A DNA stretch of 61,165 bases, counting the filler. It is 4 parts of 4 records of this genome, joined end to end, with 100 filler letters (N's around TTAATTAATTAA, not from the genome) between each part and the next. Parts side by side here need not be neighbours in the genome. Positions count along the whole stretch, not along the records: positions 1 to 29,927 come from DRR723986_11140; 3 more parts are not named here. One strand, 5' to 3'. Shown here one piece after another: positions 1-61,165 of the stretch. Made by a program: the position numbers and the translations under genes. The notes beneath the pieces are model-generated. The model saw nothing but the letters and a program-made list of their open reading frames with translations. It was not told the origin of the DNA and made no database searches. Within the stretch, counting starts at the first letter, position 1, and each line of letters starts with the position of its first letter.

Positions 1-1
1 A

Positions 2-223
2 CGTTTTTTCCGTCGTCGTAAGTTTTGCCGTTTCACCGCTGAAGGCGCCAAGGAGATCGATTACAAGGATCTCGAGACGCTTAAGGCCTACGTCTCAGAA
101 ACCGGCAAGATTGTTCCCAGCCGGATTACCGGTACCAAGGCGAAGTACCAGCGTCAGCTGGCTACGGCCGTCAAGCGCGCGCGCTTCCTGGCCCTGCTGC
201 CGTACTCGGATTCGCACAGCTAA
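2..223 (+). CDS. rpsR: 30S ribosomal protein S18 (5' partial)
   Basis: Manual translation [23 protein letters not shown]...[11 protein letters not shown]...[12 protein letters not shown] at 221-223; upstream of rplI. Confidence 0.97.
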
Positions 224-274
224 GTATCCGGTTCCTGTCGCGTTGTCCGTGTCCCCGGGGCTGAGGCATTTGCT

Positions 275-1177
275 GTGAAAGCCCTGGCGGAGTTCGTAAT
301 GCGCGGCCGCTTCCAGGCGCTGCTGGTTGCAGTAGCCGGCGCTGGAAGCCTGATGTTTTGCTGGATCAGTGCCGCGGTAGTGGCGCTGGTCACCCTCCGC
401 AAGGGAGCGGGGGAGGGCGCCTGGTTGTTGATGTGGGCGCTATTGCCGGCGGGCGTGTTGGCCTTCGCCTTCGGCGACAGTGGGCCGGCAGCGCTGTTAT
501 TGGGTTGCATGGGTCTGGCGCTGGTATTGCGCGGCACGGTCAGCCTGACGCTGGCGGTGCTGGCAAGTGTTGCGGTCGGTCTGCTGACCGGCGTCGCGCT
601 GCTGGCGTTCAGCGGTGCGTTCCTGGAGCAGATGGTTGTCTTTTTTGGCGACTTCCTGGCCAGCCTGGAACAGCAGCTGGCCGCGGGCTCCGGGGAAACT
701 GTTGAGCTGGTAAAGCCGACCGCATTACAGATCGCCGGAATGATGGGCGCCGGCAACGCGATGTTGAGCGTGCTGTGCCTGCTGCTGGCGCGCTACTGGC
801 AGGCGGCGCTGTTCAATCCCGGCGGTTTTGGCCAGGAGTTTCGGGCGCTGCGCTACCCGGCGGGCCTGGCCACGGCGCTGGCTCTCGGGGTGCTCGCCAC
901 AGCGAGTCTGGGTCTGGAGTATCGGGCATGGGCAGTGATTTTCGCCCTGCCGCTGAATTTTGCCGGCGTCGCGCTGGTGCATGCCCGGGTTGCTGCCCGG
1001 GGGCAGGGCGCGGGTTGGCTCACCGGGTTTTACCTGGCGTGGGTCATTTTTGACCCGGTGAAATTGTTCGTGGTGTTTTTTGCGCTTGCGGACAGCTGGA
1101 TGGATTTTCGCCGGCGCTGGAACGGGCCTGATAAAGGCCCGCCTGCCGAGCGGGACGACGGCGAAGGCCGTTCATAG
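275..1177 (+). CDS. Polytopic membrane protein (YybS/DUF2232-like)
   Basis: Many hydrophobic helices; sits between rpsR and rplI as in Pseudomonas-like gammaproteobacteria. Confidence 0.75.
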   Translation: MKALAEFVMRGRFQALLVAVAGAGSLMFCWISAAVVALVTLRKGAGEGAWLLMWALLPAGVLAFAFGDSGPAALLLGCMGLALVLRGTVSLTLAVLASVAVGLLTGVALLAFSGAFLEQMVVFFGDFLASLEQQLAAGSGETVELVKPTALQIAGMMGAGNAMLSVLCLLLARYWQAALFNPGGFGQEFRALRYPAGLATALALGVLATASLGLEYRAWAVIFALPLNFAGVALVHARVAARGQGAGWLTGFYLAWVIFDPVKLFVVFFALADSWMDFRRRWNGPDKGPPAERDDGEGRS

Positions 1178-1223
1178 AATTGCTAACCGGGGGTCATGAC
1201 CCCCCGAAAGAGAGGATAGTAAG

Positions 1224-1673
1224 ATGGAAGTCATTTTGCTGGAAAACGTCGTCAACCTGGGGAGCCTGGGTGACAAGGTCGACGTGAAAGCTGGCTACGG
1301 CCGTAATTTCCTGATTCCGCAGGGCAAAGCTGTGCCCGCCACGGCGGATAACGTGGCCCAGTTCGAAGTGCGTCGCGCGGAACTGGAAGCGGCCGCTGCC
1401 GAAGCGAACGCGGCTGCCGAGGCCCGTGCCGAAGCGATCAATGCCCTTGGCCTGATTACCATCGAAGCCAATGCCGGTGAAGAAGGCAAGCTGTTCGGCT
1501 CCGTGGGCACTCGTGATATTGCCGACGCCGTTACTGCGGCGGGCTGCGAAATCGACAAATCCGAGGTACGCCTGCCGGAAGGCGCGCTGCGCGATCTGGG
1601 AGAGTACGAAGTCGCAATCCAGCTGCTGGGCGATATCTCCGCCAGCGTCGCAATTGCGGTGGTTCCCGAGTAA
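1224..1673 (+). CDS. rplI: 50S ribosomal protein L9
   Basis: MEVILLE...[16 protein letters not shown]...[15 protein letters not shown] upstream. Confidence 0.98.
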
Positions 1674-1818
1674 AGCGCGGATTGATGCGTCCCGCCAGGG
1701 ATCGCAATCCCGATGTGATGCACCGGCCGACAGCGGCCGGTGTATTTTTTTGGCTTTTACTTCAGCTACCTGCCCAATTCCGCTAACCTGACCGACCGCC
1801 GAGCGGAAACCGAGGCCG

Positions 1819-3225
1819 ATGGCAGAAGCTGATTTTCCACCCAATGTCTCCGAATTGCCCTACCCGGGCGATGTCGACATTGCGCGAATCAAAATGCACC
1901 CCCACTCTATCGAGGCTGAGCGTTCCGTGCTCGGTGGCCTGCTGTTGTCCGCGGATGGCTGGGATGCGATTGCCGAACTGATCAGCCCATCGGACTTCTA
2001 CCGACCGGATCACCGGCTGATTTTCCGCCAGATTGCCAAGCTTGCGGAAGATTCCGAACCGGTCGACGTGATCACCGTTGCCGACAAGCTGGAGGCCCGT
2101 GGAGAGCTCGACGCGGCCGGGGGCCTGACTTATCTCACCGAACTTGCCCAGAGTACGCCCAGCGCGTCGAATATTCGCGCCTACGCAACAGCGGTGCGCG
2201 AACGTGCCAGCCTGCGCAAGCTGATCGAGGCTGCCCAGCAGATCGCCGAGAGTGGTTTCAACCCGGAAGGCCGTAGCTCCGATGAACTCATCGATGAGGC
2301 CGAATACCGGATCATGCAGATTTCGGAGCAGGGCCCCAAGGCCGGCGGACCGCAGGAGGTCAACCCGCTGCTGCAGGGCGCCCTCGCCCGCATCGAGGAA
2401 TTGTTCCACTCCGGCGGTGACATCACGGGCCTCAGCACCGGCTTCACCGATCTCGACCGCATGACCTCCGGCCTGCAGCCATCGGACCTGGTCATCGTGG
2501 CCGGGCGACCCTCGATGGGCAAGACCAGCTTCGCGATGAACCTGGTGGAATATGCCGCCCTGGCGCAGGACAAGCCGATCCTCGTATTCAGTATGGAGAT
2601 GCCGGCAGAGCAGTTGATTATCCGGATGTTGTCCTCTCTCGGGCGCATCGACCAGACCCGCATCCGCAACGGCAAGCTGGAGCAGGAGGACTGGCCCAAG
2701 CTGTCGGCTGCCGTGAGCAAACTCAAGGACGTGCCGTTGCTGATCGACGACACGCCGGCCCTGACGCCCACCGAACTGCGCGCAAGGGCCCGCAGGATCC
2801 AGCGCGAACATGGCCAGATCGGCATGATCATGGTCGACTACCTGCAATTGATGCAGATCGCCGGCTCAGGCGAGGGGCGAACTGCGGAAATCTCGGAGAT
2901 CTCGCGGAATCTCAAGGCCATTGCCAAGGAATTCAAGTGTCCGATGGTCGCCCTGTCCCAGCTCAATCGCTCCCTGGAACAACGGCCCAACAAGCGGCCG
3001 GTGAACTCTGACCTGCGTGAATCGGGCGCCATCGAGCAGGATGCCGATGTGATCATGTTCATCTACCGGGACGAGGTCTATAACGAGGAGTCTCCGGACA
3101 AGGGGACTGCAGAAATCATCATCGGCAAGCAGCGTAATGGCCCGATCGGTACCTGCCGGCTGGCTTTTATCGGGCCCTATACCCGTTTCGAGAACCTGGC
3201 TCGCGGCAACTACGCCGATAACTGA
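1819..3225 (+). CDS. dnaB: Replicative DNA helicase
   Basis: PHSIEAERSVLGG, Walker A GRPSMGKT, DYLQL, LSQLNR, DLRESGAIEQDAD, KQRNGP. Confidence 0.98.
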   Translation: MAEADFPPNVSELPYPGDVDIARIKMHPHSIEAERSVLGGLLLSADGWDAIAELISPSDFYRPDHRLIFRQIAKLAEDSEPVDVITVADKLEARGELDAAGGLTYLTELAQSTPSASNIRAYATAVRERASLRKLIEAAQQIAESGFNPEGRSSDELIDEAEYRIMQISEQGPKAGGPQEVNPLLQGALARIEELFHSGGDITGLSTGFTDLDRMTSGLQPSDLVIVAGRPSMGKTSFAMNLVEYAALAQDKPILVFSMEMPAEQLIIRMLSSLGRIDQTRIRNGKLEQEDWPKLSAAVSKLKDVPLLIDDTPALTPTELRARARRIQREHGQIGMIMVDYLQLMQIAGSGEGRTAEISEISRNLKAIAKEFKCPMVALSQLNRSLEQRPNKRPVNSDLRESGAIEQDADVIMFIYRDEVYNEESPDKGTAEIIIGKQRNGPIGTCRLAFIGPYTRFENLARGNYADN

Positions 3226-3231
3226 GCCCGG

Positions 3232-3903
3232 CTAGACCCCTGTCTCCTGCCGCAGCCGGCGCAGTTCCGCCAGCTGTTGCTCCGCTGTCAGCGGCTGTGC
3301 CGGTGCCTGCTCCAGTGCCTCGGGTGCCGGAATATCCAGTTGTTCGCCGCGCATCGCGGCAGTCACATAGTGCTGGTAGTGGTCGCGAAATACGGGCCAG
3401 GTCTGGCGCTCCGGGTTATTCCCGAGGAAGAACCAGTCGCTGTCGCGGCCTGCCAGGTAGACCGCCGGGTGGCTCCAGGCCTGCGCCGATTTTGGCGAAC
3501 CCGCCCGGCAGGCCTCGATATAGGCGTCATGGGGCGCAGGCAGGCCGAGGTCTGACAGGCTCTGGCGGCAGCACTCGAGCATGCGGTTCAGGGTTGGCAG
3601 GTACTCGCTGTGCTCGATGGCGTGCCGGGCGCCTCGCAGAATCTGCTCCACCGGGTAGTCGGCCAGCGAGTCCAGCCACAGCTTCTTGATCTGCTTCAGT
3701 TGTTCGGCGTCCGGGAAGGCGGCGTAATACTGGTTATGGTAATTGAGGCGGAACAGGGCGAAGACCTGGTTGATGGCCTCGACATGGGCTTCGGAGCCCG
3801 GTCGACGTCTCGGCTCAGTCTGCCCAGCTGGTGTCGCTGAGGTCGTCTGCGAGGCTTCTATCCCGCGTGCGACCTGTTGAATGAGATCCTTGCTGTCCGC
3901 CAT
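3232..3903 (-). CDS. Lambda P-like replication protein (DopE-like helicase loader)
   Basis: INQVFALF..., KKLWL, YLPTL, WSHPAVYLAG motifs resemble phage replication protein P; adjacent to dnaB and overlaps the upstream DnaT-repeat gene. Confidence 0.75.
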   Translation of the reverse strand: MADSKDLIQQVARGIEASQTTSATPAGQTEPRRRPGSEAHVEAINQVFALFRLNYHNQYYAAFPDAEQLKQIKKLWLDSLADYPVEQILRGARHAIEHSEYLPTLNRMLECCRQSLSDLGLPAPHDAYIEACRAGSPKSAQAWSHPAVYLAGRDSDWFFLGNNPERQTWPVFRDHYQHYVTAAMRGEQLDIPAPEALEQAPAQPLTAEQQLAELRRLRQETGV

Positions 3904-4939
3904 GGTCCGCTTCCGTGTTGCCCAGCTGGTGACGCCGGGCCCAGTTGTATTTTACATGCTGCAGGAACTTGCTGTTCCAGGAGGTATGTACCTGGTTGCT
4001 GTCCCGCCAGTAAAGGATGAACTCCGGGATCAGCGAGTGCGCGTAGTCCCGGTCGATATGGGCCATGTCGAGGATATCGTAAACATCCGCGCTGGGCTGC
4101 CATTGTTCACTGATCCGCGCCGGTTCGGTGCTGTGCTCCAGGCCGGAGCTGAAGCGGTTCCACTGTAAGCGGATGTGCTGGATGAACTTCGAGTTGAGCC
4201 CCTCCGGCGTGCTGCCCCGCTCGCGCCAGTAGAGGATGAACTCGGGGATGGTCTGCTCGATGAAGCGCGGGTCGATGCCGTCCCGGGTCATGATTTCCAT
4301 TGCATCGGCACTGGGTCGCCAGTGCCGGTCGAGGACGGTTGCCTCCTGCACCCGGAAGCTTTCCGCCTGGTCCTGCTGCGCCTTACGCCAGCGGCTGGTC
4401 ACGTGCTGGCGGAACTTGTTCTCCCAGGCGTGGTTCGCATCACCCCGTTCCCGCCAGTAAAAGATGAAGTCTTCCAGTTGGTCCAGGGCGAACTGCCGCG
4501 GTATGTTGTGGTTCAGGCCGAGCAGCTGCAGCAGGTCCTCACTGGGGGACCAGCTGGCTGACAGCCGTGCGGGGCTGCGTCGATTGCCGCCCGGGGATGG
4601 TGCAGGCGCTGCCGGCGCTGCAGGGCGCAGTGGCTCGTTGAAGGCGAATACCAGACGCTCCTCGCTGTGGATGGGCGGTGAGTCGACCAGCAGCACGCCC
4701 TTGTCCACCAGGTTGCGAAGTACCCGGTGCAGGTCAATGGCGTTCCAGAAGGGGAGGCTGCGTAACAGGTAGTCGCGCTCAACGCTGAGCCAGGCAAAAC
4801 CGCCTCGCGCCTGGGCCGCCAGGTGGCTGGTCAATTCCTGCAGGTGCTGCGCAAGGATAGCCTCCTCCAGCCCGATGGTCGCCGCCAGGCCGGGGGAGAA
4901 AACCAGCTGGCGTTCGGGGACCAGGGAGGAGTCGGACAT
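3815..4939 (-). CDS. Protein with three DnaT-like ssDNA-binding repeats (DopC-like, lambda O-derived)
   Basis: Three copies of WxPSxD...EFIxYWR...xxKFxQH; start placed at ATG 4939 (MSDSSL). Confidence 0.75.
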   Translation of the reverse strand: MSDSSLVPERQLVFSPGLAATIGLEEAILAQHLQELTSHLAAQARGGFAWLSVERDYLLRSLPFWNAIDLHRVLRNLVDKGVLLVDSPPIHSEERLVFAFNEPLRPAAPAAPAPSPGGNRRSPARLSASWSPSEDLLQLLGLNHNIPRQFALDQLEDFIFYWRERGDANHAWENKFRQHVTSRWRKAQQDQAESFRVQEATVLDRHWRPSADAMEIMTRDGIDPRFIEQTIPEFILYWRERGSTPEGLNSKFIQHIRLQWNRFSSGLEHSTEPARISEQWQPSADVYDILDMAHIDRDYAHSLIPEFILYWRDSNQVHTSWNSKFLQHVKYNWARRHQLGNTEADHGGQQGSHSTGRTRDRSLADDLSDTSWAD

Positions 4940-5030
4940 GCTGTCGCCGTCGGGAGCAAAAGGTCTGCTAGGATACCGAGCTTGCCGGTCCAGGTGTAGC
5001 GCACGGCACTGATTTCTTTCGGGGTTATTC

Positions 5031-6404
5031 ATGGCAAAACAGAAAACCGCCTTTGTTTGTAATGACTGTGGGTCGGACTACAGCAAATGGCAGGGCCAAT
5101 GCAGTGACTGCGGGGCCTGGAACACGCTTACCGAGATCCGTCTCGGTCCCGCCAAGGCGGGCGCCCGCGCCACTGGCGCCGGTCGCAGCGGCTTCTCCGG
5201 CCAGCTCGCCGAGGCCCGGGTACTGGCGGACATCGATTTTGAGGATCTGCCCCGTTTCAGCAGTGGCGCCGGCGAGTTCGACCGGGTGCTGGGCGGTGGT
5301 CTGGTGCCCGGTTCCGCCATCCTCGTGGGCGGCAACCCGGGCGCTGGCAAGAGCACCCTGTTGCTGCAGACCATGTGTCATCTGGCGGCGAATATGGAAG
5401 CCCTCTATGTCACCGGGGAGGAATCGCCGCAACAGGTAGCGATGCGGGCCCGCCGCCTGTCCCTGCCTGCGGACCGCCTGCGGCTGATGGCGGAAACCGG
5501 GGTCGAGGCCATCATCGCTGCCGCCGAGGAATACAAGCCCCGGGTACTGGTGGTGGACTCTATCCAGGTCGTTCACTCCGACGACATCGCCTCGGCGCCG
5601 GGTAGCGTCTCCCAGGTGCGCGAGTGCGCCGCCTACCTCATCCGGTATGCCAAGCGCAGCGGTACCGTGCTGTTCCTGGTGGGGCATGTGACCAAGGACG
5701 GCAGTCTCGCCGGCCCCAAGGTGCTGGAACACATGATCGACTGTTCCATCCTGCTGGAAGGCAGTGATGACTCGCGGTTCCGCACCTTGCGTGGCCAGAA
5801 GAATCGCTTCGGGGCGGTCAATGAACTGGGTATCTTCGCGATGACCGACCGCGGCATGCGCGAGGTGAAGAACCCGTCGGCAATTTTCCTCGATCGCAGT
5901 GACGAGCCGTCCTCAGGTAGTGCGGTGATGGTGGTCTGGGAGGGCACCCGGCCGCTGCTGGTGGAAATCCAGGCGCTGGTGGATGACAGCCAACTCGGTA
6001 ATCCTCGGCGGGTGGCGGTGGGGCTGGAGCAAAACCGGCTGGCGATGCTGTTGGCGGTGCTGCACCGGCATGGCGGCTTACAGGTCGGAGACCAGGACGT
6101 GTTCGCCAATGTGGTCGGCGGGGTCAAGGTGCTGGAAACCAGTGCCGACCTCGCCCTGCTGCTGGCAATTGTCTCCAGCTTTCGCGACCGCCAGTTGCCC
6201 CGGGATATGGTGATTTTTGGCGAGGTGGGCCTGTCCGGCGAGATTCGCCCGGTGCCCAGTGGCCAGGAGCGACTGGCGGAGGCCGCCAAGCACGGCTTCA
6301 AGCGCGCAATCGTGCCTCGGGGCAACGCCCCCCGGGATGCTATCGCCGGGATGACGGTGCACCCGGTGAATCGGCTGTCGGAGGCGCTCTCTATCCTCGA
6401 CTGA
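5031..6404 (+). CDS. radA: DNA repair protein RadA/Sms
   Basis: CxxCG...WQGQCxxC zinc finger, GNPGAGKST, KNRFG, Lon-like C terminus. Confidence 0.98.
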   Translation: MAKQKTAFVCNDCGSDYSKWQGQCSDCGAWNTLTEIRLGPAKAGARATGAGRSGFSGQLAEARVLADIDFEDLPRFSSGAGEFDRVLGGGLVPGSAILVGGNPGAGKSTLLLQTMCHLAANMEALYVTGEESPQQVAMRARRLSLPADRLRLMAETGVEAIIAAAEEYKPRVLVVDSIQVVHSDDIASAPGSVSQVRECAAYLIRYAKRSGTVLFLVGHVTKDGSLAGPKVLEHMIDCSILLEGSDDSRFRTLRGQKNRFGAVNELGIFAMTDRGMREVKNPSAIFLDRSDEPSSGSAVMVVWEGTRPLLVEIQALVDDSQLGNPRRVAVGLEQNRLAMLLAVLHRHGGLQVGDQDVFANVVGGVKVLETSADLALLLAIVSSFRDRQLPRDMVIFGEVGLSGEIRPVPSGQERLAEAAKHGFKRAIVPRGNAPRDAIAGMTVHPVNRLSEALSILD

Positions 6405-6530
6405 ACCCCTGGGCCGGGTGGCGGCGCGTTTAGCAGCTTTCTCATTTGGCATTTGCGAATTTGCGTCTATATTCAATCAAGGCTCTATAAAAGAACCACC
6501 AAGAACAATAATCCTCGGGGGGGGAAAGTT

Positions 6531-9017
6531 GTGCCGGAAAGGTACGCGATAGCCATTGTAGGCGCCGGGCCCGCGGGCCTCAGTGCGGCCGGTCGTGCGG
6601 CAGAATACGATCGGGAAAGTGGCGCCACGTCACCCAGCTACATCCTCCTCGAAGGTTTCGATACCTTCGCCAAGACCATCCAGAAGTACCAGAAAGGCAA
6701 GCACGTCATGGACGAGCCTGGCTTCTTGCAGCTGCGCAGTCCGGTGCCGTTCACGGCGGGTAAACGTGAGGAGATTCTTGGTGCCTGGCAGCAGAGCCTG
6801 GATGCCGGTATTCACATCCGCTACGGGGTTGAGGTCACAGCGATCCAGGGTGAACTCGGCAACTTCACCCTGAGTATCGGTGGTGGTGAGACCATCGAGG
6901 CGGAAAACATCGTCCTGTCCATCGGTACCCAGGGCAACCCACGCTACCTGGGCGTCGACGGTGACCGTGAGTCAGATTTTGTCCGCTATACCCTGGATGA
7001 CCCGGCGGACTTCAAGGGTGAGACCATTATGGTCGTTGGCGCCGGCGACGCCGCGATCGAGAACGCTATTGCCCTGGCCGATTACAACGCGGTGTACATC
7101 GTCAACCGGCGCAACGAATTCAGCCGGGCCAAGGATGGTAACTTGAATGCCGTTCTGGCGGCGATCAATGACAAGAGCAACCGGTTCTACTGTCGCTACG
7201 AGGCGTCGGTCAATCGCCTGGAATTGCCCAGCGAGCCGGGTGGCCTGGGCGCCATGGTGCTCAATACACCGTCAGGCGAGGAGCGTATTGAATGCCACCG
7301 GATTATTGCCCGCCTGGGCACGGTGCCACCGCGCAGCTTCGTCGAATCCTGTGGCATCGAGATCAGCGGTGACAGCGCCGATGCGGTGCCGGATGTCGAT
7401 CGGCATTACCAGAGTAACGTCCCCGGGCTATACATCATTGGCGCTCTGGGCGGTTATCCGCTGATCAAGCAGGCCATGAACCAGGGCTATGATGTCGTCG
7501 AGTTCATCAACGGCAGGGACACCAAGCCGGCGGATTACCCCCTGCTGCAAAGCCAGTTCTCGGGCCTGCCTTATGTGATGGATGCCGAGGATGTGCTCTC
7601 GTTGTACCAGAGCCGGGTGCCCATGTTCCGCCGGATGAACCCCCTCGCTTTCCGCGAACTGATCATCGAGAGCCGGATCATCGTCAGCCTGCCCCCGGCC
7701 GATATGGCCCATGCGCCACCGCCGGCTGACCGGTCGACCGCGTTTGTGCCCGCCGATGAGCCGGTGTACAGCCACGGTGAATTCAGCACCACCTTCTATA
7801 CCATTGTGGAAGGTGAGGTGCAGATGCAGCTCGAAGAAGATGGGCCATTGCATACCCTCAAGCCCGGCCAGTTTTTCGGCGAAATGAGCCTGATCTCCGG
7901 GCGCCCGCGCCAGGGTTCGGCGGTGGTCGGTCGCGATTGCATCCTGATCGAGACCCCGCGTCGGATCATGGTCAAGCTGATGAACTCCAATGAGCAGGTG
8001 CGCACCGGGATTGACCGGGTGTTCATCATGCGCGCCCTGCAGTCGGCGTTCCGGCCCACACTGGAGCTGGCCCAGCTGGCAGATATTGCCGGCCGAGTCG
8101 AGCCCTGCCAGTTCAAGGCAGGTGAAACCCTGTTTACCGAGGGCGAGGCGGGAGACTGCCTGCACCTGGTACGCAGTGGTACGGTGATCCTGTCTCGCGG
8201 CAGCGCTGACCTGGTGGTGGCTCAACAGCACTCCGGGGAGTTGGTCGGTCAGATGGCGCTGATGGGAGCACCCCTGAGGCGTGACACTGCCACTGCCGCG
8301 GTGCGCACCGAGACCCTGTTGATCAGGCAGCCCGAGTTCCTCGCCCTGGTCAACAGCCAGCCCGACCATATCGGTGTCTTGCAGGGACGCCTGACCGAGT
8401 TACTCAAGAAATCCAATACCATGGCCTCGCAGCCGGAAGCGGCCCGGGCCATCGGTTTCCTGATGGAGCAGGGCCTTGGGGAAGCGACCAATGCCCTGGT
8501 TATCGACGAAGCCCTGTGCGTCGGCTGTGACAATTGCGAGCGTGCCTGCGCCGAGACCCATGGGGGTATTTCCCGGCTTAACCGGGAGTCCGGGGCCTCC
8601 CTGGCTAATCTCCATGTGCCGATTTCCTGTCGTCATTGCGAACTGCCGCACTGCATGAAGGACTGCCCGCCGGATGCGATTCGCCGAGCCCCAAATGGTG
8701 AGGTTTTCATTACCGACAGCTGCATTGGCTGCGGCAACTGTGAGACCAACTGCCCCTACGATGCGATCAAGTTGAGCTATGCGGCACCACCCAAGCCAGG
8801 CCTGCTGTCCTGGCTGTTCCTGGGCCGCGGCCCCGGGCCGGGTGAGCCAGAGCACTTCCAACCCACCGCCGAGTCCAAGGACGTGGGCAAGAAGGCGGTC
8901 AAGTGCGATGCCTGTATGGGACAGGCTGGTGGCCCGGCCTGCGTTCGGGCCTGCCCCACCGGGGCGGCGATCAGGCTCTCCCCGGAACAATTTGTTGAAT
9001 TGGTGGAAGCGCGATGA
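6531..9017 (+). CDS. FAD/NAD(P)H oxidoreductase fused to two cyclic-nucleotide-binding domains and a 4x[4Fe-4S] domain
   Basis: GAGPAG and GAGDAA Rossmann motifs; FGEMSLISGRPR and VGQMALMGAPLRRDTATA cNMP cassettes; CVGCDNCERAC, CRHCELPHCMKDCP, CIGCGNCETNCP, CDAC...CVRACP; GTG start after a G-rich RBS. Confidence 0.88.
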   Translation: MPERYAIAIVGAGPAGLSAAGRAAEYDRESGATSPSYILLEGFDTFAKTIQKYQKGKHVMDEPGFLQLRSPVPFTAGKREEILGAWQQSLDAGIHIRYGVEVTAIQGELGNFTLSIGGGETIEAENIVLSIGTQGNPRYLGVDGDRESDFVRYTLDDPADFKGETIMVVGAGDAAIENAIALADYNAVYIVNRRNEFSRAKDGNLNAVLAAINDKSNRFYCRYEASVNRLELPSEPGGLGAMVLNTPSGEERIECHRIIARLGTVPPRSFVESCGIEISGDSADAVPDVDRHYQSNVPGLYIIGALGGYPLIKQAMNQGYDVVEFINGRDTKPADYPLLQSQFSGLPYVMDAEDVLSLYQSRVPMFRRMNPLAFRELIIESRIIVSLPPADMAHAPPPADRSTAFVPADEPVYSHGEFSTTFYTIVEGEVQMQLEEDGPLHTLKPGQFFGEMSLISGRPRQGSAVVGRDCILIETPRRIMVKLMNSNEQVRTGIDRVFIMRALQSAFRPTLELAQLADIAGRVEPCQFKAGETLFTEGEAGDCLHLVRSGTVILSRGSADLVVAQQHSGELVGQMALMGAPLRRDTATAAVRTETLLIRQPEFLALVNSQPDHIGVLQGRLTELLKKSNTMASQPEAARAIGFLMEQGLGEATNALVIDEALCVGCDNCERACAETHGGISRLNRESGASLANLHVPISCRHCELPHCMKDCPPDAIRRAPNGEVFITDSCIGCGNCETNCPYDAIKLSYAAPPKPGLLSWLFLGRGPGPGEPEHFQPTAESKDVGKKAVKCDACMGQAGGPACVRACPTGAAIRLSPEQFVELVEAR

Positions 9018-9898
9018 GCCTGCGCCAGACTGTGCTTGGCTGGAACCGCCATGCCTACCTCAAGTGGGGCGTGCTGGTCATCATTGTCAGTGCAGCGCTA
9101 TACATCAGCCAGTGGTGGAGTGCGAGCCAGCCGCCCAATGGCGGGACCTGGCAGGGCTATGTGCTGGGCACTGCCGGTGCCCTGCTGATTCTCTGGCTGT
9201 CACTGCTTGGGATCCGCAAGCGCAGCTACCGTTCCAACATGGGTACGGTGCAGGGCTGGACCTCGGCCCATGTCTATCTCGGCAGCGCGCTGCTGGTGAT
9301 TGCAACCCTGCACTGCGCCATGCAGTTCGGCTGGAATGTGCATACCCTGGCCTACGCTTTGATGTGCCTAGTCATCTTCTCCGGTTTCTACGGCATCTAC
9401 GTCTATGTTCACCTGCCTGAGCGTATGGCCGCCAACAGCGCGGAGAAAGACCGCGCCCGTTGGCTGGACGAGCTCGATGACCTGGACGCCAGCATCCGTG
9501 ACGTGGTGCAGCGCTGTGACGCCGAGTTACAAAGCATGGCCTTGTCGGCCCTCGAACTGACCCGGTTCGGTGGCTCGGCGTGGCACCAGCTGAGCGCCCG
9601 GGATTACTCGCGCCTGCAGCCGCCTGGTGGCGGCCGGCCGGTGGCCAACAAAGAACAGGCGGTAATATTGCAGACCCTTGCCGAGCGCATACCGAATGCG
9701 CGCAAACGTTCCGAGGCCGAAGTACTGAATGAGCTATTGGCGCTGTTCGGTCGCCGCCAGGTGATCCTGCACGTGCTGCGCAAGGACATCCAGCTCAAGG
9801 GGCTGGTCAAGGTCTGGCTGTATCTGCACATCCCGCTGACCCTGGCGCTGCTGGTCGCGCTGGTCATCCATATTCTCTCTGTCTTTATTTACTGGTAA
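9014..9898 (+). CDS. Inner-membrane protein, predicted di-heme b type
   Basis: Several TM helices; two H-x13-H pairs (HVYLGSALLVIATLH, HIPLTLALLVALVIH); ATGA overlap with upstream gene. Confidence 0.7.
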   Translation: MSLRQTVLGWNRHAYLKWGVLVIIVSAALYISQWWSASQPPNGGTWQGYVLGTAGALLILWLSLLGIRKRSYRSNMGTVQGWTSAHVYLGSALLVIATLHCAMQFGWNVHTLAYALMCLVIFSGFYGIYVYVHLPERMAANSAEKDRARWLDELDDLDASIRDVVQRCDAELQSMALSALELTRFGGSAWHQLSARDYSRLQPPGGGRPVANKEQAVILQTLAERIPNARKRSEAEVLNELLALFGRRQVILHVLRKDIQLKGLVKVWLYLHIPLTLALLVALVIHILSVFIYW

Positions 9899-9902
9899 CG
9901 CC

Positions 9903-11621
9903 GTGTATTTTCTCGTACGCAGACTGACCGGCAGGGGCGCCAGCGAAGCACTGGAAGCTGACTTCCAGGGTGAACAGCTGACCTTTGGCAGTGGTGGCAT
10001 GGTCGAACTGCCCGGGCTGGATGGCAGCCTTCAGCTGGAAAAATCCGGCGATGGTGCCGCCCGCTACAGCGCGCGCAAGCTAGCCCTGGAGTTTGAGGGC
10101 AAGGCGACCAAGTCCGGTACCCTGGCGGTGGGCGACAGCCTGCAGTTGCCGGGATATACCCTGCAACTCATTCCCGCTCCGGCGGGCTTCGACCTGGCAG
10201 TGCAGCTGGCTCCGGCGGAAGGTCGTGCAAGGATCGACCACGGTCGCCTGACCCTGGCGGAGAGTGCATTCAGTATCCGCAGGGCCAGCTGGGTGTTGGC
10301 CCTGCTGGTCCTGATCCTGTTCCTGATCATACCGGCGGCTGGCCTGTTGCGGCCGGAGCTGGCGGGTGTATTGCGTGATTCGCCACTGCCGGATGATGGT
10401 CTGTGGTCCAGCGGCCCCCTGGCATCGGCCCACCGTACGGCAGGTGTGGCAGAAGACTGTGGCGCCTGCCACAGCACGCCGTTTGTGATGGTCAAAGACC
10501 AGGCCTGCCTCGACTGCCACCGCGAGACCCGGGAGCATGTCAGTCTCGAGGTTCACGATCCGGAATTGTTTACTGGCGAGCGCTGTGCCTCCTGCCACCG
10601 GGAGCACAATGAGCCCGCCTGGGTAGTTAACCGGGACAAGGGTCTATGCGTGGACTGCCATGCGGACACAGGCCCCTGGCAAGTGCCGGGGGCGAGCGGG
10701 ATGAGCCCGGTACATGCCTTTACCGGGTCCGGGCACCCGGATTTCCGCCTCGCCATGTTGCTGCCCCAGGGCCCGGGCGCTGCCCACGGCTGGGAAGTCA
10801 CCCGCCAGTCGCGCGGGGACGTGCCGGCGCAGGAGCAATCCAATCTCAAGTTTGACCATGAAGTGCACCTCGATAGCGACAAGGTGCAGCACGAGGGTTC
10901 CGGCGAGGCCCTGGCCTGCGCCAGCTGTCACACGCTGGCCGATGATGGCGAGCATTTCGAGCCAGTGACCATGGATGCGCATTGCCGCAGCTGCCACACG
11001 CTCAATTTCGACATCTTTGAACCGGACCTGGAACTGCCGCACGGTGACCTGAGGGCAGCGATCGTGGCCATGGAAGCGCATTTCATTCGCGAGTTCACTG
11101 ATCCGGCCTTGCGCCAGGAAAGGGCCGGCCAGAAGCCACGGCGCGTACCGGGTAAGCGCGAGGCGGCGGCTGCCTGTGAAGGCTCCGGCCTGGATTGTGG
11201 TCGGGCAGAGGCACTCAAGGAAGCACAGTACCAGTTTGCGGAAACCGGCTGTATTACCTGCCATGAAGTGACGGAAACCGGGCTGACCGATATTTCCGAC
11301 CGCTGGTTTGTGCAACCGGTGCGGGTGACGACGGACTGGTATCCGTTCAGCAGCTTTGACCACAGCGCCCACCTGTCACTGGCGTCCGACAACGAGGCCG
11401 AGGTCTGCGTTGCCTGCCATGAGGCACCGACATCCAGTGTTGCGACCGACGTCCTGATACCCGGTCAGGCCAACTGCCTGGGCTGTCACGATGAAAACAA
11501 GGGCAACTCGGCGGTGGACTGCGTGGGTTGCCATGACTTCCACCAGGCAACTGGCGGATTGTCCACACTTGCCCGTGGTGCCGTCATAGACCGACCCGCG
11601 ATGGACTTGCAGGGGGATTGA
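9903..11621 (+). CDS. Membrane-anchored decaheme cytochrome c with N-terminal cytoplasmic domain
   Basis: Ten CxxCH motifs after an internal TM helix (WVLALLVLILFLII); ~125-aa N-terminal domain precedes the TM. Confidence 0.85.
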   Translation: MYFLVRRLTGRGASEALEADFQGEQLTFGSGGMVELPGLDGSLQLEKSGDGAARYSARKLALEFEGKATKSGTLAVGDSLQLPGYTLQLIPAPAGFDLAVQLAPAEGRARIDHGRLTLAESAFSIRRASWVLALLVLILFLIIPAAGLLRPELAGVLRDSPLPDDGLWSSGPLASAHRTAGVAEDCGACHSTPFVMVKDQACLDCHRETREHVSLEVHDPELFTGERCASCHREHNEPAWVVNRDKGLCVDCHADTGPWQVPGASGMSPVHAFTGSGHPDFRLAMLLPQGPGAAHGWEVTRQSRGDVPAQEQSNLKFDHEVHLDSDKVQHEGSGEALACASCHTLADDGEHFEPVTMDAHCRSCHTLNFDIFEPDLELPHGDLRAAIVAMEAHFIREFTDPALRQERAGQKPRRVPGKREAAAACEGSGLDCGRAEALKEAQYQFAETGCITCHEVTETGLTDISDRWFVQPVRVTTDWYPFSSFDHSAHLSLASDNEAEVCVACHEAPTSSVATDVLIPGQANCLGCHDENKGNSAVDCVGCHDFHQATGGLSTLARGAVIDRPAMDLQGD

Positions 11622-11624
11622 GCG

Positions 11625-13598
11625 ATGGCTTGGAAACTTACAGGTGCGATTCTGGCCCTGGTACTGACAGCCTGCAGCGGCGGTGGGGGTGGCGGTAGCA
11701 GCGCCGGTACCTCCCCGGATGTCGACCCTGCGAATGACCCCTGCACAGGCCAGTGTGCCGGCCCGGATTCCCGACTGACGGTAGGCGATGTAAAGCAGGT
11801 GCTAGCTCGAGCGGTACACCAGGCTGAAGCGCTTGGGGAGACCGCCACCATTGCCGTGGTGGACCGGGTAGGTAACGTGCTGGCGGTGTACCGCATGGCA
11901 GGCAAGGTCAAGGATGTGGCCATCAGCACCACCTTCCCGACTACCATCACCACCGGCCTGGAGGGTGTTGTCTTGCCAGCGGCCATTGGGGGTGACGCCC
12001 TGGCGGCCATCGCCAAGGCGGTGACCGGCGCGTATCTCTCCAGCGAAGGTAATGCCTTCACCACCCGCACCGCGAACCAGATCGTGCAGGAACACTTCAA
12101 TCCCGGCGAGCAGAACCAGCCCGGTGGTCCCCTGTTCGGTGTTCAGTTCAGCCAGCTCGCCTGCTCGGACTTCACTCTGGGCGATGCTGGCGTTGGACCC
12201 GGCCCGCAGCGCTCACCATTGGGACTTTCCGCTGATCCCGGTGGCCTGCCATTGTTTAAGAACGGTACCCCCGTGGGCGGGGTCGGGGTGATTGCCGATG
12301 GTCAGTACTCGATCGACAAGAATATCCTCAACAGTGATCGCGATATTGACGAGATGATCGCTGTCGCGGCGACCTATGACTATGCCGCGCCCAGAGATCG
12401 GCGCGCCGACCGGATCACGGTGGAGGGCAAGACCTTCCGCTTCAGCGATGTGGATTTTGATGACCTGCCGGCGGACCCGGCCCAGGCCGCGGATTTTGAC
12501 TCTCTCGTGGATGCGGGCCAGCTGCTGCCGGTGAACGGTTACACGGATGGTAGTTTGCGCGCCGGTACCGCGTTTGGCCAGCCGGACTCCGGTATAGTTC
12601 CTGCCACCGGCTTTAGCGGCCTCGATGCTTTCATGTTCGTCGATGCCGCGGGCAATAACCGCTTTCCGCCTCGCAAGGGCACTGATGCTGACAAGCTCAA
12701 CGGCGCGCCGCTCTCGGCGGCGGAAGTACGCCAGCTACTGAATTCCGCAATCGCTATCGCCAATCGGTCGCGCGCCCAGATTCGGCGGCCCCTGGGCAGT
12801 AAGGCCCGGGTGACGGTCTCCATCGTGGACAGCCAGGGTACTATTATCGGGATGTTGCGTACCCGTGACGCGCCGGTGTTTGGCGCCGATGTATCCCTGC
12901 AGAAGGCGCGTACTGCGACCCTGTTCTCGTCGCGTGATGCCGCGGACTTCTTCCGCGGAATCACCAGCCCGGCCCAATACCTCAACCCCGACCTGACGCC
13001 CAAGGCGCAGGTGTTCATGGCTTCTTACGTCGATGCCGCGCAGAACTTTATCGGCCCCCAGGCATTGACCGACGGCACGGCCTTTTCCGACCGGGCCGGC
13101 GGCAACCTGTCGCGCCCGTTCTACCCGGACGGTATCCGGGGCAACGATAACGGCCCGTTCAGTAAATCCTTTCGCAATAATGAGTGGAGCGTTTTCTCCT
13201 CCGGTCTGCAGCTGGATCTGGTATTCAACCGGATCATCGAGCACATCTTGTTTGCGGCTGGCGCCGCGCCCGCGGATGTACCACCCAATTGCGCCGAGTC
13301 GGATGCTCCCAGGCTGGCCAACGGTAGCCAGATTTTCCCTGGCAGTGTGCCGATTTACCGCGGCGATGAACTGGTCGGTGGGATCGGGGTGTCCGGCGAT
13401 GGTATCGACCAGGACGATATGATCAGTTTCCTCGGAGTGCACGAGGCAGGCCTTGCCCTGAACGGAGCGATCAACAACGCGCCGCCTGAACTGCGTGCCG
13501 ACACACTCAAGCCCCAGGGCACGCGATTGCGCTACATACAGTGTCCGCAGACGCCGTACCTGGACAGTAACGAACAGCAAGTGTGCGACGGGAAGTGA
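11625..13598 (+). CDS. Lipoprotein with two GlcG/HbpS (heme-binding) domains
   Basis: Lipobox LTAC then Gly/Ser linker; two copies of IAVVD.../KAxT.../GGxPx..VGGxGVxxDG pattern. Confidence 0.78.
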   Translation: MAWKLTGAILALVLTACSGGGGGGSSAGTSPDVDPANDPCTGQCAGPDSRLTVGDVKQVLARAVHQAEALGETATIAVVDRVGNVLAVYRMAGKVKDVAISTTFPTTITTGLEGVVLPAAIGGDALAAIAKAVTGAYLSSEGNAFTTRTANQIVQEHFNPGEQNQPGGPLFGVQFSQLACSDFTLGDAGVGPGPQRSPLGLSADPGGLPLFKNGTPVGGVGVIADGQYSIDKNILNSDRDIDEMIAVAATYDYAAPRDRRADRITVEGKTFRFSDVDFDDLPADPAQAADFDSLVDAGQLLPVNGYTDGSLRAGTAFGQPDSGIVPATGFSGLDAFMFVDAAGNNRFPPRKGTDADKLNGAPLSAAEVRQLLNSAIAIANRSRAQIRRPLGSKARVTVSIVDSQGTIIGMLRTRDAPVFGADVSLQKARTATLFSSRDAADFFRGITSPAQYLNPDLTPKAQVFMASYVDAAQNFIGPQALTDGTAFSDRAGGNLSRPFYPDGIRGNDNGPFSKSFRNNEWSVFSSGLQLDLVFNRIIEHILFAAGAAPADVPPNCAESDAPRLANGSQIFPGSVPIYRGDELVGGIGVSGDGIDQDDMISFLGVHEAGLALNGAINNAPPELRADTLKPQGTRLRYIQCPQTPYLDSNEQQVCDGK

Positions 13599-13603
13599 GC
13601 GCC

Positions 13604-15493
13604 ATGGACAGGAGAGAGCTCGTGAAAAATCCGATTCTGTACCCTGCCTTGCTGGCGACGTTGCTGATGGTACCGCTCGTCGCGCCGGCACAGGATGAAG
13701 CGGCTGCCCAGGCAGCAATGGAAGCTGACGAGGCCTGTGATGATCTGCAGACCCGCGACCGCAGCCGCAGCAGTCGCCGCCGGACCCGGGCTGCGAACCG
13801 GGATTGCGAGTACCGCGAGACGGTAGTCGACCAGGAGACCGGTGAAGTCCTCCGCGAGACCCCGGTCGCCGCCGCCCCGCGCACCGTTCTGCCGCGGCGC
13901 TATTCACCGATTCCGCGACCGACAGCCGAGCAGTATGTGGAGCATGTGGCGATACCCGACCGCTGGCGCATCGTCGACAGCCTGGGCTACGAGGACAACT
14001 GGTGGAACCCGTATGACCAGAACACGATCAAGGGCGACAAACCCATCCACGATGACTGGTTCTTCAACGTAACCGCCATCTCAGACACCGTGCTGGAATT
14101 GCGTGAGGTGCCAACCCCGGTGGGTGTTCAGTCCACGGATCGAGCCGGCACGCTGGATGTACTGGGTGGCACCGAACAGGCGACGTTCAACCAGAACCTG
14201 GCGGTTGAACTGGTCTACTACAAGGGTGACACGGTCTTCAAGCCACCGGACTGGGAATACCGATTTACCCCGGTGTTCAACTACAACTACACCGAAATCG
14301 ACGAGGTGACCGGGATCAATGCCGATCCGGCGGATGGCATTACCCGCAATGACAACCATGTGGGAATCCAGGCGGCCTTTGTCGACAAGCACTTGCGCAA
14401 CGTCTCCGACCGCTACGACTTCGACAGTATCCGGGTTGGGATCCAGCCTTTTTCCAGTGATTTCCGCGGCTTCCTGTTTCAGGACGCGCCCTTCGGTGTG
14501 CGCCTGTTCGGCAACCGTGATAACAATCGCTACCAGTACAACCTGGCCTGGTTCCGGCGCATGGAGAAGGACACCAATTCGGGCCTCAACGACATCAGTG
14601 AAGACCTGCGCGAAGATGATGTGTTCGTGGCCAATCTGTATTGGCAGGACCAGCCGGCACTGGGTTTCTTCTCCCAGTTCACCGTGCTGTACAACCGCAA
14701 TCGCGAGACGGAAATCTTTTACGACACCAATGACTTCATTGCCCGACCGGCATCTATCGGTGAGGAGCGGTTGCGCGAGTATGACGCCTATTACCTTGGC
14801 TACAACGGCGACGGCCATTTCGGTCGGCTGAACCTGACGACCTCGTTCTATGTCGCACTTGGTGAAGAGGAAGATGCCGTATTCAGCGGTGAGTCGTCGG
14901 ATATCGAGGCGTACTTCTTTGCGGTCGAGCCGTCGATGGATTTCGATTGGATTCGGGCGCGCGCCTCCTTCCTTTACGGCTCAGGTGACGACGATCCCTT
15001 CGACGACAAGAGCCAGGGCTTCGACGCCATTTTCGAGAACCCGCAGTTTGCCGGTGCCGATACCAGCTACTGGATTCGCCAGGGCGTACCGTTGATCGGT
15101 GGTGGCCGGGTGGCCCTGTCGCAGCGCAACGGGGTGCTCAACTCGCTGCGTTCGTCCAAGGAACATGGTCAGTCCAACTTCACCAACCCGGGTATCTTCC
15201 TGTTGGGTGGCGGTGTCGACCTGGACCTGTTGCCGGAACTGAGGCTGTCGTTTAACGCCAACTACCTTGCCTTTGCCGAAACCGAGGTACTGGAAGTGGC
15301 ACGGCAGCAGGATAACGTCGACAAGGAGATCGGCCTCGACCTGTCGGCCGCCGTAATCTGGCGCCCGTTCATGAGCCAGAACGTGGTGGTTAGGGTGTCC
15401 TACGCCCAGCTGCTGGGTGGCGATGGCTTTGAGGATCTTTACGGGGATGAAGACCCGTACTCCCTGCTGTGCAACCTGATACTGACCTTCTGA
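13604..15493 (+). CDS. Putative outer-membrane beta-barrel protein
   Basis: Signal peptide (...PLVAPA/QD), aromatic/Asn/Asp-rich amphipathic strands, C-terminal Phe (LILTF). Confidence 0.72.
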   Translation: MDRRELVKNPILYPALLATLLMVPLVAPAQDEAAAQAAMEADEACDDLQTRDRSRSSRRRTRAANRDCEYRETVVDQETGEVLRETPVAAAPRTVLPRRYSPIPRPTAEQYVEHVAIPDRWRIVDSLGYEDNWWNPYDQNTIKGDKPIHDDWFFNVTAISDTVLELREVPTPVGVQSTDRAGTLDVLGGTEQATFNQNLAVELVYYKGDTVFKPPDWEYRFTPVFNYNYTEIDEVTGINADPADGITRNDNHVGIQAAFVDKHLRNVSDRYDFDSIRVGIQPFSSDFRGFLFQDAPFGVRLFGNRDNNRYQYNLAWFRRMEKDTNSGLNDISEDLREDDVFVANLYWQDQPALGFFSQFTVLYNRNRETEIFYDTNDFIARPASIGEERLREYDAYYLGYNGDGHFGRLNLTTSFYVALGEEEDAVFSGESSDIEAYFFAVEPSMDFDWIRARASFLYGSGDDDPFDDKSQGFDAIFENPQFAGADTSYWIRQGVPLIGGGRVALSQRNGVLNSLRSSKEHGQSNFTNPGIFLLGGGVDLDLLPELRLSFNANYLAFAETEVLEVARQQDNVDKEIGLDLSAAVIWRPFMSQNVVVRVSYAQLLGGDGFEDLYGDEDPYSLLCNLILTF

Positions 15494-15502
15494 GGAGCTG
15501 AT

Positions 15503-18500
15503 ATGAGATTTCGCGACAGTAAACAGCCCCGGAGAACAGGCCTCGCGGTCTGGGGGGCGGCACTCGGACTGGTCTTGCTCGCCGTTCCCGTCAGCTACAC
15601 CCTGAGTGCTTCCGGATACAATAAGGTCGAGCGTAATCACGTGACTGCGCCCAACGCGCCTGCCAGCCAGAGCAGCGCCCAGATGGATGCCAAGTCGGAA
15701 GGTTGCGAGAGCTGCCACACGGCCACGGACCAGAAAACCATGCACGCCAACCCGGCGGTGAAGCTGGGCTGTACCGATTGTCATGGCGGCAACGCCGGCG
15801 TGTTCCGACCCGAGGGCACCGACAGTATTGCCCAGCAGGCTTATCTCGGCGCCATGGAAGAGGCGCATGTGCTGCCGGAGTATCCGGATGACTGGCATTT
15901 CCCGTCCAGCGCCAACCCCGAGCAGTCCTATACCCTGCTCAACCGCGAGAGCCCGGAATTTGTCCGGTTCGTAAACCCGTCTGATTACCGAATTGCCCGA
16001 GAGGCCTGCGGCGCCTGTCACCTGCCGATCATCGAAGCCGCCGAGCGCAGCCTGATGGCGACTTCCGCCATGCTCTGGGGTGGTGCCGCCTACAATAACG
16101 GTATCCTGCCGTTCAAGCGTTACATCCTGGGTGAGGCCTATACCCGCGAGGGTGAGCCCGCCTCAATCGTGGCGCCGCTCAAGCCCACCGCCGAGATGAC
16201 CGAGCAAGCCAGCATCCTGCCCCAGCTTTATCCACTGCCGGCCTGGGAAACAGTCAAGCCGGGCGATATCTTCCGAGTCTTCGAGCGCGGTGGCCGTAAT
16301 ATCAGCAACCTGTTCCCGGAAACCGGGCTGCCCAATGCCCTCGGGCAGTTGCAGCGTCTGGAGGAACCGGGCAGACCCGATATCCGCCAGTCGAACCGGG
16401 GCCCCGGCACCGGTGGCCGTATTTCGGTGCCGCTGATCAATATCACCAAGACCCGCCTGAACGATCCCCATACCTGGTTTATGGGCACCAATGACCAGCC
16501 CGGGGACTACCGCAGTTCCGGCTGTGCTTCCTGCCACGTGGTATACGCCAATGATCGCGATCCCAAGCATTCCGGTCAGTACGCGCAGTTTGGCCATACC
16601 GGGAAATCCCAGAGCGCTGACCCAACCATTCCGCGGGACCGCGAGGGGCATCCGCTCAAGCATGAATTCACCCGGGCGATCCCCACGAGCCAGTGCATGA
16701 TCTGTCACATGCACCAGCCGAATATGTTCGTGAACTCCTACCTCGGTTACACGATGTGGGACTACGAGTCGGACGCACCGTCGATGTGGCCGGAGAAGCA
16801 GGTTTACCCGACCCACGAGGAGCGCCGCAAGGTCTACGATCGCAACCCCGAGGGCGCGGCACCGCGCGGCAAATGGGCGGATATTGAGTTCCTCAAGGCC
16901 GTATCGGAAATGAACCCGACCTTGAAGGATACCCAGTTCGCCGATTACCACGGCCATGGCTGGAACTTCCGCGCGATTTTCAAACGCGACCGCAAGGGCA
17001 ACTTGCTGGACGCCGAAGGCGATATCGTTAGCGATGAGGACCCGGACAAGTTCGACAAAGCGGTGCACATGGCATCGATCCATATGGATAAGGGCATGCA
17101 CTGCGTCGATTGCCACTACGCCCAGGATAACCATGGCAACGGACATATCTACGGCGAGGTCGCAGCCGCTGTGGAGATCGACTGCAAGGACTGTCACGGC
17201 TCGATCAACGCCTACCCGAACCTGTTTACCTCGGGTCCGGCGGCCCTGGAAGGCGGCACCGATTTGGGTGCGATCCGCAACCCGGATGGTCGCCTGCGCT
17301 TCGAGTGGGTCGACAATAAGCTGATGCAGCGCTCGGTGCTGGACCCGGAGCTGGAGTGGGAAGTCAGCATGGTCAAGGACTCGGTGGACCAGGATCACGC
17401 TGACTACAACGCGAAAGCCGCCCGCGCCAAGCTAATGAGCTCGGACACTGCCAAGCAGGACTGGGGTCAGGAGGTCGCCGCCAGCGGCAGCCTCGCACAC
17501 GACGACGAGGAGATGGAGTGCTATACCTGCCACACCTCCTGGACCACGAGCTGTGGCGGTTGTCACCTGCCTATCCAGGCCAACGAGAAGACCGACCGAC
17601 ACCACTACGAGGGTGGCGAGACGCGTAACTACGCGACCTACAATCCGCAGGTCGCCCGCGACCAGATGTTCCTGCTCGGCCGTCGTGAGACTGCCAAGGG
17701 CGGTAAGATTGCGCCGGTCCGTTCCACCTCCGCGCTGGTCCTGTCATCCACCAATGCGAATCGGGAGAAGATTTATATCCAGCAGCCGCCGATCGCGGCG
17801 AGCGGGTACAGCTCCCAGGCCTTTAACCCGCACTTCCCGCACACCGCGCGCAAAACTGAGACCAAGCAGTGCGAGGATTGCCACCTCAGTAAGAACAACG
17901 ACAACAATGCCATAATGGCGCAGTTGTTGATGCACGGCACCGACTTTGCCGACTTCCTGGGCTTTATTGCCTATGTGGGAAGTGAAGAGCATGTCACCGG
18001 CGTGCAGGTCACTGAGTGGGAAGAGCCGCAGGCGGTGATCGGCAGCTACCTGCAGCGCTATGCCTATCCCGATTATTTCCGGCAGCATGTGGATGCAGGC
18101 AGAATTCTGGCTCACGGCTATCCGCACGGTTCCGGGCCGGTTGGCTGTGTGCAGATGCGTGGCGAGTACCTGTATGTCGCCGAGGGCAGCAAGGGCATGC
18201 AGGCCTACGATATTGCCAGCATCGCCAACAAGGGCGTTTCCCAGCGGATAATCACTGCGCCCTTCAGCCCGCTGGGGCACGATACGCGGATTGAAAGCAG
18301 CAACGCCACCTGCGTGGTGCTGCCAACTACCCAGCCCATCCATCCCTCGCGCAACGAGGGTGACCTGATGCGCAAGGTGAATCTCGAGCAGCCTTTCCAC
18401 CCTCTGTACGAGTACGCCTATATTACCGATGCCGAGGAAGGCCTTATCCTGACCAGCCTCGACACCTTCATGGATGGGGAACCGCGCAACAATTTCCTGG

Positions 18501-19252
18501 AGCGGGCGCTGACCTGGAACGAGAACGGTGTGCTCAATGGTGCCCGGCATATGGCCATTGGGGGCTACTATGCCTATGTCATCGCCGATGCCGGCCTGGT
18601 CATACTCAATATTGATCAGCCGCTGGCGCCGAAGGTTGAGGCCGTCCTGGCCCTGAACAACGGCCACTCCGTGGCGCTGCAGTTCCGCTACCTGTTTGTG
18701 ACCGACGCCGACGGGCTTAAGGTAGTCGATATCACCCGGCCCGCCGCCCCGCGGCTGGTTGAGGGCAATACCATTCCCTTGCAGCAGGCGCGGCGCATGC
18801 ACCTGGCCAGGACCTACGCCTATGTCGCGGCCGGTTCCCAGGGCATGGCCATTGTCGATATTGAAAATCCGGAGCAGCTGAAGCTGGTGCAGACCTTCGA
18901 CACGGGGCTGGTGGACAGTCACGACGTGACCGTGGCGAGCACCAACGCCTCACTGTTCGCCTACGTGGCGGATGGCAAAGGCGGGCTCAAGGTGATCCAG
19001 CTCACGTCGCCCTCCAGTCAGCCGAAGTTTTACGGCTTCAGCCCCGAGCCTCAGCCAGAGTTGATTGCCAGCTACCCGACGGCGTCTCCCGCGCTGTCAC
19101 TGTCCCGGCCGCTGGAGCGGGACCGCGGTGTGGATGAAACAGGCGGTCAGGTGGCGGTGTTCGGCCGGGTGGGTTCACGGCCGCTGAACAAGGAAGAAAT
19201 GGAATCCCTGTATCTCGATAAAGACGGTAAGCCATGGTACGTGGAAAACTGA
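15503..19252 (+). CDS. Large exported decaheme cytochrome c with C-terminal LVIVD-like repeat (beta-propeller) region
   Basis: Signal peptide; ten CxxCH motifs; C-terminal repeats YLYVAEGSKG, YAYVIADAGLVILNI, YLFVTDADGLKVVDI, YAYVAAGSQGMAIVDI, FAYVADGKGGLKVI. Confidence 0.87.
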   Translation: MRFRDSKQPRRTGLAVWGAALGLVLLAVPVSYTLSASGYNKVERNHVTAPNAPASQSSAQMDAKSEGCESCHTATDQKTMHANPAVKLGCTDCHGGNAGVFRPEGTDSIAQQAYLGAMEEAHVLPEYPDDWHFPSSANPEQSYTLLNRESPEFVRFVNPSDYRIAREACGACHLPIIEAAERSLMATSAMLWGGAAYNNGILPFKRYILGEAYTREGEPASIVAPLKPTAEMTEQASILPQLYPLPAWETVKPGDIFRVFERGGRNISNLFPETGLPNALGQLQRLEEPGRPDIRQSNRGPGTGGRISVPLINITKTRLNDPHTWFMGTNDQPGDYRSSGCASCHVVYANDRDPKHSGQYAQFGHTGKSQSADPTIPRDREGHPLKHEFTRAIPTSQCMICHMHQPNMFVNSYLGYTMWDYESDAPSMWPEKQVYPTHEERRKVYDRNPEGAAPRGKWADIEFLKAVSEMNPTLKDTQFADYHGHGWNFRAIFKRDRKGNLLDAEGDIVSDEDPDKFDKAVHMASIHMDKGMHCVDCHYAQDNHGNGHIYGEVAAAVEIDCKDCHGSINAYPNLFTSGPAALEGGTDLGAIRNPDGRLRFEWVDNKLMQRSVLDPELEWEVSMVKDSVDQDHADYNAKAARAKLMSSDTAKQDWGQEVAASGSLAHDDEEMECYTCHTSWTTSCGGCHLPIQANEKTDRHHYEGGETRNYATYNPQVARDQMFLLGRRETAKGGKIAPVRSTSALVLSSTNANREKIYIQQPPIAASGYSSQAFNPHFPHTARKTETKQCEDCHLSKNNDNNAIMAQLLMHGTDFADFLGFIAYVGSEEHVTGVQVTEWEEPQAVIGSYLQRYAYPDYFRQHVDAGRILAHGYPHGSGPVGCVQMRGEYLYVAEGSKGMQAYDIASIANKGVSQRIITAPFSPLGHDTRIESSNATCVVLPTTQPIHPSRNEGDLMRKVNLEQPFHPLYEYAYITDAEEGLILTSLDTFMDGEPRNNFLERALTWNENGVLNGARHMAIGGYYAYVIADAGLVILNIDQPLAPKVEAVLALNNGHSVALQFRYLFVTDADGLKVVDITRPAAPRLVEGNTIPLQQARRMHLARTYAYVAAGSQGMAIVDIENPEQLKLVQTFDTGLVDSHDVTVASTNASLFAYVADGKGGLKVIQLTSPSSQPKFYGFSPEPQPELIASYPTASPALSLSRPLERDRGVDETGGQVAVFGRVGSRPLNKEEMESLYLDKDGKPWYVEN

Positions 19253-20520
19253 TAGGTCTTGTATTACTGCTGCTTGGCGCTGTGTCGGCGTCAGGCCAGC
19301 CCTTGCCTGAAACGGGTGCTAACCCGCATGAAGGCGTGGCGAGCTGTGCCGCCAGCGTCTGTCATGGCAAGATCAGCGAGGATCCGTCGTCGACCGTATG
19401 GCTCAACGAGTACCGGATCTGGCTGCGCCAGGACTACCATTCAAGAGCCTACAAGACCTTGCAGACCGCCCAATCCAAGGCCATAGCCAGCAAACTCGGC
19501 TTGCCCGCGGCACACACGGCGAAGATCTGTCTGGACTGCCATGCGGACAATGTGGCGGTGGAATCGCGCGGGCGACGATTCCAGATTTCCGACGGGGTGG
19601 GTTGCGAGGCCTGTCACGGCGGTTCGGGCCAGTGGCTGGAGTCCCACGCTGAACAGGGCACGTCCCACGCCGATAACCTGGCTGCGGGTATGTACCCTAC
19701 CGAGGATCCCCTGGCCCGGGCGCGACTGTGTCTCTCCTGCCACCTCGGCACCAAGGATAAGTTCGCCACCCACCAGATCATGGGCGCGGGACATCCCCGG
19801 CTGGCCTTTGAACTTGAAACTTTCACTGTAAACCAGCCACGGCACTACGACGTGGATGCGGACTACCGCGAGCGCAAGCCCGCGATCAGCTCGGTGAACA
19901 TGTGGCTGGCGGGACTTGCGGTCACCGGTATGCAGTCGCTTGAGTTGTTGCAGGAAGCGTGGTTTACCAAGCCAAGCCTGGTGCCGGAACTGTCTTTTTA
20001 CCAGTGCCACGCCTGTCATCACCCGATGAACGACCTGCGCTGGGAGCCCGAGCCGGACGGCCTCAAGCCCGGCACCGCAAGGCTGAATGATGGCAGCCTG
20101 GTAGTGCTGGCCGTGGTCCTGGATATCCTCAACCCCGGAGACGGTCAGGCGATCGAACAGGGCCTGCGAAAATTGCACCAGGCCTCGCAGCGGGATCGCG
20201 ACGCGGTGGTCAGCGCTGCCCGTGAGTTGCAGGGCCGCCTGGAGCCCCTGGTCAGTGCGCTGGCGGGCAACAGCTATGGCCCCGATGCCATGCGGAGCCT
20301 GCGCCAGGGCTTGCTTGAAAGCGCTGCATCCGGTCGTTTCCGGCACTTCACGTCCGCTGAGCAGGTGTTCCTGGCGGTGGAGACCCTCAGCCTGTCGCTT
20401 GGCGATAACGAACGCTACACCATCCAGTTGGATGCCTGGTTCAAGACCGTGGAGGAGGATGATCCCTTCGTGCCCAAACAGTTTGCCGTGCTGGCCAGAA
20501 AAATGAGGGATGCGCTTTGA
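19234..20520 (+). CDS. Exported multiheme cytochrome c (c554-like N terminus)
   Basis: Signal peptide; CLDCH, CEACH, CLSCH, CHACH plus atypical CAASVCH; overlaps upstream stop. Confidence 0.82.
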   Translation: MVRGKLIGLVLLLLGAVSASGQPLPETGANPHEGVASCAASVCHGKISEDPSSTVWLNEYRIWLRQDYHSRAYKTLQTAQSKAIASKLGLPAAHTAKICLDCHADNVAVESRGRRFQISDGVGCEACHGGSGQWLESHAEQGTSHADNLAAGMYPTEDPLARARLCLSCHLGTKDKFATHQIMGAGHPRLAFELETFTVNQPRHYDVDADYRERKPAISSVNMWLAGLAVTGMQSLELLQEAWFTKPSLVPELSFYQCHACHHPMNDLRWEPEPDGLKPGTARLNDGSLVVLAVVLDILNPGDGQAIEQGLRKLHQASQRDRDAVVSAARELQGRLEPLVSALAGNSYGPDAMRSLRQGLLESAASGRFRHFTSAEQVFLAVETLSLSLGDNERYTIQLDAWFKTVEEDDPFVPKQFAVLARKMRDAL

Positions 20521-21572
20521 ACGGATCCGGGGCTTTCCCTGAGGCGGTCGCCGCTACTGATGTCGGCCGGCGCCGACACAATGAGGATGCCTATCTGGTC
20601 CATCCGGATGTTGGCCTGCTGGTTGTCGCGGACGGGGTTGGTGGTCACGACGCCGGGGAAGTGGCCAGCGCCATAACTTGCGAAACGATCGTGGAAGAGG
20701 TGCAGCGCGGAGCATCGCTGCAGGACGCAGTGCGAGCCGCGAACCTCGCAGTCATGCATGCCGTTGACGCGGGTAGGGGACGCGAGGGTATGGCCTCCAC
20801 GGTGGTGGCAGTGCAGTGCAAAGGTGCGGAGTTTGAGGTCGCCTGGGTTGGTGACAGCCGCGCCTACCTGTGGGATGGCAGCCTGAAGCTGATCACCCGG
20901 GATCACTCGCTGATGGAAACCCTGTTGTCCCGCGGTGAGATCACCCGCGAGGAGGCGCGCCAGCATCCGCAGCGCAATGTGATCGTTCAGGCCATCGGCC
21001 TGCAGGCGGAGAACGCCCTGCGCGTGGACAGTAACAGCGGTACCTTGCAGGAGGGTCAGATACTGCTGCTGTGCAGTGACGGGATGAGCGATATTCTGGA
21101 GAACGAGACGATTGTCGATATCCTGACGGGTGAGGGCGATCTTCAGGAACGCTGCCAGCGCCTGGTGAGTCGCTCCATCGAGGAAGGTGGCAAGGATAAT
21201 TCGACGGTTGTGCTGGTTGCCGGTACAGTGCCGGCGGGTGGCGAAGTCCGTGAGCCAGACGCTGTATGGCGCTACGATCCCGCCACCGGTGAAACCATGG
21301 GCTTGCTGGAGGTTGCGCCTGTCGCGCCCGCAGCACCGGCGATCAAGAAAGTCGGCCCCAAGGTGGATGCGGAGGCCGGGGATTCGCCACAAACGACGCA
21401 GATGATGTCAATTGCCGAGGTAGAGCGTGCGCTGGCCGCCAAGGGTCAGCTTGGCGGTGACGACAGGCGTTCCGCTGGAGGAAAAGCGGGTAAATGGCTT
21501 GTAATCGGTGCGCTGGTGTTGGCTGCCGCCGCAGCCGCCGGGTATTTTGTCAGTGTGGGCGGTGTAAATTGA
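20517..21572 (+). CDS. PP2C-family Ser/Thr protein phosphatase with C-terminal TM anchor
   Basis: GRRRHNEDA, VADGVGGH, VGDSRAY, LCSDG, GGKDN; TTGA overlap with upstream gene. Confidence 0.92.
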   Translation: MNGSGAFPEAVAATDVGRRRHNEDAYLVHPDVGLLVVADGVGGHDAGEVASAITCETIVEEVQRGASLQDAVRAANLAVMHAVDAGRGREGMASTVVAVQCKGAEFEVAWVGDSRAYLWDGSLKLITRDHSLMETLLSRGEITREEARQHPQRNVIVQAIGLQAENALRVDSNSGTLQEGQILLLCSDGMSDILENETIVDILTGEGDLQERCQRLVSRSIEEGGKDNSTVVLVAGTVPAGGEVREPDAVWRYDPATGETMGLLEVAPVAPAAPAIKKVGPKVDAEAGDSPQTTQMMSIAEVERALAAKGQLGGDDRRSAGGKAGKWLVIGALVLAAAAAAGYFVSVGGVN

Positions 21573-21594
21573 ATTTGAAAGGCGTGGGTGAATC

Positions 21595-22626
21595 ATGACT
21601 ACTTCGCAGGCGGAATTTAACGCGGAACTGGTGGCAGGTGACGGTAGCAGGCATGCCCTGGTTGGGGAGATGCATGTCGGGCGTTCGCAGGACTGCGAGA
21701 TTCCGATCGATGACGCCAAGGTTTCGCGTAAACACGCTCTGATCAGCGTTGCCGAGGAACGGGTCAATGTTGAGGACCTGGGCTCGGCTAACGGTACCCT
21801 CGTTAACGGCACGCGCATTAATGGCAAAACAGAACTGCATAACGGCGACACCTTGCAGTTCGAGAAGCACCAGTTCACCGTAGAAATTACCGGTCAGGGG
21901 GAGCCCGAGGTCGACCCGGATGCCACGGTGGTTGATGTCGGTGGCACGGACGATGAAGATGCAACTATCGTCAGCGGCTTTGCCGAGGCGCCACCGCCAG
22001 CTCCCGAACCGCCACCGGCTCCCGAACCGCCACCAGCGCCGTCACCTGATCTGCCCGGTGCCTGGGTCGACGATCCGAGCATGGGCGAGCATACGCAGGT
22101 AATGGATTTCAGCGCTGGCGCATCAGCCGCGCCTGCCAGGAGCGTGCCCCGATTGTCGGACCACGCCCATCTGATTGTACTGTCCGCCGCCGGGGATGCA
22201 CTGGAGGCCAGCGAACTTGAGCCTGCCGGCAAGGGCGAACCCGATATCTGGGAGATTGGCCGCGATCCGGCCTGTGAGGTCTGCCTGACCGAGCCCAGCG
22301 TCTCCGGTCGACACGCCCAACTGGTTCACGACAGCGGTCGCTGGCGCCTGGTTAACCTGGTTTCCGCTAACGGAATCTTCGTCAATGGCGAGAAGCGGCT
22401 GAGCGCATTCCTTTCGGATGGTGATGAAATCCGGCTTGGCAATGCCAACCTCGTATTTCACGCGCCGGTTGGCGCTGCGGCGGCGGCTCCTGCTTCGGCG
22501 GCTCCCAAGGCAGCGAAAAGCAGCGACGCTGGTGACTCAGGCGGCAATAGTAAGCTGATAATGGGTGTTGTGCTTGCCGTTGCCGTCATAGCGGTCGCAG
22601 CGGTAGCGGGATTCCTGCTGCTGTAG
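21595..22626 (+). CDS. Double FHA-domain protein with Pro-rich linker and C-terminal TM
   Basis: Two GR...SRxHA/SGRHA...NG FHA motif sets; PPPAPE repeats; hydrophobic C terminus. Confidence 0.9.
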   Translation: MTTSQAEFNAELVAGDGSRHALVGEMHVGRSQDCEIPIDDAKVSRKHALISVAEERVNVEDLGSANGTLVNGTRINGKTELHNGDTLQFEKHQFTVEITGQGEPEVDPDATVVDVGGTDDEDATIVSGFAEAPPPAPEPPPAPEPPPAPSPDLPGAWVDDPSMGEHTQVMDFSAGASAAPARSVPRLSDHAHLIVLSAAGDALEASELEPAGKGEPDIWEIGRDPACEVCLTEPSVSGRHAQLVHDSGRWRLVNLVSANGIFVNGEKRLSAFLSDGDEIRLGNANLVFHAPVGAAAAAPASAAPKAAKSSDAGDSGGNSKLIMGVVLAVAVIAVAAVAGFLLL

Positions 22627-22685
22627 TCCACGGAATAACTGACCAGAACATCCACCCGGAATTTGGGCGGCCAGTAGTCTGTAGT

Positions 22686-24080
22686 TTACTGCTCGTCCGC
22701 AGCCTTAATCTTTTGCGCAAGCGTGTCAGCCAGGTCAGTTTTCTTCGCCTGCCTGAGCCGTGCAAGTCCCTGGCTGACCTGTTCTGTATCATTTTCTCGG
22801 GCTGCTGTCTCAATCTGTTCCACCAGTGTGTTGATGAGCCGCGCCTCCAGTTCAGCCGCCTCGGAGCTCTCGGGCGCAAGCTGTAGTGCTTCGCCCGCGA
22901 GACCAAGCGCGCTATCCTCCGCGGGATAGAACATCTGCCCATTCCACAGATTTACCTTGGCCTGGGTAAGCAGTTCGCGCAATCGCTCGTCGTCTGCCAC
23001 TTCCTCAGCCAACGGCGTAGTCGCCTGATCGACATTAGCAGCAGTACTACTACTGTTGTCGGGCGTACTGGTAGCAGCCTGCAGAGCTTCTGCGTTCTCC
23101 GGTACCTCGGGTGACCGGGTGCTGATGCCGAAAAATACGAGGGACGCGACTATAGCTGCCGCCGCTACCCCGACCAGCGCGTGCGAGGTTGTTATTTTTG
23201 GCTTTCCCGACTCATTGCTGCGTGGCGGTACGCGTTTCAGCCGTGAGTCCATCGTTGGCTGCTGATTGACGGGTGCTTCACGCTGAACTTCAGCGTCTTC
23301 GATAGCCTGGCGCAACTCAGCTGCCGAGGGGTGCCGGTCTTCGGGCATTTTCGCGAGGGCGCGGTTGATCACACCCTGAAAATGCGCGTTGTTCTCGCTG
23401 AGTTCCGGTATATCCGCAGTGGTATGCTGATAAGCCAGCGCCGCATAATTGTCGCCACGGTAGGGGAGGCGACCTTCCAAAAGTTCAAACAGCACGATGG
23501 CGAGGCTGTACAGATCGCTTCGGAAGTCAGTTGCGCTACCTGTGCATTGTTCCGGGCTCATGTAATGCGGGGTACCCATGATCGTGCCCGCTACCGTTAA
23601 CTGGGTTTCAGAATCAAGATCTCGCGCGATCCCGAAGTCCACCAGTACCGGGCTGCCATCTTCCCGGAACAGGATGTTCGCCGGCTTTATGTCCCGGTGT
23701 ACAACGTGTTTCGAGTGAGCATAGCTGAGCGCGTCCGCCACCTGCTTTACAATGGCTACACCCTCAGCGCGGGTAACATTTTTGCTATGGATACGGTGCT
23801 TTAAATCAACACCGGGTAGTAGTTCCATGGCGAGATAAATATGATTGTTTTGCCGACCCATATCGAAGACATTCACAATACCCTGATGGCCCAGGCTGGC
23901 AACGATGCGTGCTTCCCTTAGGAATCGTTCGACGAAGGCGTCTGTGGTCGCAAGCTTTTCACTCATGATTTTCAGCGCCACTTTGCGCTTGAAATTCGTC
24001 TGCTCCGCAAGCCAGACGGTGGACATCCCACCTTGTCCCAGTTGGGACTCGAGGATATAGCCGTCGATTTCTGGAAGCAT
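22686..24080 (-). CDS. Hanks-type Ser/Thr protein kinase, transmembrane
   Basis: LGQGGMSTV, VALK, HRDIKPAN, DFG, GTPHYMSPEQ; TM ALVGVAAAAIVASLVFFGI. Confidence 0.95.
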   Translation of the reverse strand: MLPEIDGYILESQLGQGGMSTVWLAEQTNFKRKVALKIMSEKLATTDAFVERFLREARIVASLGHQGIVNVFDMGRQNNHIYLAMELLPGVDLKHRIHSKNVTRAEGVAIVKQVADALSYAHSKHVVHRDIKPANILFREDGSPVLVDFGIARDLDSETQLTVAGTIMGTPHYMSPEQCTGSATDFRSDLYSLAIVLFELLEGRLPYRGDNYAALAYQHTTADIPELSENNAHFQGVINRALAKMPEDRHPSAAELRQAIEDAEVQREAPVNQQPTMDSRLKRVPPRSNESGKPKITTSHALVGVAAAAIVASLVFFGISTRSPEVPENAEALQAATSTPDNSSSTAANVDQATTPLAEEVADDERLRELLTQAKVNLWNGQMFYPAEDSALGLAGEALQLAPESSEAAELEARLINTLVEQIETAARENDTEQVSQGLARLRQAKKTDLADTLAQKIKAADEQ

Positions 24081-24222
24081 GAAGTGCCCCGACTCAGTTC
24101 TAAGAGGTAAAGCTTAGCCGAAACTGCCGGCCTGTGCTGCTGCAGAATAACGGTTGTTCCGGTTGGCCACTGCGGCCCCAGGGCGCTGATACTTGAGGTG
24201 AGTAACCGCTGTTGCTCACGCG

Positions 24223-25200
24223 TTAGTGCAGGAAAGTAATATCTACACGGCGATTTCTTGCACGATTTTCTTCGCTGCTGTTGGGAACCTGAGGTCGGCT
24301 CTCCCCGTATGCCTCCACCTCGATACGCTCCGGGTTAACGTTGAAGTAGCGTGCGAAGTAGTCCCTGACGGCGACGGAACGCTCCTTCGCCAACTCCAGG
24401 TTGAAATCCTTATCACCGACATCATCGGTATGGCCGGCAACGATTACCCGCTTCGTGGCCAGCATCGGGTCTTGCAGGGCTTCGCCGAAGGCGTCCAGTT
24501 GCCGCATTCCGGCTGGTGTCGGGTTAGCCGTGCCGAATTGAAACCGGATGGCATCGACGCTGAAGGTTGTGAGGTAGCCGTCTTCCCTCGCGGAATTTTC
24601 GGCTTCAGATACCTGTCTCAATATGGCACGCGTGGTGAACTGGAGGTCGTCCTGGCCTTCGGCTACGGTGTAGCTTGTGGTTGCCAGGCTGAGCTGATTC
24701 CCCCCGGCGAGCTGGGAAAATTGTGCTTCGAGTTCATCCAGTTGGGTGGCGGCCAGTTCCACCCAGCCCTCGCCAGCAGAAAGCCCTTGGGGCAGGGAAA
24801 CCGCTTTGGCGGTAATGACAACGCTGATCACCTCATTACCTGCGGTGGCGTAATACTCGATCGGTTGCGTCGTGGGTACCAGCGTACGGCTGCCCACCGG
24901 AGGTTGTTCGGGTGCGCAGCCATCACCGAGCCATATAGCATAATTCCCGGCGCTGTCTCGCTTCAGCAGGGAGCAGTAGCCTTCACGCTCGCTGGTGATC
25001 GCATAGCGGATGAGGCTGCCACTGGTAATGCTGGACTGTTCGGCGCCTCTGACCGCTATGGTGGGGCTTGGCTCCGCCCAGGTGCTAACCAGATTTAATG
25101 GCGATTCCGCTGCTTGTGTCTGGTTGTACGGGATAAAGAAGACAAACATCAGGGTAGCCGAAGCGCGCAGAAGACTGATTTTCTCGCAAAAATGCACCAT
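24223..25200 (-). CDS. OmpA-family peptidoglycan-binding protein with N-terminal exported domain (DUF4384-like)
   Basis: C-terminal GHTDDVG...NLELAKERS...GESRP...NRARNRRVDI; signal-like N terminus; exact start uncertain. Confidence 0.82.
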   Translation of the reverse strand: MVHFCEKISLLRASATLMFVFFIPYNQTQAAESPLNLVSTWAEPSPTIAVRGAEQSSITSGSLIRYAITSEREGYCSLLKRDSAGNYAIWLGDGCAPEQPPVGSRTLVPTTQPIEYYATAGNEVISVVITAKAVSLPQGLSAGEGWVELAATQLDELEAQFSQLAGGNQLSLATTSYTVAEGQDDLQFTTRAILRQVSEAENSAREDGYLTTFSVDAIRFQFGTANPTPAGMRQLDAFGEALQDPMLATKRVIVAGHTDDVGDKDFNLELAKERSVAVRDYFARYFNVNPERIEVEAYGESRPQVPNSSEENRARNRRVDITFLH

Positions 25201-25295
25201 TTTGGTTCATCCTGACTTTTGTGTGGAAATATTTAAAAGTCGATACTACACTGGATTGAAACCTAAAAAAATTCTCGAATCGGCGAGCCATTCGA

Positions 25296-27050
25296 GTGGT
25301 TTCACGTCTTGTAACATGGATTGTTTACATGGTGTTGGCACGAATTTTCGATAGTCCCCCTGTTCCTTCTCTTCCCTCTCTTCGCGCTGTTCTTATCAGC
25401 TGGATCATTTTTTTGGTGATTCTGCCTGATGCTTATGCTCAGCGTATCCCCGGTACCATTCGACCAGGGCAGATAGAGCGACAGTTTGAGGGCCGGAAGT
25501 CGCCCCAGGCGGTCGAGCCTGCGAGTGAAGGTCGACGGGAAATGGCTCTGCCGCAGGCACCGGAAGGCGCTGAAGAGATCCGATTGCTAGTCAATGACTT
25601 CGTACTGGATGGCGCTACAGTCTACCCGGCGGAGACACTCCGGGGCCTTTACAGCGAGCAGCTTGGTCGTGAACTCTCACTAGCCGATATTTATGAGATA
25701 GCCAACAGCATCACCCGGCAATACCGCAGTGATGGCTACGTGATTTCACAGGTGCTGGTGCCGGAGCAGGATGTGGAAGGCGGCGTGGTCAGGCTGCAAG
25801 TACTAGAAGGCTTTATCGACGACGTGCAGGTAAGGGGACACTTGCCGGGGCGCAGCGAGCATGTTCAGCGACTCCTTGCCAATATCAAGGCAGAGAAGCC
25901 CGTTCATATCCACACTATCGAGCGCTACATGCTGCTGGTCAATGATATCGGCGGGATTTACGCCCAATCTACGCTGGTTCCCGGAACCTTACTGGGCTCT
26001 TCAACTCTGGTCGTGGATGTGAGTCGCTCTGCATTTGATGCCCTTGTGGGTGTCGATAACCGGGGCAGTGAATTTCTGGGCCCTGTGAGAGGCCGCCTGG
26101 AACTGGACTTCAATACGCTGTTCGGCACGTCTTCCAGCCTTGGAGCATTTGTCAGCAGCACGGGCAGCAACGATGAGCTGCACTACGGCGCGCTGAATTT
26201 CCAGTCACGCATTGGCGATAACGGTTTGCGCTTCATGGCGAATGCATCGATTGTTCGATCCGAGCCCGAGCAGGGCATTCAACTGAGAGGGCTTGAGACC
26301 GACTCGGAAAGTGCTATGGCAGGACTTTCCTACCCGATACTGCGGACGCGCTCGCAGAACCTCACATTGAATGGCCAGTTTTCCTATTACGACGGCGATG
26401 TAAACCTGCTTGGCCTCGAGATTAGTGAAGACCGCGTTCGAGCGCTGCGGCTTGGCCTGACCTGGGACCTGTTTGATCAGTACGGGGGCGTCAATATTAT
26501 CGATGCAACCGTCAGTCAGGGTCTGGATGTAATGAACGCGACTGACCCCGATGAAGATTTCGTGTCCCGGCGCGGAGCCGAGCTTAACTTCACCAAGGTC
26601 AATTTCTATGCTGCGCGGCTCCAGTCATTGGGTAATAAATTCACCATGCTTGCTGCCCTGGATGGGCAGTATGCGTTTGATACTGTGGTGAACTCTGAAG
26701 GTTACGGTTACGGCGGCGAACTGTTCGGACGTGGTTATGATCCCTCAGAGCTATTTGGCGACAGCGGTGCAGGGTTCAAGCTGGAACTTCGCTACCTGTT
26801 CGGTGCAAGCGGCTGGATTACGAAGGCCGAGCCCTATGCTTTCTGGGATGTCGGTTATGTGCGCAACAAAGAAGAAGTGCTCGGACAGGATCGCAGCGAA
26901 TCTGCCGCCTCTGCTGGCGGAGGGCTCAGACTCAATCTTGGCAAATCGATTTCCGGGTACATAGAAGTGGCGAAGCCGCTGACCAGGGAAGTATTTGCTG
27001 AAGGTAATAAAGATGCCCGGGTGTTTGGGGCTCTTTCCTATAGTTTCTAA
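25296..27050 (+). CDS. Two-partner secretion transporter (ShlB/FhaC/HecB, TpsB)
   Basis: POTRA-like YRSDGYVISQVLVPEQDVEGGVVRLQVLEG, barrel with GRGYDPSE motif, terminal Phe; start uncertain. Confidence 0.9.
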   Translation: MVSRLVTWIVYMVLARIFDSPPVPSLPSLRAVLISWIIFLVILPDAYAQRIPGTIRPGQIERQFEGRKSPQAVEPASEGRREMALPQAPEGAEEIRLLVNDFVLDGATVYPAETLRGLYSEQLGRELSLADIYEIANSITRQYRSDGYVISQVLVPEQDVEGGVVRLQVLEGFIDDVQVRGHLPGRSEHVQRLLANIKAEKPVHIHTIERYMLLVNDIGGIYAQSTLVPGTLLGSSTLVVDVSRSAFDALVGVDNRGSEFLGPVRGRLELDFNTLFGTSSSLGAFVSSTGSNDELHYGALNFQSRIGDNGLRFMANASIVRSEPEQGIQLRGLETDSESAMAGLSYPILRTRSQNLTLNGQFSYYDGDVNLLGLEISEDRVRALRLGLTWDLFDQYGGVNIIDATVSQGLDVMNATDPDEDFVSRRGAELNFTKVNFYAARLQSLGNKFTMLAALDGQYAFDTVVNSEGYGYGGELFGRGYDPSELFGDSGAGFKLELRYLFGASGWITKAEPYAFWDVGYVRNKEEVLGQDRSESAASAGGGLRLNLGKSISGYIEVAKPLTREVFAEGNKDARVFGALSYSF

Positions 27051-27101
27051 TTGACAGAACGGGCTGGACAAAGGGCGTCCTCAGCGTAAGTGGAGTAGAA
27101 A

Positions 27102-29927
27102 ATGCACAATGCACATTTTTTTTCAGCAATACGGTTACTGGTTGCTCTGCTCGTGTTCGTGGTGGTTTCGCAGACGGGGCGCGCAGCTCCTGCTGGTGGC
27201 CTGGTTAGCTCCGGTACGGCGACCATTATCGCAACGGATCCAGCCACTACTTACATTGATCAGTCCAGTAGACGCGCAATTATTAGCTGGGATTCCTTTG
27301 ATATTGCTGATGGTGAAACAGTCCACTTCCGTCACAAAATGGGCTCTGATTCCGCCACCTTGAATAGAATTTCAGCGTTGAGCGGGGCGAGCTCTATCGA
27401 TGGAGTTCTGAGCGCGCATGGTTGTGCGACAATGGACTGCGTGCCTGGCGTCTTCACGAAATCAGGGACTATTCTCCTAATAAATCCGAATGGGTTTATC
27501 TTCGGCAGAACCGCACAGGTCAACGTTGGCAGCCTGGTCGCCAGCACTCTCGATGTGTCAGATTCAGCCTTCCTAGACGAGCTTTCTCTTGGTCCGCTGG
27601 TTTTTTCAGGTACGGAAGATTCCATGGCCGCGATAGAGATTCTTGAGGGAGCGAAAATTTCTATCCATGATGCTGGCCTGGCTCTGCTGGCTGCACCACA
27701 GGTACGAAATGCTGGCGTAATTGCCGCAAACCTTGGACAGGTAGCGATGGTTAGCGGTCACTCGTTGACGGTGGATCTGTTTGGCGATGGGTTGATTAAC
27801 ATGGCCGTATCCGGTGCTCAGGGAATCTCTGAAGTCGATCTACAGGCTTCAGGACGATTGCTATCAGGGCAGGGAGGTCTCGTATACCTAACAGCCTCGA
27901 GCGCAGACGGCATTGTTGACGGGGTACTCAATGTAGACGGCCTTATTCAGGCCAGCGGTATAGCGGACGGTGCCGGTACCGTAAACCTTACAGGAGCAAA
28001 TATTAGCATCGGATCTAATGCCCGCATTTCTACCATTGCCGCCAATGCTGAGCAAAATGGAGGAGAGATCACAGCTTCGGGAAGTTTTGTCGATGTTGCG
28101 GCTGGCGCAGTCTTTCAGGCCAAGAAAGTTGACCTTTTTGCAAGTGAGGACCTCGCTCTATCAGGAAGCGTTTCCTTTGAGGTGCCTGTGCTAGAAGCAC
28201 TGTCAAACGATGACGAAACTGTAGGGGCGAGTGTGGCGCTGCGCTCGGGCGGAACAATCACCGGATCGGGTAGTGTGCTAACACACGGAGGGCGTTTAAA
28301 AGTTGAGGCTTCAGGCGATATCTCTTTAGGGAGCGTCACACAGTCCGCTATTGGTGACCTAGACCCTATGGCCGGAAATTATGCTGAGGAGCTAGCTAAG
28401 GCGCAGTCATCAGAGTTGTCTATCTCGTCAATTTCGGGTTCTAGTCTCACTGCAGGCAATCTACAGACCTCAGGAAGTGTTTCAATTTCCACGCCGGGGA
28501 ATACGGCGGTTGGCTCGGTAACAGGAGCCACAAGCTTCGTCGCCAGCGCTGGCGCTTTTACAGCCGGAAGTGTGGTTGACAACGACGGGTACCCAGGATC
28601 CTCGGGGTCAAAAATATCGACTCGTGACCTGGTCGACATAACAGCAACCGACGGTGATCTGGTGCTTAATGGTGACGTGTCCTCCCAGAACATACTCTTA
28701 AGCGCAGGGGGTGATGTTTATCTACCTGGCTTGATTAGTGCGCAATCTGCGGAAGGTGCTCCGGATAGTTCAACAGTATCGATATCTACAAATAACAACG
28801 TTTACGTTGGGAGGCTTTTGACACGAACTGACGAGAGCAATGTAACTGAGTACGAATTCTTTGAACCCCAAGCCATCTATAGCAATTTTTCTGCTTCAGA
28901 ATCGCCTTTGGCTGGTGATGTGCCAAGCAGTATCGACTTTGTGTTCTACAGTACTCAACGTGGCATCTCGGAGAAGTCGGAATTTACGTTAAGTGAATCC
29001 CGCAATGAGTACACGCTAGTCCAATGGAAGAAGGAATCGAGCGCAGAAGGAGACGTCTTTAAGATTGAGTATTCGCCCATTCTAGACGGAGACACAGGTG
29101 TTTATGACTCGACCATGGAGGAGTGGGCCACGAACAATTTCCAGAGCCTTTACGATATTGGAGTTGCGCTGAATGTTGGCGTTTCTGATGAAGGCTATTT
29201 CTTTCTGCTCGACTTAGGCGAAGACGCACGGACTTTTCCAGGCGGGATGGCCGGGGGTGGAGATCCCTCGGAGAGCGCAGACACATATTCACTTCCTGGT
29301 TATTTCAGCGGAGGATGCTTCGAGATAGATGGCTGTAATCCAAATACGACCGACAAGGGCCTGGCGGAGCTAGTAGCTTACGGTGCAGGTTTGGATGGAG
29401 ACAGCCGCTACGTTGCTGTGGGCGCAGATGGGGTCTGCTGTCAATCGGGCGTTAACGTTCTTTCCTCGCCCGACTCAAAAACGTTCCTGCGTGATAGTTT
29501 TGAAATTTTTCTTTTCGTAGATTACTTCGACACAATTGTAGAAGGAGACAGTATATTTATCAGTGAGTCCGCAACTGTCAATGTCGAGTTTCCCGGAGAT
29601 TTCTTTGTTGAAGAGGCTCTGTTGTTCGATGATAGACAGGCTCGTATCGCTAGGTTCATCCAAAGAGAAGGAGCTAGCGAGGTAATTACCAGCTATCCAG
29701 ACGTCATCTGTAATAGCGGCTCCAACTGCTTCAATATCGTTGACAACAGAGACTTTGCTCCCCCGCAGTTCCCCACTCTCACTGGCGGTGCTCAGGGAAC
29801 TGGATTCGAAAATGAATTTTCCGCACCCAATCCTTACTTTTCTGATGTGCAGGGATCGACGACCGTGGCGGTGATTGAACCGCCTGTCGGTGATGGAGGT
29901 GGTGATACTGGCGGTGGCGATACCGGT
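27102..29927 (+). CDS. Filamentous haemagglutinin-like TpsA exoprotein (3' truncated by contig end)
   Basis: Signal peptide, TPS domain (ISWDSFDI, LNRI, LINPNGFIFG), Ser/Gly-rich beta-helix; ends in GGGDT repeats at the gap. Confidence 0.88.
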
Positions 29928-30027
29928 NNNNNNNNNNNNNNNNNNNNNNNNNNNNNNNNNNNNNNNNNNNNTTAATTAATTAANNNNNNNNNNNNNNNNN
30001 NNNNNNNNNNNNNNNNNNNNNNNNNNN
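29928..30027. other. Artificial contig spacer
   Basis: 100 bp: N run, TTAATTAATTAA (stops in all frames), N run. Confidence 0.98.
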
Positions 30028-30028
30028 G

Positions 30029-30757
30029 TGTTTCGTGGTCTGGCGGCGGATGGCCTATTTTGGCGATGCAACCGCCCATGCCTCGATCATGGGTGTTGCC
30101 CTCGCGCTCAGCTTTTCGATGTCCATTTTCGTGGGCGTGTTGGCAGTGTGCTTGATCATGGCGACGACAATCTCAACGCTCAGCGGGCGTGGATATGCGA
30201 TGGACACCCTGCTGGGGGTTGTCGCCCACTCTTCGCTTGCGATTGGCCTGATCGCGGTATCGCTCATCCAAGATGTGCGCGTCGATCTGATGTCATACCT
30301 ATTCGGCGACATTTTAGCGGTAAACAAAATAGATCTGATGGTGATCTGGGGGGGGGCCGCATTGGTGCTTGCCCTGATCTGGTGGCGCTGGTCTGGCCTG
30401 TTGCTCTCGACGCTGAACCCTGACCTTGCACGTGCCTCCGGCATTGACCCCAAGCGGGAACAATTGATTCTGACACTGGCCCTGTCTGTGGTCGTCGCCG
30501 TTGCGATCAAAGTGGTGGGTGTGCTGCTGATTGCCGCGATGCTGATCATCCCGGCCGCAACCGCACGGCCCTTTGCCAATACGCCCGAGCGGATGGTTGT
30601 GATCGCCGCCTGCCTTGGGGGGCTTGCCGCATTGGGCGGGCTTCAGGCGTCATACCATTTCGACACGCCGACCGGGCCATCCATCGTCTGCCTTGCCGCC
30701 ATTTTCTTTACGGCATCCGGCGTGACCCATTGGATAAAAACAAGGCTGCACGCATAA
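30029..30757 (+). CDS. znuB: Zinc ABC transporter permease (5' partial)
   Basis: CFVVWRRMAYFGDATAHAS, LFGDIL, VVGVLLIAAMLIIPAATAR. Confidence 0.9.
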   Translation, partial: CFVVWRRMAYFGDATAHASIMGVALALSFSMSIFVGVLAVCLIMATTISTLSGRGYAMDTLLGVVAHSSLAIGLIAVSLIQDVRVDLMSYLFGDILAVNKIDLMVIWGGAALVLALIWWRWSGLLLSTLNPDLARASGIDPKREQLILTLALSVVVAVAIKVVGVLLIAAMLIIPAATARPFANTPERMVVIAACLGGLAALGGLQASYHFDTPTGPSIVCLAAIFFTASGVTHWIKTRLHA

Positions 30758-30799
30758 TTGCGGGCAGCCCCATAGAAACCGGTTAAGTCAAACGGGCGA

Positions 30800-31180
30800 T
30801 CAGAACCCGTGCATACGTTTGGCCCATTGGTATCCGACGATCAGCCCCTTCATCCGCGGCAACAGGGCCAAGGCACTGCCAACGGCAAGCACCGACATAA
30901 TCAGCGCCAGATCAAGCGGTTCCGGGCGCCATTGGGTGAATGCGATGTGCAACGCAAAGCCCAGAATGTGACCTACGATCAGAATGGTCAGATACGCCGG
31001 ACCATCATCCGCCCGCTGGGGCGTCAGATCCAAACCGCAATTCGAGCAGCTGTCGTTCACTTTGACATAGCTGTGCAACAATTTGCCCTTACCGCAACGC
31101 GGGCACTTCAGCCGCAGCCCCTTTAGGATCGCTGGCTTCACTTCGCGTGCTTCTAATTCCTGCGCGGGTGCGTCCGTCAT
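30800..31180 (-). CDS. DUF983-like membrane protein
   Basis: CPRCGKGKL...CSNCG...RADDGPAY, two TM helices, QWAKRMHGF end; alphaproteobacterial type. Confidence 0.8.
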   Translation of the reverse strand: MTDAPAQELEAREVKPAILKGLRLKCPRCGKGKLLHSYVKVNDSCSNCGLDLTPQRADDGPAYLTILIVGHILGFALHIAFTQWRPEPLDLALIMSVLAVGSALALLPRMKGLIVGYQWAKRMHGF

Positions 31181-31294
31181 CGCATTCTCTCCTTGAGTCG
31201 CGGGATACATAGATTGAACCTACATTGATTGCAATCATTATTGAGTACAATCTGGTTGCAATGTATGGACACCCCCCGTAATGATCGTGCAGCC

Positions 31295-32689
31295 ATGAAA
31301 AATGAGGCCCCCTCCATGACTCACTGGAGCCCAACCCTAAGCGACACCGGCAACCCCCGGTACATCGAAATCGCCGAAGCCATTCGCTCGGACATAGACA
31401 AGGGCACCTTGTCTCCCGGTGACCGGCTTCCGGCACAGCGCGCGGTTGCACAGGTTTTGGGGTTGGACTTTTCCACGGTTTCGCGCGGCTATGCCGAGGC
31501 GGTCCGACGTGGCTACATCGAAAGTTTTGTCGGCCGCGGCACCTTTGTCCGCGCCGTTGAGACAGAAATCGAACACCCCGATCCCAGACGGTCATCGGAA
31601 GAAGACCCGATGATGAACATGCCGCCAGAACCGGATGATCCCGACCTGATCGCCCGAATGCAGCAAGGGCTGTCACATGTGTCGGCGAATCTTGTGCCGC
31701 TTTTGCGATACCAATCTGTCACCGGCAGTCCCCATGATCGCGACATCGCAATCGACTGGATGCAGCAACACGGGCTGGCCCATATCCCGGACCAACTGAC
31801 CATCACCCCCGGCGCGCATGCCAGCCTTTACGCGATCCTGACAATTCTAAGCGAACCGGGCATGACCGTTCTGTGCGAAGACCTGACATACCCCGGCATT
31901 CGATCCATCGCATCCCGGCTTGGCATTCAGCTCGTAGGAGTCACCAGTGACGAGCACGGCATTCTTCCCGATGCACTGGAAGAGCGGATTACCACGCTTT
32001 GGCCCTCGGCCCTGTATCTGAACCCCACATTACAGAACCCGACCACCACCACCATTCCGCCTGAACGCCGCAAAGACATCGCCGCCGTCTTGCGCAAACA
32101 CGATATCTCCCTGATTGAAGATGACGCTTATTGCTTCGTCACACCTGAGGCACCTGTCCCGATCTCTCATTTGATCCCGGATCTGGGTTGGCATATCGCC
32201 GGTCTGTCCAAAGCGTTTGGTGCGGGGCTGCGGCTGGCCTACACCACTGTGCCAAAGCAGGAACTCATGGGGCAGTTTTCCCAAATCCTGCGCAGCATGA
32301 GCGTGATGACCTCACCACTGACGCTGGCCTTGATGGGGCGATGGATCGAAGACGGCACCGCCGCTGAGCTTCAGGTGTTTATTCGAAAAGCAGCAAAAGA
32401 ACGCCAAGATCTGGCCGCATCAATCCTGAAAAACTGTTCGTTTCGCAGTGACCCCTATGCCTTTAACTTGTGGCTCACCCTGCCGTCCGGCACCAGCCGC
32501 GCCGAATTGATGGGGCGCATGGCAACACGGCAGCTGGGCCTGATGCCAAGCGATGCTTTTGCGGTCACATCCGACCCCTTGCCGGAATCTGTGCGGGTAT
32601 GCCTTGGCGGGCCAACCCCGATCCGCCAACTCAAAGAGGATCTGATCGCCCTCAACGATGCGGTCGTGCGCAAAGATTGGCTCGGCTAA
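31295..32689 (+). CDS. MocR/GabR-family regulator (GntR HTH + PLP aminotransferase-like domain)
   Basis: PGDRLPAQR...VSRGY...GRGTFV; NPTLQNPT, IEDDAY, SKAFGAGLR; start 31295 or 31316. Confidence 0.92.
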   Translation: MKNEAPSMTHWSPTLSDTGNPRYIEIAEAIRSDIDKGTLSPGDRLPAQRAVAQVLGLDFSTVSRGYAEAVRRGYIESFVGRGTFVRAVETEIEHPDPRRSSEEDPMMNMPPEPDDPDLIARMQQGLSHVSANLVPLLRYQSVTGSPHDRDIAIDWMQQHGLAHIPDQLTITPGAHASLYAILTILSEPGMTVLCEDLTYPGIRSIASRLGIQLVGVTSDEHGILPDALEERITTLWPSALYLNPTLQNPTTTTIPPERRKDIAAVLRKHDISLIEDDAYCFVTPEAPVPISHLIPDLGWHIAGLSKAFGAGLRLAYTTVPKQELMGQFSQILRSMSVMTSPLTLALMGRWIEDGTAAELQVFIRKAAKERQDLAASILKNCSFRSDPYAFNLWLTLPSGTSRAELMGRMATRQLGLMPSDAFAVTSDPLPESVRVCLGGPTPIRQLKEDLIALNDAVVRKDWLG

Positions 32690-32707
32690 GGCAATTAGCC
32701 GGCCTTA

Positions 32708-32884
32708 TCAGGCGTCTTCGTGACCCTTGAGGATGTACAGGCAATCGCAATACGGGCATTCAACGCGACCGGTATCCTCGGGGATTTGCAACCAAACGCG
32801 GGGATGCCCCAAAGCCCCTTCGCTGCCATCACAGGCAACACGGGCGTTTTCAACAATTTTGGTTTCCGGCGCTTCAATTGTCAT
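32708..32884 (-). CDS. Small zinc-finger (zf-CHCC) protein
   Basis: VACDG...LGHPRVWL...VECPYCD. Confidence 0.85.
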   Translation of the reverse strand: MTIEAPETKIVENARVACDGSEGALGHPRVWLQIPEDTGRVECPYCDCLYILKGHEDA

Positions 32885-32971
32885 CGCTGGCGGTCCTTCT
32901 GGTTGTCGGCCTCGCGGGCATGGATTAGATGCGTTTATGAGCGATGGAATGCATAGGGGCAAGAGCCGCAG

Positions 32972-33904
32972 ATGACACAGGACGCGATCCGGATCCAAGG
33001 GCTAACCAAAACCTATAGCGGCGGGCGCAACCAACCCGAAAAGCACGCACTTAAGGGCATTGACCTAACGGTTCCACGGGGCTCCGTTTTTGGACTGCTC
33101 GGACCAAATGGGGCCGGGAAATCCACGCTGATCAATATCCTTGCGGGTCTGGTCGTCAAATCCAGTGGCTCGGTTACCATCTGGGGCTTTGATCAGGATG
33201 CCAACCCACGCCAATCCCGCGCCTCGATTGGGGTGATGCCACAAGAACTGAACCTTGACCCGTTTTTCACCCCGCGCGGTGCGCTAGAGGTACAGGCGGG
33301 CCTGTATGGCGTGCCAAAAGCACAACGCCGCAGCGATGAAATCCTTGAGATGATCGGCCTGACGGACAAGGCCGAAGCCTATGCCAGAACCCTGTCTGGC
33401 GGGATGCGCCGTCGTCTGTTGCTGGGCAAAGCCTTGGTGCATCGCCCCCACGTTCTGGTGCTTGATGAACCGACCGCAGGCGTTGATATCGGGTTGCGTC
33501 AAATGCTGTGGGCCAATGTGCGCAAGCTGAATGAACAAGGGATGACCATCATCCTGACCACGCACTACCTCGAAGAAGCGCAGGAAATGTGTGATGAGAT
33601 TGCGATCATCAATCAGGGTCAACTGGTGGTCCAAGACAGCACCACCAACCTGCTGGGACGTCTGGACCGGCGCACCATGGTGATTGTCCCCGATGAACCC
33701 ACCACGACGCTGCCACAAGCCGACGGGATTGATGCATCCCTAAGACCCGATGGCGCCATCGCGCTGCACTATCACAGCCAACAGCTAAGCGCCGAACAGG
33801 TGCTCGAGGCCGTGCGTGCGGCAAACATCCGGATTCGCGACGTCAAAACCCAAGAGGCCGATCTGGAAGATGTGTTTCTTGCCCTGACGTCGGGCGCGGC
33901 TTGA
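32972..33904 (+). CDS. ABC-2 type transporter ATP-binding protein
   Basis: GPNGAGKST, LSGGM, LDEPT, TTHY. Confidence 0.93.
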   Translation: MTQDAIRIQGLTKTYSGGRNQPEKHALKGIDLTVPRGSVFGLLGPNGAGKSTLINILAGLVVKSSGSVTIWGFDQDANPRQSRASIGVMPQELNLDPFFTPRGALEVQAGLYGVPKAQRRSDEILEMIGLTDKAEAYARTLSGGMRRRLLLGKALVHRPHVLVLDEPTAGVDIGLRQMLWANVRKLNEQGMTIILTTHYLEEAQEMCDEIAIINQGQLVVQDSTTNLLGRLDRRTMVIVPDEPTTTLPQADGIDASLRPDGAIALHYHSQQLSAEQVLEAVRAANIRIRDVKTQEADLEDVFLALTSGAA

Positions 33905-33933
33905 GGCCTTAGAGCCCCAAGCCGTCACGCAAC

Positions 33934-35469
33934 CTAGGCTTTATCCGGCTGCGCCGGCGCAACATAAGGCAGTCGCGCCTTGGCTTTGGTATCCGCAGCC
34001 CCAGCATTGCGAATATAGCGCTCGTTGTCATCAAGCCGAACAAGCGTCACATAAGACGGCTCTCCGCCTGTGACCTGATGGATCGCCAACCGGCGGGTTT
34101 GGGTTGCCCGGATTTCGGAATACAGCGCCTCGGGGTCCCAGCCGTCGAACAGAATATCTGTCATCTCGCGCTCGATCTCGGCCACCTCGGGCGTTCCGGA
34201 CAGGTTCGTCAATTCCAACGGATCAGCTTCGACATCGTAAAGCAGCGTGTCGCGCCCTTCGAGCCACATGAGTTTCCACTTGCCCTTTTTCACCATCCGG
34301 CTAGGCCCGGTTGACCCATCTGCCGCGAACTCTGAAATGACCACATCCGACAATTGCTCTGCGTGCCCTTCGAGCGCGGGAACCAAAGAGTTGCCATCAC
34401 AGGGCGCGGCATAGTCGGTGAATTTCCCACCCGCAGCCAGATCCAAGAACGTTGGCATCATATCAATGAGCGAAATGTTCTGCGACACGCGGCCCGGCTT
34501 GAACCGTTCGGGTGCCCAAACGATGAATGGAATCCGCGCCGCCCATTCAAAAAAGTGCTGCTTGAACCACATACCGCGCTCGCCCATCATCTCACCATGA
34601 TCGGCGGTAAAGACAACGATCGTATTGTCCGACAACCCCGTGTCACGCAGCACCTGCATGATTTCACCGACCTTGTCGTCGATGTACGAAATCATCCCGT
34701 AATACCCATGTCGCGCCATGCGGCGGTGGTCGTCGGTAACTGTGAACTTGTCACGCGCCTGACAGAAATGCAGATTGCGGCTGAGGTGATCCATGTCATC
34801 CAGCGCGAGCGGCGGCACTGCCGGGCTTTCGATGGCATCGTGATCATAACGGTCCCAATATTCCTGCCCAATCACAAACGGGGAATGCGGGCTGGTAAAG
34901 GAAATCGTCAATTGGAACGGGCGATCATCCCCCTTGCGGGCCAGATCATACAGCGCCTGCTTGCCGTGGAATGCGACTTCGTCATCATAGTCCATCTGCA
35001 ACGTGCGCACGGCAGGGCCGCTTTCGACAATCGGAGCCATGGTCAGGTTTGTGGGCCGATATTCGCGCCCCTTTGACCAATCGACAGTCCAGGCAAAATT
35101 CGCTGGATAAATCTCGGTCGTGTGGCGTTTTTCGTAGCCATGCATTTGGTCCGGGCCCACGAAATGCATCTTGCCGCTCAGCTCTGAGCGATATCCCATT
35201 CCGCGCAGATAATGGCAAAAGGTCGGAATATCCGCATGGAATTCATTCGCATTGTCATACATGCCCATTGCAAACGGCATTTGTCCTGCATGCATCGATG
35301 CCCGAGACGGGCCGCACATGGGCAGGTTGCAATAACAATTCCCAAACACCACACCTTCGTCCGCCAGCGCACGAATATTGGGATCTTTAACCGTCGCATT
35401 GCCATAAGTAGACAGCGCATTCGCCGCCAATTGGTCTGCCTGAATGAGAAGAATGTTAGGGCGGGTCAT
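33934..35469 (-). CDS. Choline-sulfatase-like (BetC-like) sulfatase
   Basis: RPNILLIQADQL, CGPSR formylglycine motif, GKMHFVGPDQ, ADHGEMMGERGMWFK. Confidence 0.85.
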   Translation of the reverse strand: MTRPNILLIQADQLAANALSTYGNATVKDPNIRALADEGVVFGNCYCNLPMCGPSRASMHAGQMPFAMGMYDNANEFHADIPTFCHYLRGMGYRSELSGKMHFVGPDQMHGYEKRHTTEIYPANFAWTVDWSKGREYRPTNLTMAPIVESGPAVRTLQMDYDDEVAFHGKQALYDLARKGDDRPFQLTISFTSPHSPFVIGQEYWDRYDHDAIESPAVPPLALDDMDHLSRNLHFCQARDKFTVTDDHRRMARHGYYGMISYIDDKVGEIMQVLRDTGLSDNTIVVFTADHGEMMGERGMWFKQHFFEWAARIPFIVWAPERFKPGRVSQNISLIDMMPTFLDLAAGGKFTDYAAPCDGNSLVPALEGHAEQLSDVVISEFAADGSTGPSRMVKKGKWKLMWLEGRDTLLYDVEADPLELTNLSGTPEVAEIEREMTDILFDGWDPEALYSEIRATQTRRLAIHQVTGGEPSYVTLVRLDDNERYIRNAGAADTKAKARLPYVAPAQPDKA

Positions 35470-35500
35470 AGCGATCAATCTTATCTGGGATAAAGAGGGA

Positions 35501-35522
35501 CCTGACCGCCGAAGCGGTCAGG
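35501..35522 (-). terminator. Stable C(UUCG)G hairpin between tctC and the sulfatase gene
   Basis: Perfect 9-bp stem CCTGACCGC/GCGGTCAGG, TTCG loop on the minus strand. Confidence 0.6.
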
Positions 35523-35575
35523 CGGGGAGAGACATCACACCGAGAGTCTAAGCCCGGTATGACATCGGGTCTCGT

Positions 35576-36553
35576 TTATCGAACAACCATATCCAGCTGG
35601 TCCGCGATCGTTCGGAACGTGTTGAACTGCTGCTCTACAAAAGCGCGGGTTTCTTCGGGGGACATCACCGCTGGGATAGACCCCAATTTTGCAGTGGCCT
35701 CATTCCAGCTTGCATCGTCTTTGAGGCTGGTCAGCACCGAACCCCACTTGTCGATTGCAGCCTGATCCATGTCACCGGGACCCCAAATGCCCGACCAGCC
35801 AATCACAGAACCCAAGATTGGATGCCCGACTTCGGTCGCGGTCGGCGTGTCAGCAATACGCTCGACCCGATCCGGGGTTGTCACCACCAGCGCGCGCAGC
35901 TGGCCGCTTTCAATACCGCTGGTCAGACCAGACAGATTGTGGAAAATGAAATCCGCATTGCCGTTGATGACTGCGGTTGTCGCCTTGCCGCCCCCTTTGA
36001 AGGGCACGTGAATATGAGCATCTGAATCGACACCCAGATCATTGATCAAAATGAGAGAGGCCATATGCAACAGCGTGCCAACACCTGCCGACGAATAGGT
36101 CAGGCGCTCGCCGCTTTTTAGCGCGTTCGCCAGATCATCAAAGGTTTTATAAGGTGAATCCGCAGCCACAGCGACAGCAAAGGGGTTCATTTCAACGACC
36201 CCCAACATGGTGAATTCATCCCACGTATACGGAATGGTCGCGTTCATTGCAGGGACTGTTGCCTGCGACCCAACCCGCGACATCAAAAGCTGATAGCCGT
36301 TCTTTGGCCCCTTCGCGACCATGGTTGAGCCAGTCACACCAGCCGCGCCTGCCTGATTAACGACAAGCACATTGTTACCAAGGTACTCCGGGGCTTCGTT
36401 GCCGATGATACGCGCAGCAAGGTCCGCCGCGCCGCCGGGTCCATAAGGCACAACCAAGGTTACGGGCTTATTTGGGTATTCGGCCAGCGCCGGGGTTGCA
36501 GTCGCCAGTGCAGCGAATCCCGCAGCCGTGGCCAGGTTCCTTAGCATTCTCAT
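35576..36553 (-). CDS. Tripartite tricarboxylate transporter substrate-binding protein (TctC/Bug)
   Basis: Signal peptide, YPNKPVTLVVPYGPGGAAD, VPFKGGG. Confidence 0.92.
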   Translation of the reverse strand: MRMLRNLATAAGFAALATATPALAEYPNKPVTLVVPYGPGGAADLAARIIGNEAPEYLGNNVLVVNQAGAAGVTGSTMVAKGPKNGYQLLMSRVGSQATVPAMNATIPYTWDEFTMLGVVEMNPFAVAVAADSPYKTFDDLANALKSGERLTYSSAGVGTLLHMASLILINDLGVDSDAHIHVPFKGGGKATTAVINGNADFIFHNLSGLTSGIESGQLRALVVTTPDRVERIADTPTATEVGHPILGSVIGWSGIWGPGDMDQAAIDKWGSVLTSLKDDASWNEATAKLGSIPAVMSPEETRAFVEQQFNTFRTIADQLDMVVR

Positions 36554-36661
36554 TTGGTTACCTCTCTGTTCGCGATGTCTGTTATGTCGTTTTTTTCTTG
36601 GTTATGTCATCGTTCTATGTTATTTACTTACAGTAAGCAAATAAATAAATTGGAAATCCAC

Positions 36662-37855
36662 ATGGCGCGTCCTGCCTCACATCAAGATCAAGGAAGCAAG
36701 AACCGCAGAATGGTCTTGTCCGAAATCCTGCGTCATCCGGGTATTTCCAGAACTGAAATTGGCAAGTCCGTCGGGCTGAATGCAGCAAGCGTTTCGCGCA
36801 TCTCGCGCGACTTGATTGAGGCCGGGTTAGTTAAAGAAGCTGATTCATTTGGTGACAAGAGTCGCCCCGGCCGACGCTTTGTCGGGCTCGCGCCACGTGG
36901 CCAAGGCGGCTTTATCGTTGGCATCGGCATGAATGCGTTTCGTCAATCCGTCACGCTGGCCGATCTGGAAAACCGCAAGATCGCAGAGTGGATCAGCCCC
37001 GAGGCCCCCTCGACCGATGGCGAAGCCTTTATGCGCCTTTGCCTTGAAAAGGCGGACGAAATGGTGCGCGCCCATGTCCCGAACCGGGATCGGTTTTTCG
37101 GTGTCGGGATCGCAATTGCGGCTGAACTAGACAAGGCTAACGGTGAACTGCTCAGCGCGCCCGTATTTGGATGGACCACCCCCATTCGACTGGCAAGCAT
37201 GGTGCGCGATATGCTCAACGTGCCACTGGTGCTCGACACACCTTCGTCAGCGATCAACAAATCCGAAGCGGACATTGGACAAGGGTTAGGTGTCTCTAAC
37301 CTGATCACAGTTCACTGCAGTCTGGGCTTTGGAATCGGTATTCGACAGCTCAACGACGACAACGCAACACTGCAGGAATTTGGACGGGTCTTAATCGAAA
37401 GCAAAGCCCCCGACGGGAGCGGCCGCACCCTGTCAGACGTGTGCGGTGGCATGGCGATTCTGCACAACCTGTTGCGACCTGAAAAAATCGCTGACCGCAC
37501 CGACACCGAACTGGGTGCGATGCTAATCGACATGATCCGGCGGTCGAAAACCGATGCCGGTTTGCGTGATCTGCTGGGCGACATTGGCGGCTTGACCGCT
37601 CAGTATCTGTCTCTGCTTTTCGATCTGTGTCAGCCAGAATGCATCCTGCTTGCGGGGCCGCTGGCAACCTCGCCCGAATATATCGCTGGCTTTACCGATG
37701 CGCTGAACACATCGCTCGCCCGGCCCGCACACATTCCCGAAATCCGGTCTTCGGACCTGACGCCGACCGGCGCAAGCCGATGGCTGGCCCTGCGCGGCAA
37801 TGTTGCGATGGCGGATCTCGATCTAGAGACCTTAAAACTGGAGGATACAGCATGA
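36662..37855 (+). CDS. ROK-family transcriptional regulator (divergent)
   Basis: N-terminal HTH ISRTEIGKSVGLNAASVSRI, GRR motif, ROK-like sugar-kinase fold. Confidence 0.82.
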   Translation: MARPASHQDQGSKNRRMVLSEILRHPGISRTEIGKSVGLNAASVSRISRDLIEAGLVKEADSFGDKSRPGRRFVGLAPRGQGGFIVGIGMNAFRQSVTLADLENRKIAEWISPEAPSTDGEAFMRLCLEKADEMVRAHVPNRDRFFGVGIAIAAELDKANGELLSAPVFGWTTPIRLASMVRDMLNVPLVLDTPSSAINKSEADIGQGLGVSNLITVHCSLGFGIGIRQLNDDNATLQEFGRVLIESKAPDGSGRTLSDVCGGMAILHNLLRPEKIADRTDTELGAMLIDMIRRSKTDAGLRDLLGDIGGLTAQYLSLLFDLCQPECILLAGPLATSPEYIAGFTDALNTSLARPAHIPEIRSSDLTPTGASRWLALRGNVAMADLDLETLKLEDTA

Positions 37856-38358
37856 CTTCCGACCAAAAAAGGGACCTGTTCGCCGCCTGTCTCTTTCTTG
37901 CAATGAGCCTGATCGCGATTTTCTTTCTGATCCCACAGGGGGTCAAGGTGCCCGGTTCGATCAAAAGCGCCGCCCTATCGCCCGATTTTTGGCCCCGCAT
38001 TATCGCCTACGCCACCGCCTTGGCGTCGGGCTTCCTGCTGTTTGAAACACTGACATGGCAGCAACCTCAGCTCGAAGAGGACGAGACCGAGGAAAGCGCC
38101 CAGTATCAATTGAACACAATGCACGCCAGCCTGCGCGTCATTGCGATGATCGGGGCGCTGTTCTTCTTTTATGCCAGCCTGACGACACTGGGTGTGGTCG
38201 CCGCGTCGGTCGTTTTGATGTTCTCGATGATGCTCTTCTTTGGAGAGCGCAAAATCTGGCTCATCGCCATGCTGAGCCTCGGCATTCCCGTATTGCTGTA
38301 CGTTTTCTTCCGATTTGTTGCCAGCGTTCCCATCCCGCTTGGCATGTTCGGCAACTGA
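37852..38358 (+). CDS. TTT small membrane subunit TctB
   Basis: Four TM helices, SPDFWP, C-terminal VPIPLG; ATGA overlap. Confidence 0.85.
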   Translation: MTSDQKRDLFAACLFLAMSLIAIFFLIPQGVKVPGSIKSAALSPDFWPRIIAYATALASGFLLFETLTWQQPQLEEDETEESAQYQLNTMHASLRVIAMIGALFFFYASLTTLGVVAASVVLMFSMMLFFGERKIWLIAMLSLGIPVLLYVFFRFVASVPIPLGMFGN

Positions 38359-38371
38359 AAAGGACCCCCCA

Positions 38372-39877
38372 ATGGACGTCATTATCGAAGCCTTTTCGCT
38401 CTTTCTGAGTTGGCAGAATATTTTGGTTGTCGGGATCGGTGTTGCGATCGGCACAATCATCGGCGCAATCCCGGGCATGACGACGCCAATGGGGGTCGCG
38501 CTGGTCTTACCGTTTACCTTCACCATGCCGCCCGTGACCGGCATTCTTTTGCTGTTGGGGGTGTACAAGGGCGGCCTGTACGGCGGGTCTATTACAGCCA
38601 TTTTGATCAAGACGCCCGGAACCCCCGCAGCGTCTTGTACCGTTTTAGACGGATATCCGCTGACCCAAAAAGGCGACGCACGAAAGGCATTGGATATTGC
38701 GCTCTATTCGTCTTGCACGGCTGATCTGATCTCAAACATCTCGCTGATCCTGTTTGCCGGGGTCCTTGCCAGTGTTGCCTTGCAGTTTGGCCCGCCAGAG
38801 TTTTTCACCTTGATCGTGTTCTCGCTTACGATCATCGCCGGTGTTTCAGGACCCAGCCTGGCCAAAGGTGTCTTATCGGCCAGTCTTGGCTTGATGTTGG
38901 CGACCATGGGTCTGGATCTGGTGTACGGGACCGAACGGTTCATCTTTGGCAACTACCAACTGATGGCGGGGCTTAACTTTATCCCGGTGCTCATCGGTCT
39001 GTTCGCCCTGCCCGAGATCATCCATCGCACCACCCGACGCGCCCGCCCACCGGGCAGCCAGAAACAAAACCTTGGCCAAGGCGCGACCTTTGCCGATTAC
39101 CTGAGCGTCTTAAAATCGGTGGTGCGCGGCAGCATCTTTGGAGTCATCCTTGGGGCCATCCCCGGTATCGGCGGGGCACCTGCTGCGTTCCTGTCCTATT
39201 CCGAGGCGCGTCGCACATCTAAAAACCCCGAAAAATTCGGCAAAGGCTCTATCGAAGGTGTCGCCGCTGCCGAAGCTGGCAACAACGGCGTTGCAGGGGC
39301 AACAATGATCCCGCTGCTGGCGCTCGGCATTCCGGGTGACGTCATCACCGCCGTGATTCTTGGGGCATTTATGATCCATGGATTGCGCCCCGGCCCGATC
39401 CTGTTCGATCAAAACCTGCCGATGATTTATGCGCTCTTCATGGGCATTCTGCTCAGTTCGGCTTACTTGTTCTTTATCGGTAAGGTCGCGATCCGTTTCT
39501 TTAGCCGTATCGCCACAGTCCCGAACCGGATTCTCTATCCCATCGTGTTTATCCTGTGCGTTTATGGGGCCTATGCGGTGAACAACAACTTGTTCGACGT
39601 ACTGGTCATGTTGGTCATGGGTTTGGTCGGATATGCGATGCTGCGCCTTGATATTCCTGTCGCACCGTTCCTGATTGCCTATGTACTGGGGCCATTGCTC
39701 GAAGATAACTTTAGGCAATCCCTGCTGATTGCGGACGGCGACAACACCATCTTCTTCCGCAACATCATCTGCATCGGGTTCTGGATTTTGACCTGTCTGT
39801 CTATCTTTGTTCTGATCCGCAGCCGAATTCAGGCAGCACGGACAGGCAAGGCCTCTGTCTTGACGACGGGAGGGTGA
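38372..39877 (+). CDS. TTT large permease TctA
   Basis: GAIPG, YGGSITAILIKTPGTP, DGYP, EGVAAAEAGNN, LGIPG. Confidence 0.93.
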   Translation: MDVIIEAFSLFLSWQNILVVGIGVAIGTIIGAIPGMTTPMGVALVLPFTFTMPPVTGILLLLGVYKGGLYGGSITAILIKTPGTPAASCTVLDGYPLTQKGDARKALDIALYSSCTADLISNISLILFAGVLASVALQFGPPEFFTLIVFSLTIIAGVSGPSLAKGVLSASLGLMLATMGLDLVYGTERFIFGNYQLMAGLNFIPVLIGLFALPEIIHRTTRRARPPGSQKQNLGQGATFADYLSVLKSVVRGSIFGVILGAIPGIGGAPAAFLSYSEARRTSKNPEKFGKGSIEGVAAAEAGNNGVAGATMIPLLALGIPGDVITAVILGAFMIHGLRPGPILFDQNLPMIYALFMGILLSSAYLFFIGKVAIRFFSRIATVPNRILYPIVFILCVYGAYAVNNNLFDVLVMLVMGLVGYAMLRLDIPVAPFLIAYVLGPLLEDNFRQSLLIADGDNTIFFRNIICIGFWILTCLSIFVLIRSRIQAARTGKASVLTTGG

Positions 39878-39879
39878 TC

Positions 39880-41688
39880 ATGATCCGTGAACCAAACGAT
39901 CTTGGGCCGCATCTGTATGATTTCGCCGTCATCTCTGACACACACGTCAACCCGGATGAAACAACGTGCAACTCGCCGTTTCCTGTCAATGCACGGGCCA
40001 ATGCGCGATTTCGGCATGTGATTGCAGACCTCAATCAACGGGATGTGTCTTTTGTGGTGCATCTCGGGGATCTGTTGCATCCGGTGCCAGATACGGGCCC
40101 ACTTTATGCCCAAGCCGCCGCAACCTATCGCGAGATTGAACAGGATCTGGCGGCTCCAATTCACCATGTGCCCGGGAATCATGACATCGGCGATACCCCA
40201 GTCAAAGGGGCCCCGGCCAGCCCATCAACCGAACGTATGATTGCCGCCTGGACCCAAGAGTTTGGCGCCCAATATCAGGCCTTTACCCATGGCGATATCC
40301 GGTTCCTCTTGCTCAATGCACAGCTGATAAATTCTGACCTGCCTGACGAACAACGGCAAAAGGAGTGGCTGGAAGCCGAACTTTCACAGGCGCAATCCCG
40401 CGTCATGGTGATGCTGCATCACCCCGCTTATCTGTGCTTTCCCGATGAGCCATCCCACTATGACAACACAGATCCGCCGGGACGGGACTGGCTGCTTGAG
40501 CTTCTGAAACAGCATAAGGTTGAGGCGATGTTTTCAGGACATGCGCACAACTTTTGGTACGACCGATTTGGGCAAACCGATTACTATCTGGCGCCTGCAA
40601 CCAGCTTTGTCCGGCAGGATTATTCGGAAATGCTGCGGACTTGCCCACCAGCTGACAGCGAGGCAGGGCGCGACGACAAAGCCAAACTGGGCTATTTCAT
40701 CGTCTCTGTTTACGACAACGGCCACACCACGCAATTTGTCCGCACAAATGGGCAGGAATTGCCTTTGGGTGAAACCCCAACCGCGGCCAAACCCATTGCC
40801 CAAACACCAAGGGAAAACTCCGCACCAAGGCTAGGGTTTGATCTGCGCCAGAACTGGGCAGAAATCAGTGAAATCCCCCCATCGGGTGGTCTGGATGAAT
40901 TCGACCGAAAGCAGGCGCGCAACGACTATCCGCTGCTCGCATTGATCGAAATGGGCGTGCGAGACATCCGTATCCCGCTTTCTGACCTACGCGACCCAAT
41001 GCGGCGACAGCGATTGTCTGCCCTGTGTCACCTTGGGTTTCGCCCAACCCTGTTTAGTTTCGGCATCCCGACTGAAACGGATTTGAAGTTGATCGAAGCC
41101 TGCAAGGACTGCCTAGCCGATTGGGAAATGACGCTTGATTGGGACACCCACACATCCTTGCGCAACCAGATCTCAGACGCGCATCAGCGTACCGGCCTCC
41201 CGATCTATCTGTCGCGAATGCGGTCGAAAAAGGATTTACCAGCCGGGTCGCTCTATTTCCACGTCATCAACCATGGATTTTCACACGATGATCACGCGCA
41301 GCTGGACCAGCTGGCCAATTTAACACCCGCAGGTGTGGCCGGGGCTGTCTTCCGACTCTCTAATCACGCTCCGATTGCGGATACTCTGAGCCACATCGCG
41401 CGCGCTACAAAGGCGCGAAACATGCGCGGCGCGGTGCATATGCGGGTGGCCGGGGACAATCCGGCGATTGCACATGAAAACCACACCGAAACCTGTGACC
41501 GACTGGGCGAGGCCGTCAGAATTTTGCCCACGTTAGGGTCGATCCGTCTCTGGTGTGATACATTTGTAGATATCGATCGTGGCTACTTTCCCCGCCAAGG
41601 TGCGATTGACCGGAATGGCAATCCCAATCCACTGGCGCGGATAATCAAAGAGCTCCACCTGAAATCAGGTACACTCAACACCTCCTGA
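39880..41688 (+). CDS. Calcineurin-like metallophosphoesterase with C-terminal domain of unknown function
   Basis: SDTH, GD, GNHD, HH, GHAH motifs in the N-terminal half. Confidence 0.82.
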   Translation: MIREPNDLGPHLYDFAVISDTHVNPDETTCNSPFPVNARANARFRHVIADLNQRDVSFVVHLGDLLHPVPDTGPLYAQAAATYREIEQDLAAPIHHVPGNHDIGDTPVKGAPASPSTERMIAAWTQEFGAQYQAFTHGDIRFLLLNAQLINSDLPDEQRQKEWLEAELSQAQSRVMVMLHHPAYLCFPDEPSHYDNTDPPGRDWLLELLKQHKVEAMFSGHAHNFWYDRFGQTDYYLAPATSFVRQDYSEMLRTCPPADSEAGRDDKAKLGYFIVSVYDNGHTTQFVRTNGQELPLGETPTAAKPIAQTPRENSAPRLGFDLRQNWAEISEIPPSGGLDEFDRKQARNDYPLLALIEMGVRDIRIPLSDLRDPMRRQRLSALCHLGFRPTLFSFGIPTETDLKLIEACKDCLADWEMTLDWDTHTSLRNQISDAHQRTGLPIYLSRMRSKKDLPAGSLYFHVINHGFSHDDHAQLDQLANLTPAGVAGAVFRLSNHAPIADTLSHIARATKARNMRGAVHMRVAGDNPAIAHENHTETCDRLGEAVRILPTLGSIRLWCDTFVDIDRGYFPRQGAIDRNGNPNPLARIIKELHLKSGTLNTS

Positions 41689-41870
41689 CACCCGCCTCGC
41701 GGCCAACCATGGCTGCCCATTTGCCCTCACATCCGAGGTCTTGCAAAAAGTTTCGGCGAAATCCCGTTCAAATTCGGGGCTCGCTGCGCCCTGTACGATT
41801 GCGGATCGCACGCGGATAACGGATAGAATGCACAGACACCGATGAAACTGAGCGGATAGGGCAGCACACC

Positions 41871-43829
41871 ATGAGCAAAACCGAGTTTGGCAAAGGCTGC
41901 CATTTGCACTTGATCGATGGCTCAGCCTTCATTTTCCGTGCTTATCACGCGCTGCCGCCGCTGACGCGGAAATCCGACGGCCTGCCGATTGGCGCCGTGT
42001 CCGGCTTCTGCAACATGTTGCAACGCTATGTCGAAGGGAACCATGGCCCGGATGCCCCGACCCATGTCGCGGTCATCTTTGACAAGGGGTCACACACATT
42101 CCGCAACGACATGTATGACCTCTACAAAGCCAATCGCGAGGCAATGCCTGAGGACCTGCGCCCACAGATGCCTCTGACGCGGGAAGCGACCCACGCCTTC
42201 AACATCGCCTGCGAGGAAAAGGAAGGGTACGAGGCCGACGACATCATCGCGACCCTAGCTGTACAGGCGCGCGCGGCCGGTGGCCGTTGTACCATAATCA
42301 GTTCGGACAAAGACTTGATGCAATTGGTCGGTGACGGTGTCGAAATGTACGACGCGATGAAGAACAAACGCATCGACCGGGATGGAGTGTTCGAGAAATT
42401 CGGCGTGTTCCCTGACCGGGTCGTGGACGTGCAGGCGCTGGCCGGTGATAGCGTCGACAACGTGCCCGGCGCGCCCGGCATCGGCATCAAAACCGCCGCG
42501 TTATTAATCAACGAATACGGTGATCTGGAAAGCCTGCTGGATCGCGCCGAAGAGATCAAGCAACCCAAACGCCGCCAGACTTTGGTCGAAAAACGCGATC
42601 AGATCGAACTGTCCAAGCGGCTGGTTCAACTTGACGAAAAGACCCCGCTCGATTTCACGCTCGAGGATCTAGAAGTCCGTGACCCTGACCCAGACAAGTT
42701 GCTGGCCTTCCTTGCTGAGATGGAATTCCGCACCCTGACCAAGCGGATTGCGGATCAACTGGGCGCCGAAGCCCCCACCATCACCGAAAAGGTCGCCCCC
42801 GAAGCCGAGGCGGTCACTGTTACCGACATTCCGTTTGATGCCTCAAAATACGAGTGTGTGCGCGACGCCGCTGCGCTGCAAAAGTGGGTGGATCAGATCC
42901 GCGAACATGGCTGGGTCGCCGTGGATACCGAAACCACCGGCCTAAATGAAATGATCGTCGATCTGGTCGGCATTTCGCTTTGTGTTCAAGCCGGCACCGC
43001 CTGTTACATCCCCCTGACCCACCGCGATGGATCAGCAGACGATCTGTTTGGCTCGGATGAGCTGGCCGAGGGACAGATGCCGCTGAACGAGGCGCTCGAT
43101 ATCTTGAAACCCGTGCTTGAGGATCCCGCGATCCTGAAGATCGGGCAGAACATGAAATACGATTCCAAGATCTTCAAACGGTACGGCGTGTCCGTTGCCC
43201 CGATCGACGATACCATGCTGATGTCGTCGGCCATGCACGCCGGGGAACACGGCCATGGTATGGATACCCTGTCCGACCGATACCTGAACCACACGCCAAT
43301 CCCGATCAAACCCCTGTTGGGCAGCGGTAAATCCGCGATCACCTTTGACAAGGTGCCAATTGACGAGGCGACGGCCTATGCCGCTGAGGATGCCGATATC
43401 ACCTTGCGCCTGTGGCAGCATTTCAAGCCACAATTGCACCGCGCGCAGGTCACCACCGTCTATGAGACGCTGGAACGGCCACTGGTGCCTGTGTTGGCTG
43501 AAATGGAAATGCACGGTATCAAAGTCGACCGCGAGGTGCTCAGCCGTATGTCCAACGCGTTTGCCCAGAAGATGGCAGGGCTTGAGGCCGAGATACACGA
43601 GCTATCGGGTGAGACATTCAATGTCGGCTCGCCCGCGCAATTGGGCGAGATCCTGTTTGAAAAGATGGGGCTTGAGGGTGGCAAGAAAGGCAAAACCGGA
43701 AAATATTCAACCGGTGCTGATATCTTGGAAGATCTGGCAACCGAACATGAATTGCCCCGCCGGGTGTTGGATTGGCGTCAGCTGAGCAAGCTGAAATCAA
43801 CCTATACCGACGCGCTGCAAACCCACATC
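41871..43829 (+). CDS. polA: DNA polymerase I (3' truncated)
   Basis: LIDGSAFIFRAYHA, EADD, GIGIKTA, VDTETT, YAAEDAD, KLKSTY. Confidence 0.97.
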
Positions 43830-43929
43830 NNNNNNNNNNNNNNNNNNNNNNNNNNNNNNNNNNNNNNNNNNNNTTAATTAATTAANNNNNNNNNNNNNNN
43901 NNNNNNNNNNNNNNNNNNNNNNNNNNNNN
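43830..43929. other. Artificial contig spacer
   Basis: 100 bp N/TTAATTAATTAA/N. Confidence 0.98.
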
Positions 43930-43930
43930 C

Positions 43931-44794
43931 TGCAGCAAATACTGCACCTTCTGCGTGGTCCCCTATACCCGGGGCGAAGAAGTCTCCCGGCCGCTGGATG
44001 ACGTGATCGCAGAGATCGCCCACCTGGCCGCGGGCGGCGTGCGCGAGGTCAACCTGCTGGGCCAGAATGTGAATGCCTACCGTGGCGACAACCACCTCGC
44101 CGAGACCGTCGACTTCGCCGAGCTACTGGCCTACGTGGCCCGTATCCCCGGCATCGACCGCATCCGCTACACCACCTCCCACCCGGTGGAGTTCTCCGAC
44201 GCGCTGATCGACGCCTACGCGGAAATCCCCCAGCTGGTCGATCACCTGCACCTGCCGGTACAAAGTGGCTCGGATCGGGTTCTGGCGGCAATGAAGCGCG
44301 GTCACACGGTTCTTGAGTACAAGTCAAAAATCCGCCGCCTGCGCAAAATCCGTCCCGATATCAGCATCTCCTCGGATTTCATCATCGGCTTCCCCGGGGA
44401 AACCGAAGCGGACTTCGCCGCAACGATGAAACTGGTGGAGGAGATCGGCTTCGACACCTCGTTCAGTTTCGTCTACAGCGCCCGCCCGGGCACTCCCGCG
44501 GCGGATCTGCCGGACGCCACCGACGAAGCCACCAAGAAGCAGCGCCTGCAAATCCTGCAGACCCGGATCAACCAGCATGCCCAGGAGATCAGCCGGCGCA
44601 TGGTCGGTACCACCCAGCGCATTCTGGTTACCGGCGTCTCGAAAAAGGATCCGGGGCAGCTGCAGGGCCGTACCGAGAACAACCGGGTAGTGAATGTGCG
44701 CTGCGACGACCACAGCCTGATCGGTGAATTCGCGCTGGTGGAGATTGTCGAGGCCCTGCCGAACTCCCTCCGAGGCCGACTGGCGGCGGTTTGA
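43931..44794 (+). CDS. miaB: tRNA methylthiotransferase MiaB (5' partial)
   Basis: CSKYCTFC radical-SAM motif at the contig start, [18 protein letters not shown] end; upstream of ybeZ. Confidence 0.95.
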
Positions 44795-44858
44795 CTGCCC
44801 GGCATTACGGTATATCCTTGAACTTCCTGATGACAGCCCTCTGCGGCCACGAATCCAT

Positions 44859-45878
44859 TTGAACAGCGAATCCTCGGCCGACGCGTCGAACCAAATCAGC
44901 TTTACCCTGGAACCCAATGATGCACGTCACCTGGCCATGCTGTGTGGCCAGCTCGACGGGCATCTGCGCCAGATCGAACAGCGCCTTGGCATCCGCATCA
45001 ACGCCCGTGGCAACCAGTTCCTGCTTGCTGGCCCAGCGGTGAATATTGCCGCGGGCAGGGAACTGCTGATTCACCTGTATGCGGAAGTGTGCCAGGGCGT
45101 GGGGCTGAGCCCTGAGTCCCTGCACCTCCAGCTGCAACAGGCAGACGTGGAAACCCTCGCCCACCCGCAAGACGATGCCGGCGTGGAAACAATCCAGGTG
45201 ATCCGCACCAAGCGCGCCTCGATCAAACCCCGGGGCAAGAACCAGCAGGGCTATGTGCGCAGCATCAAGCACAGCGACATCAACTTCGGCGTCGGCCCGG
45301 CAGGTACCGGCAAGACCTTTCTCGCCGTGGCCTGCGCGGTAGAGGCGCTGCTGGAAGAGCGGGTACGTCGCATCCTGCTGGTGCGACCGGCGGTAGAAGC
45401 CGGCGAAAAGCTCGGCTTCCTGCCCGGCGACCTGAGCCAGAAAATCGATCCCTACCTGCGCCCGCTGTACGACGCGCTGTATGAAATGCTCGGTTTCGAG
45501 ACGGTCAACAAGTACATCGAACGCAACATCATCGAGGTGGCCCCGCTGGCCTTCATGCGCGGGCGCACGCTCAACAACGCATTCATCATTCTCGACGAGG
45601 CCCAGAATACGACCCGCGAGCAAATGAAGATGTTCCTCACCCGCATCGGCTTCGGCTCCACCGCCGTGGTCACCGGTGACGCAACCCAGATCGACCTGCC
45701 CAAGGGCATCCAGTCCGGGCTGACCCATGCCTCCCATATCCTGGAGGGCGTCGAGGGCATCGGCTTCACCTTTTTTGCCAACAAGGACGTGGTGCGCCAC
45801 CCCCTCGTCCAGCGGATCGTGGAGGCCTACGATGCACGCGAGGGCCAGGCTGCGGCCCTGGACCAGGGCAAGCGATGA
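44859..45878 (+). CDS. ybeZ: PhoH-like ATPase YbeZ
   Basis: GPAGTGKT, RPAVEAGEKLGFLPG, APLAFMRGRTL, DEAQN; TTG start inferred. Confidence 0.92.
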   Translation: MNSESSADASNQISFTLEPNDARHLAMLCGQLDGHLRQIEQRLGIRINARGNQFLLAGPAVNIAAGRELLIHLYAEVCQGVGLSPESLHLQLQQADVETLAHPQDDAGVETIQVIRTKRASIKPRGKNQQGYVRSIKHSDINFGVGPAGTGKTFLAVACAVEALLEERVRRILLVRPAVEAGEKLGFLPGDLSQKIDPYLRPLYDALYEMLGFETVNKYIERNIIEVAPLAFMRGRTLNNAFIILDEAQNTTREQMKMFLTRIGFGSTAVVTGDATQIDLPKGIQSGLTHASHILEGVEGIGFTFFANKDVVRHPLVQRIVEAYDAREGQAAALDQGKR

Positions 45879-46363
45879 TCCTGCAAGTGGACATCCAGAA
45901 TGCCAGCAACGAATCTGTTCCCGCCGACACTGAACTCCAGCGCTGGATCGGCGCTGCAGTCGCGGCTGCCCTGCCGGCCCGCGATTCAGCCTGTGAAGTC
46001 AGCCTGCGCCTGGTCGATGAAGCGGAGATGAGCACCCTCAACCAGACCTACCGGGGGCGACAGGGCCCCACCAACGTGCTGTCGTTTCCCTCTGACCTGC
46101 CGGCGGAACTGGACTTGCCACTACTCGGTGATGTCGCGATCTGCGCCCCGGTGGTACACCGTGAAGCGCGGGAACAGGGCAAGTCCGACGCCGCACACTG
46201 GGCCCACATGGCGGTGCACGGCACCTTGCATTTACTTGGCTATGACCACATCGAGGCGGCCGACGCGGACCTTATGGAAGCGTTGGAAACCCGCATTCTG
46301 CAACAACTGGGCTTTCCGCCCCCCTACAGCGATACCGCGCCTCAGGCGGGGCAGGCACTATGA
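45875..46363 (+). CDS. ybeY: rRNA maturation endoribonuclease YbeY
   Basis: TNVLSF, HGTLHLLGYDH. Confidence 0.96.
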   Translation: MILQVDIQNASNESVPADTELQRWIGAAVAAALPARDSACEVSLRLVDEAEMSTLNQTYRGRQGPTNVLSFPSDLPAELDLPLLGDVAICAPVVHREAREQGKSDAAHWAHMAVHGTLHLLGYDHIEAADADLMEALETRILQQLGFPPPYSDTAPQAGQAL

Positions 46364-47214
46364 ATCAGGACCGAAGTAACTCCGATAACGATGAACGAAG
46401 TTGGTTTGAGCGGCTGACCCAGCTCTTTTCCACCGAGCCGCACACCCGCGCGGACCTGGAAGATGTGCTGGCGCTGGCCGCCGAGCACGAGGTTATCGAC
46501 GATGATGCACGCAGCATCATGGAAGGCGCGATGCAGGTCAGCGACATGCAGGTGCGGGACATCATGATCCCGCGCGCGCAGATGATGATCATCAAGGCCG
46601 AAGCCTCGCTGCAGGAAATCATGCCCCAGATCATTCGCACCGCGCACTCCCGCTACCCGGTTATCGGCGAAAACCCGGACGATGTGCTCGGCATCCTGCT
46701 GGCGAAGGACCTGCTGCCACTACTGCTGGGCAAGGACGAAACCGACTTCGACATTCGCGAATTGCTGCGGCCCACGGTGGTTGTTCCGGAGAGCAAGCGG
46801 CTCAACGTGCTGCTGCGAGAGTTTCGCCAGAACCGCAATCACATGGCGATCGTCATCGACGAATACGGCGGCGTCGCGGGACTGGTCACCATCGAGGACG
46901 TGCTGGAGGAAATCGTCGGTGAGATCGAGGACGAGACGGACGCAGAGGAAGACCAGTTCATCCGCAAGATCACCGAAGAGGATTACTTCGTCAAGGCGCT
47001 GACCCCGATCGAGGACTTCAACGAACACTTCAAGTCGGGCTTCAGCGATGAGGAGTTCGACACCATTGGTGGCCTGGTCATCCAGGCGTTCGGCCACATG
47101 CCGGCACGCAACGAGGTCACCGTCATCGACAACTTCGAGTTCAAAGTCATCAATGCGGACCAGCGCAAGATTCACAGCCTGCGGATGCGGCCACTGGGTG
47201 ACCAGCCCCGGTGA
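46360..47214 (+). CDS. corC: CBS/CorC-domain protein CorC (YbeX)
   Basis: HSRYPV, HMAIVIDEYGG, TIEDVLEEIVGEIEDE. Confidence 0.94.
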   Translation: MNQDRSNSDNDERSWFERLTQLFSTEPHTRADLEDVLALAAEHEVIDDDARSIMEGAMQVSDMQVRDIMIPRAQMMIIKAEASLQEIMPQIIRTAHSRYPVIGENPDDVLGILLAKDLLPLLLGKDETDFDIRELLRPTVVVPESKRLNVLLREFRQNRNHMAIVIDEYGGVAGLVTIEDVLEEIVGEIEDETDAEEDQFIRKITEEDYFVKALTPIEDFNEHFKSGFSDEEFDTIGGLVIQAFGHMPARNEVTVIDNFEFKVINADQRKIHSLRMRPLGDQPR

Positions 47215-48752
47215 CCGCCGGGTCAGCCAGCGCTGACACCGATGACAGGCGGCTGAGGCCCCTGCTGGTCCTGCTGCTGGCACCGCTGGCCGGCGCCCTG
47301 CTCACGCTATCCCTCGCCCCCTTCGATATCTGGCCGGCCGGCATCGCCAGCCTGGCCATACTCGCCTACCTGCTCTGCGCCTGTGACAGCAAGGCAGCGC
47401 TGTGGCGCGGCTGGCTTTATGGCCTGGGCCTGTTCGGCAGCGGCGCTTCCTGGGTCTGGGTCAGCATTCACGTTTATGGTTATGCCAGTATCCCGCTGGC
47501 GACCCTGCTGACCGCCCTGTTCTGCGCCGGGCTGGCACTGCTGCACAGCCTGTTTGCCTGGTGCTATGTGCGCTGGGTGCGGCCGCTGCCGGGGGGCATG
47601 CTGCTGGGATTCGCGGTGTTGTGGGTACTGTTTGAATGGCTGCGCAGCTGGCTGCTCACCGGGTTTCCCTGGCTGTATGCAGGCTACGCACACCTAGATA
47701 CCTGGGCCGCAGGCTGGGCCCCGGTGCTCGGCGTTTACGGCCTGTCGCTGATCACCGCGCTGACCGCCAGCTGCCTGTTCCTCGGCTGGCGCAGCCGGCA
47801 GCTGGTGGCCATGACCACCTATGCCGGCATCATCGCCACCATGTGGCTGGGGGGCGCAATACTCAAACCCATCGAGTGGGTGGCCATCGCCAATGAGCAG
47901 CCGTTGTCGGTCGCCCTCTACCAGCCCAATATTCCCCAGGAGCGCAAGTGGGACCGGGCCTACTACCCGGAGATTCTTGCCCGCTACCGGGCAGTCATGC
48001 CCTCGCTGTACGGCAACGACATCATTCTCTGGCCGGAGGCTGCGATCCCCAACTACTACGACCGGGCGCAGGACTTCCTGGCACCGCTGGCGGCGCAGGC
48101 CGTGACCATGGAGTCCACCCTGATCACCGGCATCCCGGTACGCGAGGCGCCTGGCGAGATCCACAACAGTGTGGTCGCCCTTGGCCAGGGTAGCGGGGTT
48201 TATCACAAGCAGCACCTGGTACCCTTTGGTGAGTATGTGCCGCTGGAGAGCTGGCTGCGCGGGCTGATCGCATTCTTCGACCTGCCGATGTCCAGCTTCA
48301 GCCCCGGCGCCGCCGACCAGCCGCCGCTGCGCGCGGGAAATTTCCGGGTGGCACCCTTCATCTGCTACGAGATCGTCTACCCGGACCTGGTGGCAGCCGG
48401 AGCACGGCGCACCGACCTGCTGCTGACCATCAGCAACGACAGCTGGTTCGGGCGCTCCATCGGCCCGCTCCAGCACCTGCAGATGGCTCGTATGCGGGCG
48501 CTGGAGAACGGTCGCTACCTGATCCGCGGGACCAATAACGGGGTATCGGCAATTGTGGACCACCGGGGCCAGGTCGTGGCGTCAACCGCGCAATTCGAGG
48601 AAACAACCCTGGTGGGCAAGGCGGAAGTCATGCTGGGCAACACCCCGGCAGGCAGTTTCGGCAGCCTGCCGGTCATCATCAGCTGTGCGGCAATCCTGGG
48701 CCTGATGCTGCTGATGCAGCTGACCCTGTGGCGCTCGGAGCAGCCGGACTAG
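47211..48752 (+). CDS. lnt: Apolipoprotein N-acyltransferase
   Basis: TGFPW, WPEAA, KQHLVPFGEY, ICYE, NDSWFG. Confidence 0.96.
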   Translation: MTAGSASADTDDRRLRPLLVLLLAPLAGALLTLSLAPFDIWPAGIASLAILAYLLCACDSKAALWRGWLYGLGLFGSGASWVWVSIHVYGYASIPLATLLTALFCAGLALLHSLFAWCYVRWVRPLPGGMLLGFAVLWVLFEWLRSWLLTGFPWLYAGYAHLDTWAAGWAPVLGVYGLSLITALTASCLFLGWRSRQLVAMTTYAGIIATMWLGGAILKPIEWVAIANEQPLSVALYQPNIPQERKWDRAYYPEILARYRAVMPSLYGNDIILWPEAAIPNYYDRAQDFLAPLAAQAVTMESTLITGIPVREAPGEIHNSVVALGQGSGVYHKQHLVPFGEYVPLESWLRGLIAFFDLPMSSFSPGAADQPPLRAGNFRVAPFICYEIVYPDLVAAGARRTDLLLTISNDSWFGRSIGPLQHLQMARMRALENGRYLIRGTNNGVSAIVDHRGQVVASTAQFEETTLVGKAEVMLGNTPAGSFGSLPVIISCAAILGLMLLMQLTLWRSEQPD

Positions 48753-48759
48753 AGCAGCG

Positions 48760-49125
48760 CTACTTGCCCGGCGCGTCGAGCAGGAAGGCCTCCAGGCGCT
48801 TGTCGATGCCGAACACGTGGCGCGTCAGCCACTCGGTCAGGAAAACCCCGATAATCTCCCGAAACTGGGCATCGTACTCCTGGTCCTCTTCCAGCAAGCG
48901 GTCAATTTCGCCGCGAAACCAGTCATGGGCCTCCCGATGGGTTTTCCGCTCCGGGTAGTCAAGCGCACGCATGTAGGCTTCTTCCAGGGCGAAGTGGGTC
49001 TCGGTGTAATGCCGCAGCCGCTCAATCACGCCTGCCTCGGCCACCGGTTGCCGGATCTGGTCGAGGATATCGAACAGCACCTGATGCTGGGCGTCCTGCC
49101 AAAGTACGTCACTGGTTTTGCGCAT
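48760..49125 (-). CDS. Single-domain bacteriohemerythrin
   Basis: QH...HFALEE...HREAH...HVFGID iron-ligand pattern. Confidence 0.85.
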   Translation of the reverse strand: MRKTSDVLWQDAQHQVLFDILDQIRQPVAEAGVIERLRHYTETHFALEEAYMRALDYPERKTHREAHDWFRGEIDRLLEEDQEYDAQFREIIGVFLTEWLTRHVFGIDKRLEAFLLDAPGK

Positions 49126-49278
49126 AAGCCGAGGCTAGCCCATTGGCGCCGCGACAACCACGACCCAGGTCAATGAACCCGCCATTCGCCCCGTCGCGGC
49201 CTCTTCGGATTGCTGGTAGAATTCGCGCTTTTCCGCGCCGCGCCCGCAGGGCCTGCCCGAGCAACCCAACGGCGGTGA

Positions 49279-49980
<702 letters not shown>

Positions 49981-50080
49981 NNNNNNNNNNNNNNNNNNNN
50001 NNNNNNNNNNNNNNNNNNNNNNNNTTAATTAATTAANNNNNNNNNNNNNNNNNNNNNNNNNNNNNNNNNNNNNNNNNNNN
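49981..50080. other. Artificial contig spacer
   Basis: 100 bp N/TTAATTAATTAA/N. Confidence 0.98.
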
Positions 50081-50467
50081 GGCATAGAACATCTCGTCCT
50101 TGGCGGCGTCGAATACCACGCCTGCAACGATCTCACCCTTGTGTTCCAAGGCGATGGACACCGCCCAATGGGGCATCCCGTGCAGGAAGTTGGTGGTTCC
50201 GTCCAGCGGATCGACGATCCAGCGGCGGGTGGGGTCGGTGCCTGCGGTTTCGCCGGTTTCCTCGCCCAACCAGCCATAGTTGGGGCGCGCACCGATCAGT
50301 TCTTCGCGCAGGATCTCCTCGGCGGCCATGTCTGCTTTGGATACGAAGTCGCCAGGCCCCTTGGACCCGACCTGAAGGTTCTCGACCTCGCGGAAATCCT
50401 TCACAAGGCTGCGGCCTGCCTTGCGGGCGGCCTTGATCATGATGTTGAGATTTGCGCTGCCCTGCAT
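50081..50467 (-). CDS. suhB: Inositol monophosphatase family protein (3' truncated)
   Basis: MQGSANLNIMIKAARKAGR, WIVDPLDGTTNF. Confidence 0.92.
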
Positions 50468-50561
50468 GGCGTGTTCCTCGGCTAGACGAAAGCGGCGTAT
50501 ACCCCTAGTCCGCGCCAAAGGAAAGTTGAGAAGCGCAGTTTTTCAGCCGCGCCAAAGCGGG

Positions 50562-50586
50562 CACGCCCCGGACAGGCCGGGGCGTG
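50562..50586 (-). terminator. GC-rich hairpin just downstream of the RTX-Hint gene
   Basis: CACGCCCCGG-N5-CCGGGGCGTG inverted repeat. Confidence 0.55.
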
Positions 50587-50592
50587 GTTTGA

Positions 50593-53500
50593 TCAGGCCA
50601 GGCCAGATGTTTCAGAGCATCCGTCCAAAACTGCTTTCTTCATGGCGCGTATGTCGCGTCCGAGCAGGTAGTCACGGGCGGGGGGGCCATAACGGTCGGC
50701 ACAGCCGTCCTCACCATAGGCCACATGTGCCAGTTCCGGGAACAGGGTCAACAGCTCTGCCATCGCCGCGCGGTCGATGGATTTCAGCGCCTGCGGACCG
50801 GGGTAGAACGCTTCGGTCAGGGCACCTTCCGCGAAAACGATCTCGTGCTGCTCGAACATGATGTGGACATAGGTCACGTCTTCGCAATCCTTGTCCAACC
50901 GCGCGATCTGCCCCCCAAAGAGGTCCGCCGCATGCTTGGCCCGGATCAGCCGTTCGCCGGTGTCGGTCTTCATGACGAACCCGTGCTGCGGTGACACGAT
51001 CATCTTGCGCGCATTGCCGAAGGCACCTTTGCGGATCACCACAGGTTTCAGGTTCGGGTTCTCAGCCAGCTCCTGCGCACCAAGAGTCCGGCGGCCCACC
51101 CAACGAACTGGCTGAAAGCCGTTATCGGCGGTCAGCACCATGTCACCGGGGCGAATATCCTCGACCGGGCGCTCGCCGTCGGCGGTGATGATCATCGCGC
51201 CGGGGGTGAAGCAGGGAATGCCGATTGCGAAAAGCTCGGGGATGGTGTCGACCTGGGTCGGGGCAACGCCTTCCAGCGTGATGCTTTCCCCACCCGGGAA
51301 GGTCAGGATCGCGTCGCCGCTGCCATCGCCATTGGTGTCGGTCACCACCACATCCCAGGCCGTCACTGGCGTGATGCCATCAGACGTCACACCAGAGACG
51401 TCAAGCTGATCGAACGTGTGTCCGTCGCCCCGGTCGCCCATGTCAAAGCCTGCGACCAGATCGCTGCCGCCGCCATCGCCAAGCAGCAGCGTGTCTTCTC
51501 CGCCACCCAGAATCAGGTTTTCGAATTCTTCGGCGTTGACCGTGTCCACACCGTCGGTGATCGTCACCTTTTCGGGGTTCACACTGCTCAGATCGATGGT
51601 TGTATCGACGGTCAGATTGCTCAGATCGAGCGTGTCGCCATCGGTCTCGGCGGTTTCGCCGCCATACAGATTGTCATTGCCGAAGAAGTCCTCGACGATC
51701 ACCGTATCGTCGCCGCCTTCGCCAAACACCTGATCGTCGCCGGTGCCACCATAGACAAGGTCGTCATCGGCCCCCGCGAAGATGGAATCGTCGCCGGACC
51801 CGCCGATCAGCGTATCGTCGAAGCTGTCACCGATGATGGTGTCATTGCCCGCGCCACCGTCAATGCTGTCGGCCCCGCCGGTGGCGAGGACATCATCACC
51901 ATCGAGGCTATCATTGCCGGCCCCGCCAAGGATCGTGTCAGCGCCGTCCTGGCCGAAGACCGTGTCATCGCCGAGCCCCGCCACGACCGAGTCGTCGCCC
52001 GCATCGGCCAGCACGCTGTCGTCGTTCGATCCGTCGGAATGGTCGTTGTTGTCGATGAAATCCAGTTCCGGGTCGCCGGTATAGCCGGCGTCAATGGTGT
52101 CGCTGCCGCTGGTGCCTTCGACGATGTAGTCGCGCCCATCGGGGATGCCGATCGCCACCAGTTCGGCGGCGCTGTCCACGTCGCCGGGGGCTACGCCGAT
52201 CAGGGTGATGGATTCGCCGCCCGGGAAGGTCAGAACCGCATTGCCGCTGCCATCGTCGGTCACGGTCACATCGGCCGTGGTCACCGGCGTGGTGCCGCCA
52301 TCAGAGGTCAGGCCCGATACATCGAGCTGATCATTGGTACTGCCATCGCCCGAATCCGTCAGGTCGAACGCCTGCACAAAGTCGGCGCCGGACCCGTCCG
52401 CCAGAATGATGGTATCGCGACCGCCACCCAGGACGATGTTCTCAATCTCGTTGAACTGCGCGGTGGACACCCCATCGGTAAAGGTTCCGATTTCGGGGTT
52501 CACGTTGCTCAGGTCGATTGTCAGGTCATCGGTGACAAGGCTCAGGTCAAGAACGTCGCCATTGACCTCGTCGACGCCCTCGGCCTCGATCGTGTCATTG
52601 CCGAAATCGTTCTCGACACGGATCGTGTCGTCGTTGAAGCCCGACCAGATATAGTCGTCGCCGGTGCCGCCCCACATCTCGTCATTGCCGACGCTGCCGC
52701 GCAGCCAGTCGTCGCCCGCGCCGCCGTGGATCGTGTCGTCACCGTCGTTGCCGCTGATCGAATCGTTGTCGTCGCCACCGTCGATGCTGTCCGCGCCAAG
52801 GCCGCCATCGATGGTGTCATCGCCTGCGTCACCGATCAGTGTGTCGTTGCCTTCGTCGCCGAACAGCGAGTCCGCCCCGGCGCCACCATCGAGCGAGTCG
52901 TTGCCTGTTGCGCCACGGATCGTATCGTCGCCCGCACCGCCCTCGACCGTGTCATTGCCAGTGTCCGCCTGGACGGAGTCATTGCCCGCCCCGGCCACGA
53001 CGGAATCGTCGCCGCCGCCCGCCTCGATCACATCATCGTTGGACCCGTCCGCCGCGTCGCCCGCGTCGACCATGTCGCCCTGCGGATCGCCGGTATAGCC
53101 CGCGTCGATGGTATCATTGCCGCCGCCGCCCTCGACCACGAAATTCAACCCCGACAGGGTGACGTCATCGTTGCTGTCGATATCGACCACCGGGATCGCC
53201 CCGGTGGCAGGGTTGACCGTGGTCATGTCGGCCTGTGTGATATCGGTGCGATCCCCGAGGCTGTCGTCGACGATCATGTAGTTCAGCGTGCCGCCCGCGC
53301 CGTCGCTGAGCGCGATGATATTGCCGCTGACCGGTTCGGTCAGGGCGCCGTCATTGCTGGTCAGGTCTGCGGTGTAGTCATGAAGGCCGGTGACCGTGTA
53401 AATCGTGCCGCCCAGATCGATTGTATCGCCCACAGCCAGGCTGCCGCTGCCTGCGGTGGTAAAGACCAGCGGTTCCTCGACAACGAACATCTCGCTGCCG

Positions 53501-56157
53501 GTTGTCAGTGTATCGGTGCTGGTCGGAACGAAGTCGATCAGGATCGCGTCATGGATCGTGGCGCTTGGCGGATAGGGGATGCCGATGGCATTCAGAACCG
53601 CCGGGTCCGACAGCTCTGCTGCGGTCAGGCCGATATCCAGGGTGACGCTGTCGCCGCCCGGGAAGGTCAGGATCGGTGTACCGCTGCCGTCGCCATTGGT
53701 GTCCGTCACCACCACGTCATTGGTATCGAGCGGGTTGCCCGCCCCGTCCGTCATGGCGGTCACATCGAGCGTGTCGATGCCCGTCCAGGTGCCATTGCCA
53801 TTGTCGGTCGGCGCGTCGAAATAGCCGATTACGTCATCGCCGAACCCGTCTTCCAGAACCACCACATCGGCATCGCCGTCGGGGCTGCTATTGCCAAGCT
53901 TGATCGTATCGTCACCGCTGCCGCCCTGCACGGTGTCGGCCCCGGCGCCGGTCGCAAGATCCACCCCGTCGGTGCTGGCACTGGCGTCGATGCTGTCTGC
54001 GCCCGATCCGGTCTCGATCACCTCGATTTCCGAGAAAGTGACGGTGTCGCCCGCCCCGGTGATCGTGCCCGCTTCCTCACCCGAAAAGCTGACCGTCAGA
54101 TCATCCGCAACACCGGTTGCGGAAATGGCATCCGCATCGCCTGCATTCTCGCCGCCAACGATCACGTCATCGCCGAAATTCGTATCCAGGATGAAGGCAT
54201 CAGAGCCGGTGCCACCCTCCATCGTATCCGCGCCGAGCCCGCCCGAGATGATGTCCGCCCCAGCGCCCGCAACGATGGAATCGTCATTTGTACCGGCGGC
54301 ATTGTCATTCGCATCGACCAGATCGCCCTCGGGATCACCAGTGTAGCCCGCGTTGATCGTGTCGTTGCCGCTTGTGCCCTCGACCACATAGTCGCGCCCG
54401 TCTGGAATGCCGATGGCCACCAGATCGTCGACCGTGGACAGATCCAGCGGATTGACACCCTGCAATGTAATGGCCTCGCCCCCGGGGAAGGTCAGGACCG
54501 CGTTGCCATAGGGGTCGCTGCCAACCGTCACATCGGCGGTGGTAACCGGGGTCGTGCCACCATCGGAGGTCAGGTTGCTCACATCCAGCTGATCGTTCGC
54601 CGTGCCGTCGCCGGAATCGGAGATGTCAAAGCCGCTGACGGCATCCAACCCGCCGCCATCGCCCAGGTGGACGGTGTCACGTCCGCCGCTGAGAATGATG
54701 TTCTCGATCTCGGAAAACTGCGTCGCACCACCGGAGGTTCCGGCCTCGAAAACTCTGCCCGCTTCCGGGTCGGCATCGGTCAGGTCCAGTTCCACACCCG
54801 AGGTGACCGCCGACATGTCCAGCACATCGCCATCGGTTTCACCGGTTTCGCCTCCGAGGATCGTGTCATTTCCGAACCCGTCAGACAGGATGATCGTGTC
54901 GTCGCCACTACCGGTGGTGATCTGGTCATCCCCGGTGCCGCCGTCGACGATGTCGTCGCCCGCACCACTGTTGATGGTGTCATCCCCGCCGTAGGCCAGA
55001 ATATAGTCATCGTCGCCCGTCGTGCCGTTGACCCCGATCGCGTCATTGGCGTCGACCATGTCGCCCTCGGCATCGCCGGTATAAGATCCGTCGATCATCT
55101 CACTCAGACCGCTGCCTTCGACAATGCCATCCAGCGGCGCATTCGCGACGGTCTGAATGTTGACGAAGCCGACATCGGTATTCCCCGAGGCGTTTTCGAC
55201 CGTGTAGGTAAAGACGGTTTCACCAAGGTCACCATCGGTGGCGACGGTCAGCGTGTAATCGTCGTTCAGCGTGACGACCTCGCCGGTGTTCAGCGTCACG
55301 CTGTCGCCGGGCACCACGGCCTGACCGTTGATCTCGGTGAGCCGCATCCCGTTGCCTTCGGTGTCGCGGTCGTTTTCCAGAACGTCGATGATGTTGACGC
55401 TATTGGCCTCCAGCGTCACGAAATCTTCGAAGGCCAGGGCGACGGTCTGGATGCTGTCCGCCGCGATCAGAACGTTGGTGTCGTAGGCGCTGTCGCCCCC
55501 ATCGGCGAGACCGATCTTGATTGTGTTGTTCACCCCCGGATTGACCTGCGCCTTGAACGACAGGGTAAGAGTGAAGCCATCCATCTCGGTGTTGAACGTG
55601 TCGGCCCCGGCCGGGTTATCGACATAGAGGTTCGAGTTCGAGGCGTTGTTGACCGTATCAATCGACACCGTGTCGCCAGAGCTGGTCAGCGGGACGAAAC
55701 TGCCGTTGACCCAGACGCCAAGCGTGTCGTTCACGCCGGAATTGACGTATTCCAGATACTCTTCGGACGAGAAGACGAACTGCATCGTGATGAAGTCGTC
55801 GTCGGGAATAAAGGTAGATTCAAAGACGACCGCGTCGAAGGTAGACGTCGAAGAGATCGCGTCGAGGTCCGCATCCCCCGCCCCGCCCTGATTGGTCGAT
55901 GTTCCTGCGCTTGTGTTCGTGTTGGTCCCGGCGCCTGCGGTGGTGAAATCGGTGGCATCCCCGGTTGACAGGATCACGCCGGAATCACTTGGGACAACGC
56001 CGCCCGACGTCGTCTCGCCGCCGGTGTAGGTGCCTGCCTGCGTCGCAGCGCCGGTCAGGGTGGCCGATACGACCTGAATACCTTCACCGAATATGGAATT
56101 TGCAATCGTGGTGGCGTCGGTCGTCGTGGTGACGTTCAGCTCCAATGCGTCAGGCAT
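50593..56157 (-). CDS. 1854-aa RTX/hemolysin-type Ca-binding repeat protein with C-terminal Hint (BIL-type) domain
   Basis: Many GGxGxD nonapeptides; N-terminal FSSEEYLEYV (choice-of-anchor-L-like) and cadherin-like region; Hint IP/CFTPG...VLTADNG...YVHIMFEQHEIVFAEGALTE. Confidence 0.9.
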   Translation of the reverse strand: MPDALELNVTTTTDATTIANSIFGEGIQVVSATLTGAATQAGTYTGGETTSGGVVPSDSGVILSTGDATDFTTAGAGTNTNTSAGTSTNQGGAGDADLDAISSTSTFDAVVFESTFIPDDDFITMQFVFSSEEYLEYVNSGVNDTLGVWVNGSFVPLTSSGDTVSIDTVNNASNSNLYVDNPAGADTFNTEMDGFTLTLSFKAQVNPGVNNTIKIGLADGGDSAYDTNVLIAADSIQTVALAFEDFVTLEANSVNIIDVLENDRDTEGNGMRLTEINGQAVVPGDSVTLNTGEVVTLNDDYTLTVATDGDLGETVFTYTVENASGNTDVGFVNIQTVANAPLDGIVEGSGLSEMIDGSYTGDAEGDMVDANDAIGVNGTTGDDDYILAYGGDDTINSGAGDDIVDGGTGDDQITTGSGDDTIILSDGFGNDTILGGETGETDGDVLDMSAVTSGVELDLTDADPEAGRVFEAGTSGGATQFSEIENIILSGGRDTVHLGDGGGLDAVSGFDISDSGDGTANDQLDVSNLTSDGGTTPVTTADVTVGSDPYGNAVLTFPGGEAITLQGVNPLDLSTVDDLVAIGIPDGRDYVVEGTSGNDTINAGYTGDPEGDLVDANDNAAGTNDDSIVAGAGADIISGGLGADTMEGGTGSDAFILDTNFGDDVIVGGENAGDADAISATGVADDLTVSFSGEEAGTITGAGDTVTFSEIEVIETGSGADSIDASASTDGVDLATGAGADTVQGGSGDDTIKLGNSSPDGDADVVVLEDGFGDDVIGYFDAPTDNGNGTWTGIDTLDVTAMTDGAGNPLDTNDVVVTDTNGDGSGTPILTFPGGDSVTLDIGLTAAELSDPAVLNAIGIPYPPSATIHDAILIDFVPTSTDTLTTGSEMFVVEEPLVFTTAGSGSLAVGDTIDLGGTIYTVTGLHDYTADLTSNDGALTEPVSGNIIALSDGAGGTLNYMIVDDSLGDRTDITQADMTTVNPATGAIPVVDIDSNDDVTLSGLNFVVEGGGGNDTIDAGYTGDPQGDMVDAGDAADGSNDDVIEAGGGDDSVVAGAGNDSVQADTGNDTVEGGAGDDTIRGATGNDSLDGGAGADSLFGDEGNDTLIGDAGDDTIDGGLGADSIDGGDDNDSISGNDGDDTIHGGAGDDWLRGSVGNDEMWGGTGDDYIWSGFNDDTIRVENDFGNDTIEAEGVDEVNGDVLDLSLVTDDLTIDLSNVNPEIGTFTDGVSTAQFNEIENIVLGGGRDTIILADGSGADFVQAFDLTDSGDGSTNDQLDVSGLTSDGGTTPVTTADVTVTDDGSGNAVLTFPGGESITLIGVAPGDVDSAAELVAIGIPDGRDYIVEGTSGSDTIDAGYTGDPELDFIDNNDHSDGSNDDSVLADAGDDSVVAGLGDDTVFGQDGADTILGGAGNDSLDGDDVLATGGADSIDGGAGNDTIIGDSFDDTLIGGSGDDSIFAGADDDLVYGGTGDDQVFGEGGDDTVIVEDFFGNDNLYGGETAETDGDTLDLSNLTVDTTIDLSSVNPEKVTITDGVDTVNAEEFENLILGGGEDTLLLGDGGGSDLVAGFDMGDRGDGHTFDQLDVSGVTSDGITPVTAWDVVVTDTNGDGSGDAILTFPGGESITLEGVAPTQVDTIPELFAIGIPCFTPGAMIITADGERPVEDIRPGDMVLTADNGFQPVRWVGRRTLGAQELAENPNLKPVVIRKGAFGNARKMIVSPQHGFVMKTDTGERLIRAKHAADLFGGQIARLDKDCEDVTYVHIMFEQHEIVFAEGALTEAFYPGPQALKSIDRAAMAELLTLFPELAHVAYGEDGCADRYGPPARDYLLGRDIRAMKKAVLDGCSETSGLA

Positions 56158-56443
56158 TCTTCACCCCTCCGCGAAAAGGGGACCGGCCTGCGCACCCGCC
56201 ATCCAAAGGATGACGCATACGAATGACAATCGGGGACTGCGCCCCTGACGATACTCGGTGTCCGACTTGCATTGCACTGCTCTCAAATTCTTTTTCTGAG
56301 GCTGTGCTAAAGCTTGAATGGGACGGATTTCAGGGAAGCCCCGGGCGTTTTCCGGCTAAGAAAGCGGCGATTGTTGGCGAGATGGGAACAATTTGCGGAA
56401 AGCTGCCGGTTTCCTGACACATCGCCGCCATTTTTGACCCGCG

Positions 56444-57352
56444 TCAGCCGCGTCGTTGCAGCTTTACAGGTTCTGTGCGGGCCAGTTTCAGTACATGCGC
56501 CATGAACGGTTTTGTCGTGTCCTCGCAGCGGGTTGCCCCGTACATGCGCCGGGTCATGCCGTTTTGGGTCAGCGGTCGGGTGACATAGCTCGCATTGTTT
56601 CTTTGTTCACGCACCACCCAGTCGGGCAGCACCGTCACCCCGCGATTAGACGCAACCAGCAACAGGATAACCGCCGACAGTTCCACCTGCCGCACCGCCC
56701 GAGGTTCCACCCCCGCAGGTTTCAGGAACTGGCTGAAGACATCCAGCCGGGTGCGTTCCATCGGGTAGGTGATCAGCAGCTCATCCTGAAAATCTTCGGG
56801 CACAATGAAGGGCTTTGCAGCCAAAGGATGCTCCGATGAGGCGACAAAGACGGGCTCATAGTCGAACAGCGGCGTGAAATCGACGCCCGACAGATCCTCG
56901 GGGTCGGACGAAATCACCAGATCCACCTCCTCCCGCATCAGCGCCGGCAGGGCCTCGAATTGCAGGCCGGGGCGGATATCCACGTCAACATCCGGCCATG
57001 CCACCCGGAACTGTTCCAGCACCGGCAGCAGCCATTCGAAACAGGCATGGCATTCAATCGCGATGTGCAGCCGCCCCGTCTTACCCTGCTGCATGGCGCG
57101 GAATTCTTCCTCCATAGCAGCCACTTGAGGCAAGACCTGTTCCGCAAGGCGCAGCATCCGCAAACCCGCAGGGCTCAACTTCATCGGCTTCGAACGGCGC
57201 ACGAACAATTCCATCCCGGCCTGATCCTCCAGCCCCTTGATCTGATGGGACAGCGCGCTTTGCGTGATGTGCAGCCGGTCAGCAGCTTTCGCCAGCCCCC
57301 CTTCGTCATGGATGGCCTTGATGGTACGCAGGTGGCGGAATTCAATGTGCAT
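56444..57352 (-). CDS. metR: LysR-family regulator MetR
   Basis: LHITQSALSHQ HTH, IECHACFEWL; divergent from metF. Confidence 0.93.
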   Translation of the reverse strand: MHIEFRHLRTIKAIHDEGGLAKAADRLHITQSALSHQIKGLEDQAGMELFVRRSKPMKLSPAGLRMLRLAEQVLPQVAAMEEEFRAMQQGKTGRLHIAIECHACFEWLLPVLEQFRVAWPDVDVDIRPGLQFEALPALMREEVDLVISSDPEDLSGVDFTPLFDYEPVFVASSEHPLAAKPFIVPEDFQDELLITYPMERTRLDVFSQFLKPAGVEPRAVRQVELSAVILLLVASNRGVTVLPDWVVREQRNNASYVTRPLTQNGMTRRMYGATRCEDTTKPFMAHVLKLARTEPVKLQRRG

Positions 57353-57382
57353 TAGTCAGGCTCATGTTCATGATGAATGTTA

Positions 57383-57395
57383 TGAGTTTGTCTCA
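57383..57395. promoter_or_regulatory. Probable MetR (LysR T-N11-A) operator
   Basis: TGAG-TTTGT-CTCA palindrome in the metR-metF intergenic region. Confidence 0.6.
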
Positions 57396-57448
57396 GCATT
57401 CTATCCATGTCACATCCGTGTGCAACAGCATCGAGGATGTATCACAAA

Positions 57449-58321
57449 ATGACCCTGCCGACCCCCAATGTGTCTTTCGAGTTCTTCCCCCCGCAATCGC
57501 TGGAAGCCTCTTTCCGCCTCTGGGACACGCTTGGCACCCTCGCCCCGCTGGCCCCCGAGTTTGTCTCGGTCACCTATGGCGCTGGCGGCACCACGCGCGA
57601 TCTGACCCATGACGCGGTGAAGACCATCCATGGTAATTATGGTGTGCCCGTGGCGGCCCACCTGACATGCGTTGACGCGACCCGCGAAGACACGCTTGCG
57701 ATCGCTGACAGCTACGCCAAGGCTGGTGTGTCCCGCATCGTTGCGCTGCGCGGCGATCCACCCAAGGGCGCGGATCAGTTTCAGCCCCACCCCGAAGGCT
57801 TTGCCTCGTCCATCGAACTGGTCGCGGCCCTTGCCAAAACCGGGAATTTCGACATTGCCGTCGGCGCCTATCCAGAGGCACATCCCGAGGCCGCAGATCT
57901 AAAAGCCTGTGTCGACTACCTCAAGCGCAAGGTGGATGCCGGCGCGACCACCGCAATCACCCAGTTCTTCTTCGAGTCCGACAGCTTCCTGCGCTTTCGC
58001 GATGCCTGCGCCGCTGCCGGGATCGGGGCGCGGATCATTCCCGGCATCCTGCCGGTGAACAACTGGACCCGCGTGCGCGGATTTGCCAGCCGCTGCCGCA
58101 CCGTGATCCCTGCGTGGCTGGACGACGCCTATGCTACCGCCATCCGCGACGGGCGCGAACAGTTGCTGTCCACTGCGCTTTGCACCGAACTGTGCACCGA
58201 ATTGCTGGAGGAGGGCGTGACAGACCTGCATTTCTACACGCTCAACAGCCCCGACCTGACCCGCGATGTCTGCGCCGCCTTGGGCGTCATGCCGCGCGTT
58301 ACCCTGGCAGAGGTTGCGTAA
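57449..58321 (+). CDS. metF: 5,10-methylenetetrahydrofolate reductase
   Basis: SFEFFPP, SVTYGAGG, AHLTC, ALRGD, TQFFF, HFYTLN. Confidence 0.96.
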   Translation: MTLPTPNVSFEFFPPQSLEASFRLWDTLGTLAPLAPEFVSVTYGAGGTTRDLTHDAVKTIHGNYGVPVAAHLTCVDATREDTLAIADSYAKAGVSRIVALRGDPPKGADQFQPHPEGFASSIELVAALAKTGNFDIAVGAYPEAHPEAADLKACVDYLKRKVDAGATTAITQFFFESDSFLRFRDACAAAGIGARIIPGILPVNNWTRVRGFASRCRTVIPAWLDDAYATAIRDGREQLLSTALCTELCTELLEEGVTDLHFYTLNSPDLTRDVCAALGVMPRVTLAEVA

Positions 58322-58450
58322 CGCCGCTGGTCTTCCGCTGGACCGGTTGAAAACGTTACGTCACCTCGCGCCGCCGCGTTCAGAGCAGGATTGCGGCGGC
58401 GCAAGCCAGGTGGGCATGCTGCCCGGAACCGTCTCTTGCCCGGACCGACC

Positions 58451-58939
58451 ATGCCAAACCCAATCTTTGCCACCTCTCCGGCGGATCTCGCCAACCGAGA
58501 CACGCTATTGTCCATGTCCGGGCTGGCCTTCATGGAGGCCATTCGCGATGGCAGACTTCCGAACCCGCCCATTGCCAGAACGCTCAACTATCATGTTGAT
58601 GCAGTTGAAGATGGCCGTGTGGTGTTTCGCGGAGCGCCCCTTTTTGATCACTGCAACCCGATGGGCACGGTTCATGGTGGCTGGTACGGCACGCTGCTGG
58701 ACAGTTGCATGGCCTGCGCGGTGATGACCAAGGTGCCGAAAGGTTCTGTCTACACGACCCTTGAATACAAGGTGAACATCACCCGGCCCATTCCTCTGGG
58801 CACCGAGATTGTGGCTGAAGGCATCGTCTCGCATTCCGGCAGGTCCACGGGCGTGGCCGAAGGGACCATTCGCGGGGTCGAGGATGGCAAGCTATATGCA
58901 ACAGGGTCTACCACATGCATCATTATGGCCACCCCCTGA
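58451..58939 (+). CDS. PaaI-family thioesterase
   Basis: NPMGTVHGGWYGTLLDS hotdog motif. Confidence 0.9.
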   Translation: MPNPIFATSPADLANRDTLLSMSGLAFMEAIRDGRLPNPPIARTLNYHVDAVEDGRVVFRGAPLFDHCNPMGTVHGGWYGTLLDSCMACAVMTKVPKGSVYTTLEYKVNITRPIPLGTEIVAEGIVSHSGRSTGVAEGTIRGVEDGKLYATGSTTCIIMATP

Positions 58940-58947
58940 CCCGACCC

Positions 58948-59047
58948 AAAAATCTTGCTACAAGATTTTTTCCACCTGACCCCAAAATCTTGAAACAAGA
59001 TTTTGGGCCTGCAAACTTACAAGAGTTTTGTATCAAAACTCTTGTAA
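58948..59047. repeat. Three tandem perfect inverted repeats with 3-nt loops
   Basis: AAAAATCTTG-cta-CAAGATTTTT; CCCAAAATCTTG-aaa-CAAGATTTTGGG; TTACAAGAGTTTTG-tat-CAAAACTCTTGTAA. Confidence 0.9.
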
Positions 59048-59122
59048 CGCGCCTGATTTCGTTGACTTCCCCGGGGCTTTGAGGCATGGCCGTTTCCTCA
59101 ACTCACCCCCAAGGAGATCGCC

Positions 59123-60310
59123 ATGATCACGCCGGTTCTACCCAGCTATTCCCGCGCCCCTCTCTCCTTCGTCAAAGGCGAAGGGGCCTGGCTTGTGGAA
59201 GCGGATGGCCGACGTTTTCTGGACCTCGGCGGCGGCATCGCGGTGACCGCTCTTGGTCATGCGCATCCGGCACTTGTGAAGGCGCTGACGGATCAGGCCA
59301 ATGCGCTCTGGCATACGTCGAACCTTTATAACGTGCCGCAACAGGAAGCGCTGGCCGAACGGCTGGTCGAGCATACCTTTGCCGACACCATGTTCTTCTG
59401 CAACTCCGGCACCGAGGCGGGCGAGCTTGCCGTAAAGATGGCGCGCAAATACTGGTACGAAAAGGGCCAGCCCGAGCGCACCACCGTCCTCACGTTCGAG
59501 GGGTCCTTCCACGGCCGGTCCATCGCGATGATTTCTGCTGCCGGGTCCGAAAAGCTGACCAAGGGCTTTGGCCCTTTGCTGCCCGGTTTCATCACCCTGC
59601 CCTTTGGCGATCACGATGCCCTTCGGGAAGCGGCCGCGCGGCCCGAGGTTGGCGCCATAATGATCGAACCGGTGCAGGGAGAGGGCGGCATCCGCCCGCT
59701 TCCCGATGCCTGCCTCAAGGGCCTTCGTGACCTGTGTGATGAACACGGACTGCTTTTGATCCTTGATGAAATCCAGTGTGGCATGGGCCGCACGGGCAAG
59801 CTCTTTGCCCATGAATGGGCGGGCATCAGCCCCGATATCATGATGGTTGCAAAGGGCATCGGCGGCGGCTTTCCCCTTGGCGCGCTGCTGGCGACCGAAG
59901 CGGCCGCCTGCGGCATGACACCCGGCACCCACGGGTCTACCTATGGCGGCAACCCGCTTGGCTGTGCCGTCGGCTGCGCCGTGATGGACGAGATCACCAG
60001 GGACGGTTTTCTTGACGACGTGAACCGCCGCGCCGCCCTTCTGCGCCAAAAGCTGGAGGGCCTTGTAGCCGCCCATCCCGACATTTTCGCGGGCGTTCGT
60101 GGCGAGGGTTTCATCCTCGGCCTCATGTGCAAGGTGCCCAATATGGACGTGGTGAAGGCCGGATATGACCAGCTTGTGCTGACCGTTCCGGGCGGTGACA
60201 ACGTCGTGCGCCTGCTGCCATCTCTCCTTCTTACAGAAGACGAAATCAGCGAAGCGATGACCCGGCTCGATGCAGCCGCCACGGCGCTGGAAGGTCAGTC
60301 CAATGCCTAA
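59123..60310 (+). CDS. argD: Acetylornithine aminotransferase
   Basis: FHGR, EPVQGEGG, DEIQCG, AKGIGGGFP, HGSTYGGNP; upstream of argF. Confidence 0.94.
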   Translation: MITPVLPSYSRAPLSFVKGEGAWLVEADGRRFLDLGGGIAVTALGHAHPALVKALTDQANALWHTSNLYNVPQQEALAERLVEHTFADTMFFCNSGTEAGELAVKMARKYWYEKGQPERTTVLTFEGSFHGRSIAMISAAGSEKLTKGFGPLLPGFITLPFGDHDALREAAARPEVGAIMIEPVQGEGGIRPLPDACLKGLRDLCDEHGLLLILDEIQCGMGRTGKLFAHEWAGISPDIMMVAKGIGGGFPLGALLATEAAACGMTPGTHGSTYGGNPLGCAVGCAVMDEITRDGFLDDVNRRAALLRQKLEGLVAAHPDIFAGVRGEGFILGLMCKVPNMDVVKAGYDQLVLTVPGGDNVVRLLPSLLLTEDEISEAMTRLDAAATALEGQSNA

Positions 60311-60421
60311 ACGCCATTTCTTCGAACCCGCATATTTCGGCCATCGACGAGGATAAGGACAGGACCCAAACCCGTCCCATTCTCGGGGCCGTCGCAAGAC
60401 AGCTCAATTCAAGGCACTGAT

Positions 60422-61165
60422 ATGAAACACTTTCTAGACATCAACACAACCGACCCCACCGATCTGCGGCATATGATCGACCACGCCCGGCAGATGAAGG
60501 ATGCCCGGGGCGGCCGCCCCAAGGGCACGCCCGATGACGATCAACCGCTCGCGGGCCACATGGTTGCGCTGATCTTCGAAAAACCCTCGACCCGGACCCG
60601 CGTCTCGTTTGACGTGGGCGTGCGCCAGATGGGCGGGCAAACCATGGTACTCTCGGGCAGCGACATGCAGCTTGGCCATGGCGAAACCATCGCCGACACC
60701 GCCCGCGTTCTGTCGCGTTATGTCGATCTGATCATGATCCGCACCTTCGAGGAAGCAACGCTTCAGGAAATGGCGGAATACGCCACGGTGCCCGTCATCA
60801 ACGGGCTGACCAACCGCAGCCACCCCTGCCAGATCATGACCGACATCATGACCTTCGAGGAACATCGCGGACCGATCAGGGGCAAGAAAGTCGTTTGGTG
60901 TGGTGACGGCAACAACGTCTTCGCCAGCTTCGCCCATGCAGCGGGGCAGTTCGGCTTTGACCTGACCTTTTCCGGCCCGCCGCCGCTTGACCCAGAGCAG
61001 GTGTTCATCGACGAAGCCCGCGCACGCGGCGCCAAGGTCGAGATTGAGCGCAACCCGCAAAAAGCAGTCGAGGGCGCTGACCTGGTCGTCACCGACACCT
61101 GGGTGTCGATGCACGATCCGCAATCGGCGCGCGAGCGGCGGCACAACCAGCTGCGCGGCTATCAG
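60422..61165 (+). CDS. argF: Ornithine carbamoyltransferase (3' truncated; absent from ORF track)
   Basis: Manual translation MKHFLDI...[12 protein letters not shown]...HPCQ...VTDTWVSM. Confidence 0.95.

What the first reader, a model, noticed from the sequence alone, without database searches (positions are those of the whole stretch)
6531..22626. Candidate undescribed cNMP- and phosphorylation-linked trans-envelope multiheme electron conduit
Seen: nine same-strand genes with overlaps or gaps of at most ~22 bp. In order: flavin/NAD(P)H-2x cNMP-4x[4Fe-4S] protein, membrane protein with two H-x13-H pairs, TM-anchored decaheme, double GlcG/HbpS lipoprotein, OM barrel, decaheme-LVIVD protein, tetra/pentaheme, PP2C, double FHA. 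The three cytochromes carry 24 canonical CxxCH plus one CX4CH. Known: porin-cytochrome conduits (MtrCAB, Pcc, PioAB) pair multiheme c proteins with a barrel and connect to quinol via CymA/NapC-type proteins. Inference: the parts trace a continuous path cytoplasm > inner membrane > periplasm > outer membrane that starts from NAD(P)H rather than quinol and carries second-messenger and phospho-Thr control modules. I do not recognise it as a characterised pathway, and the terminal substrate and direction of flow are unknown.
Basis: partly seen in the sequence, partly recalled or inferred. Interest (0 to 1): 0.92.

Follow-up and report, generated by a model that had tools for sequence, protein, structure and literature searches.

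The report
NAD(P)H-fed multiheme envelope electron chain
A gene cluster in a marine Halieaceae bacterium, conserved across hundreds of species, encodes a flavin, iron-sulfur and multi-haem chain that should carry electrons from inside the cell to the outer membrane; related clusters have been noted in print, but none has been tested.

Summary
Nine tightly packed same-strand genes lie at 6531-22626, with the stated domains, 24 CxxCH motifs plus one CX4CH, and a predicted beta-barrel.

The core is g1-g7. g1-g6 stay colinear in most of 80 related loci. g7 is present in 43 of 69. The PP2C and double-FHA genes occur in only 14 of 64 and 14 of 56 loci, mostly in one lineage.

"Undescribed" is only partly right. 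The inner-membrane half matches, feature for feature, the untested clusters "PCC4" (He 2017) and ptdABCDEFG (2024 preprint). That half comprises an NAD(P)H/FAD part, a cNMP part, an Fe-S part, a 5-TM protein with two Wx3Hx13H motifs, a decahaem and a tetrahaem.

The outer half differs from them. It has a decahaem fused to a 7-blade propeller instead of a pentahaem, plus a double GlcG lipoprotein. Its barrel is an 18-strand AlgE-like fold, not MtrB-like.

A Nitrospinales protein fuses g1 to g2, which supports NAD(P)H input. Relatives of g3 carry a cytoplasmic FHA domain, which is degenerate here.

Electron export across the inner membrane is well supported. Passage across the outer membrane is open. 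Complex prediction could not be run.

Verdict: new variant of a known, uncharacterised kind.

The parts
6446..6473 (+). Promoter-like site (TTGGCA-16-TATATT) ahead of g1
   Evidence: It matches 10 of 12 consensus positions. Such matches are no commoner here than in shuffles (3 found against 5.1 expected), so this is weak, positional evidence only.
6531..9017 (+). g1: cytoplasmic NAD(P)H/FAD oxidoreductase (TrxR/FNR type, no CxxC), two cNMP-binding domains, and a HycB-like 4x[4Fe-4S] domain (828 aa)
   Evidence: Pfam and NCBIfam hits. PDB sequence hits are HycB 7z0s_B 9.3e-18, PKA R subunit 3of1_A 5e-14, and TrxR/ferredoxin-NADP reductases. In a 30-sequence alignment the GxGxxG motif, GAGDAAIEN and 16 Cys are invariant. 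Present in 47 of 51 loci with enough flank.
9014..9898 (+). g2: 5-TM inner-membrane protein, predicted di-haem b (ferric-reductase-like)
   Evidence: TM segments and two H-x13-H pairs. W82, H86, H100, S123, G124, G127, H272 and H286 are invariant in 32 sequences. Nearest ESM Atlas clusters are auto-named 'ferric reductase like' at score 0.97. No PF01794 hit. Present in 58 of 62 loci.
9903..11621 (+). g3: degenerate cytoplasmic FHA-like domain (1-~125), a TM anchor (131-149), and a periplasmic decahaem
   Evidence: 10 CxxCH, plus 10 further invariant His. Pfam FHA is found in 21 of 32 homologues but not in the window protein. hhalign of the window-clade N-terminus against FHA-positive N-termini gives probability 99.6, E 5.4e-25. 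Present in 61 of 65 loci.
11625..13598 (+). g4: lipoprotein with GlcG/HbpS-like (DUF336) domains
   Evidence: Pfam HbpS-like 2.2e-20, 3 stretches. The window protein has an LTAC lipobox. A lipobox-like motif occurs in 61 of 73 homologues by a loose pattern. Weak PDB hits are EfgA/GlcG 6bws 1.2e-4 and 4nkp. Present in 73 of 73 loci.
13604..15493 (+). g5: outer-membrane 18-strand AlgE-like beta-barrel with a ~130-aa N-terminal periplasmic extension
   Evidence: AlphaFold2 pLDDT 80, pTM 0.75. Foldseek best matches are AlgE, 9.4e-17, TM 0.66-0.70. The protein has a signal peptide and a C-terminal Phe. No Pfam family. 1550 representative relatives.
15503..19252 (+). g6: secreted decahaem cytochrome c (~1-820) fused to a 7-blade LVIVD beta-propeller (~820-1249)
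   Evidence: 10 CxxCH. LVIVD 1.3e-19. It is the most conserved protein of the cluster (mean column identity 59% over 39 sequences). The propeller is confidently modelled and the haem part is poorly modelled. Only generic propeller matches were found. Present in 69 of 69 loci.
19234..20520 (+). g7: periplasmic cytochrome c554-like protein, 4 CxxCH plus 1 CX4CH
   Evidence: Cytochrome_C554 2.8e-11. CX4CH is conserved in 45 of 45 homologues. Five further invariant His. Present in 43 of 69 loci, sometimes elsewhere in the locus or on the other strand.
20517..21572 (+). g8: PP2C Ser/Thr phosphatase with a C-terminal TM anchor (accessory, lineage-limited)
   Evidence: NF033484 at 216.5 bits against a cut-off of 230, and PP2C_2 at 3.1e-13. 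TM segment at 329-347. Present in 14 of 64 loci. It follows g7 directly where present.
21595..22626 (+). g9: double FHA protein with a C-terminal TM anchor (accessory)
   Evidence: FHA 1e-40, 2 stretches. TM segment at 325-343. Present in 14 of 56 loci.
22686..24080 (-). Convergent Hanks-type Ser/Thr kinase with one TM segment and a ~140-aa outer domain.
   Evidence: Pkinase 5.3e-52. TM segment at ~296-320. A homologue sits at the same place in L001.

Best explanation
g1-g7 encode one conserved electron-export system built from two modules.

**Inner module (inferred from domains).**
- g1 oxidises cytoplasmic NAD(P)H at its FAD and passes electrons along its four [4Fe-4S] clusters.
- The electrons reach the cytoplasm-side haem b of g2 (H86/H272).
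- The second haem b (H100/H286) hands them across the inner membrane to the membrane-anchored decahaem g3.
- This works like a NOX, or like Fre-MsrQ, extended by c-type haems.

**Periplasmic link.** g7, probably a pentahaem, carries electrons on across the periplasm.

**Outer module.**
- It comprises the g4 lipoprotein, the g5 barrel and the g6 decahaem-propeller.
- These three are the most tightly linked genes.
- g6 is the terminal reductase.

**The outer-membrane step.** I lean to g6 acting at the periplasmic face of the outer membrane. In that reading the AlgE-like barrel admits or releases the substrate, or holds a short segment, rather than sheathing a cytochrome as MtrB does.

**Regulation.** The cNMP domains of g1 and the FHA-type tail of g3 are regulatory inputs. 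In this lineage the separate PP2C, double-FHA and kinase proteins add to them.

**Unknown.** The terminal substrate is not known. Candidates are Fe(III) chelates, Mn oxides, O2 or a nitrogen oxide.

**Classification.** The system is a variant of the PCC4/ptd class.
For: **Co-conservation.**
- Among 80 loci from species genomes of many gammaproteobacterial families and some Alphaproteobacteria, counting only loci with enough flank: g1 47 of 51, g2 58 of 62, g3 61 of 65, g4 73 of 73, g6 69 of 69, g7 43 of 69.
- The order is colinear in nearly all loci.
- Haem counts are fixed. g3 has 10 CxxCH in 56 of 59 full-length homologues, g6 has 10 in 67 of 67, and g7 has 4 in 45 of 45, with CX4CH also in 45 of 45.

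**Input module.**
- g1 has TrxR/FNR-type, cNMP and HycB-type parts.
- All 46 full-length homologues keep all three parts, and 16 cluster Cys are invariant.
- g1 has no signal peptide.
- g2's four His, two Trp and SGxxG are invariant or nearly so. These are the motifs that He et al. tie to di-haem b ferric-reductase domains (PMC5566968 section 17).
- P0395 (1053 aa, Nitrospinales MAG) aligns to g1 over residues 1-778 (41% identity) and to g2 over 820-1053 (32% identity), so the two occur in one chain.
- g1 and g2 overlap by 4 nt.

**Wire character.** Invariant non-motif His number 10 for the 10 haems of g3, 5 for the 5 of g7, and 13 for the 10 of g6.

**Barrel.**

**Regulation.** FHA on g3 homologues. 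g8 follows g7 directly in 15 loci, with the order g7-g9-g8 in one more, L029.
Against: - There is no experiment on this or any related cluster.
- No complex prediction could be completed, so no contact between any two parts has been tested.
- g2 matches no ferric-reductase Pfam model. Its only hit is Ni_hydr_CYTB at 1.2e-3, below the cut-off.
- The g1-g2 fusion rests on a single MAG-derived protein and could be an assembly or gene-calling artefact. The other fusions found are partial.
- The haem domain of g6 is poorly modelled (pLDDT mostly below 60) and matches no solved structure, so calling it the 'terminal reductase' is inference.
- The location of g6 is unknown. It has a Sec-type signal and no lipobox, and LVIVD propellers are said by Pfam to be typical of surface proteins. 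That would favour the rival in which g6 is outside the cell.
- The cNMP cassettes in this window are non-canonical: GRPRQGSA in place of GRRR[ST]AT, and GE changed to GQ in domain 2.
- The hosts are aerobes, for which the purpose of spending NAD(P)H this way is unclear.
Confidence: 0.5

Rival explanations
1. This is a true trans-outer-membrane conduit. g6 (or g4) is exposed on the cell surface, and electrons cross the outer membrane through a complex of the g5 barrel with a haem-bearing segment. The final acceptor is an extracellular solid or chelate (Fe/Mn oxide, humics, an electrode) or O2.
For: - The cluster shares the porin-plus-multihaem gene logic of the Mtr, Pcc, PCC3/4 and ptd clusters (PMC5566968; ptd preprint).
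- g4, g5 and g6 are always together: 73 of 73 and 69 of 69 loci.
- g6 carries an LVIVD propeller. Its fold matches include surface proteins, namely the archaeal S-layer YVTN protein 1l0q and the Bacteroides surface lipoprotein BT2095.
Against: - The barrel has 18 strands and is most like AlgE and substrate porins. No MtrB appears among the 50 matches listed.
- MtrB has 26 strands (recalled, not checked here).
- The g5 model has a long internal loop (467-537) with short strands, like the plug of a channel.
- g6 has no lipobox, unlike MtrC/OmcA (recalled).
- He et al. predicted all PCC4 cytochromes to be periplasmic.
Confidence: 0.3
2. The system takes electrons up. It oxidises an external or periplasmic donor such as Fe(II) or Mn(II). 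Electrons run inward through the cytochromes to g2, which reduces the quinone pool. This is the model He et al. drew for PCC3/PCC4.
For: - He et al. proposed this model for clusters that share the same inner-membrane protein signature, and found them in Fe(II) oxidisers and Mn-linked Hyphomicrobium (PMC5566968 sections 16-17).
- Multihaem wires are reversible in principle (general knowledge).
Against: - The conserved NAD(P)H/FAD-FeS protein next to g2 (47 of 51 loci) and its fusion to g2 have no role in a quinone-reducing uptake chain.
- Reducing NAD(P)+ from Fe(II) is uphill (established thermodynamics).
- By their record titles, the loci come mostly from heterotrophic families such as Halieaceae, Colwelliaceae and Lysobacterales, which are not known iron oxidisers. 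That these families are heterotrophs is my recollection.
Confidence: 0.1
3. This is not one system. g1-g3 (an MsrQ-like periplasmic electron supply) and g4-g6 (an outer-membrane uptake or sensing unit with a haem-binding GlcG lipoprotein) are separate functions that merely travel together. PP2C, FHA and the kinase belong to an unrelated envelope signalling unit.
For: - Some loci have g4-g5-g6 without g1-g3 within 9-10 kb (L024, L075).
- In L048 and L074, g1 lies downstream of g7 and not beside g2.
- g8 and g9 are present in only a fifth of the loci.
- The kinase lies on the other strand beside an OmpA-family gene.
Against: - Colinear g1-g6 is found in the great majority of loci across many families.
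- The gaps in the window are 3-9 nt or overlaps.
- A decahaem, a pentahaem and another decahaem in one cluster make an obvious relay.
- The FHA domain sits on g3 itself in most homologues.
Confidence: 0.08

Closest known systems
PCC4 putative porin-cytochrome cluster, subgroup II (He et al. 2017, PMC5566968), which I equate with ptdABCDEFG (bioRxiv 10.1101/2023.11.21.568154). Both are bioinformatic predictions with unknown function.
   Same: - A 5-TM inner-membrane protein with SGxxG on TM4 and Wx3Hx13H on TM3 and TM5.
- An Fe-S (PF13247) gene directly upstream of it.
- cNMP-binding domains on the Fe-S protein (PtdE).
- A FAD/NAD(P) oxidoreductase (PtdC).
- A decahaem (PtdG), a tetrahaem by CxxCH count (PtdD), and a porin (PtdB).
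- Hosts are marine Gamma- and Alphaproteobacteria.
   Different: - PtdC and PtdE are fused here into one protein (g1).
- The outer cytochrome here is a decahaem fused to a 7-blade LVIVD propeller. [quoted passage not shown]
- A double GlcG/HbpS lipoprotein (g4) is added.
- Gene order differs.
- The FHA domain on the decahaem and the PP2C/FHA genes are not mentioned in the passages I read.
- Sequence-level homology to Ptd or PCC4 proteins could not be tested, because no such sequences were available.
MtrCAB / MtoAB / PioAB porin-cytochrome complexes
   Same: Multihaem c-type cytochromes are encoded beside an outer-membrane barrel, and there is a decahaem in the periplasm.
   Different: - The barrel is an 18-strand AlgE-like fold, not MtrB-like.
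- g3 and g7 score 23 bits against the DmsE/MtrA family, whose cut-off is 192.
- The predicted input is an NAD(P)H flavoprotein and a di-haem b protein, not a quinol dehydrogenase of the CymA/NapC type.
- There is no lipoprotein surface cytochrome.
NADPH oxidases and ferric reductases (NOX/FRE), and E. coli MsrQ with the flavin reductase Fre (PMC5676040, PMC11031084, PMC12525009; search listing and abstract starts only)
   Same: A cytoplasmic NAD(P)H-flavin unit feeds two b haems. Each is held by a pair of His 13 residues apart on two helices, and together they carry electrons across the inner membrane to an acceptor outside the cytoplasm. This is what the g1-g2 pair works like.
   Different: - g2 has 5 TM segments and no PF01794 match.
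- The dehydrogenase is TrxR-type, with a four-cluster ferredoxin domain and two cNMP domains in between.
- The acceptor is a decahaem cytochrome c rather than O2, Fe(III) or MsrP.
AlgE alginate export barrel (PDB 3rbh)
   Same: It is the best fold match of the g5 model (E 9.4e-17, TM 0.66-0.70 on the target). Both are 18-strand barrels. UniRef names some g5 relatives 'alginate export family'.
   Different: - 10-12% identity, and no Pfam hit.
- No alginate synthesis or export genes lie nearby.
- The neighbours are cytochromes.
Geobacter ExtM/ExtN/ExtO cytochromes (NCBIfam NF040943, NF040967, NF040968)
   Same: These are the only named families with a detectable match to the haem part of g6: ExtM 6.4e-20, and ExtO/ExtN around 1e-6.
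   Different: The scores are far below the cut-offs (71 bits against 800). ExtM is 599 aa and lacks the propeller.

Membership tests
PCC4 / ptdABCDEFG | Inner-membrane protein with 5 TM helices, SGxxG on TM4, and Wx3Hx13H on TM3 and TM5 | tested here: met
   5 TM segments, W82x3H86x13H100, SGFYG at 123-127, and W268x3H272x13H286. These are invariant or nearly so in 32 sequences. The feature is as stated in PMC5566968 section 17.
PCC4 / ptdABCDEFG | Fe-S (PF13247) protein gene directly upstream of the inner-membrane protein gene. In ptd that protein also has a cNMP-binding domain (PtdE). | tested here: met
   g1 scores PF13247 at 3.3e-8, 34.1 bits against a cut-off of 26.2, and PF00027 at 9.5e-32. 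It overlaps g2 by 4 nt.
PCC4 / ptdABCDEFG | [quoted passage not shown] | tested here: met
   It is present as the N-terminal domain of g1: Pyr_redox_2 8.5e-25. Here it is fused to the PtdE-like part. Split cNMP+Fe-S proteins of 400-454 aa also exist, some on long contigs.
PCC4 / ptdABCDEFG | Three cytochromes with 4, 5 and 10 CxxCH. The pentahaem (PtdA) has a C-terminal beta-sandwich and belongs to the NrfA COG. | tested here: not met
   The counts here are 10, 10 and 4 (+1 CX4CH). The second large cytochrome is a decahaem with a beta-propeller. Neither sequence nor profile searches of the PDB hit NrfA or cytochrome c552.
PCC4 / ptdABCDEFG | Sequence homology of the porin and the other parts to the published PCC4/Ptd proteins | not testable with these tools
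   No PCC4 or Ptd sequence could be fetched. The supplementary tables of PMC5566968 held only captions as text. The preprint's supplements are closed. The one genome scan returned only the 80 best of at least 599 loci.
MtrCAB / PioAB / MtoAB | MtrB/PioB-type large barrel that sheaths a decahaem (26 strands in MtrB, recalled) | tested here: not met
   The model has 18 strands. The best fold matches are AlgE followed by 16-18-strand porins, and no MtrB appears among the 50 listed.
MtrCAB / PioAB / MtoAB | MtrA/DmsE-family periplasmic decahaem (TIGR03508) | tested here: not met
   g3 scores 23.2 bits and g7 22.9 bits against a cut-off of 192.2.
NOX / FRE ferric-reductase transmembrane domain | Two His pairs 13 apart on two helices that bind two b haems | tested here: met
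   Haem binding itself was not tested.
NOX / FRE ferric-reductase transmembrane domain | Match to Pfam PF01794 | tested here: not met
   No hit at E<=10. The only hit is Ni_hydr_CYTB at 1.2e-3, 19.1 bits against a cut-off of 30.1. The ESM Atlas neighbours auto-named 'ferric reductase like' are a lead only.
AlgE alginate export | 18-strand barrel fold | tested here: met
   Foldseek 3rbh_A 9.4e-17, and the top 17 ranked matches are all AlgE.
AlgE alginate export | Pfam Alginate_exp match, with alginate synthesis and export genes beside it | tested here: not met
   No Pfam family for g5. None of the window's other ORFs matches an alginate family.
Geobacter ExtM (NF040943) | Score above the curated cut-off | tested here: not met
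   71 bits against a cut-off of 800.
Hanks kinase / PP2C / FHA signalling set | PP2C phosphatase, FHA reader and Ser/Thr kinase encoded together | tested here: met
   g8 scores PP2C_2 at 3.1e-13 and NF033484 at 216.5 bits against 230. g9 scores FHA at 1e-40. The ORF at 22686-24080(-) scores Pkinase at 5.3e-52. All three have one TM segment. Phosphorylation targets were not tested.

The most novel reading that the evidence does not exclude
The cluster is a bacterial 'NOX extended by cytochromes c'. It is an NAD(P)H-driven electron-export machine gated by second messenger and phospho-Thr. It lets aerobic marine and soil Gammaproteobacteria reduce something at or beyond the outer membrane: Fe(III) chelates for iron uptake, Mn oxides, or O2 to superoxide. 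This would be a route of extracellular electron transfer that bypasses the quinone pool and is not used for anaerobic respiration.
Probability: 0.2. Interest if true: 0.85.

Novelty: new variant of a known kind. Interest (0 to 1): 0.6.

Why it matters
**Spread.**
- The barrel gene alone has relatives in at least 599 species genomes.
- It also has 1550 relatives in a representative library clustered at 50% identity.
- Many of the hosts are abundant aerobic marine heterotrophs.
- No member of this class, nor of the related PCC4/ptd class, has been tested.

**What it would change if the proposed mechanism is right.**
- Electrons would leave the cell from NAD(P)H through a NOX-like di-haem protein instead of from quinol.
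- Electron export could then be separated from respiration and placed under signalling control.
- That bears on open questions: how aerobic marine bacteria make extracellular superoxide, how they reduce iron, and what the unexplained ptd genes transcribed in oxygen-deficient zones do.

**Testability.** Cultured carriers exist. Loci L003, L002, L053 and L064 carry the titles Parahaliea mediterranea DSM 21924, Sediminihaliea albiluteola, Colwellia and Thalassotalea. The question can therefore be tested directly.

Tried and rejected
**Complex prediction.**
- I tried to predict a complex of g2 with the Fe-S domain of g1.
- The queue was full or the request was not sent.
- The job was accepted and failed.
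- I sent it again without the haem ligands, and it was never accepted.
- No result exists, so nothing can be said about binding.

**Structure and sequence searches on the haem domains.**
- Foldseek on the g6 model returned only generic propellers.
- Sequence and profile searches of the PDB for g3, g6 and g7 found only weak c7, NrfB and c554 fragments.
- The ESM Atlas returned only uncharacterised multihaem clusters for g6.

**Fusions and regulatory signals.**
- I looked for g4-g5 fusions among g5 relatives with long N-termini. None of the 17 scanned has an HbpS domain. Five carry SPOR, SH3/AMIN, HEAT or fn3 domains.
- I looked for a riboswitch or a conserved operator upstream of g1. Rfam gave 0 hits, and the upstream regions of four Halieaceae are not conserved.

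**Rejected identities.**
- The uet cluster of Tenderiales, the only paper holding both 'LVIVD' and 'multiheme', is a different system.
- PCC3 has much larger haem counts.
- An alginate exporter is rejected because there are no alginate genes nearby.

**Rejected as independent evidence.** The non-canonical cNMP cassette occurs in 14 loci, and 9 of them have g8. None of the 29 loci with the canonical cassette has g8. However, the g6 tree puts 15 of the 16 PP2C loci in one 19-row group (support 93), so the link may be shared descent only.

**Literature.** Searches for this variant (and a term search within one further paper) found only He 2017 and the ptd preprint.

**Technical reruns.** The first alignment for the genome scan was too diverse and was replaced. 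The IQ-TREE run timed out and was replaced by FastTree.

Full report

Yes. The ORF list shows nine + strand ORFs between 6453 and 22626.

Pfam and NCBIfam confirm every domain named:
- g1 has a pyridine-nucleotide oxidoreductase part (8.5e-25), two cNMP-binding stretches (9.5e-32) and 4Fe-4S families.
- g4 is HbpS/GlcG-like (2.2e-20, three stretches).
- g6 has LVIVD (1.3e-19).
- g7 is cytochrome c554-like.
- g8 is a PP2C.
- g9 has two FHA domains (1e-40).

Direct motif counts give 10, 10 and 4 CxxCH, plus CAASVCH in g7. The other 33 ORFs of the window (13,945 aa) contain no CxxCH at all.

g2 has five hydrophobic segments, and H-x13-H pairs at 86/100 and 272/286.

- AlphaFold2 with a 34-sequence alignment gives pLDDT 80.0 and pTM 0.75.
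- The model is a barrel over residues ~159-635, in which I count 18 strands.
- Its best solved matches are all AlgE (3rbh_A, E 9.4e-17, TM 0.66-0.70 on the target).

Homologues begin at the Rossmann motif, and a promoter-like site lies at 6446-6473 (weak evidence).

The window itself is four contigs joined by 100-nt N spacers. The finding lies wholly inside the first one.

**2. Who carries it, and what is the core?**

The closest g5 relatives are from Halieaceae (Kineobactrum, Haliea, Halioglobus; 85-87% identity). The family is large:
- 7999 of 8000 scored candidates pass E<=0.001 in the 90% database.
- 1550 representatives pass in the 50% library, 439 of them at E<=1e-30.

Of these, 599 were confirmed, and the best 80 loci were kept. 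They come from many gammaproteobacterial families, including Halieaceae, Alcanivoracaceae, Steroidobacteraceae, Colwelliaceae and Rhodanobacteraceae, and from the order Lysobacterales. Some come from Alphaproteobacteria, one from Methylophilaceae, and a few from MAGs with oddly assigned labels.

BLASTP of the window proteins against all ORFs of these loci shows the same order g1-g2-g3-g4-g5-g6 almost everywhere. Counting only loci whose flank is long enough:

| Gene | Present in |
|---|---|
| g1 | 47 of 51 |
| g2 | 58 of 62 |
| g3 | 61 of 65 |
| g4 | 73 of 73 |
| g6 | 69 of 69 |
| g7 | 43 of 69 |
| g8 | 14 of 64 |
| g9 | 14 of 56 |

These counts record presence anywhere in the locus. In a few loci g1 or g7 lies elsewhere or on the other strand (L048, L074, L065, L018, L038). 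Two loci have g4-g5-g6 without g1-g3 nearby (L024, L075).

Haem counts are fixed:
- g3 has 10 CxxCH in 56 of 59 full-length homologues. The other three (L021, L029, L074) have 9.
- g6 has 10 in 67 of 67.
- g7 has 4 CxxCH in 45 of 45 and the CX4CH motif in 45 of 45.

g6 is the most conserved protein, with mean column identity 59% over 39 sequences.

The core is therefore g1-g7. g4-g5-g6 is the tightest trio.

**3. Anatomy of the parts.**

*g1*
- It has no signal peptide.
- It has a TrxR/ferredoxin-NADP-reductase-type flavin domain without a redox CxxC.
- It has two cNMP domains and a HycB-like domain whose 16 Cys are invariant in 30 sequences.
- All 46 full-length homologues keep all three parts.
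- In most homologues the phosphate-binding cassettes are canonical (FGE...GRRR[ST]AT). In the window and its near relatives they read GRPRQGSA, and domain 2 has GQ in place of GE. Nucleotide binding in this organism is therefore uncertain.

*g2*
- W82, H86, H100, S123, G124, G127, H272 and H286 are invariant, and W268 is nearly so, in 32 sequences.
- By the positive-inside rule (my reading of the sequence), the N-terminus and the long 131-265 loop are cytoplasmic.
- H86/H272 then lie near the cytoplasmic face and H100/H286 near the periplasmic face. This is the geometry of a two-haem transmembrane relay.

*g3*
- It has one TM anchor and ten CxxCH, plus ten more invariant His, as expected for ten bis-His haems.
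- Its cytoplasmic N-terminal ~125 residues are a Pfam FHA domain in 21 of 32 homologues (best 4e-13). In a second, overlapping set, 19 of 28 have it.
- FHA is not detected in the window protein or its nearest relatives.
- A profile-profile comparison shows that the two kinds of N-terminus are homologous (probability 99.6, E 5.4e-25). The window therefore has a degenerate FHA domain that has lost the GR...S..H signature.

*g4*
- It is a lipoprotein (LTAC in the window protein). A loose lipobox pattern is found in 61 of 73 homologues.
- It shows weak similarity to EfgA/GlcG and to a putative extracellular haem-binding protein.

*g6*
- It has a Sec-type signal and no lipobox.
- The propeller is modelled confidently and the haem part poorly (mean pLDDT 66.8).
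- Fold search finds only generic 7-blade propellers.
- Neither sequence nor profile searches find any solved relative.
- The only named family with a match is Geobacter ExtM, at 71 bits against a cut-off of 800.
- It has 13 invariant non-motif His for 10 haems.

*g7* has five invariant non-motif His for five motifs.

*g8, g9 and the kinase.* g8, g9 and the convergent kinase at 22686-24080 each have one TM segment.

**4. What is in print.**

*He et al. 2017* (PMC5566968). I read passages, and sections 16 and 17 in full.
- They describe "PCC4" as a porin, three periplasmic cytochromes with 4, 5 and 10 haem motifs, and a conserved inner-membrane protein.
- That protein has five TM helices, SGxxG on TM4, and Wx3Hx13H on TM3 and TM5.
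- In subgroup II, an Fe-S (pfam13247) gene lies upstream of it.
- Hosts are marine Zeta-, Gamma- and Alphaproteobacteria and Planctomycetes.
- g2 fits this signature exactly.
- Their model has the membrane protein exchanging electrons with quinone during Fe(II) oxidation.
- The supplementary tables held only captions as text, so I could not see whether Halieaceae are listed.

*The ptd preprint* (10.1101/2023.11.21.568154). I read passages only; its supplements are closed.
- It states the function to be completely unknown.
- The match of 4, 5 and 10 haems with the Fe-S and membrane proteins makes me equate ptd with PCC4. That equation is my inference.

*How the window cluster compares.* It shares PtdC and PtdE (fused as g1), PtdF (g2), PtdG (g3), PtdD (g7) and a porin. 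It replaces PtdA with the decahaem-propeller g6 and adds g4.

*Other searches.* Further searches found no paper on this variant, on a decahaem carrying an FHA domain, or any experiment on PCC4/ptd. The second paper that mentions PCC4 only cites it.

**5. Evidence for NAD(P)H input.**

- A search for longer proteins containing g2 found seven hits.
- P0395, a 1053-aa protein from a Nitrospinales MAG, aligns with g1 over residues 1-778 (41% identity) and with g2 over 820-1053 (32% identity, both His pairs included).
- This is a Rosetta-stone fusion of the dehydrogenase to the membrane protein. It rests on one MAG protein.
- P0392 (cNMP and Fe-S with part of g2) and P0391 (part of g2 with g3, 34% identity) are partial and may be artefacts.
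- Conversely, split cNMP+Fe-S proteins of 400-454 aa exist, some on contigs of 90 kb to 2.5 Mb. These are the PtdE-like form.
- I could not run the complex prediction that would test docking (see Tried and rejected).

**6. The signalling genes.**

- g8 follows g7 directly in 15 loci: L001-L006, L009, L010, L012-L014, L017, L019, L022 and L041. In L029 the order is g7-g9-g8.
- A FastTree of g6 (69 rows) places all 16 PP2C-bearing rows in one 30-row half, and 15 of them in a 19-row group (support 93). The PP2C/FHA pair is therefore an accessory acquired mainly in one lineage.
- The non-canonical cNMP cassette is found in 14 loci, 9 of which have g8. None of the 29 loci with the canonical cassette has g8. 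Because these loci are related, the link may be shared descent only.
- The more general link to phospho-Thr signalling is the FHA domain on g3 itself.

**7. How it most likely works.**

*Shown by sequence:* the cofactor motifs, the topology signals, the barrel fold, and the co-conservation.

*Inferred:*
- NAD(P)H passes electrons to the FAD of g1 and then along its four [4Fe-4S] clusters.
- They cross the inner membrane through the two b haems of g2.
- They then pass to the decahaem g3 and the pentahaem g7, and reach g6 at the outer membrane with g4 and g5.
- Outward flow is the downhill direction from NAD(P)H (established redox potentials).

The last step is open. An 18-strand AlgE-like barrel with an internal loop looks more like a substrate channel than an MtrB-type sheath. 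I therefore lean to g6 acting at the inner face of the outer membrane.

A surface location for g6 is not excluded, however. LVIVD propellers and some of the fold matches are surface proteins. The rivals section gives the alternatives and what would decide between them.

**8. Verdict.**

- The cluster is a new variant of a known but wholly uncharacterised kind (PCC4/ptd).
- New points found here:
  - the fused input protein;
  - the natural g1-g2 fusion;
  - the FHA domain on the decahaem;
  - the conserved fifth haem motif of g7;
  - the AlgE-like nature of the barrel;
  - the different outer module.
- Interest is moderate to high because the system is widespread and untested, and because it suggests a quinone-independent, NOX-like way of exporting electrons.

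Noticed in passing
window 29928-30027, 43830-43929, 49981-50080: The window is four contigs joined by 100-nt spacers of N with TTAATTAATTAA in the middle. Genes at the joins are cut: a polA-like ORF lacks its 3' part, a MiaB-like ORF lacks its 5' part, and the TpsA-like ORF at 27102 runs into the first spacer. G+C is lower (0.47-0.59) from ~23 kb to 44 kb.
   Followed up: yes
P0395; compare window 6531-9898: A 1053-aa protein from a Nitrospinales MAG fuses a full g1-like flavin, cNMP and Fe-S protein to a g2-like membrane protein in one chain. Partial fusions P0392 (cNMP and Fe-S with part of g2) and P0391 (part of g2 with g3) also exist.
   Followed up: yes
window 7800-8500 (cNMP domains of g1) and loci L001-L041: The cNMP phosphate-binding cassette reads GRPRxxxA in 14 loci including the window's relatives, and 9 of these carry the PP2C gene. 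None of the 29 loci with the canonical GRRR[ST]AT cassette has it. The tree suggests one lineage, so this may be shared descent rather than a functional swap of regulators.
   Followed up: partly
relatives of g5: P0122, P0129, P0131, P0164, P0175: Many barrel relatives are 150-600 aa longer at the N-terminus. 5 of the 17 scanned carry SPOR, SH3/AMIN, HEAT or fn3 domains there, which suggests a variable periplasmic or peptidoglycan-facing extension. None carries a GlcG domain.
   Followed up: partly
L059, L032, L028: MAGs labelled Flavobacterium, Patescibacteria and Myxococcales carry the full cluster at 54-61% barrel identity to the window, and in the g6 tree they sit among gammaproteobacterial rows. 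Either binning contamination or gene transfer could explain this.
   Followed up: no
window 24223-29927: An OmpA-family protein gene (-) is followed by a two-partner secretion pair: a ShlB/FhaC-type transporter at 25296-27050 and a TPS-domain exoprotein from 27102, which is cut by the contig end. The OmpA-family gene and the kinase are also found downstream of the cluster in L001.
   Followed up: no
window 50593-56157 (-): A 1,854-aa protein with eight RTX nonapeptide stretches and a C-terminal Hint domain.
   Followed up: no
window 1819-5032: A DnaB helicase gene lies next to a lambda-P-like replication protein ORF and an ORF with three DnaT DNA-binding domain stretches on the other strand. 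This may be a phage-derived replication module just upstream of radA and the cluster.
   Followed up: no

Follow-up and report, generated by a model that had tools for sequence, protein, structure and literature searches.

Which route do electrons take through a cluster of multiheme cytochrome genes that opens with an NADPH-type flavoprotein, and where do they arrive? The window, i.e. the whole stretch of 61,165 nucleotides along which all positions are counted (1 to 29,927 being DRR723986_11140), contains nine genes which an initial annotation had read as a candidate undescribed conduit leading NAD(P)H electrons, independently of quinol, across both membranes under second-messenger and phospho-threonine control. 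The nine open reading frames, designated g1 to g9 in their order along the plus strand, are as closely spaced as had been reported, the successive gaps amounting to -4, 4, 3, 5, 9, -19, -4 and 22 bp, with g9 forming the right end of the conserved unit. Likewise, the count of ten (g3), ten (g6) and four (g7) CxxCH motifs, 24 altogether, plus one CX4CH in g7 matches the earlier one, and domain searches, hydrophobic segments, conserved motifs and models of g5 and g6 bear out the domain assignments of all nine genes. A sigma70-like promoter candidate 5' of g1 (6446..6473, plus strand) is defined by its consensus match alone (10 of 12 positions), with three promoter-type matches found in the region versus 4.7 expected from shuffles. 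Seven genes (g1 to g7) constitute a core which is conserved across Gamma- and Alphaproteobacteria and occurs in about 2-3% of the sampled Pseudomonadota species; cultured carriers include strains of Parahaliea, Haliea, Steroidobacter, Sphingobium and Sphingopyxis. An NADP-glutamate dehydrogenase gene is a recurrent neighbour. At 47 of the 52 GTDB loci with enough flanking DNA for a synteny count, g1 to g4 lie upstream of the barrel gene g5 on the same strand. The operon is a real gene set and not a chance assembly, and the expected co-conservation of its core is borne out.

The path would start at g1 (6531..9017), a TrxR/FNR-type flavoprotein comprising a Pyr_redox_2, two cNMP_binding and a Fer4 domain. 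Its C-terminal half harbours a DmsB/HycB-like Fe-S domain which matches PF13247 with 34.2 bits (cut-off 26.2), contains a conserved hydrophobic insert and keeps 16 of 16 Fe-S cysteines in all 66 homologs, which argues for four [4Fe-4S] clusters. Motifs of the GxGD(A/S)A and N-R-x3-F-x-R-x-K type are indicative of NADPH specificity, and g1 carries both. The redox-active CxxC which low-Mr thioredoxin reductases have ahead of the NADPH-binding domain is absent from g1 in the alignment of 66 homologs. Judged from its sequence, the protein should work like a TrxR-type FNR/YpdA. Within the phosphate-binding cassette of the first cNMP domain Glu is kept in 66 and Arg in 65 of 66 homologs. The second domain retains Arg throughout (66/66) and Glu in 44, Gln taking its place in 22 homologs including that of the window; this exchange of the canonical Glu, overlooked before, is a trait of the window's lineage. 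At 10 of 94 loci, mostly from one sphingomonad-like branch, the cluster is adjoined by a SpdA/CpdA-like phosphodiesterase gene whose product scores below the curated cut-offs. With the cassette residues kept and a phosphodiesterase beside some loci, the second-messenger modules claimed earlier probably do bind cyclic nucleotides. From these motifs we infer that g1 oxidises NADPH at its FAD and passes single electrons along the four clusters, the two cNMP domains, placed between flavin and Fe-S domains, acting as a gate.

The putative partner within the inner membrane is g2 (9014..9898), a five-helix ferric-reductase-like cytochrome b homologous to the IMP of PCC4 and to PtdF. It displays five hydrophobic segments, an SGxxG motif and two W-x3-H-x13-H motifs, and the two histidine pairs noted before, H86/H100 and H272/H286, are conserved (113-115 of 115 rows). 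Hence, g2 shows the four heme-ligating histidines of FRD/NOX proteins, arranged as two H-x12/13-H pairs in helices 3 and 5. No Pfam FRD (Ferric_reduct) match was found for g2, and its profile returned no match in the PDB, including to any solved FRD protein. PMC5566968 ties the H-x13-H motif of the PCC4 membrane protein to FRD/NOX di-heme proteins and proposes the IMP as a quinone-active cytochrome b. As drawn by He et al. for PCC4, periplasmic cytochromes might take electrons from an incoming donor and pass them to g2 and thence to quinone, with g1 serving as a second input or output; a fifth conserved histidine of g2 (H110, 114/115 rows), a weak cytochrome b561 match and the lack of the Fe-S gene in PCC4 subgroup I would fit such a coupling. 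However, at nearly every informative locus g1 is located immediately 5' of g2, and sometimes it is fused to it, the in-frame fusions of 1110-1135 aa being natural though probably of one lineage, and the predicted topology puts the heme pairs of g2 on opposite faces as in NOX, where quinone is not needed. We therefore regard quinone coupling as rather improbable. The fusions and conserved histidines suggest instead that g2 is the docking site for the Fe-S domain of g1 and that its two b hemes span the inner membrane. Outward electron flow is favoured by the potential of NADPH as well as by the membrane potential.

On the periplasmic side, the acceptor would be g3 (9903..11621), which consists of an N-terminal cytoplasmic FHA-fold domain missed by the initial annotation, one TM helix and a periplasmic decaheme domain. 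Exactly ten conserved non-motif histidines, each present in 69-71 of 71 rows, are available for the ten hemes, whose spacing of 39 aa per heme is wire-like. An all-bis-His decaheme tethered to the inner membrane is thus well supported by the alignment, and g3 may ferry electrons over the periplasm. In 3 of 13 sampled genomes g1, g2 and g3 are present while none of g4, g5 and g6 could be found, so that the inner chain does not serve the outer module exclusively. This chain of flavoprotein, four [4Fe-4S] clusters, two-heme protein and decaheme is well supported by sequence features and resembles NOX/FRD enzymes and MsrQ-Fre, in which electrons run from NAD(P)H via flavin and two membrane b hemes, held by H-x13-H pairs, to the outside. 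The EF-hands of NOX5 are a regulatory ligand-binding module ahead of the chain, comparable to the operon's regulatory module. In contrast to these enzymes, the operon combines a TrxR-type flavoprotein with 4x[4Fe-4S] instead of an FNR-type domain, its membrane protein has five helices, and an anchored decaheme is the acceptor.

How far the operon is undescribed has to be answered in two parts. PCC4 (He et al. 2017, PMC5566968) and ptdABCDEFG (10.1101/2023.11.21.568154) are in-silico clusters only, and from their gene lists we read them as one cluster under two names. Compared with ptd-type reference loci picked by gene content rather than accession, the operon is a sister of this cluster with four homologous and three unrelated parts. 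The cNMP-Fe-S protein encoded there directly 5' of the IMP shows 25-28% likeness to residues about 400-825 of g1, the five-helix FRD-like protein matches g2 (HHalign 98%, E 5.5e-14), the tetraheme PtdD is about 25% alike to the g7 heme domain, and the decahemes are weakly alike. A flavoprotein for NAD(P)H is present there too, as is a porin, but PtdC, a separate FAD_binding_6/NAD_binding_1/Fer2 protein (FNR plus 2Fe-2S), is unrelated to the fused TrxR-type Pyr_redox_2 domain of g1, and porin PtdB is unlike g5 (HHalign against the L128 porin: probability 0.13%, E 0.43; no blastp or phmmer match). The PtdA-type pentaheme is unlike g6 beyond the heme motif, a PtdA homolog is missing from the operon, heme numbers are 5/4/10 there versus 10/10/5 here, and GlcG protein, propeller, PP2C and FHA gave no match in the ptd-type loci. 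In two PCC3-like loci a TrxR-like gene lies close to that for the membrane protein, the one scanned with Pfam encoding Fer4 plus Pyr_redox; together with the unrelated flavoprotein in the ptd slot this indicates that the NAD(P)H entry point recurs. A cluster type which reads alike is the 'first group' of PMC13264449 (2026), described there as a 4-5 kb decaheme gene beside an about 20-strand porin, with 7 of 11 cases having a ferredoxin-NADP reductase gene in the vicinity; this description gives neither a name nor a mechanism and does not mention GlcG, propeller, cNMP or FHA. Matched by description alone, the operon is probably this 'group 1 PCC'. The claim of novelty accordingly holds only in part: the inner module of the operon has described homologs, yet none of these clusters has a demonstrated function, and our literature search found no functional study of the operon.

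The outer end is shaped by g4 and g5. The AF2 model of g5 (13604..15493; mean pLDDT 67.5), which has a conserved N-terminal extension, shows an 18-stranded beta-barrel, in agreement with the earlier assignment. Its best structural match is AlgE (E 2e-15, Z 23.5, rmsd 3.1, 364 aligned), followed by the OprD family, MOMP and chitoporin; the top matches are all 18-strand solute channels, and as modelled g5 looks like a solute channel of the AlgE/OprD class. Next to it, g4 (11625..13598) encodes an HbpS-like lipoprotein with two GlcG/HbpS (DUF336) domains, the lipobox cysteine being kept in 67 of 76 homologs. Its C-terminal domain contains an EfgA-type small-ligand pocket, K427-S590-D597 (kept in 76, 75 and 75 of 76 rows), but this triad is general to DUF336 proteins and therefore names no ligand. 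There is no invariant histidine (best 67/76). One of six long matches, P0394, is a clean g4-g5 fusion without the barrel's signal peptide (one protein on one contig), while three others are apparent frameshift artefacts. The sole clean fusion partner of the barrel is, hence, a lipoprotein free of heme c.

The next gene, g6 (15503..19252; homologous genes 3.7-4.4 kb), encodes a secreted decaheme fused to an LVIVD beta-propeller. The C-terminal propeller is modelled with confidence, the heme half with low confidence (mean pLDDT 57.8), and no open catalytic heme could be made out in it. The spacing is enzyme-like at 80 aa per heme, 13 invariant histidines outside the motifs are available for the ten hemes, and the protein, by its sequence, looks catalytic. 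It is followed by g7 (19234..20520), a c554-like pentaheme with four CxxCH and an invariant CX4CH (C38-x4-C43-H44, 60 of 60 aligned homologs). In a true porin-cytochrome conduit along the lines of the initial annotation, g6 or g7 would dock in or on the barrel and hand NADPH electrons on to metals, shuttles or oxygen outside the cell. As in MtrCAB, MtoAB and PioAB as well as in OmbB-OmaB-OmcB, a barrel gene stands beside multiheme cytochromes, here immediately 5' of a decaheme gene in nearly all loci; the operon provides 25 hemes, and Geobacter OmbB-type barrels are narrower than MtrB. Moreover, extracellular electron transfer has been put forward in each of the papers on PCC4, ptd and 'group 1 PCC'. 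Against this, g5 has 18 strands and an AlgE/OprD-class fold versus about 26 strands in the MtrB class, the wire-like g3 has its anchor in the inner membrane and is also found without the barrel, and the operon starts at NAD(P)H without NapC/CymA, no MtrA, MtrB or MtrC family match lying above cut-off. The barrel class, its GlcG fusion partner and the enzyme-like heme spacing of g6 weaken the outer-membrane wire. The proposed quinol-independent path is supported, by motifs and fusions, from cytoplasm through inner membrane to periplasm, whereas its last step is weakened. The modelled outer end fits an Mtr-type wire poorly, and we consider such a conduit unlikely.

The reading which we prefer, with about even chances of being correct, is that of a NOX-like, cNMP-gated reductant-export chain combined with a periplasmic small-solute reductase under a solute channel. 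NADPH electrons would then probably reach heme enzymes beneath the outer membrane channel. In the least certain step, g7 and g6 may reduce a small soluble substrate entering via g5, with g4 possibly sitting under the barrel as ligand-binding subunit; our leading guess for this substrate is an oxyanion or nitrogen oxide. A precedent is the Geobacter extHIJKLMNOPQS cluster, in which, according to PMC5877670, a solute-type porin and clustered multiheme cytochromes act on an oxyanion. Matches of g6 to the ExtM, ExtN and ExtO models are weak and far below the curated cut-offs (ExtM E 6e-20, 71 bits versus 800), the other components are unrelated, and the host is anaerobic.

The phospho-threonine control asserted earlier applies to part of the family. 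Both g8 (20517..21572), a PP2C phosphatase with C-terminal membrane anchor, and g9 (21595..22626), two FHA domains plus a C-terminal TM helix, are accessories confined to one gammaproteobacterial branch; they are co-inherited in the window's branch but do not belong to the core, both being missing at 14 of the 52 informative loci. The first FHA domain of g9 carries the pThr-binding motifs G-R, S-x-x-H and N-G, each in 40 of 41 homologs, while the Arg of the second is found in 17 of 41. In the window and its branch the phospho-binding Arg has disappeared from the FHA-like domain of g3, and the window's copy does not display this motif set. The acquisition of PP2C/FHA and the disappearance of this Arg fall on the same single branch and count as one event. 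In this branch a membrane-anchored FHA reader and a PP2C eraser would add a phospho-Thr switch on the cytoplasmic side and seem to have replaced the g3 domain in this role. Ser/Thr kinase genes occur in the vicinity of 6 of 94 loci, each of which bears the PP2C/FHA tail, and also near the operon of the closest relative. This heavy regulatory load, two cNMP domains and the g3 FHA domain included, together with the fact that the characterised DUF336 proteins HbpS and EfgA are sensors, might suggest a sensing or redox-poising device in which channel and GlcG protein detect an external small molecule and the heme chain adjusts or signals the redox state of the periplasm, the output being cNMP, FHA and kinase signalling and not bulk flux. 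Yet a sensor equipped with 25 c hemes, two b hemes and four Fe-S clusters would be expensive to build, domains for DNA binding, kinase or cyclase activity were not found within the conserved core, and the kinase gene adjoining g9 in the window is a variable insert. We deem a sensor quite improbable.

For the export chain a bolder version, speculative and unlikely to hold in full, can be formulated: an 'NADPH oxidase with a wire', widespread among aerobic heterotrophs, in which cAMP- or cGMP-switched NADPH electrons would pass via 25 hemes to a new multiheme-propeller nitrogen-oxide or oxyanion reductase with its own channel, the adjacent NADP-glutamate dehydrogenase capturing the resulting ammonium or supplying NADPH, and phospho-Thr acting as second switch in the window's branch. 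In the searchable papers there is no demonstrated example of a multiheme chain that runs directly from NADPH to the periplasm and is controlled by cyclic nucleotides. Since cultured carrier strains exist, the operon is directly testable, and once understood it would account for its sister clusters PCC3, PCC4 and ptd as well. It also bears on annotation, as such barrel-plus-decaheme clusters are counted as extracellular electron transfer although the barrel looks like a solute channel. If the 'NADPH oxidase with a wire' reading were true, common bacteria of sea and soil would possess a new redox pathway in the periplasm.

The nine plus-strand genes g1 to g9 (6531-22626) constitute an operon that is real and conserved. 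As put forward in the initial annotation, their spacing ranges from -19 to +22 bp (ORF listing); its heme counts (10 + 10 + 4 CxxCH motifs and one CX4CH) are borne out, and its domain assignments agree with our Pfam and NCBIfam searches. The contig that opens the window (it reaches to about 29,900, where N runs set in) is Halieaceae-like, the closest relative of g1 being that of Halieaceae bacterium WSDMB12 (85% identity). Across 5000-24500, between 26 and 30 of the 30 bins are covered by contigs from four public marine DNA runs belonging to three studies, while none of the public runs listed is an RNA run containing the operon. A near-identical public contig of 1,913 bases matches 21416-22627 and then continues as different sequence, from which it follows that the conserved unit ends at the stop codon of g9. 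Directly after this stop codon, genes for a Ser/Thr kinase, an OmpA-domain protein, a ShlB/FhaC transporter and a truncated TPS passenger are located (22686-29975). This block was ruled out as part of the operon: its GC content is 0.57 and 0.52 versus 0.62, it adjoins g9, with OmpA, in only one of the 80 GTDB loci, and the near-identical contig departs from the window at 22627. The block is a variable insert. ShlB/TPS genes also adjoin the cluster in two of the compared loci, L001 and L120.

In the DNA upstream of 66 g1 genes, sigma54, FNR, NtrC and Fur motifs are no commoner than in shuffles. CRP-like motifs number 11 versus a shuffle mean of 4.9 (maximum 9), an excess too weak, among genes which are not independent, to build on. 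The N runs at 29928-30027, 43830-43929 and 49981-50080 show that at least four contigs are joined in the window. Gene content and GC shift between them, and the later ones may originate from other organisms. One of these carries, on the minus strand (50593-56157), the gene of a 1854-aa protein with Gly/Asp-rich repeats and, judged by eye, an apparent C-terminal Hint domain.

Relatives of the outer-membrane barrel g5 account for at least 7,992 of 8,000 scored candidates. A GTDB pattern search yielded at least 562 relatives among 600 pattern matches, of which the best 80 loci were taken; g1-g4 precede g5 on the same strand in 47 of the 52 having at least 9 kb of upstream DNA. Among 401 evenly sampled Pseudomonadota genomes, the centre genome included, a close g2 (E under 1e-70) occurs in 13 and any g2 match at 1e-5 in 42; an ortholog of g6 is present in ten (one a contig fragment), and both genes together in nine. 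Three sampled genomes carry g1-g2-g3, and g4, g5 and g6 were not found in them. Such sets, with no outer module found in the genome, lie at L122:5580-10606, L123:5650-11453 and L124:5544-10628, g1 and g2 being fused in two. Sphingobium and loci related to it carry the core split into two blocks, g1-g2-g3 and g7-g4-g5-g6, which together hold all seven genes. Taken together, these two arrangements divide the core into an inner and an outer module. The L123 set adjoins genes which, as read from their sequence, resemble dissimilatory sulfite reductase subunits.

The N-terminal part of g1 represents a TrxR-fold flavoprotein. Its top NCBIfam matches are YpdA and TrxR, both under cut-off, and ferredoxin-NADP reductases are among its PDB matches; the CxxC motif of TrxR is absent from an alignment of 66 rows. 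The motifs GxGD(A/S)A and N-R-x3-F-x-R-x-K, which indicate NADPH preference, retain their key positions in 62-66 of these 66 rows and point to NADPH as the putative electron donor. All 16 cysteines of the Fe-S clusters are invariant. In cNMP domain A the Glu is kept in 66 and the Arg in 65 of 66 rows, in domain B the Arg in 66 and the Glu in only 44, the window having Gln at this position. The membrane protein g2 comprises five helices, with His86, His100, His272 and His286 kept in 113-115 of 115 rows. In-frame g1-g2 fusion proteins are found in L122, L123 and the single protein P0381; since L122 and L123 group as sisters in the g1 tree, the fusion may have a single origin. P0349 appears frameshifted and was discarded as fusion evidence. 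The fusion implies a cytoplasmic N-terminus of g2, which would place one heme at each membrane face. The membrane-anchored g3 contains ten hemes at a spacing of 39 aa and exactly ten further conserved His residues (each in 69-71 of 71 rows), a pattern by which it is a predicted bis-His wire. PDB sequence searches with g3 and g7 gave marginal matches only. A quinone-coupled system is improbable in our ranking.

For the region 13604-15493 (g5), the assignment as a barrel is sustained by an AF2 model with 18 long strands (pLDDT 67.5). In Foldseek AlgE ranks first (E 2e-15), followed by OprD-family porins, chitoporin and MOMP, and superposition with AlgE by VIA-align gives Z 23.5 and an rmsd of 3.1 over 364 residues. 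These top structural matches are solute channels. MtrB is absent among the matches listed, an absence which by itself does not exclude likeness to it. The decaheme g6, whose C-terminal end forms a propeller in the AF2 model (the heme half being of low confidence), contains one heme per 80 aa and, outside the heme motifs, 13 His residues invariant in 48 of 48 rows, above the need of ten hemes; as a reading of sequence, this would fit an enzyme better than a wire. A fold search with g6 returned generic beta-propellers only, and a PDB sequence search at E 0.1 no match. The pentaheme g7 is c554-like, its CX4CH being kept in 60 of 60 rows. Stand-alone 12-heme cytochromes of about 790-850 aa (L137:8047-10425, L138:8177-10738, L139:8209-10557) are distant kin of the g6 heme region, with no propeller or barrel match nearby. 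A complex prediction for barrel residues 100-629 and the g6 propeller scored 0.01 versus a mark of 0.34 and, made without alignments or folded controls, is uninformative either way. A true outer-membrane conduit, as initially proposed, appears unlikely, albeit the foremost of the alternatives. Most likely, in our guarded estimate, a NOX-type chain would export electrons from NADPH to a periplasmic multiheme enzyme beneath a solute channel.

A search for longer relatives of g5 yielded six among 7,928 candidates. In P0394 a complete g4 lipoprotein is cleanly fused to a barrel devoid of its own signal peptide. Three others (P0391, P0395, P0396) appear frameshifted and were rejected as fusion evidence; the remaining two, P0392 and P0393, bear other, long N-terminal repeats which resemble SPOR repeats and which, if so, would link the barrel to peptidoglycan. 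In the PDB, g4 best matches EfgA, a sensor of formaldehyde (E 1.2e-4). K427, S590 and D597 of g4, conserved in 76, 75 and 75 of the 76 rows respectively, align with the EfgA pocket, given as K57/S114/D121 in the accessible part of PMC8153426, where these residues are also described as broadly conserved across DUF336. Hence the g4 triad indicates an intact pocket but not its ligand. No His is invariant in the 76-row alignment. A sensor is the least probable of the readings weighed.

Among 52 loci with at least 4 kb after g6, PP2C and FHA genes (g8 and g9, the tail) follow in 34, FHA only in four and neither in 14; the phospho-Thr modules attributed to the system are therefore present in the window operon but not general to it. 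In a quick IQ-TREE tree of g1 (54 rows) all 31 tail-bearing rows fall, with one long-branched exception, into one branch (SH-aLRT 100) spanning Halieaceae, Alcanivoracaceae, Cellvibrionaceae, Granulosicoccaceae and Steroidobacteraceae. The complete pThr-binding residue set of g9 FHA1 is kept in 40 of 41 rows, and the catalytic Asp residues of g8 are conserved. The N-terminus of g3 is likewise an FHA-fold domain (PF00498 exceeds its cut-off in L123, and of four related proteins scanned three match Yop-YscD_cpl). All 31 scorable tail loci (seven unscored) lack the G-R arginine of this domain, but eight of nine scorable tail-less loci (five unscored) have it, as do all 13 further loci without visible tail, for some of which the fetched DNA ends too early. 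Because tail presence and Arg loss amount to one evolutionary event, the match between the apparent decay of this site and tail gain is suggestive only. Pairwise identities of g9 track those of g3 (rho 0.87, 33 loci) and g1 (0.81) closer than those of g6 (0.62), the pairs being non-independent. Ser/Thr kinases lie near six of 94 loci, all six tail-bearing, and also upstream of the WSDMB12 operon.

In the accessible part of PMC5566968, PCC4 is defined by a porin, cytochromes with 4, 5 and 10 hemes, a pfam13247 gene and an IMP that carries SGxxG and two WX3HX13H motifs; ptdABCDEFG is named, its function being called unknown by the authors, in the accessible text of 10.1101/2023.11.21.568154. Reference ptd loci were picked by gene content (L128 complete; L125, L129 and L130 partial). 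They share with the operon homologs of the C-terminal half of g1, of g2, of the g7 heme domain and, weakly, of g3, whereas homologs of the g1 flavin domain, g4, g5 and g6 are absent. With three defining parts of PCC4/ptd lacking, the operon is a sister variant and not a member; nor is it a member of Mtr. The PCC3-like loci L126, L127, L131 and L132 (21-46 hemes) carry a distant g2 relative, and L127 and L131 a TrxR-like flavoprotein gene too (with Fer4 in L131), which suggests that PCC3 also has an NAD(P)H entry. Eleven clusters outlined in the available part of PMC13264449, in which a 4-5 kb decaheme gene adjoins a porin of about 20 strands, with FNR nearby in seven, are, matched by description alone, probably the present system. 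The accessible part of PMC5877670 provides a precedent in which cytochromes together with a solute porin act on selenite and tellurite; the LVIVD protein of 10.1101/2022.05.06.490989, as far as its accessible text goes, is unrelated. No functional study of the system was found in the literature searched, in which subscription journals were mostly not covered.

NADP-glutamate dehydrogenase (over the NCBIfam cut-off) is encoded in the fetched DNA of 15 of 94 loci at varied positions, in two of them 19 bp before g1. The enzyme is encoded in 89 of the 401 sampled genomes versus nine of nine with the complete system, most of which are probably kin, and lies within about 8 kb in eight of the nine. 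On the tree this label requires at least eight changes and is present to either side of the midpoint root. In Steroidobacter flavus the operon occurs without the enzyme, which is also absent from the ORF list of the window's first contig. This association speaks for coupling to NADPH and hints at a tie to nitrogen or amino-acid metabolism. A SpdA/CpdA-like phosphodiesterase, under cut-off, adjoins ten of 94 loci, mostly of one sphingomonad-like branch. An autotransporter-barrel gene adjoins the operon in nine of 94 loci and a CcmH/NrfG-like TPR protein, which could assist heme attachment at CX4CH, in eight sphingomonad-like loci; loci noted for these side genes are L003, L005, L010, L015, L019, L027, L033, L040 and L078.

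To the seven-gene core g1-g7, the window adds a clade-restricted PP2C/FHA tail, accompanied by corresponding decay of the FHA site in g3; further additions are the g4-barrel fusion, the EfgA-type pocket and the link to glutamate dehydrogenase.

What the first reader, a model, noticed from the sequence alone, without database searches (positions are those of the whole stretch)
6531..9017. Three-part fusion: TrxR/FNR-like flavoprotein without CxxC + tandem cNMP domains + DmsB/NrfC-like 16-Cys ferredoxin
Seen: GAGPAG and GAGDAA motifs with no redox CxxC before the second; two cNMP cassettes lie between the flavin domain and four Cys clusters. Known: GxGxxA followed by a basic RR motif usually indicates NADPH, and TrxR-fold proteins lacking CxxC act as ferredoxin-NADP reductases. 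Inference: cyclic nucleotide binding could gate electron transfer from FAD to Fe-S. The first cassette (GEMSL...PR) looks canonical; the second has GQ instead of GE and may be degenerate.
Basis: partly seen in the sequence, partly recalled or inferred. Interest (0 to 1): 0.72.

Follow-up and report, generated by a model that had tools for sequence, protein, structure and literature searches.

The report
Nucleotide-sensing NADPH input of cytochrome conduit
The gene is real and encodes a flavin enzyme, two cyclic-nucleotide sensor domains and a four-cluster iron-sulfur wire in one chain, but it is not a lone enzyme: it is the first gene of a widespread, untested operon that probably carries electrons from cytoplasmic NADPH across the membrane into multi-haem cytochromes.

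Summary
Observation confirmed: GTG 6531 to TGA 9017 encodes an 828-residue protein with a thioredoxin-reductase-fold FAD/NADPH module without CxxC, two cNMP-binding domains and a 16-Cys four-cluster ferredoxin domain. All motifs are conserved in 76 of 76 near-full-length relatives. The second cNMP cassette is not degenerate: its phosphate-binding Arg is invariant, and the window's Gln is Glu in 64 of 76 relatives.

The gene overlaps the start of a five-helix membrane protein with four invariant His (two WX3HX13H motifs). A membrane-anchored ten-haem cytochrome follows, then a lipoprotein, a probable outer-membrane barrel, two more multihaem cytochromes, a PP2C phosphatase and an FHA protein. 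Fusion and membrane gene are adjacent in 69 of 70 and 58 of 70 loci, and co-occur in the same 17 of 81 family genomes.

Best reading: a regulated cytoplasmic NADPH-to-FAD-to-Fe-S input head of a NOX-like transmembrane electron-export chain. Gating by cyclic nucleotide is plausible but untested.

The core (Fe-S protein, membrane protein, decahaem) was listed without experiments as PCC4 (PMC5566968) and ptdEFG (bioRxiv 10.1101/2023.11.21.568154). This scan has already reported the same fusion on other genomes.

The parts
6446..6473 (+). sigma-70-like promoter candidate (TTGGCA, 16 nt, TATATT) in front of the operon
   Evidence: 10 of 12 matches. This is a consensus match only; 2 such sites were found in 10 kb against 2.2 expected.
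6531..9017 (+). 828-aa fusion gene: flavoprotein, two cNMP-binding domains, four-cluster ferredoxin. No signal peptide and no TM segment.
6531..7520 (+). TrxR-fold FAD/NAD(P)H module (residues 1-330): GAGPAG, GAGDAA, NRRNEFSRAK; no CxxC
   Evidence: Pfam. Foldseek best matches are TrxR-type FNRs 8c3m/6gar/2zbw/3lzw and YpdA 7a7b. Motif conservation.
7716..8060 (+). cNMP-binding domain A (about residues 396-510); phosphate-binding cassette FGEMSLISGRPRQGS
   Evidence: E451 and R460 are kept in 76/76.
8067..8426 (+). cNMP-binding domain B (about residues 513-632); cassette VGQMALMGAPLRRDTATA
   Evidence: R583 is kept in 76/76. Position 574 is Q here and in 12 relatives, E in 64.
8478..9014 (+). 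HycB/DmsB-type ferredoxin domain with 16 Cys for four [4Fe-4S] clusters (residues 650-828)
   Evidence: Aligns with E. coli HycB 7z0s_B at E 7e-19 through all four Cys groups. 16/16 Cys are kept in 76/76.
9014..9898 (+). 294-aa five-helix inner-membrane protein. Its start overlaps the fusion's stop (ATGA). WX3HX13H on helices 3 and 5, SGFYG on helix 4. Putative di-haem b electron gate.
   Evidence: Motif definition from PMC5566968.
9903..11621 (+). 572-aa decahaem cytochrome c (10 CxxCH) with an N-terminal ~130-residue domain and one TM helix (131-149)
11625..13598 (+). 657-aa lipoprotein (LTAC lipobox) with three HbpS-like stretches
   Evidence: Synteny 50 of 57 loci.
13583..15493 (+). 636-aa secreted protein, probable outer-membrane beta-barrel (C-terminal ...LILTF)
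   Evidence: Atlas look-alikes at 0.95-0.99, one cluster with PF13372 Alginate_exp in 100% of members. Synteny 45 of 52.
15503..19252 (+). 1249-aa decahaem cytochrome (10 CxxCH) with an LVIVD beta-propeller repeat
19234..20520 (+). 428-aa cytochrome c554-like protein (4 CxxCH plus 1 CxxxxCH)
20517..21572 (+). PP2C-type protein phosphatase with a C-terminal hydrophobic segment
21595..22626 (+). Protein with two FHA domains and a C-terminal TM helix. FHA domains like these are fused to the cNMP/Fe-S core in other lineages.
22686..24080 (-). Ser/Thr protein kinase, convergent with the operon end

Best explanation
The 828-residue protein is the soluble, cytoplasmic electron-input subunit of a membrane-crossing redox chain.

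Proposed path (inferred):
1. NADPH reduces FAD in the TrxR-fold module.
2. Electrons pass one at a time along four [4Fe-4S] clusters of the C-terminal HycB-type domain.
3. They enter the cytoplasm-side haem b of the next gene's five-helix protein (ligands H86/H272).
4. They cross the membrane to the periplasm-side haem (H100/H286).
5. They enter the membrane-anchored decahaem cytochrome, then the downstream lipoprotein, outer-membrane barrel and further multihaem cytochromes.

The final acceptor is unknown. In logic this is a multi-subunit analogue of NADPH oxidase/ferric reductase (NOX/FRE) or of Fre-MsrQ.

Exporting electrons from NADPH spends both reductant and membrane potential, so the chain needs a switch. 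The PKA-like tandem cNMP-binding domains sit between the flavin and Fe-S modules. On binding a cyclic nucleotide they most probably change the geometry between the modules, or the docking on the membrane protein.

Shown here: the domains, their cofactor motifs, their conservation, the operon and the co-inheritance. Inferred: cofactor content, direction of flow, docking and gating.
For: Domains and motifs.

Conservation in 76 relatives from different species:
- GxGxxG, GxGxxA, N192 and R199: 76/76.
- E451, R460 and R583: 76/76.
- 16 Cys: 76/76.
- No CxxC in 0 of 77 sequences.

Structure and sequence matches:
- Model of the flavin part matches TrxR-type FNRs (8c3m E 6.9e-19, 2zbw, 3lzw) and YpdA.
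- Tandem CNB aligns with the yeast PKA R subunit over both cassettes (3of1_A, E 8e-15).
- Fe-S domain aligns with cytoplasmic HycB (7z0s_B, E 7e-19).
- No TM helix or signal peptide in the fusion.

Operon:
- ATGA overlap with the membrane gene.
- Adjacent membrane gene in 69 of 70 loci and decahaem in 60 of 61.
- In a second, more divergent sample: 58 of 70 and 55 of 67.
- In 81 genomes of one family, fusion and membrane gene occur in the same 17, adjacent in all 17.

Membrane protein and cytochrome:
- Two WX3HX13H plus SGxxG in 72 of 72 homologues.
- H86, H100, H272 and H286 invariant.
- Confident all-helical model, pLDDT 85.
- 10 CxxCH in 63 of 63 decahaem homologues.

Variants among the top 150 representatives:
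- One representative (P0146, 1110 aa) fuses all four parts including the membrane protein.
- The cNMP/Fe-S core also occurs alone and is again followed by a 2x WX3HX13H membrane protein (L161, L162).
- It occurs with other N-terminal modules: FHA in 4 of these 150 representatives, and a NuoG-like 2Fe-2S/4Fe-4S module in 4 of the 18 proteins scanned against Pfam.

Class III cyclase domains are present in 5 of 5 relatives' genomes that carry the fusion.

Literature (passages read): the membrane-protein family and its HX13H parallel to NOX/FRE (PMC5566968); ptdE-F-G gene order (bioRxiv 10.1101/2023.11.21.568154).
Against: - No experiment exists on any member.
- The AlphaFold model is poor in the Fe-S domain (pLDDT 35-50) and has pTM 0.58. 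It says nothing about FAD-to-cluster or domain-to-domain geometry.
- The membrane protein has no significant Pfam match to Ferric_reduct or cytochrome b families. The best is Ni_hydr_CYTB at E 1.2e-3, below cut-off.
- Its fold search gave only generic helical bundles: CybB 5oc0 Z 9.4 and STEAP4 6hcy Z 9.0, under the noise level for helical proteins. Foldseek gave 0 hits at E<=1e-3.
- The association is not universal. 12 of 70 divergent loci lack the membrane gene next door. 5 of these (Nitrospinota, Binatia) have no cytochrome within 9 kb, and L116 sits among unrelated genes. L072 is an exception in the first set.
- The window's own genome is not held, so a cyclase in this organism is unverified.
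- The nucleotide ligand cannot be named from sequence.
Confidence: 0.55

Rival explanations
1. Same hardware, opposite direction. The cluster takes electrons from an extracellular or periplasmic donor such as Fe(II) or Mn(II) and delivers them inward, to the quinone pool or to NAD(P)+. This is the model proposed for PCC4 in iron oxidisers.
For: He et al. found the related PCC4 clusters in Fe(II)-oxidising bacteria and drew an inward model (PMC5566968, passages). The cluster holds a probable outer-membrane barrel and 25 haem-c motifs.
Against: This argument rests on established bioenergetics, not on a call. Moving electrons from the outside to NADP+ (about -320 mV) runs uphill in potential and against a membrane potential that is negative inside. 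No coupling device such as a proton pump is encoded. The hosts here (Halieaceae, Lysobacterales, Woeseiaceae, Colwellia) are, from my recall, mainly aerobic heterotrophs rather than iron oxidisers.
Confidence: 0.1
2. The fusion plus the membrane protein form a quinone-linked enzyme with succinate:quinone-reductase-like architecture (flavoprotein, Fe-S wire, di-haem b anchor). [quoted passage not shown]
For: He et al. suggested that the five-helix protein is a quinone-active cytochrome b. There is a weak Pfam similarity to prokaryotic cytochrome b561 (E 1.2e-3). MsrQ, a related kind of haem protein, was recently reported with a ubiquinone cofactor (PMC12525009, search listing and abstract only).
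Against: No quinone-site motif could be tested. The decahaem gene follows the membrane gene in 60 of 61 and 55 of 67 loci and carries its own membrane anchor. That fits direct haem-to-haem transfer.
Confidence: 0.15
3. The cNMP-type domains do not gate anything with cyclic nucleotides. They could be a structural spacer or dimerisation unit, or they could bind another ligand, as many CRP/FNR-type effector domains do.
For: The ligand cannot be read from sequence. The window's domain A has RQGS where most relatives have R-x-A-T, and domain B has Gln for Glu. Regulation by other means is evident: FHA, PP2C and a kinase lie next door, and FHA is fused in other lineages.
Against: The residues that contact the ribose-phosphate in PKA are invariant in both domains: Gly-Glu and Arg in A; Gly, Arg and Thr/Ser in B; Glu in B in 64 of 76. 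Cyclases are present in 5 of 5 host relatives. The tandem is kept in all 52 TrxR-fused forms among the 150 representatives, except 2 of 150 where blastp saw no cNMP part.
Confidence: 0.25
4. The fusion is a free-standing soluble enzyme, a cNMP-regulated NADPH:ferredoxin-like oxidoreductase that serves cytoplasmic acceptors. Its neighbourhood reflects co-regulation only.
For: Orphan copies exist without any cytochrome or five-helix gene within 9 kb: L116, L121, L126, L138, L141. L116 lies between CheB, SPOR, PyrD and Alr genes.
Against: There is translational overlap with the membrane gene and perfect co-occurrence in 17 of 81 genomes. A four-part fusion exists (P0146). The flavin-less core keeps the same membrane partner.
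Confidence: 0.08

Closest known systems
PtdE-PtdF-PtdG of the ptdABCDEFG cluster (bioRxiv 10.1101/2023.11.21.568154) and PCC4 subgroup II (He et al. 2017, PMC5566968)
   Same: A cytoplasmic cNMP-domain/4Fe-4S protein is followed by a five-helix 'ferric reductase-like' membrane protein with two WX3HX13H motifs and a decahaem cytochrome, in a cluster with a porin-like gene and other multihaem cytochromes. Function is unknown in both papers (passages read).
   Different: Here a TrxR-fold FAD/NADPH module is fused in front of the cNMP/Fe-S part; ptd has a separate PtdC oxidoreductase. The outer genes also differ: an HbpS-like lipoprotein, an LVIVD decahaem and a c554-like pentahaem, instead of the 4- and 5-haem proteins described. 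The papers' supplementary tables could not be seen.
NADPH oxidase / ferric reductase (NOX, FRE, SpNOX) and the two-component Fre-MsrQ system
   Same: Cytoplasmic NAD(P)H flavin module, then two bis-His haems b stacked across the membrane on helices 3 and 5 with H-x13-H spacing, then an acceptor outside. The parallel was drawn in PMC5566968. SpNOX and MsrQ papers were seen only as search listings and abstracts.
   Different: The flavin module has a TrxR fold, not the FNR fold. A four-cluster Fe-S wire and two cNMP domains are interposed. The membrane protein has five helices and no Pfam Ferric_reduct match. The acceptor is a decahaem cytochrome, not O2 or a Mo enzyme.
TrxR-type ferredoxin/flavodoxin-NADP+ oxidoreductases (B. 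subtilis YumC 3lzw, B. cereus FNR1/2, T. thermophilus 2zbw) and YpdA/Bdr (7a7b)
   Same: Best structural matches of the N-terminal module (E 7e-19 to 1e-17, TM to target 0.45-0.67). Two Rossmann motifs, no CxxC, NADPH-type basic motif.
   Different: 18-20% identity only. NCBIfam scores are far below cut-offs (YpdA 75 against 340, TrxR 56 against 343). Its 'ferredoxin' is fused in cis behind two sensor domains.
HycB/HydN-type cytoplasmic four-cluster ferredoxins (E. coli formate hydrogenlyase subunit 2, 7z0s_B); DmsB/NrfC family
   Same: 16 Cys in four groups with the same spacing, including the long insert before the last group. Aligned end to end (E 7e-19).
   Different: It is a domain of a larger protein. 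Its membrane partner is not an NrfD/DmsC-type or hydrogenase subunit. NCBIfam scores are far below every family cut-off.
Regulatory subunit of cAMP-dependent protein kinase (tandem CNB-A/CNB-B; yeast Bcy1 3of1, RI-alpha, PKG)
   Same: Two consecutive cNMP-binding domains aligned over about 200 residues, with both phosphate-binding cassettes.
   Different: They are inserted between two redox modules instead of regulating a kinase. Domain B has Gln for the cassette Glu in this lineage.

Membership tests
Cyclic nucleotide-binding domain (Pfam PF00027) | Profile match above the gathering score, two copies | tested here: met
   109.4 bits against a cut-off of 27.5, 2 stretches
Cyclic nucleotide-binding domain (Pfam PF00027) | Phosphate-binding cassette Gly-Glu ... 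Arg-x-x-Thr/Ser, as in PKA R | tested here: met
   Domain A: G450, E451 and R460 are kept in 76/76. Domain B: G573 and R583 in 76/76 and T/S586 in 74/76. Position 574 is Q in the window and 12 relatives, E in 64.
Cyclic nucleotide-binding domain (Pfam PF00027) | Actual binding of cAMP or cGMP | not testable with these tools
   Needs ITC, DRaCALA or a crystal structure
Thioredoxin-disulfide reductase (TIGR01292) | Redox-active CxxC in the NADPH domain; score above the family cut-off | tested here: not met
   No CxxC in the first 380 residues in 0 of 77 sequences. 56.2 bits against a cut-off of 343.45.
TrxR-type ferredoxin-NADP+ reductase | TrxR fold, two dinucleotide motifs, no CxxC, NADPH-type basic motif | tested here: met
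   Foldseek top hits 8c3m, 6gar, 2zbw, 8c16, 3ab1, 3lzw. Motifs.
TrxR-type ferredoxin-NADP+ reductase | C-terminal subdomain covering the flavin; homodimer; reduces a ferredoxin | not testable with these tools
   Here the C-terminus continues into a linker and the cNMP domains. The model's inter-domain geometry is unreliable (pTM 0.58).
YpdA bacillithiol disulfide reductase (TIGR04018) | Score above the family cut-off | tested here: not met
   75.2 bits against a cut-off of 339.9, although the fold match to 7a7b is good
Four-cluster ferredoxin of the HycB/DmsB/NrfC kind | Four Cys groups (16 Cys) with the family spacing | tested here: met
   Positions 663-673, 700-712, 731-741 and 792-808. Aligned to HycB through all groups. 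Kept in 76/76.
DmsB (TIGR02951) / NrfC (TIGR03149) proper | Score above the family cut-off; export with a periplasmic partner; NrfD/DmsC-type anchor | tested here: not met
   53.5 against 214.1 and 40.5 against 377.6 bits. No signal peptide. The neighbour is a five-helix bis-His protein instead.
PCC3/PCC4 inner-membrane protein family (He et al. 2017), applied to the neighbouring gene 9014-9898 | About 300 aa, five TM helices, WX3HX13H on helices 3 and 5, SGXXG on helix 4 | tested here: met
   294 aa with 5 hydrophobic segments. WTSAH-x13-H, SGFYG and WLYLH-x13-H are present; the motifs occur in 72 of 72 homologues. Definition from PMC5566968.
ptd cluster (PtdE/F/G) | Gene order: cNMP/4Fe-4S protein, ferric-reductase-like TM protein, periplasmic decahaem | tested here: met
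   Window order 6531-9017, 9014-9898, 9903-11621, with 10 CxxCH. Description.
ptd cluster (PtdE/F/G) | Sequence orthology to the named Ptd proteins; presence of PtdA-D | not testable with these tools
The window has no separate PtdC-like gene; the flavin module is fused and of another fold.
Ferric reductase transmembrane domain (Pfam PF01794; NOX/FRE/MsrQ), applied to gene 9014-9898 | Profile match | tested here: not met
   Not listed even at E<=5; only Ni_hydr_CYTB at E 1.2e-3, below its cut-off
Ferric reductase transmembrane domain (Pfam PF01794; NOX/FRE/MsrQ), applied to gene 9014-9898 | Shared fold | tested here: inconclusive
   STEAP4 6hcy_C Z 9.0 and CybB 5oc0_A Z 9.4 lie among generic helical bundles. 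Foldseek gave no hit at E<=1e-3.

The most novel reading that the evidence does not exclude
A second messenger directly switches an electron wire. Binding of a cyclic nucleotide to the PKA-like tandem repositions the four-cluster domain relative to the flavin or the membrane haems. This turns on an NADPH-driven, NOX-like export of electrons across the envelope of common aerobic marine and soil bacteria. In some lineages phospho-threonine/FHA control is layered on top. The exported electrons could reduce extracellular Fe(III) or Mn oxides, or O2 to superoxide. As I recall, no enzymatic source is known for most of the extracellular superoxide made by heterotrophic bacteria.
Probability: 0.25. 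Interest if true: 0.85.

Novelty: new variant of a known kind. Interest (0 to 1): 0.6.

Why it matters
If the reading holds, this is a quinone-independent route from cytoplasmic NADPH to the cell surface. It is built from familiar parts in a new order and carries its own second-messenger sensor.

As far as my searches show, direct allosteric control of an Fe-S/haem electron chain by a cyclic nucleotide has not been described.

The module is common. At least 618 species genomes matched in one scan and 189 stretches in another. It occurs across Gamma-, Beta- and Alphaproteobacteria, Nitrospinota, Binatia and Myxococcota. Its acceptor could therefore matter for iron, manganese or reactive-oxygen chemistry in sediments and soils.

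It is also a compact, testable system. Culturable hosts named include Kineobactrum sediminis, Pseudohalioglobus lutimaris, Dokdonella immobilis, Tahibacter aquaticus, Colwellia echini and Limnobacter humi.

Tried and rejected
- Complex prediction (Fe-S domain 640-828 plus membrane protein plus 2 haems): the job was never accepted, and the tool was then declared unavailable. No docking test was done.
- The genome search 'own': no genome is held for this window. Cyclases were therefore sought only in relatives.
- The look-up of sequencing runs, kind rna: no RNA holder was listed.
- Fold search of the membrane-protein model: Foldseek gave 0 hits at E<=1e-3. VIA-align wide gave only generic helical bundles.
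- Pfam on the first 166 residues of the decahaem protein and on the 636-aa protein: no family even at E<=5. Atlas look-alikes for the decahaem N-terminus point to FHA/PrgH-like domains at 0.82, which is a lead only. blastp against the window's FHA protein gave nothing (E>6).
- A conserved Cys pair replacing CxxC: rejected. C221 is kept in 73/76 but C255 in only 44/76.
- P0141 (440 aa) as a probe for stand-alone forms: its genomic relatives turned out to be fusions in 79 of 80 loci. P0208 was used instead.
- FHA/PP2C as a universal part: rejected. A close FHA orthologue lies 12.6 kb downstream only in the Halieaceae relative G002. It is not near the fusion in G004-G007.
- Literature searches for a characterised member found none beyond the two gene-list descriptions.


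Full report
**Observation.** The frame from GTG 6531 to the stop at 9015-9017 is a real gene.
- A longer TTG-6453 frame exists. GTG 6531 is favoured for three reasons: it is preceded by a G-rich ribosome-binding-like run, a promoter-like site at 6446-6473 lies inside the longer frame, and homologues of 820-880 residues start at the same position.
- Pfam finds Pyr_redox_2 over residues 6-319 (E 7.9e-25), two cNMP_binding domains (E 8.6e-32) and several 4Fe-4S dicluster families over about 650-820.
- No NCBIfam model reaches its cut-off. The best are YpdA at 75 bits against 340, TrxR at 56 against 343 and DmsB at 53.5 against 214.
- GAGPAG lies at residues 11-16, GAGDAA at 170-175 and NRRNEFSRAK at 192-201. 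The four Cys groups start at 663, 700, 731 and 792. The flavin part holds no CxxC.

**Conservation.**
- The word-indexed search gave 6488 proteins at E<=1e-3 among the 8000 candidates scored. The 120 listed are 672-879 aa and 56-94% identical. All but one (P0038) show Pyr_redox, cNMP and Fer4 families in the precomputed Pfam column. Where sources give names they are generic, such as 'cyclic nucleotide-binding domain-containing protein'.
- I aligned 76 near-full-length relatives taken from 80 loci; 4 truncated hits were left out.
  - The two dinucleotide motifs, N192, R199 and all 16 Cys are kept in 76 of 76. R193 is kept in 75 of 76.
  - No sequence (0 of 77) has a CxxC in the first 380 residues.
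  - In cNMP domain A, Gly-Glu (450-451) and Arg460 are kept in 76 of 76.
  - In domain B, Gly573 and Arg583 are kept in 76 of 76 and Thr/Ser586 in 74 of 76. Position 574 is Glu in 64 and Gln in 12.
- The window's 'GQ' is therefore a conservative, lineage-specific change in an otherwise canonical cassette, not a sign of decay.

**Relatives with solved structures.**
- The tandem cNMP region aligns across both cassettes with the yeast PKA regulatory subunit (3of1_A, E 8e-15). FGEMSLISGRPRQGS pairs with FGELALMYNSPRAAT, and VGQMALMGAPLRRDTATA pairs with FGEVALLNDLPRQATVTA.
- The Fe-S domain aligns end to end with E. coli formate hydrogenlyase subunit HycB (7z0s_B, E 7e-19). This includes the long insert before the fourth Cys group. 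Its nearest solved relative is thus a cytoplasmic four-cluster wire.
- The AlphaFold2 model of the whole protein has mean pLDDT 70 and pTM 0.58. The flavin and cNMP parts are mostly in the 80s, but the Fe-S domain is at 35-50. Inter-domain geometry cannot be read from it.
- Foldseek with this model puts TrxR-type ferredoxin/flavodoxin-NADP+ reductases first (8c3m E 6.9e-19, 6gar, 2zbw, 8c16, 3ab1, 3lzw). YpdA/Bdr (7a7b, TM to target 0.67), IruO and true TrxRs follow, with the tandem CNB domains of PKG and PKA further down.

**Context in the window.**
- The fusion has no TM helix and no signal peptide. Its stop overlaps the ATG of the next gene (ATGA at 9014-9017).
- That gene (9014-9898) encodes 294 residues with five hydrophobic segments. 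It carries WTSAH-x13-H on the third, SGFYG on the fourth and WLYLH-x13-H on the fifth.
- He et al. defined exactly this motif set for the 'IMP' of their putative PCC3/PCC4 clusters. They compared it with the two H-x13-H pairs that hold the two haems b of NOX and ferric reductases (PMC5566968, passages).
- In an 18-sequence alignment H86, H100, H272, H286, W82, W268, S123-G124-G127 and a cytoplasmic R68-K69-R70 are invariant. The model is confident and all-helical (pLDDT 85.4).
- The genes that follow on the same strand are:
  - a 572-aa cytochrome with 10 CxxCH, one TM helix at 131-149 and an N-terminal domain of about 130 residues;
  - a 657-aa lipoprotein with three HbpS-like stretches;
  - a 636-aa secreted protein ending in ...LILTF, whose Atlas look-alikes (0.95-0.99) include an alginate-export porin cluster;
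  - a 1249-aa protein with 10 CxxCH and an LVIVD repeat;
  - a 428-aa c554-like protein with 4 CxxCH and 1 CxxxxCH;
  - a PP2C phosphatase and a double-FHA protein.
- A Ser/Thr kinase lies on the opposite strand.

**Is the context conserved?**
- Only loci with enough downstream DNA were counted among the 80 first loci.

| Gene following the fusion | Loci with it |
|---|---|
| Membrane gene | 69 of 70 (exception L072) |
| Decahaem | 60 of 61 |
| Lipoprotein | 50 of 57 |
| Barrel-like gene | 45 of 52 |
| LVIVD cytochrome | 45 of 52 |

- In L013 the outer genes lie upstream and in L062 on the other strand. L034, L056, L057, L071 and L072 lack them within 9 kb.
- All 72 complete membrane homologues have two WX3HX13H motifs and SGxxG. 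All 63 complete cytochrome homologues have 10 CxxCH.
- In 81 genomes sampled from the family of the relative G002, the fusion is in 17. The membrane gene is in the same 17 and adjacent in every one; 64 genomes have neither. Kinship inflates such agreement, but the distribution is patchy, as for an accessory module.
- A second scan seeded with P0141 brought 80 more divergent loci. They include Colwellia, Limnobacter, Rhodocyclaceae, Zhongshania, Nitrospinota, Binatia, Myxococcales and Bdellovibrionales.
  - 79 of the 80 have the TrxR-like part fused upstream.
  - The membrane gene follows in 58 of 70 and the decahaem in 55 of 67.
  - Of the 12 exceptions, 7 have multihaem ORFs just upstream, which indicates a rearranged operon.
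  - 5 have none within 9 kb: L116, L121, L126, L138 and L141.
  - In L116 the fusion sits between CheB, SPOR, PyrD and Alr genes.
- So the link is strong but not universal.

**Modularity of the core.**
- A full-library search with the cNMP/Fe-S half (residues 390-828) found 14179 representatives at E<=1e-3 and 367 at E<=1e-30.
- Among the top 150:
  - 52 carry the TrxR-like module in front.
  - One of them (P0146, 1110 aa) continues into the membrane protein, with both WX3HX13H motifs. Since it is a single representative, an artefact of a lost stop is possible.
  - 72 have the cNMP and Fe-S parts without it. Many are fragments; about 30 are 440-565 aa.
  - 4 have FHA domains fused in front (P0231, P0239, P0255; P0166 has two FHA domains plus the TrxR-like module).
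- Of the 18 of these proteins scanned against Pfam, 4 have a NuoG-like 2Fe-2S/4Fe-4S N-terminus (P0240, P0244, P0246, P0269).
- The FHA domains of three of these proteins are 34-43% identical to the window's own FHA protein.
- Stand-alone forms in Gemmatimonadota-type genomes (L161, L162) are again followed by a 265-aa ORF with two WX3HX13H motifs. They are preceded by a cytochrome c'-like monohaem protein.
- The invariant pair is therefore the cNMP/Fe-S protein plus the bis-His membrane protein. The input module and the periplasmic acceptor vary.

**How it most likely works.**
- Shown: a cytoplasmic protein with an NADPH-type flavin site, 16 cluster-ligand Cys and two intact-looking cNMP sites. 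It is co-inherited and translationally coupled with a membrane protein that has the ligand pattern for two stacked haems b, and with a membrane-anchored decahaem.
- Inferred: NADPH to FAD, to four [4Fe-4S], to haem b (H86/H272, cytoplasmic side), to haem b (H100/H286, periplasmic side), to the decahaem, to the outer components.
- Outward flow is favoured on established bioenergetic grounds. It is downhill from about -320 mV and is helped by a membrane potential that is negative inside. Inward flow to NADP+ would be uphill on both counts, and no coupling machinery is encoded.
- Outward flow dissipates reductant and membrane potential, as in NOX. That gives a rationale for heavy regulation: the cNMP tandem in every fused form, FHA fused in some lineages, and FHA, PP2C and a kinase next door here and in the Halieaceae relative G002.
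- Class III cyclase domains are present in 5 of 5 relatives' genomes that carry the fusion, against 4 of 14 control genomes. The window's own genome is not held.
- How the nucleotide acts is not known, and neither is which nucleotide it is. It might move the Fe-S domain, change docking, or change dimerisation.

**Comparison with what is known.**
- Two papers list the core without experiments.
  - PCC4 subgroup II has an Fe-S gene (pfam13247) upstream of the IMP and a decahaem (PMC5566968).
  - ptdABCDEFG comprises PtdE (a cNMP protein with 4Fe-4S clusters), PtdF (a ferric-reductase-like TM protein), PtdG (a decahaem) and a separate PtdC (an FAD/NAD(P) oxidoreductase). Its function is stated as 'completely unknown' (bioRxiv 10.1101/2023.11.21.568154).
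- In the passages I read, neither describes the TrxR-fold fusion or the HbpS-like/LVIVD outer set.
- Searches for a characterised member found nothing further.
- Earlier agents of this scan reported the same fusion and operon on other genomes. I re-tested their main claims here and agree.
- I add three points:
  - The family-wide Glu at position 574.
  - The FHA-fused and NuoG-like variants.
  - The orphan copies in Nitrospinota and Binatia.

**Limits.**
- No RNA run was listed.
- Fold searches of the membrane protein were inconclusive.
- The FHA-like nature of the decahaem's N-domain rests on a 0.82 Atlas lead only.

**Verdict.** This is a real, ordinary-looking gene in a remarkable and uncharacterised system, and a new variant of an already listed kind. 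Interest 0.6.

Noticed in passing
window 41871-44794: The polA-like ORF (668 aa) stops after only the first ~100 positions of the polymerase domain. The next ORF (43955-44794) is a MiaB-like radical-SAM/TRAM protein that lacks its N-terminal part. G+C rises from about 0.55 to 0.63 at this point. This looks like a deletion, a rearrangement or an assembly join at about 43.9 kb.
   Followed up: partly
window 25296-29975: A two-partner secretion pair lies in the lowest-G+C stretch of the window (0.485-0.535): a ShlB/FhaC-type transporter with POTRA, then a 957-aa TPS-domain exoprotein.
   Followed up: no
window 50593-56157 (-): A 1853-aa protein with eight RTX calcium-binding repeat stretches and a C-terminal Hint domain.
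   Followed up: no
window 1819-6404: A replication/repair cluster lies just upstream of the operon: DnaB helicase (1819-3225), a 405-aa protein with three DnaT DNA-binding-domain stretches on the other strand (3815-5032), and RadA (5031-6404). RadA is also the upstream neighbour in several Halieaceae loci.
   Followed up: partly
window 9903-10295 (residues 1-130 of the decahaem protein): A cytoplasm-side N-terminal domain sits in front of the single TM helix. It has no Pfam hit. Atlas look-alikes are FHA and PrgH-type domains at only 0.82. If real, it would be a second FHA-type link between the haem chain and phospho-signalling.
   Followed up: partly
window 11625-13598: A 657-aa lipoprotein with three HbpS-like (haem-binding/degrading family) stretches is conserved directly after the decahaem in 50 of 57 loci. 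Its role in the chain is unexplained.
   Followed up: partly
P0146, P0166, P0231, P0239, P0255, P0240, P0244, P0246, P0269 (database proteins): Architectural variants of the cNMP/Fe-S core: a four-part fusion that includes the membrane protein, N-terminal FHA domains (one to four), and a NuoG-like 2Fe-2S/4Fe-4S N-terminus.
   Followed up: partly
L116 7942-10281 (Nitrospinia MAG); also L121, L126, L138, L141: These are orphan copies of the full fusion with no cytochrome or bis-His membrane gene within 9 kb. Either the partners are encoded elsewhere or the protein has another job in these phyla.
   Followed up: partly
window residue C221 of the fusion (about 7191-7193): A Cys in the NADPH domain is kept in 73 of 76 relatives. 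It is not part of any CxxC, and the nearby C255 is kept in only 44 of 76. Its role is unknown.
   Followed up: partly
L161/L162 8382-11319: In Gemmatimonadota-type genomes the flavin-less cNMP/Fe-S protein and its bis-His membrane partner sit behind a cytochrome c'-like monohaem gene and two GAF-domain proteins, one of them a histidine kinase. This is another sensory setting for the same core.
   Followed up: partly
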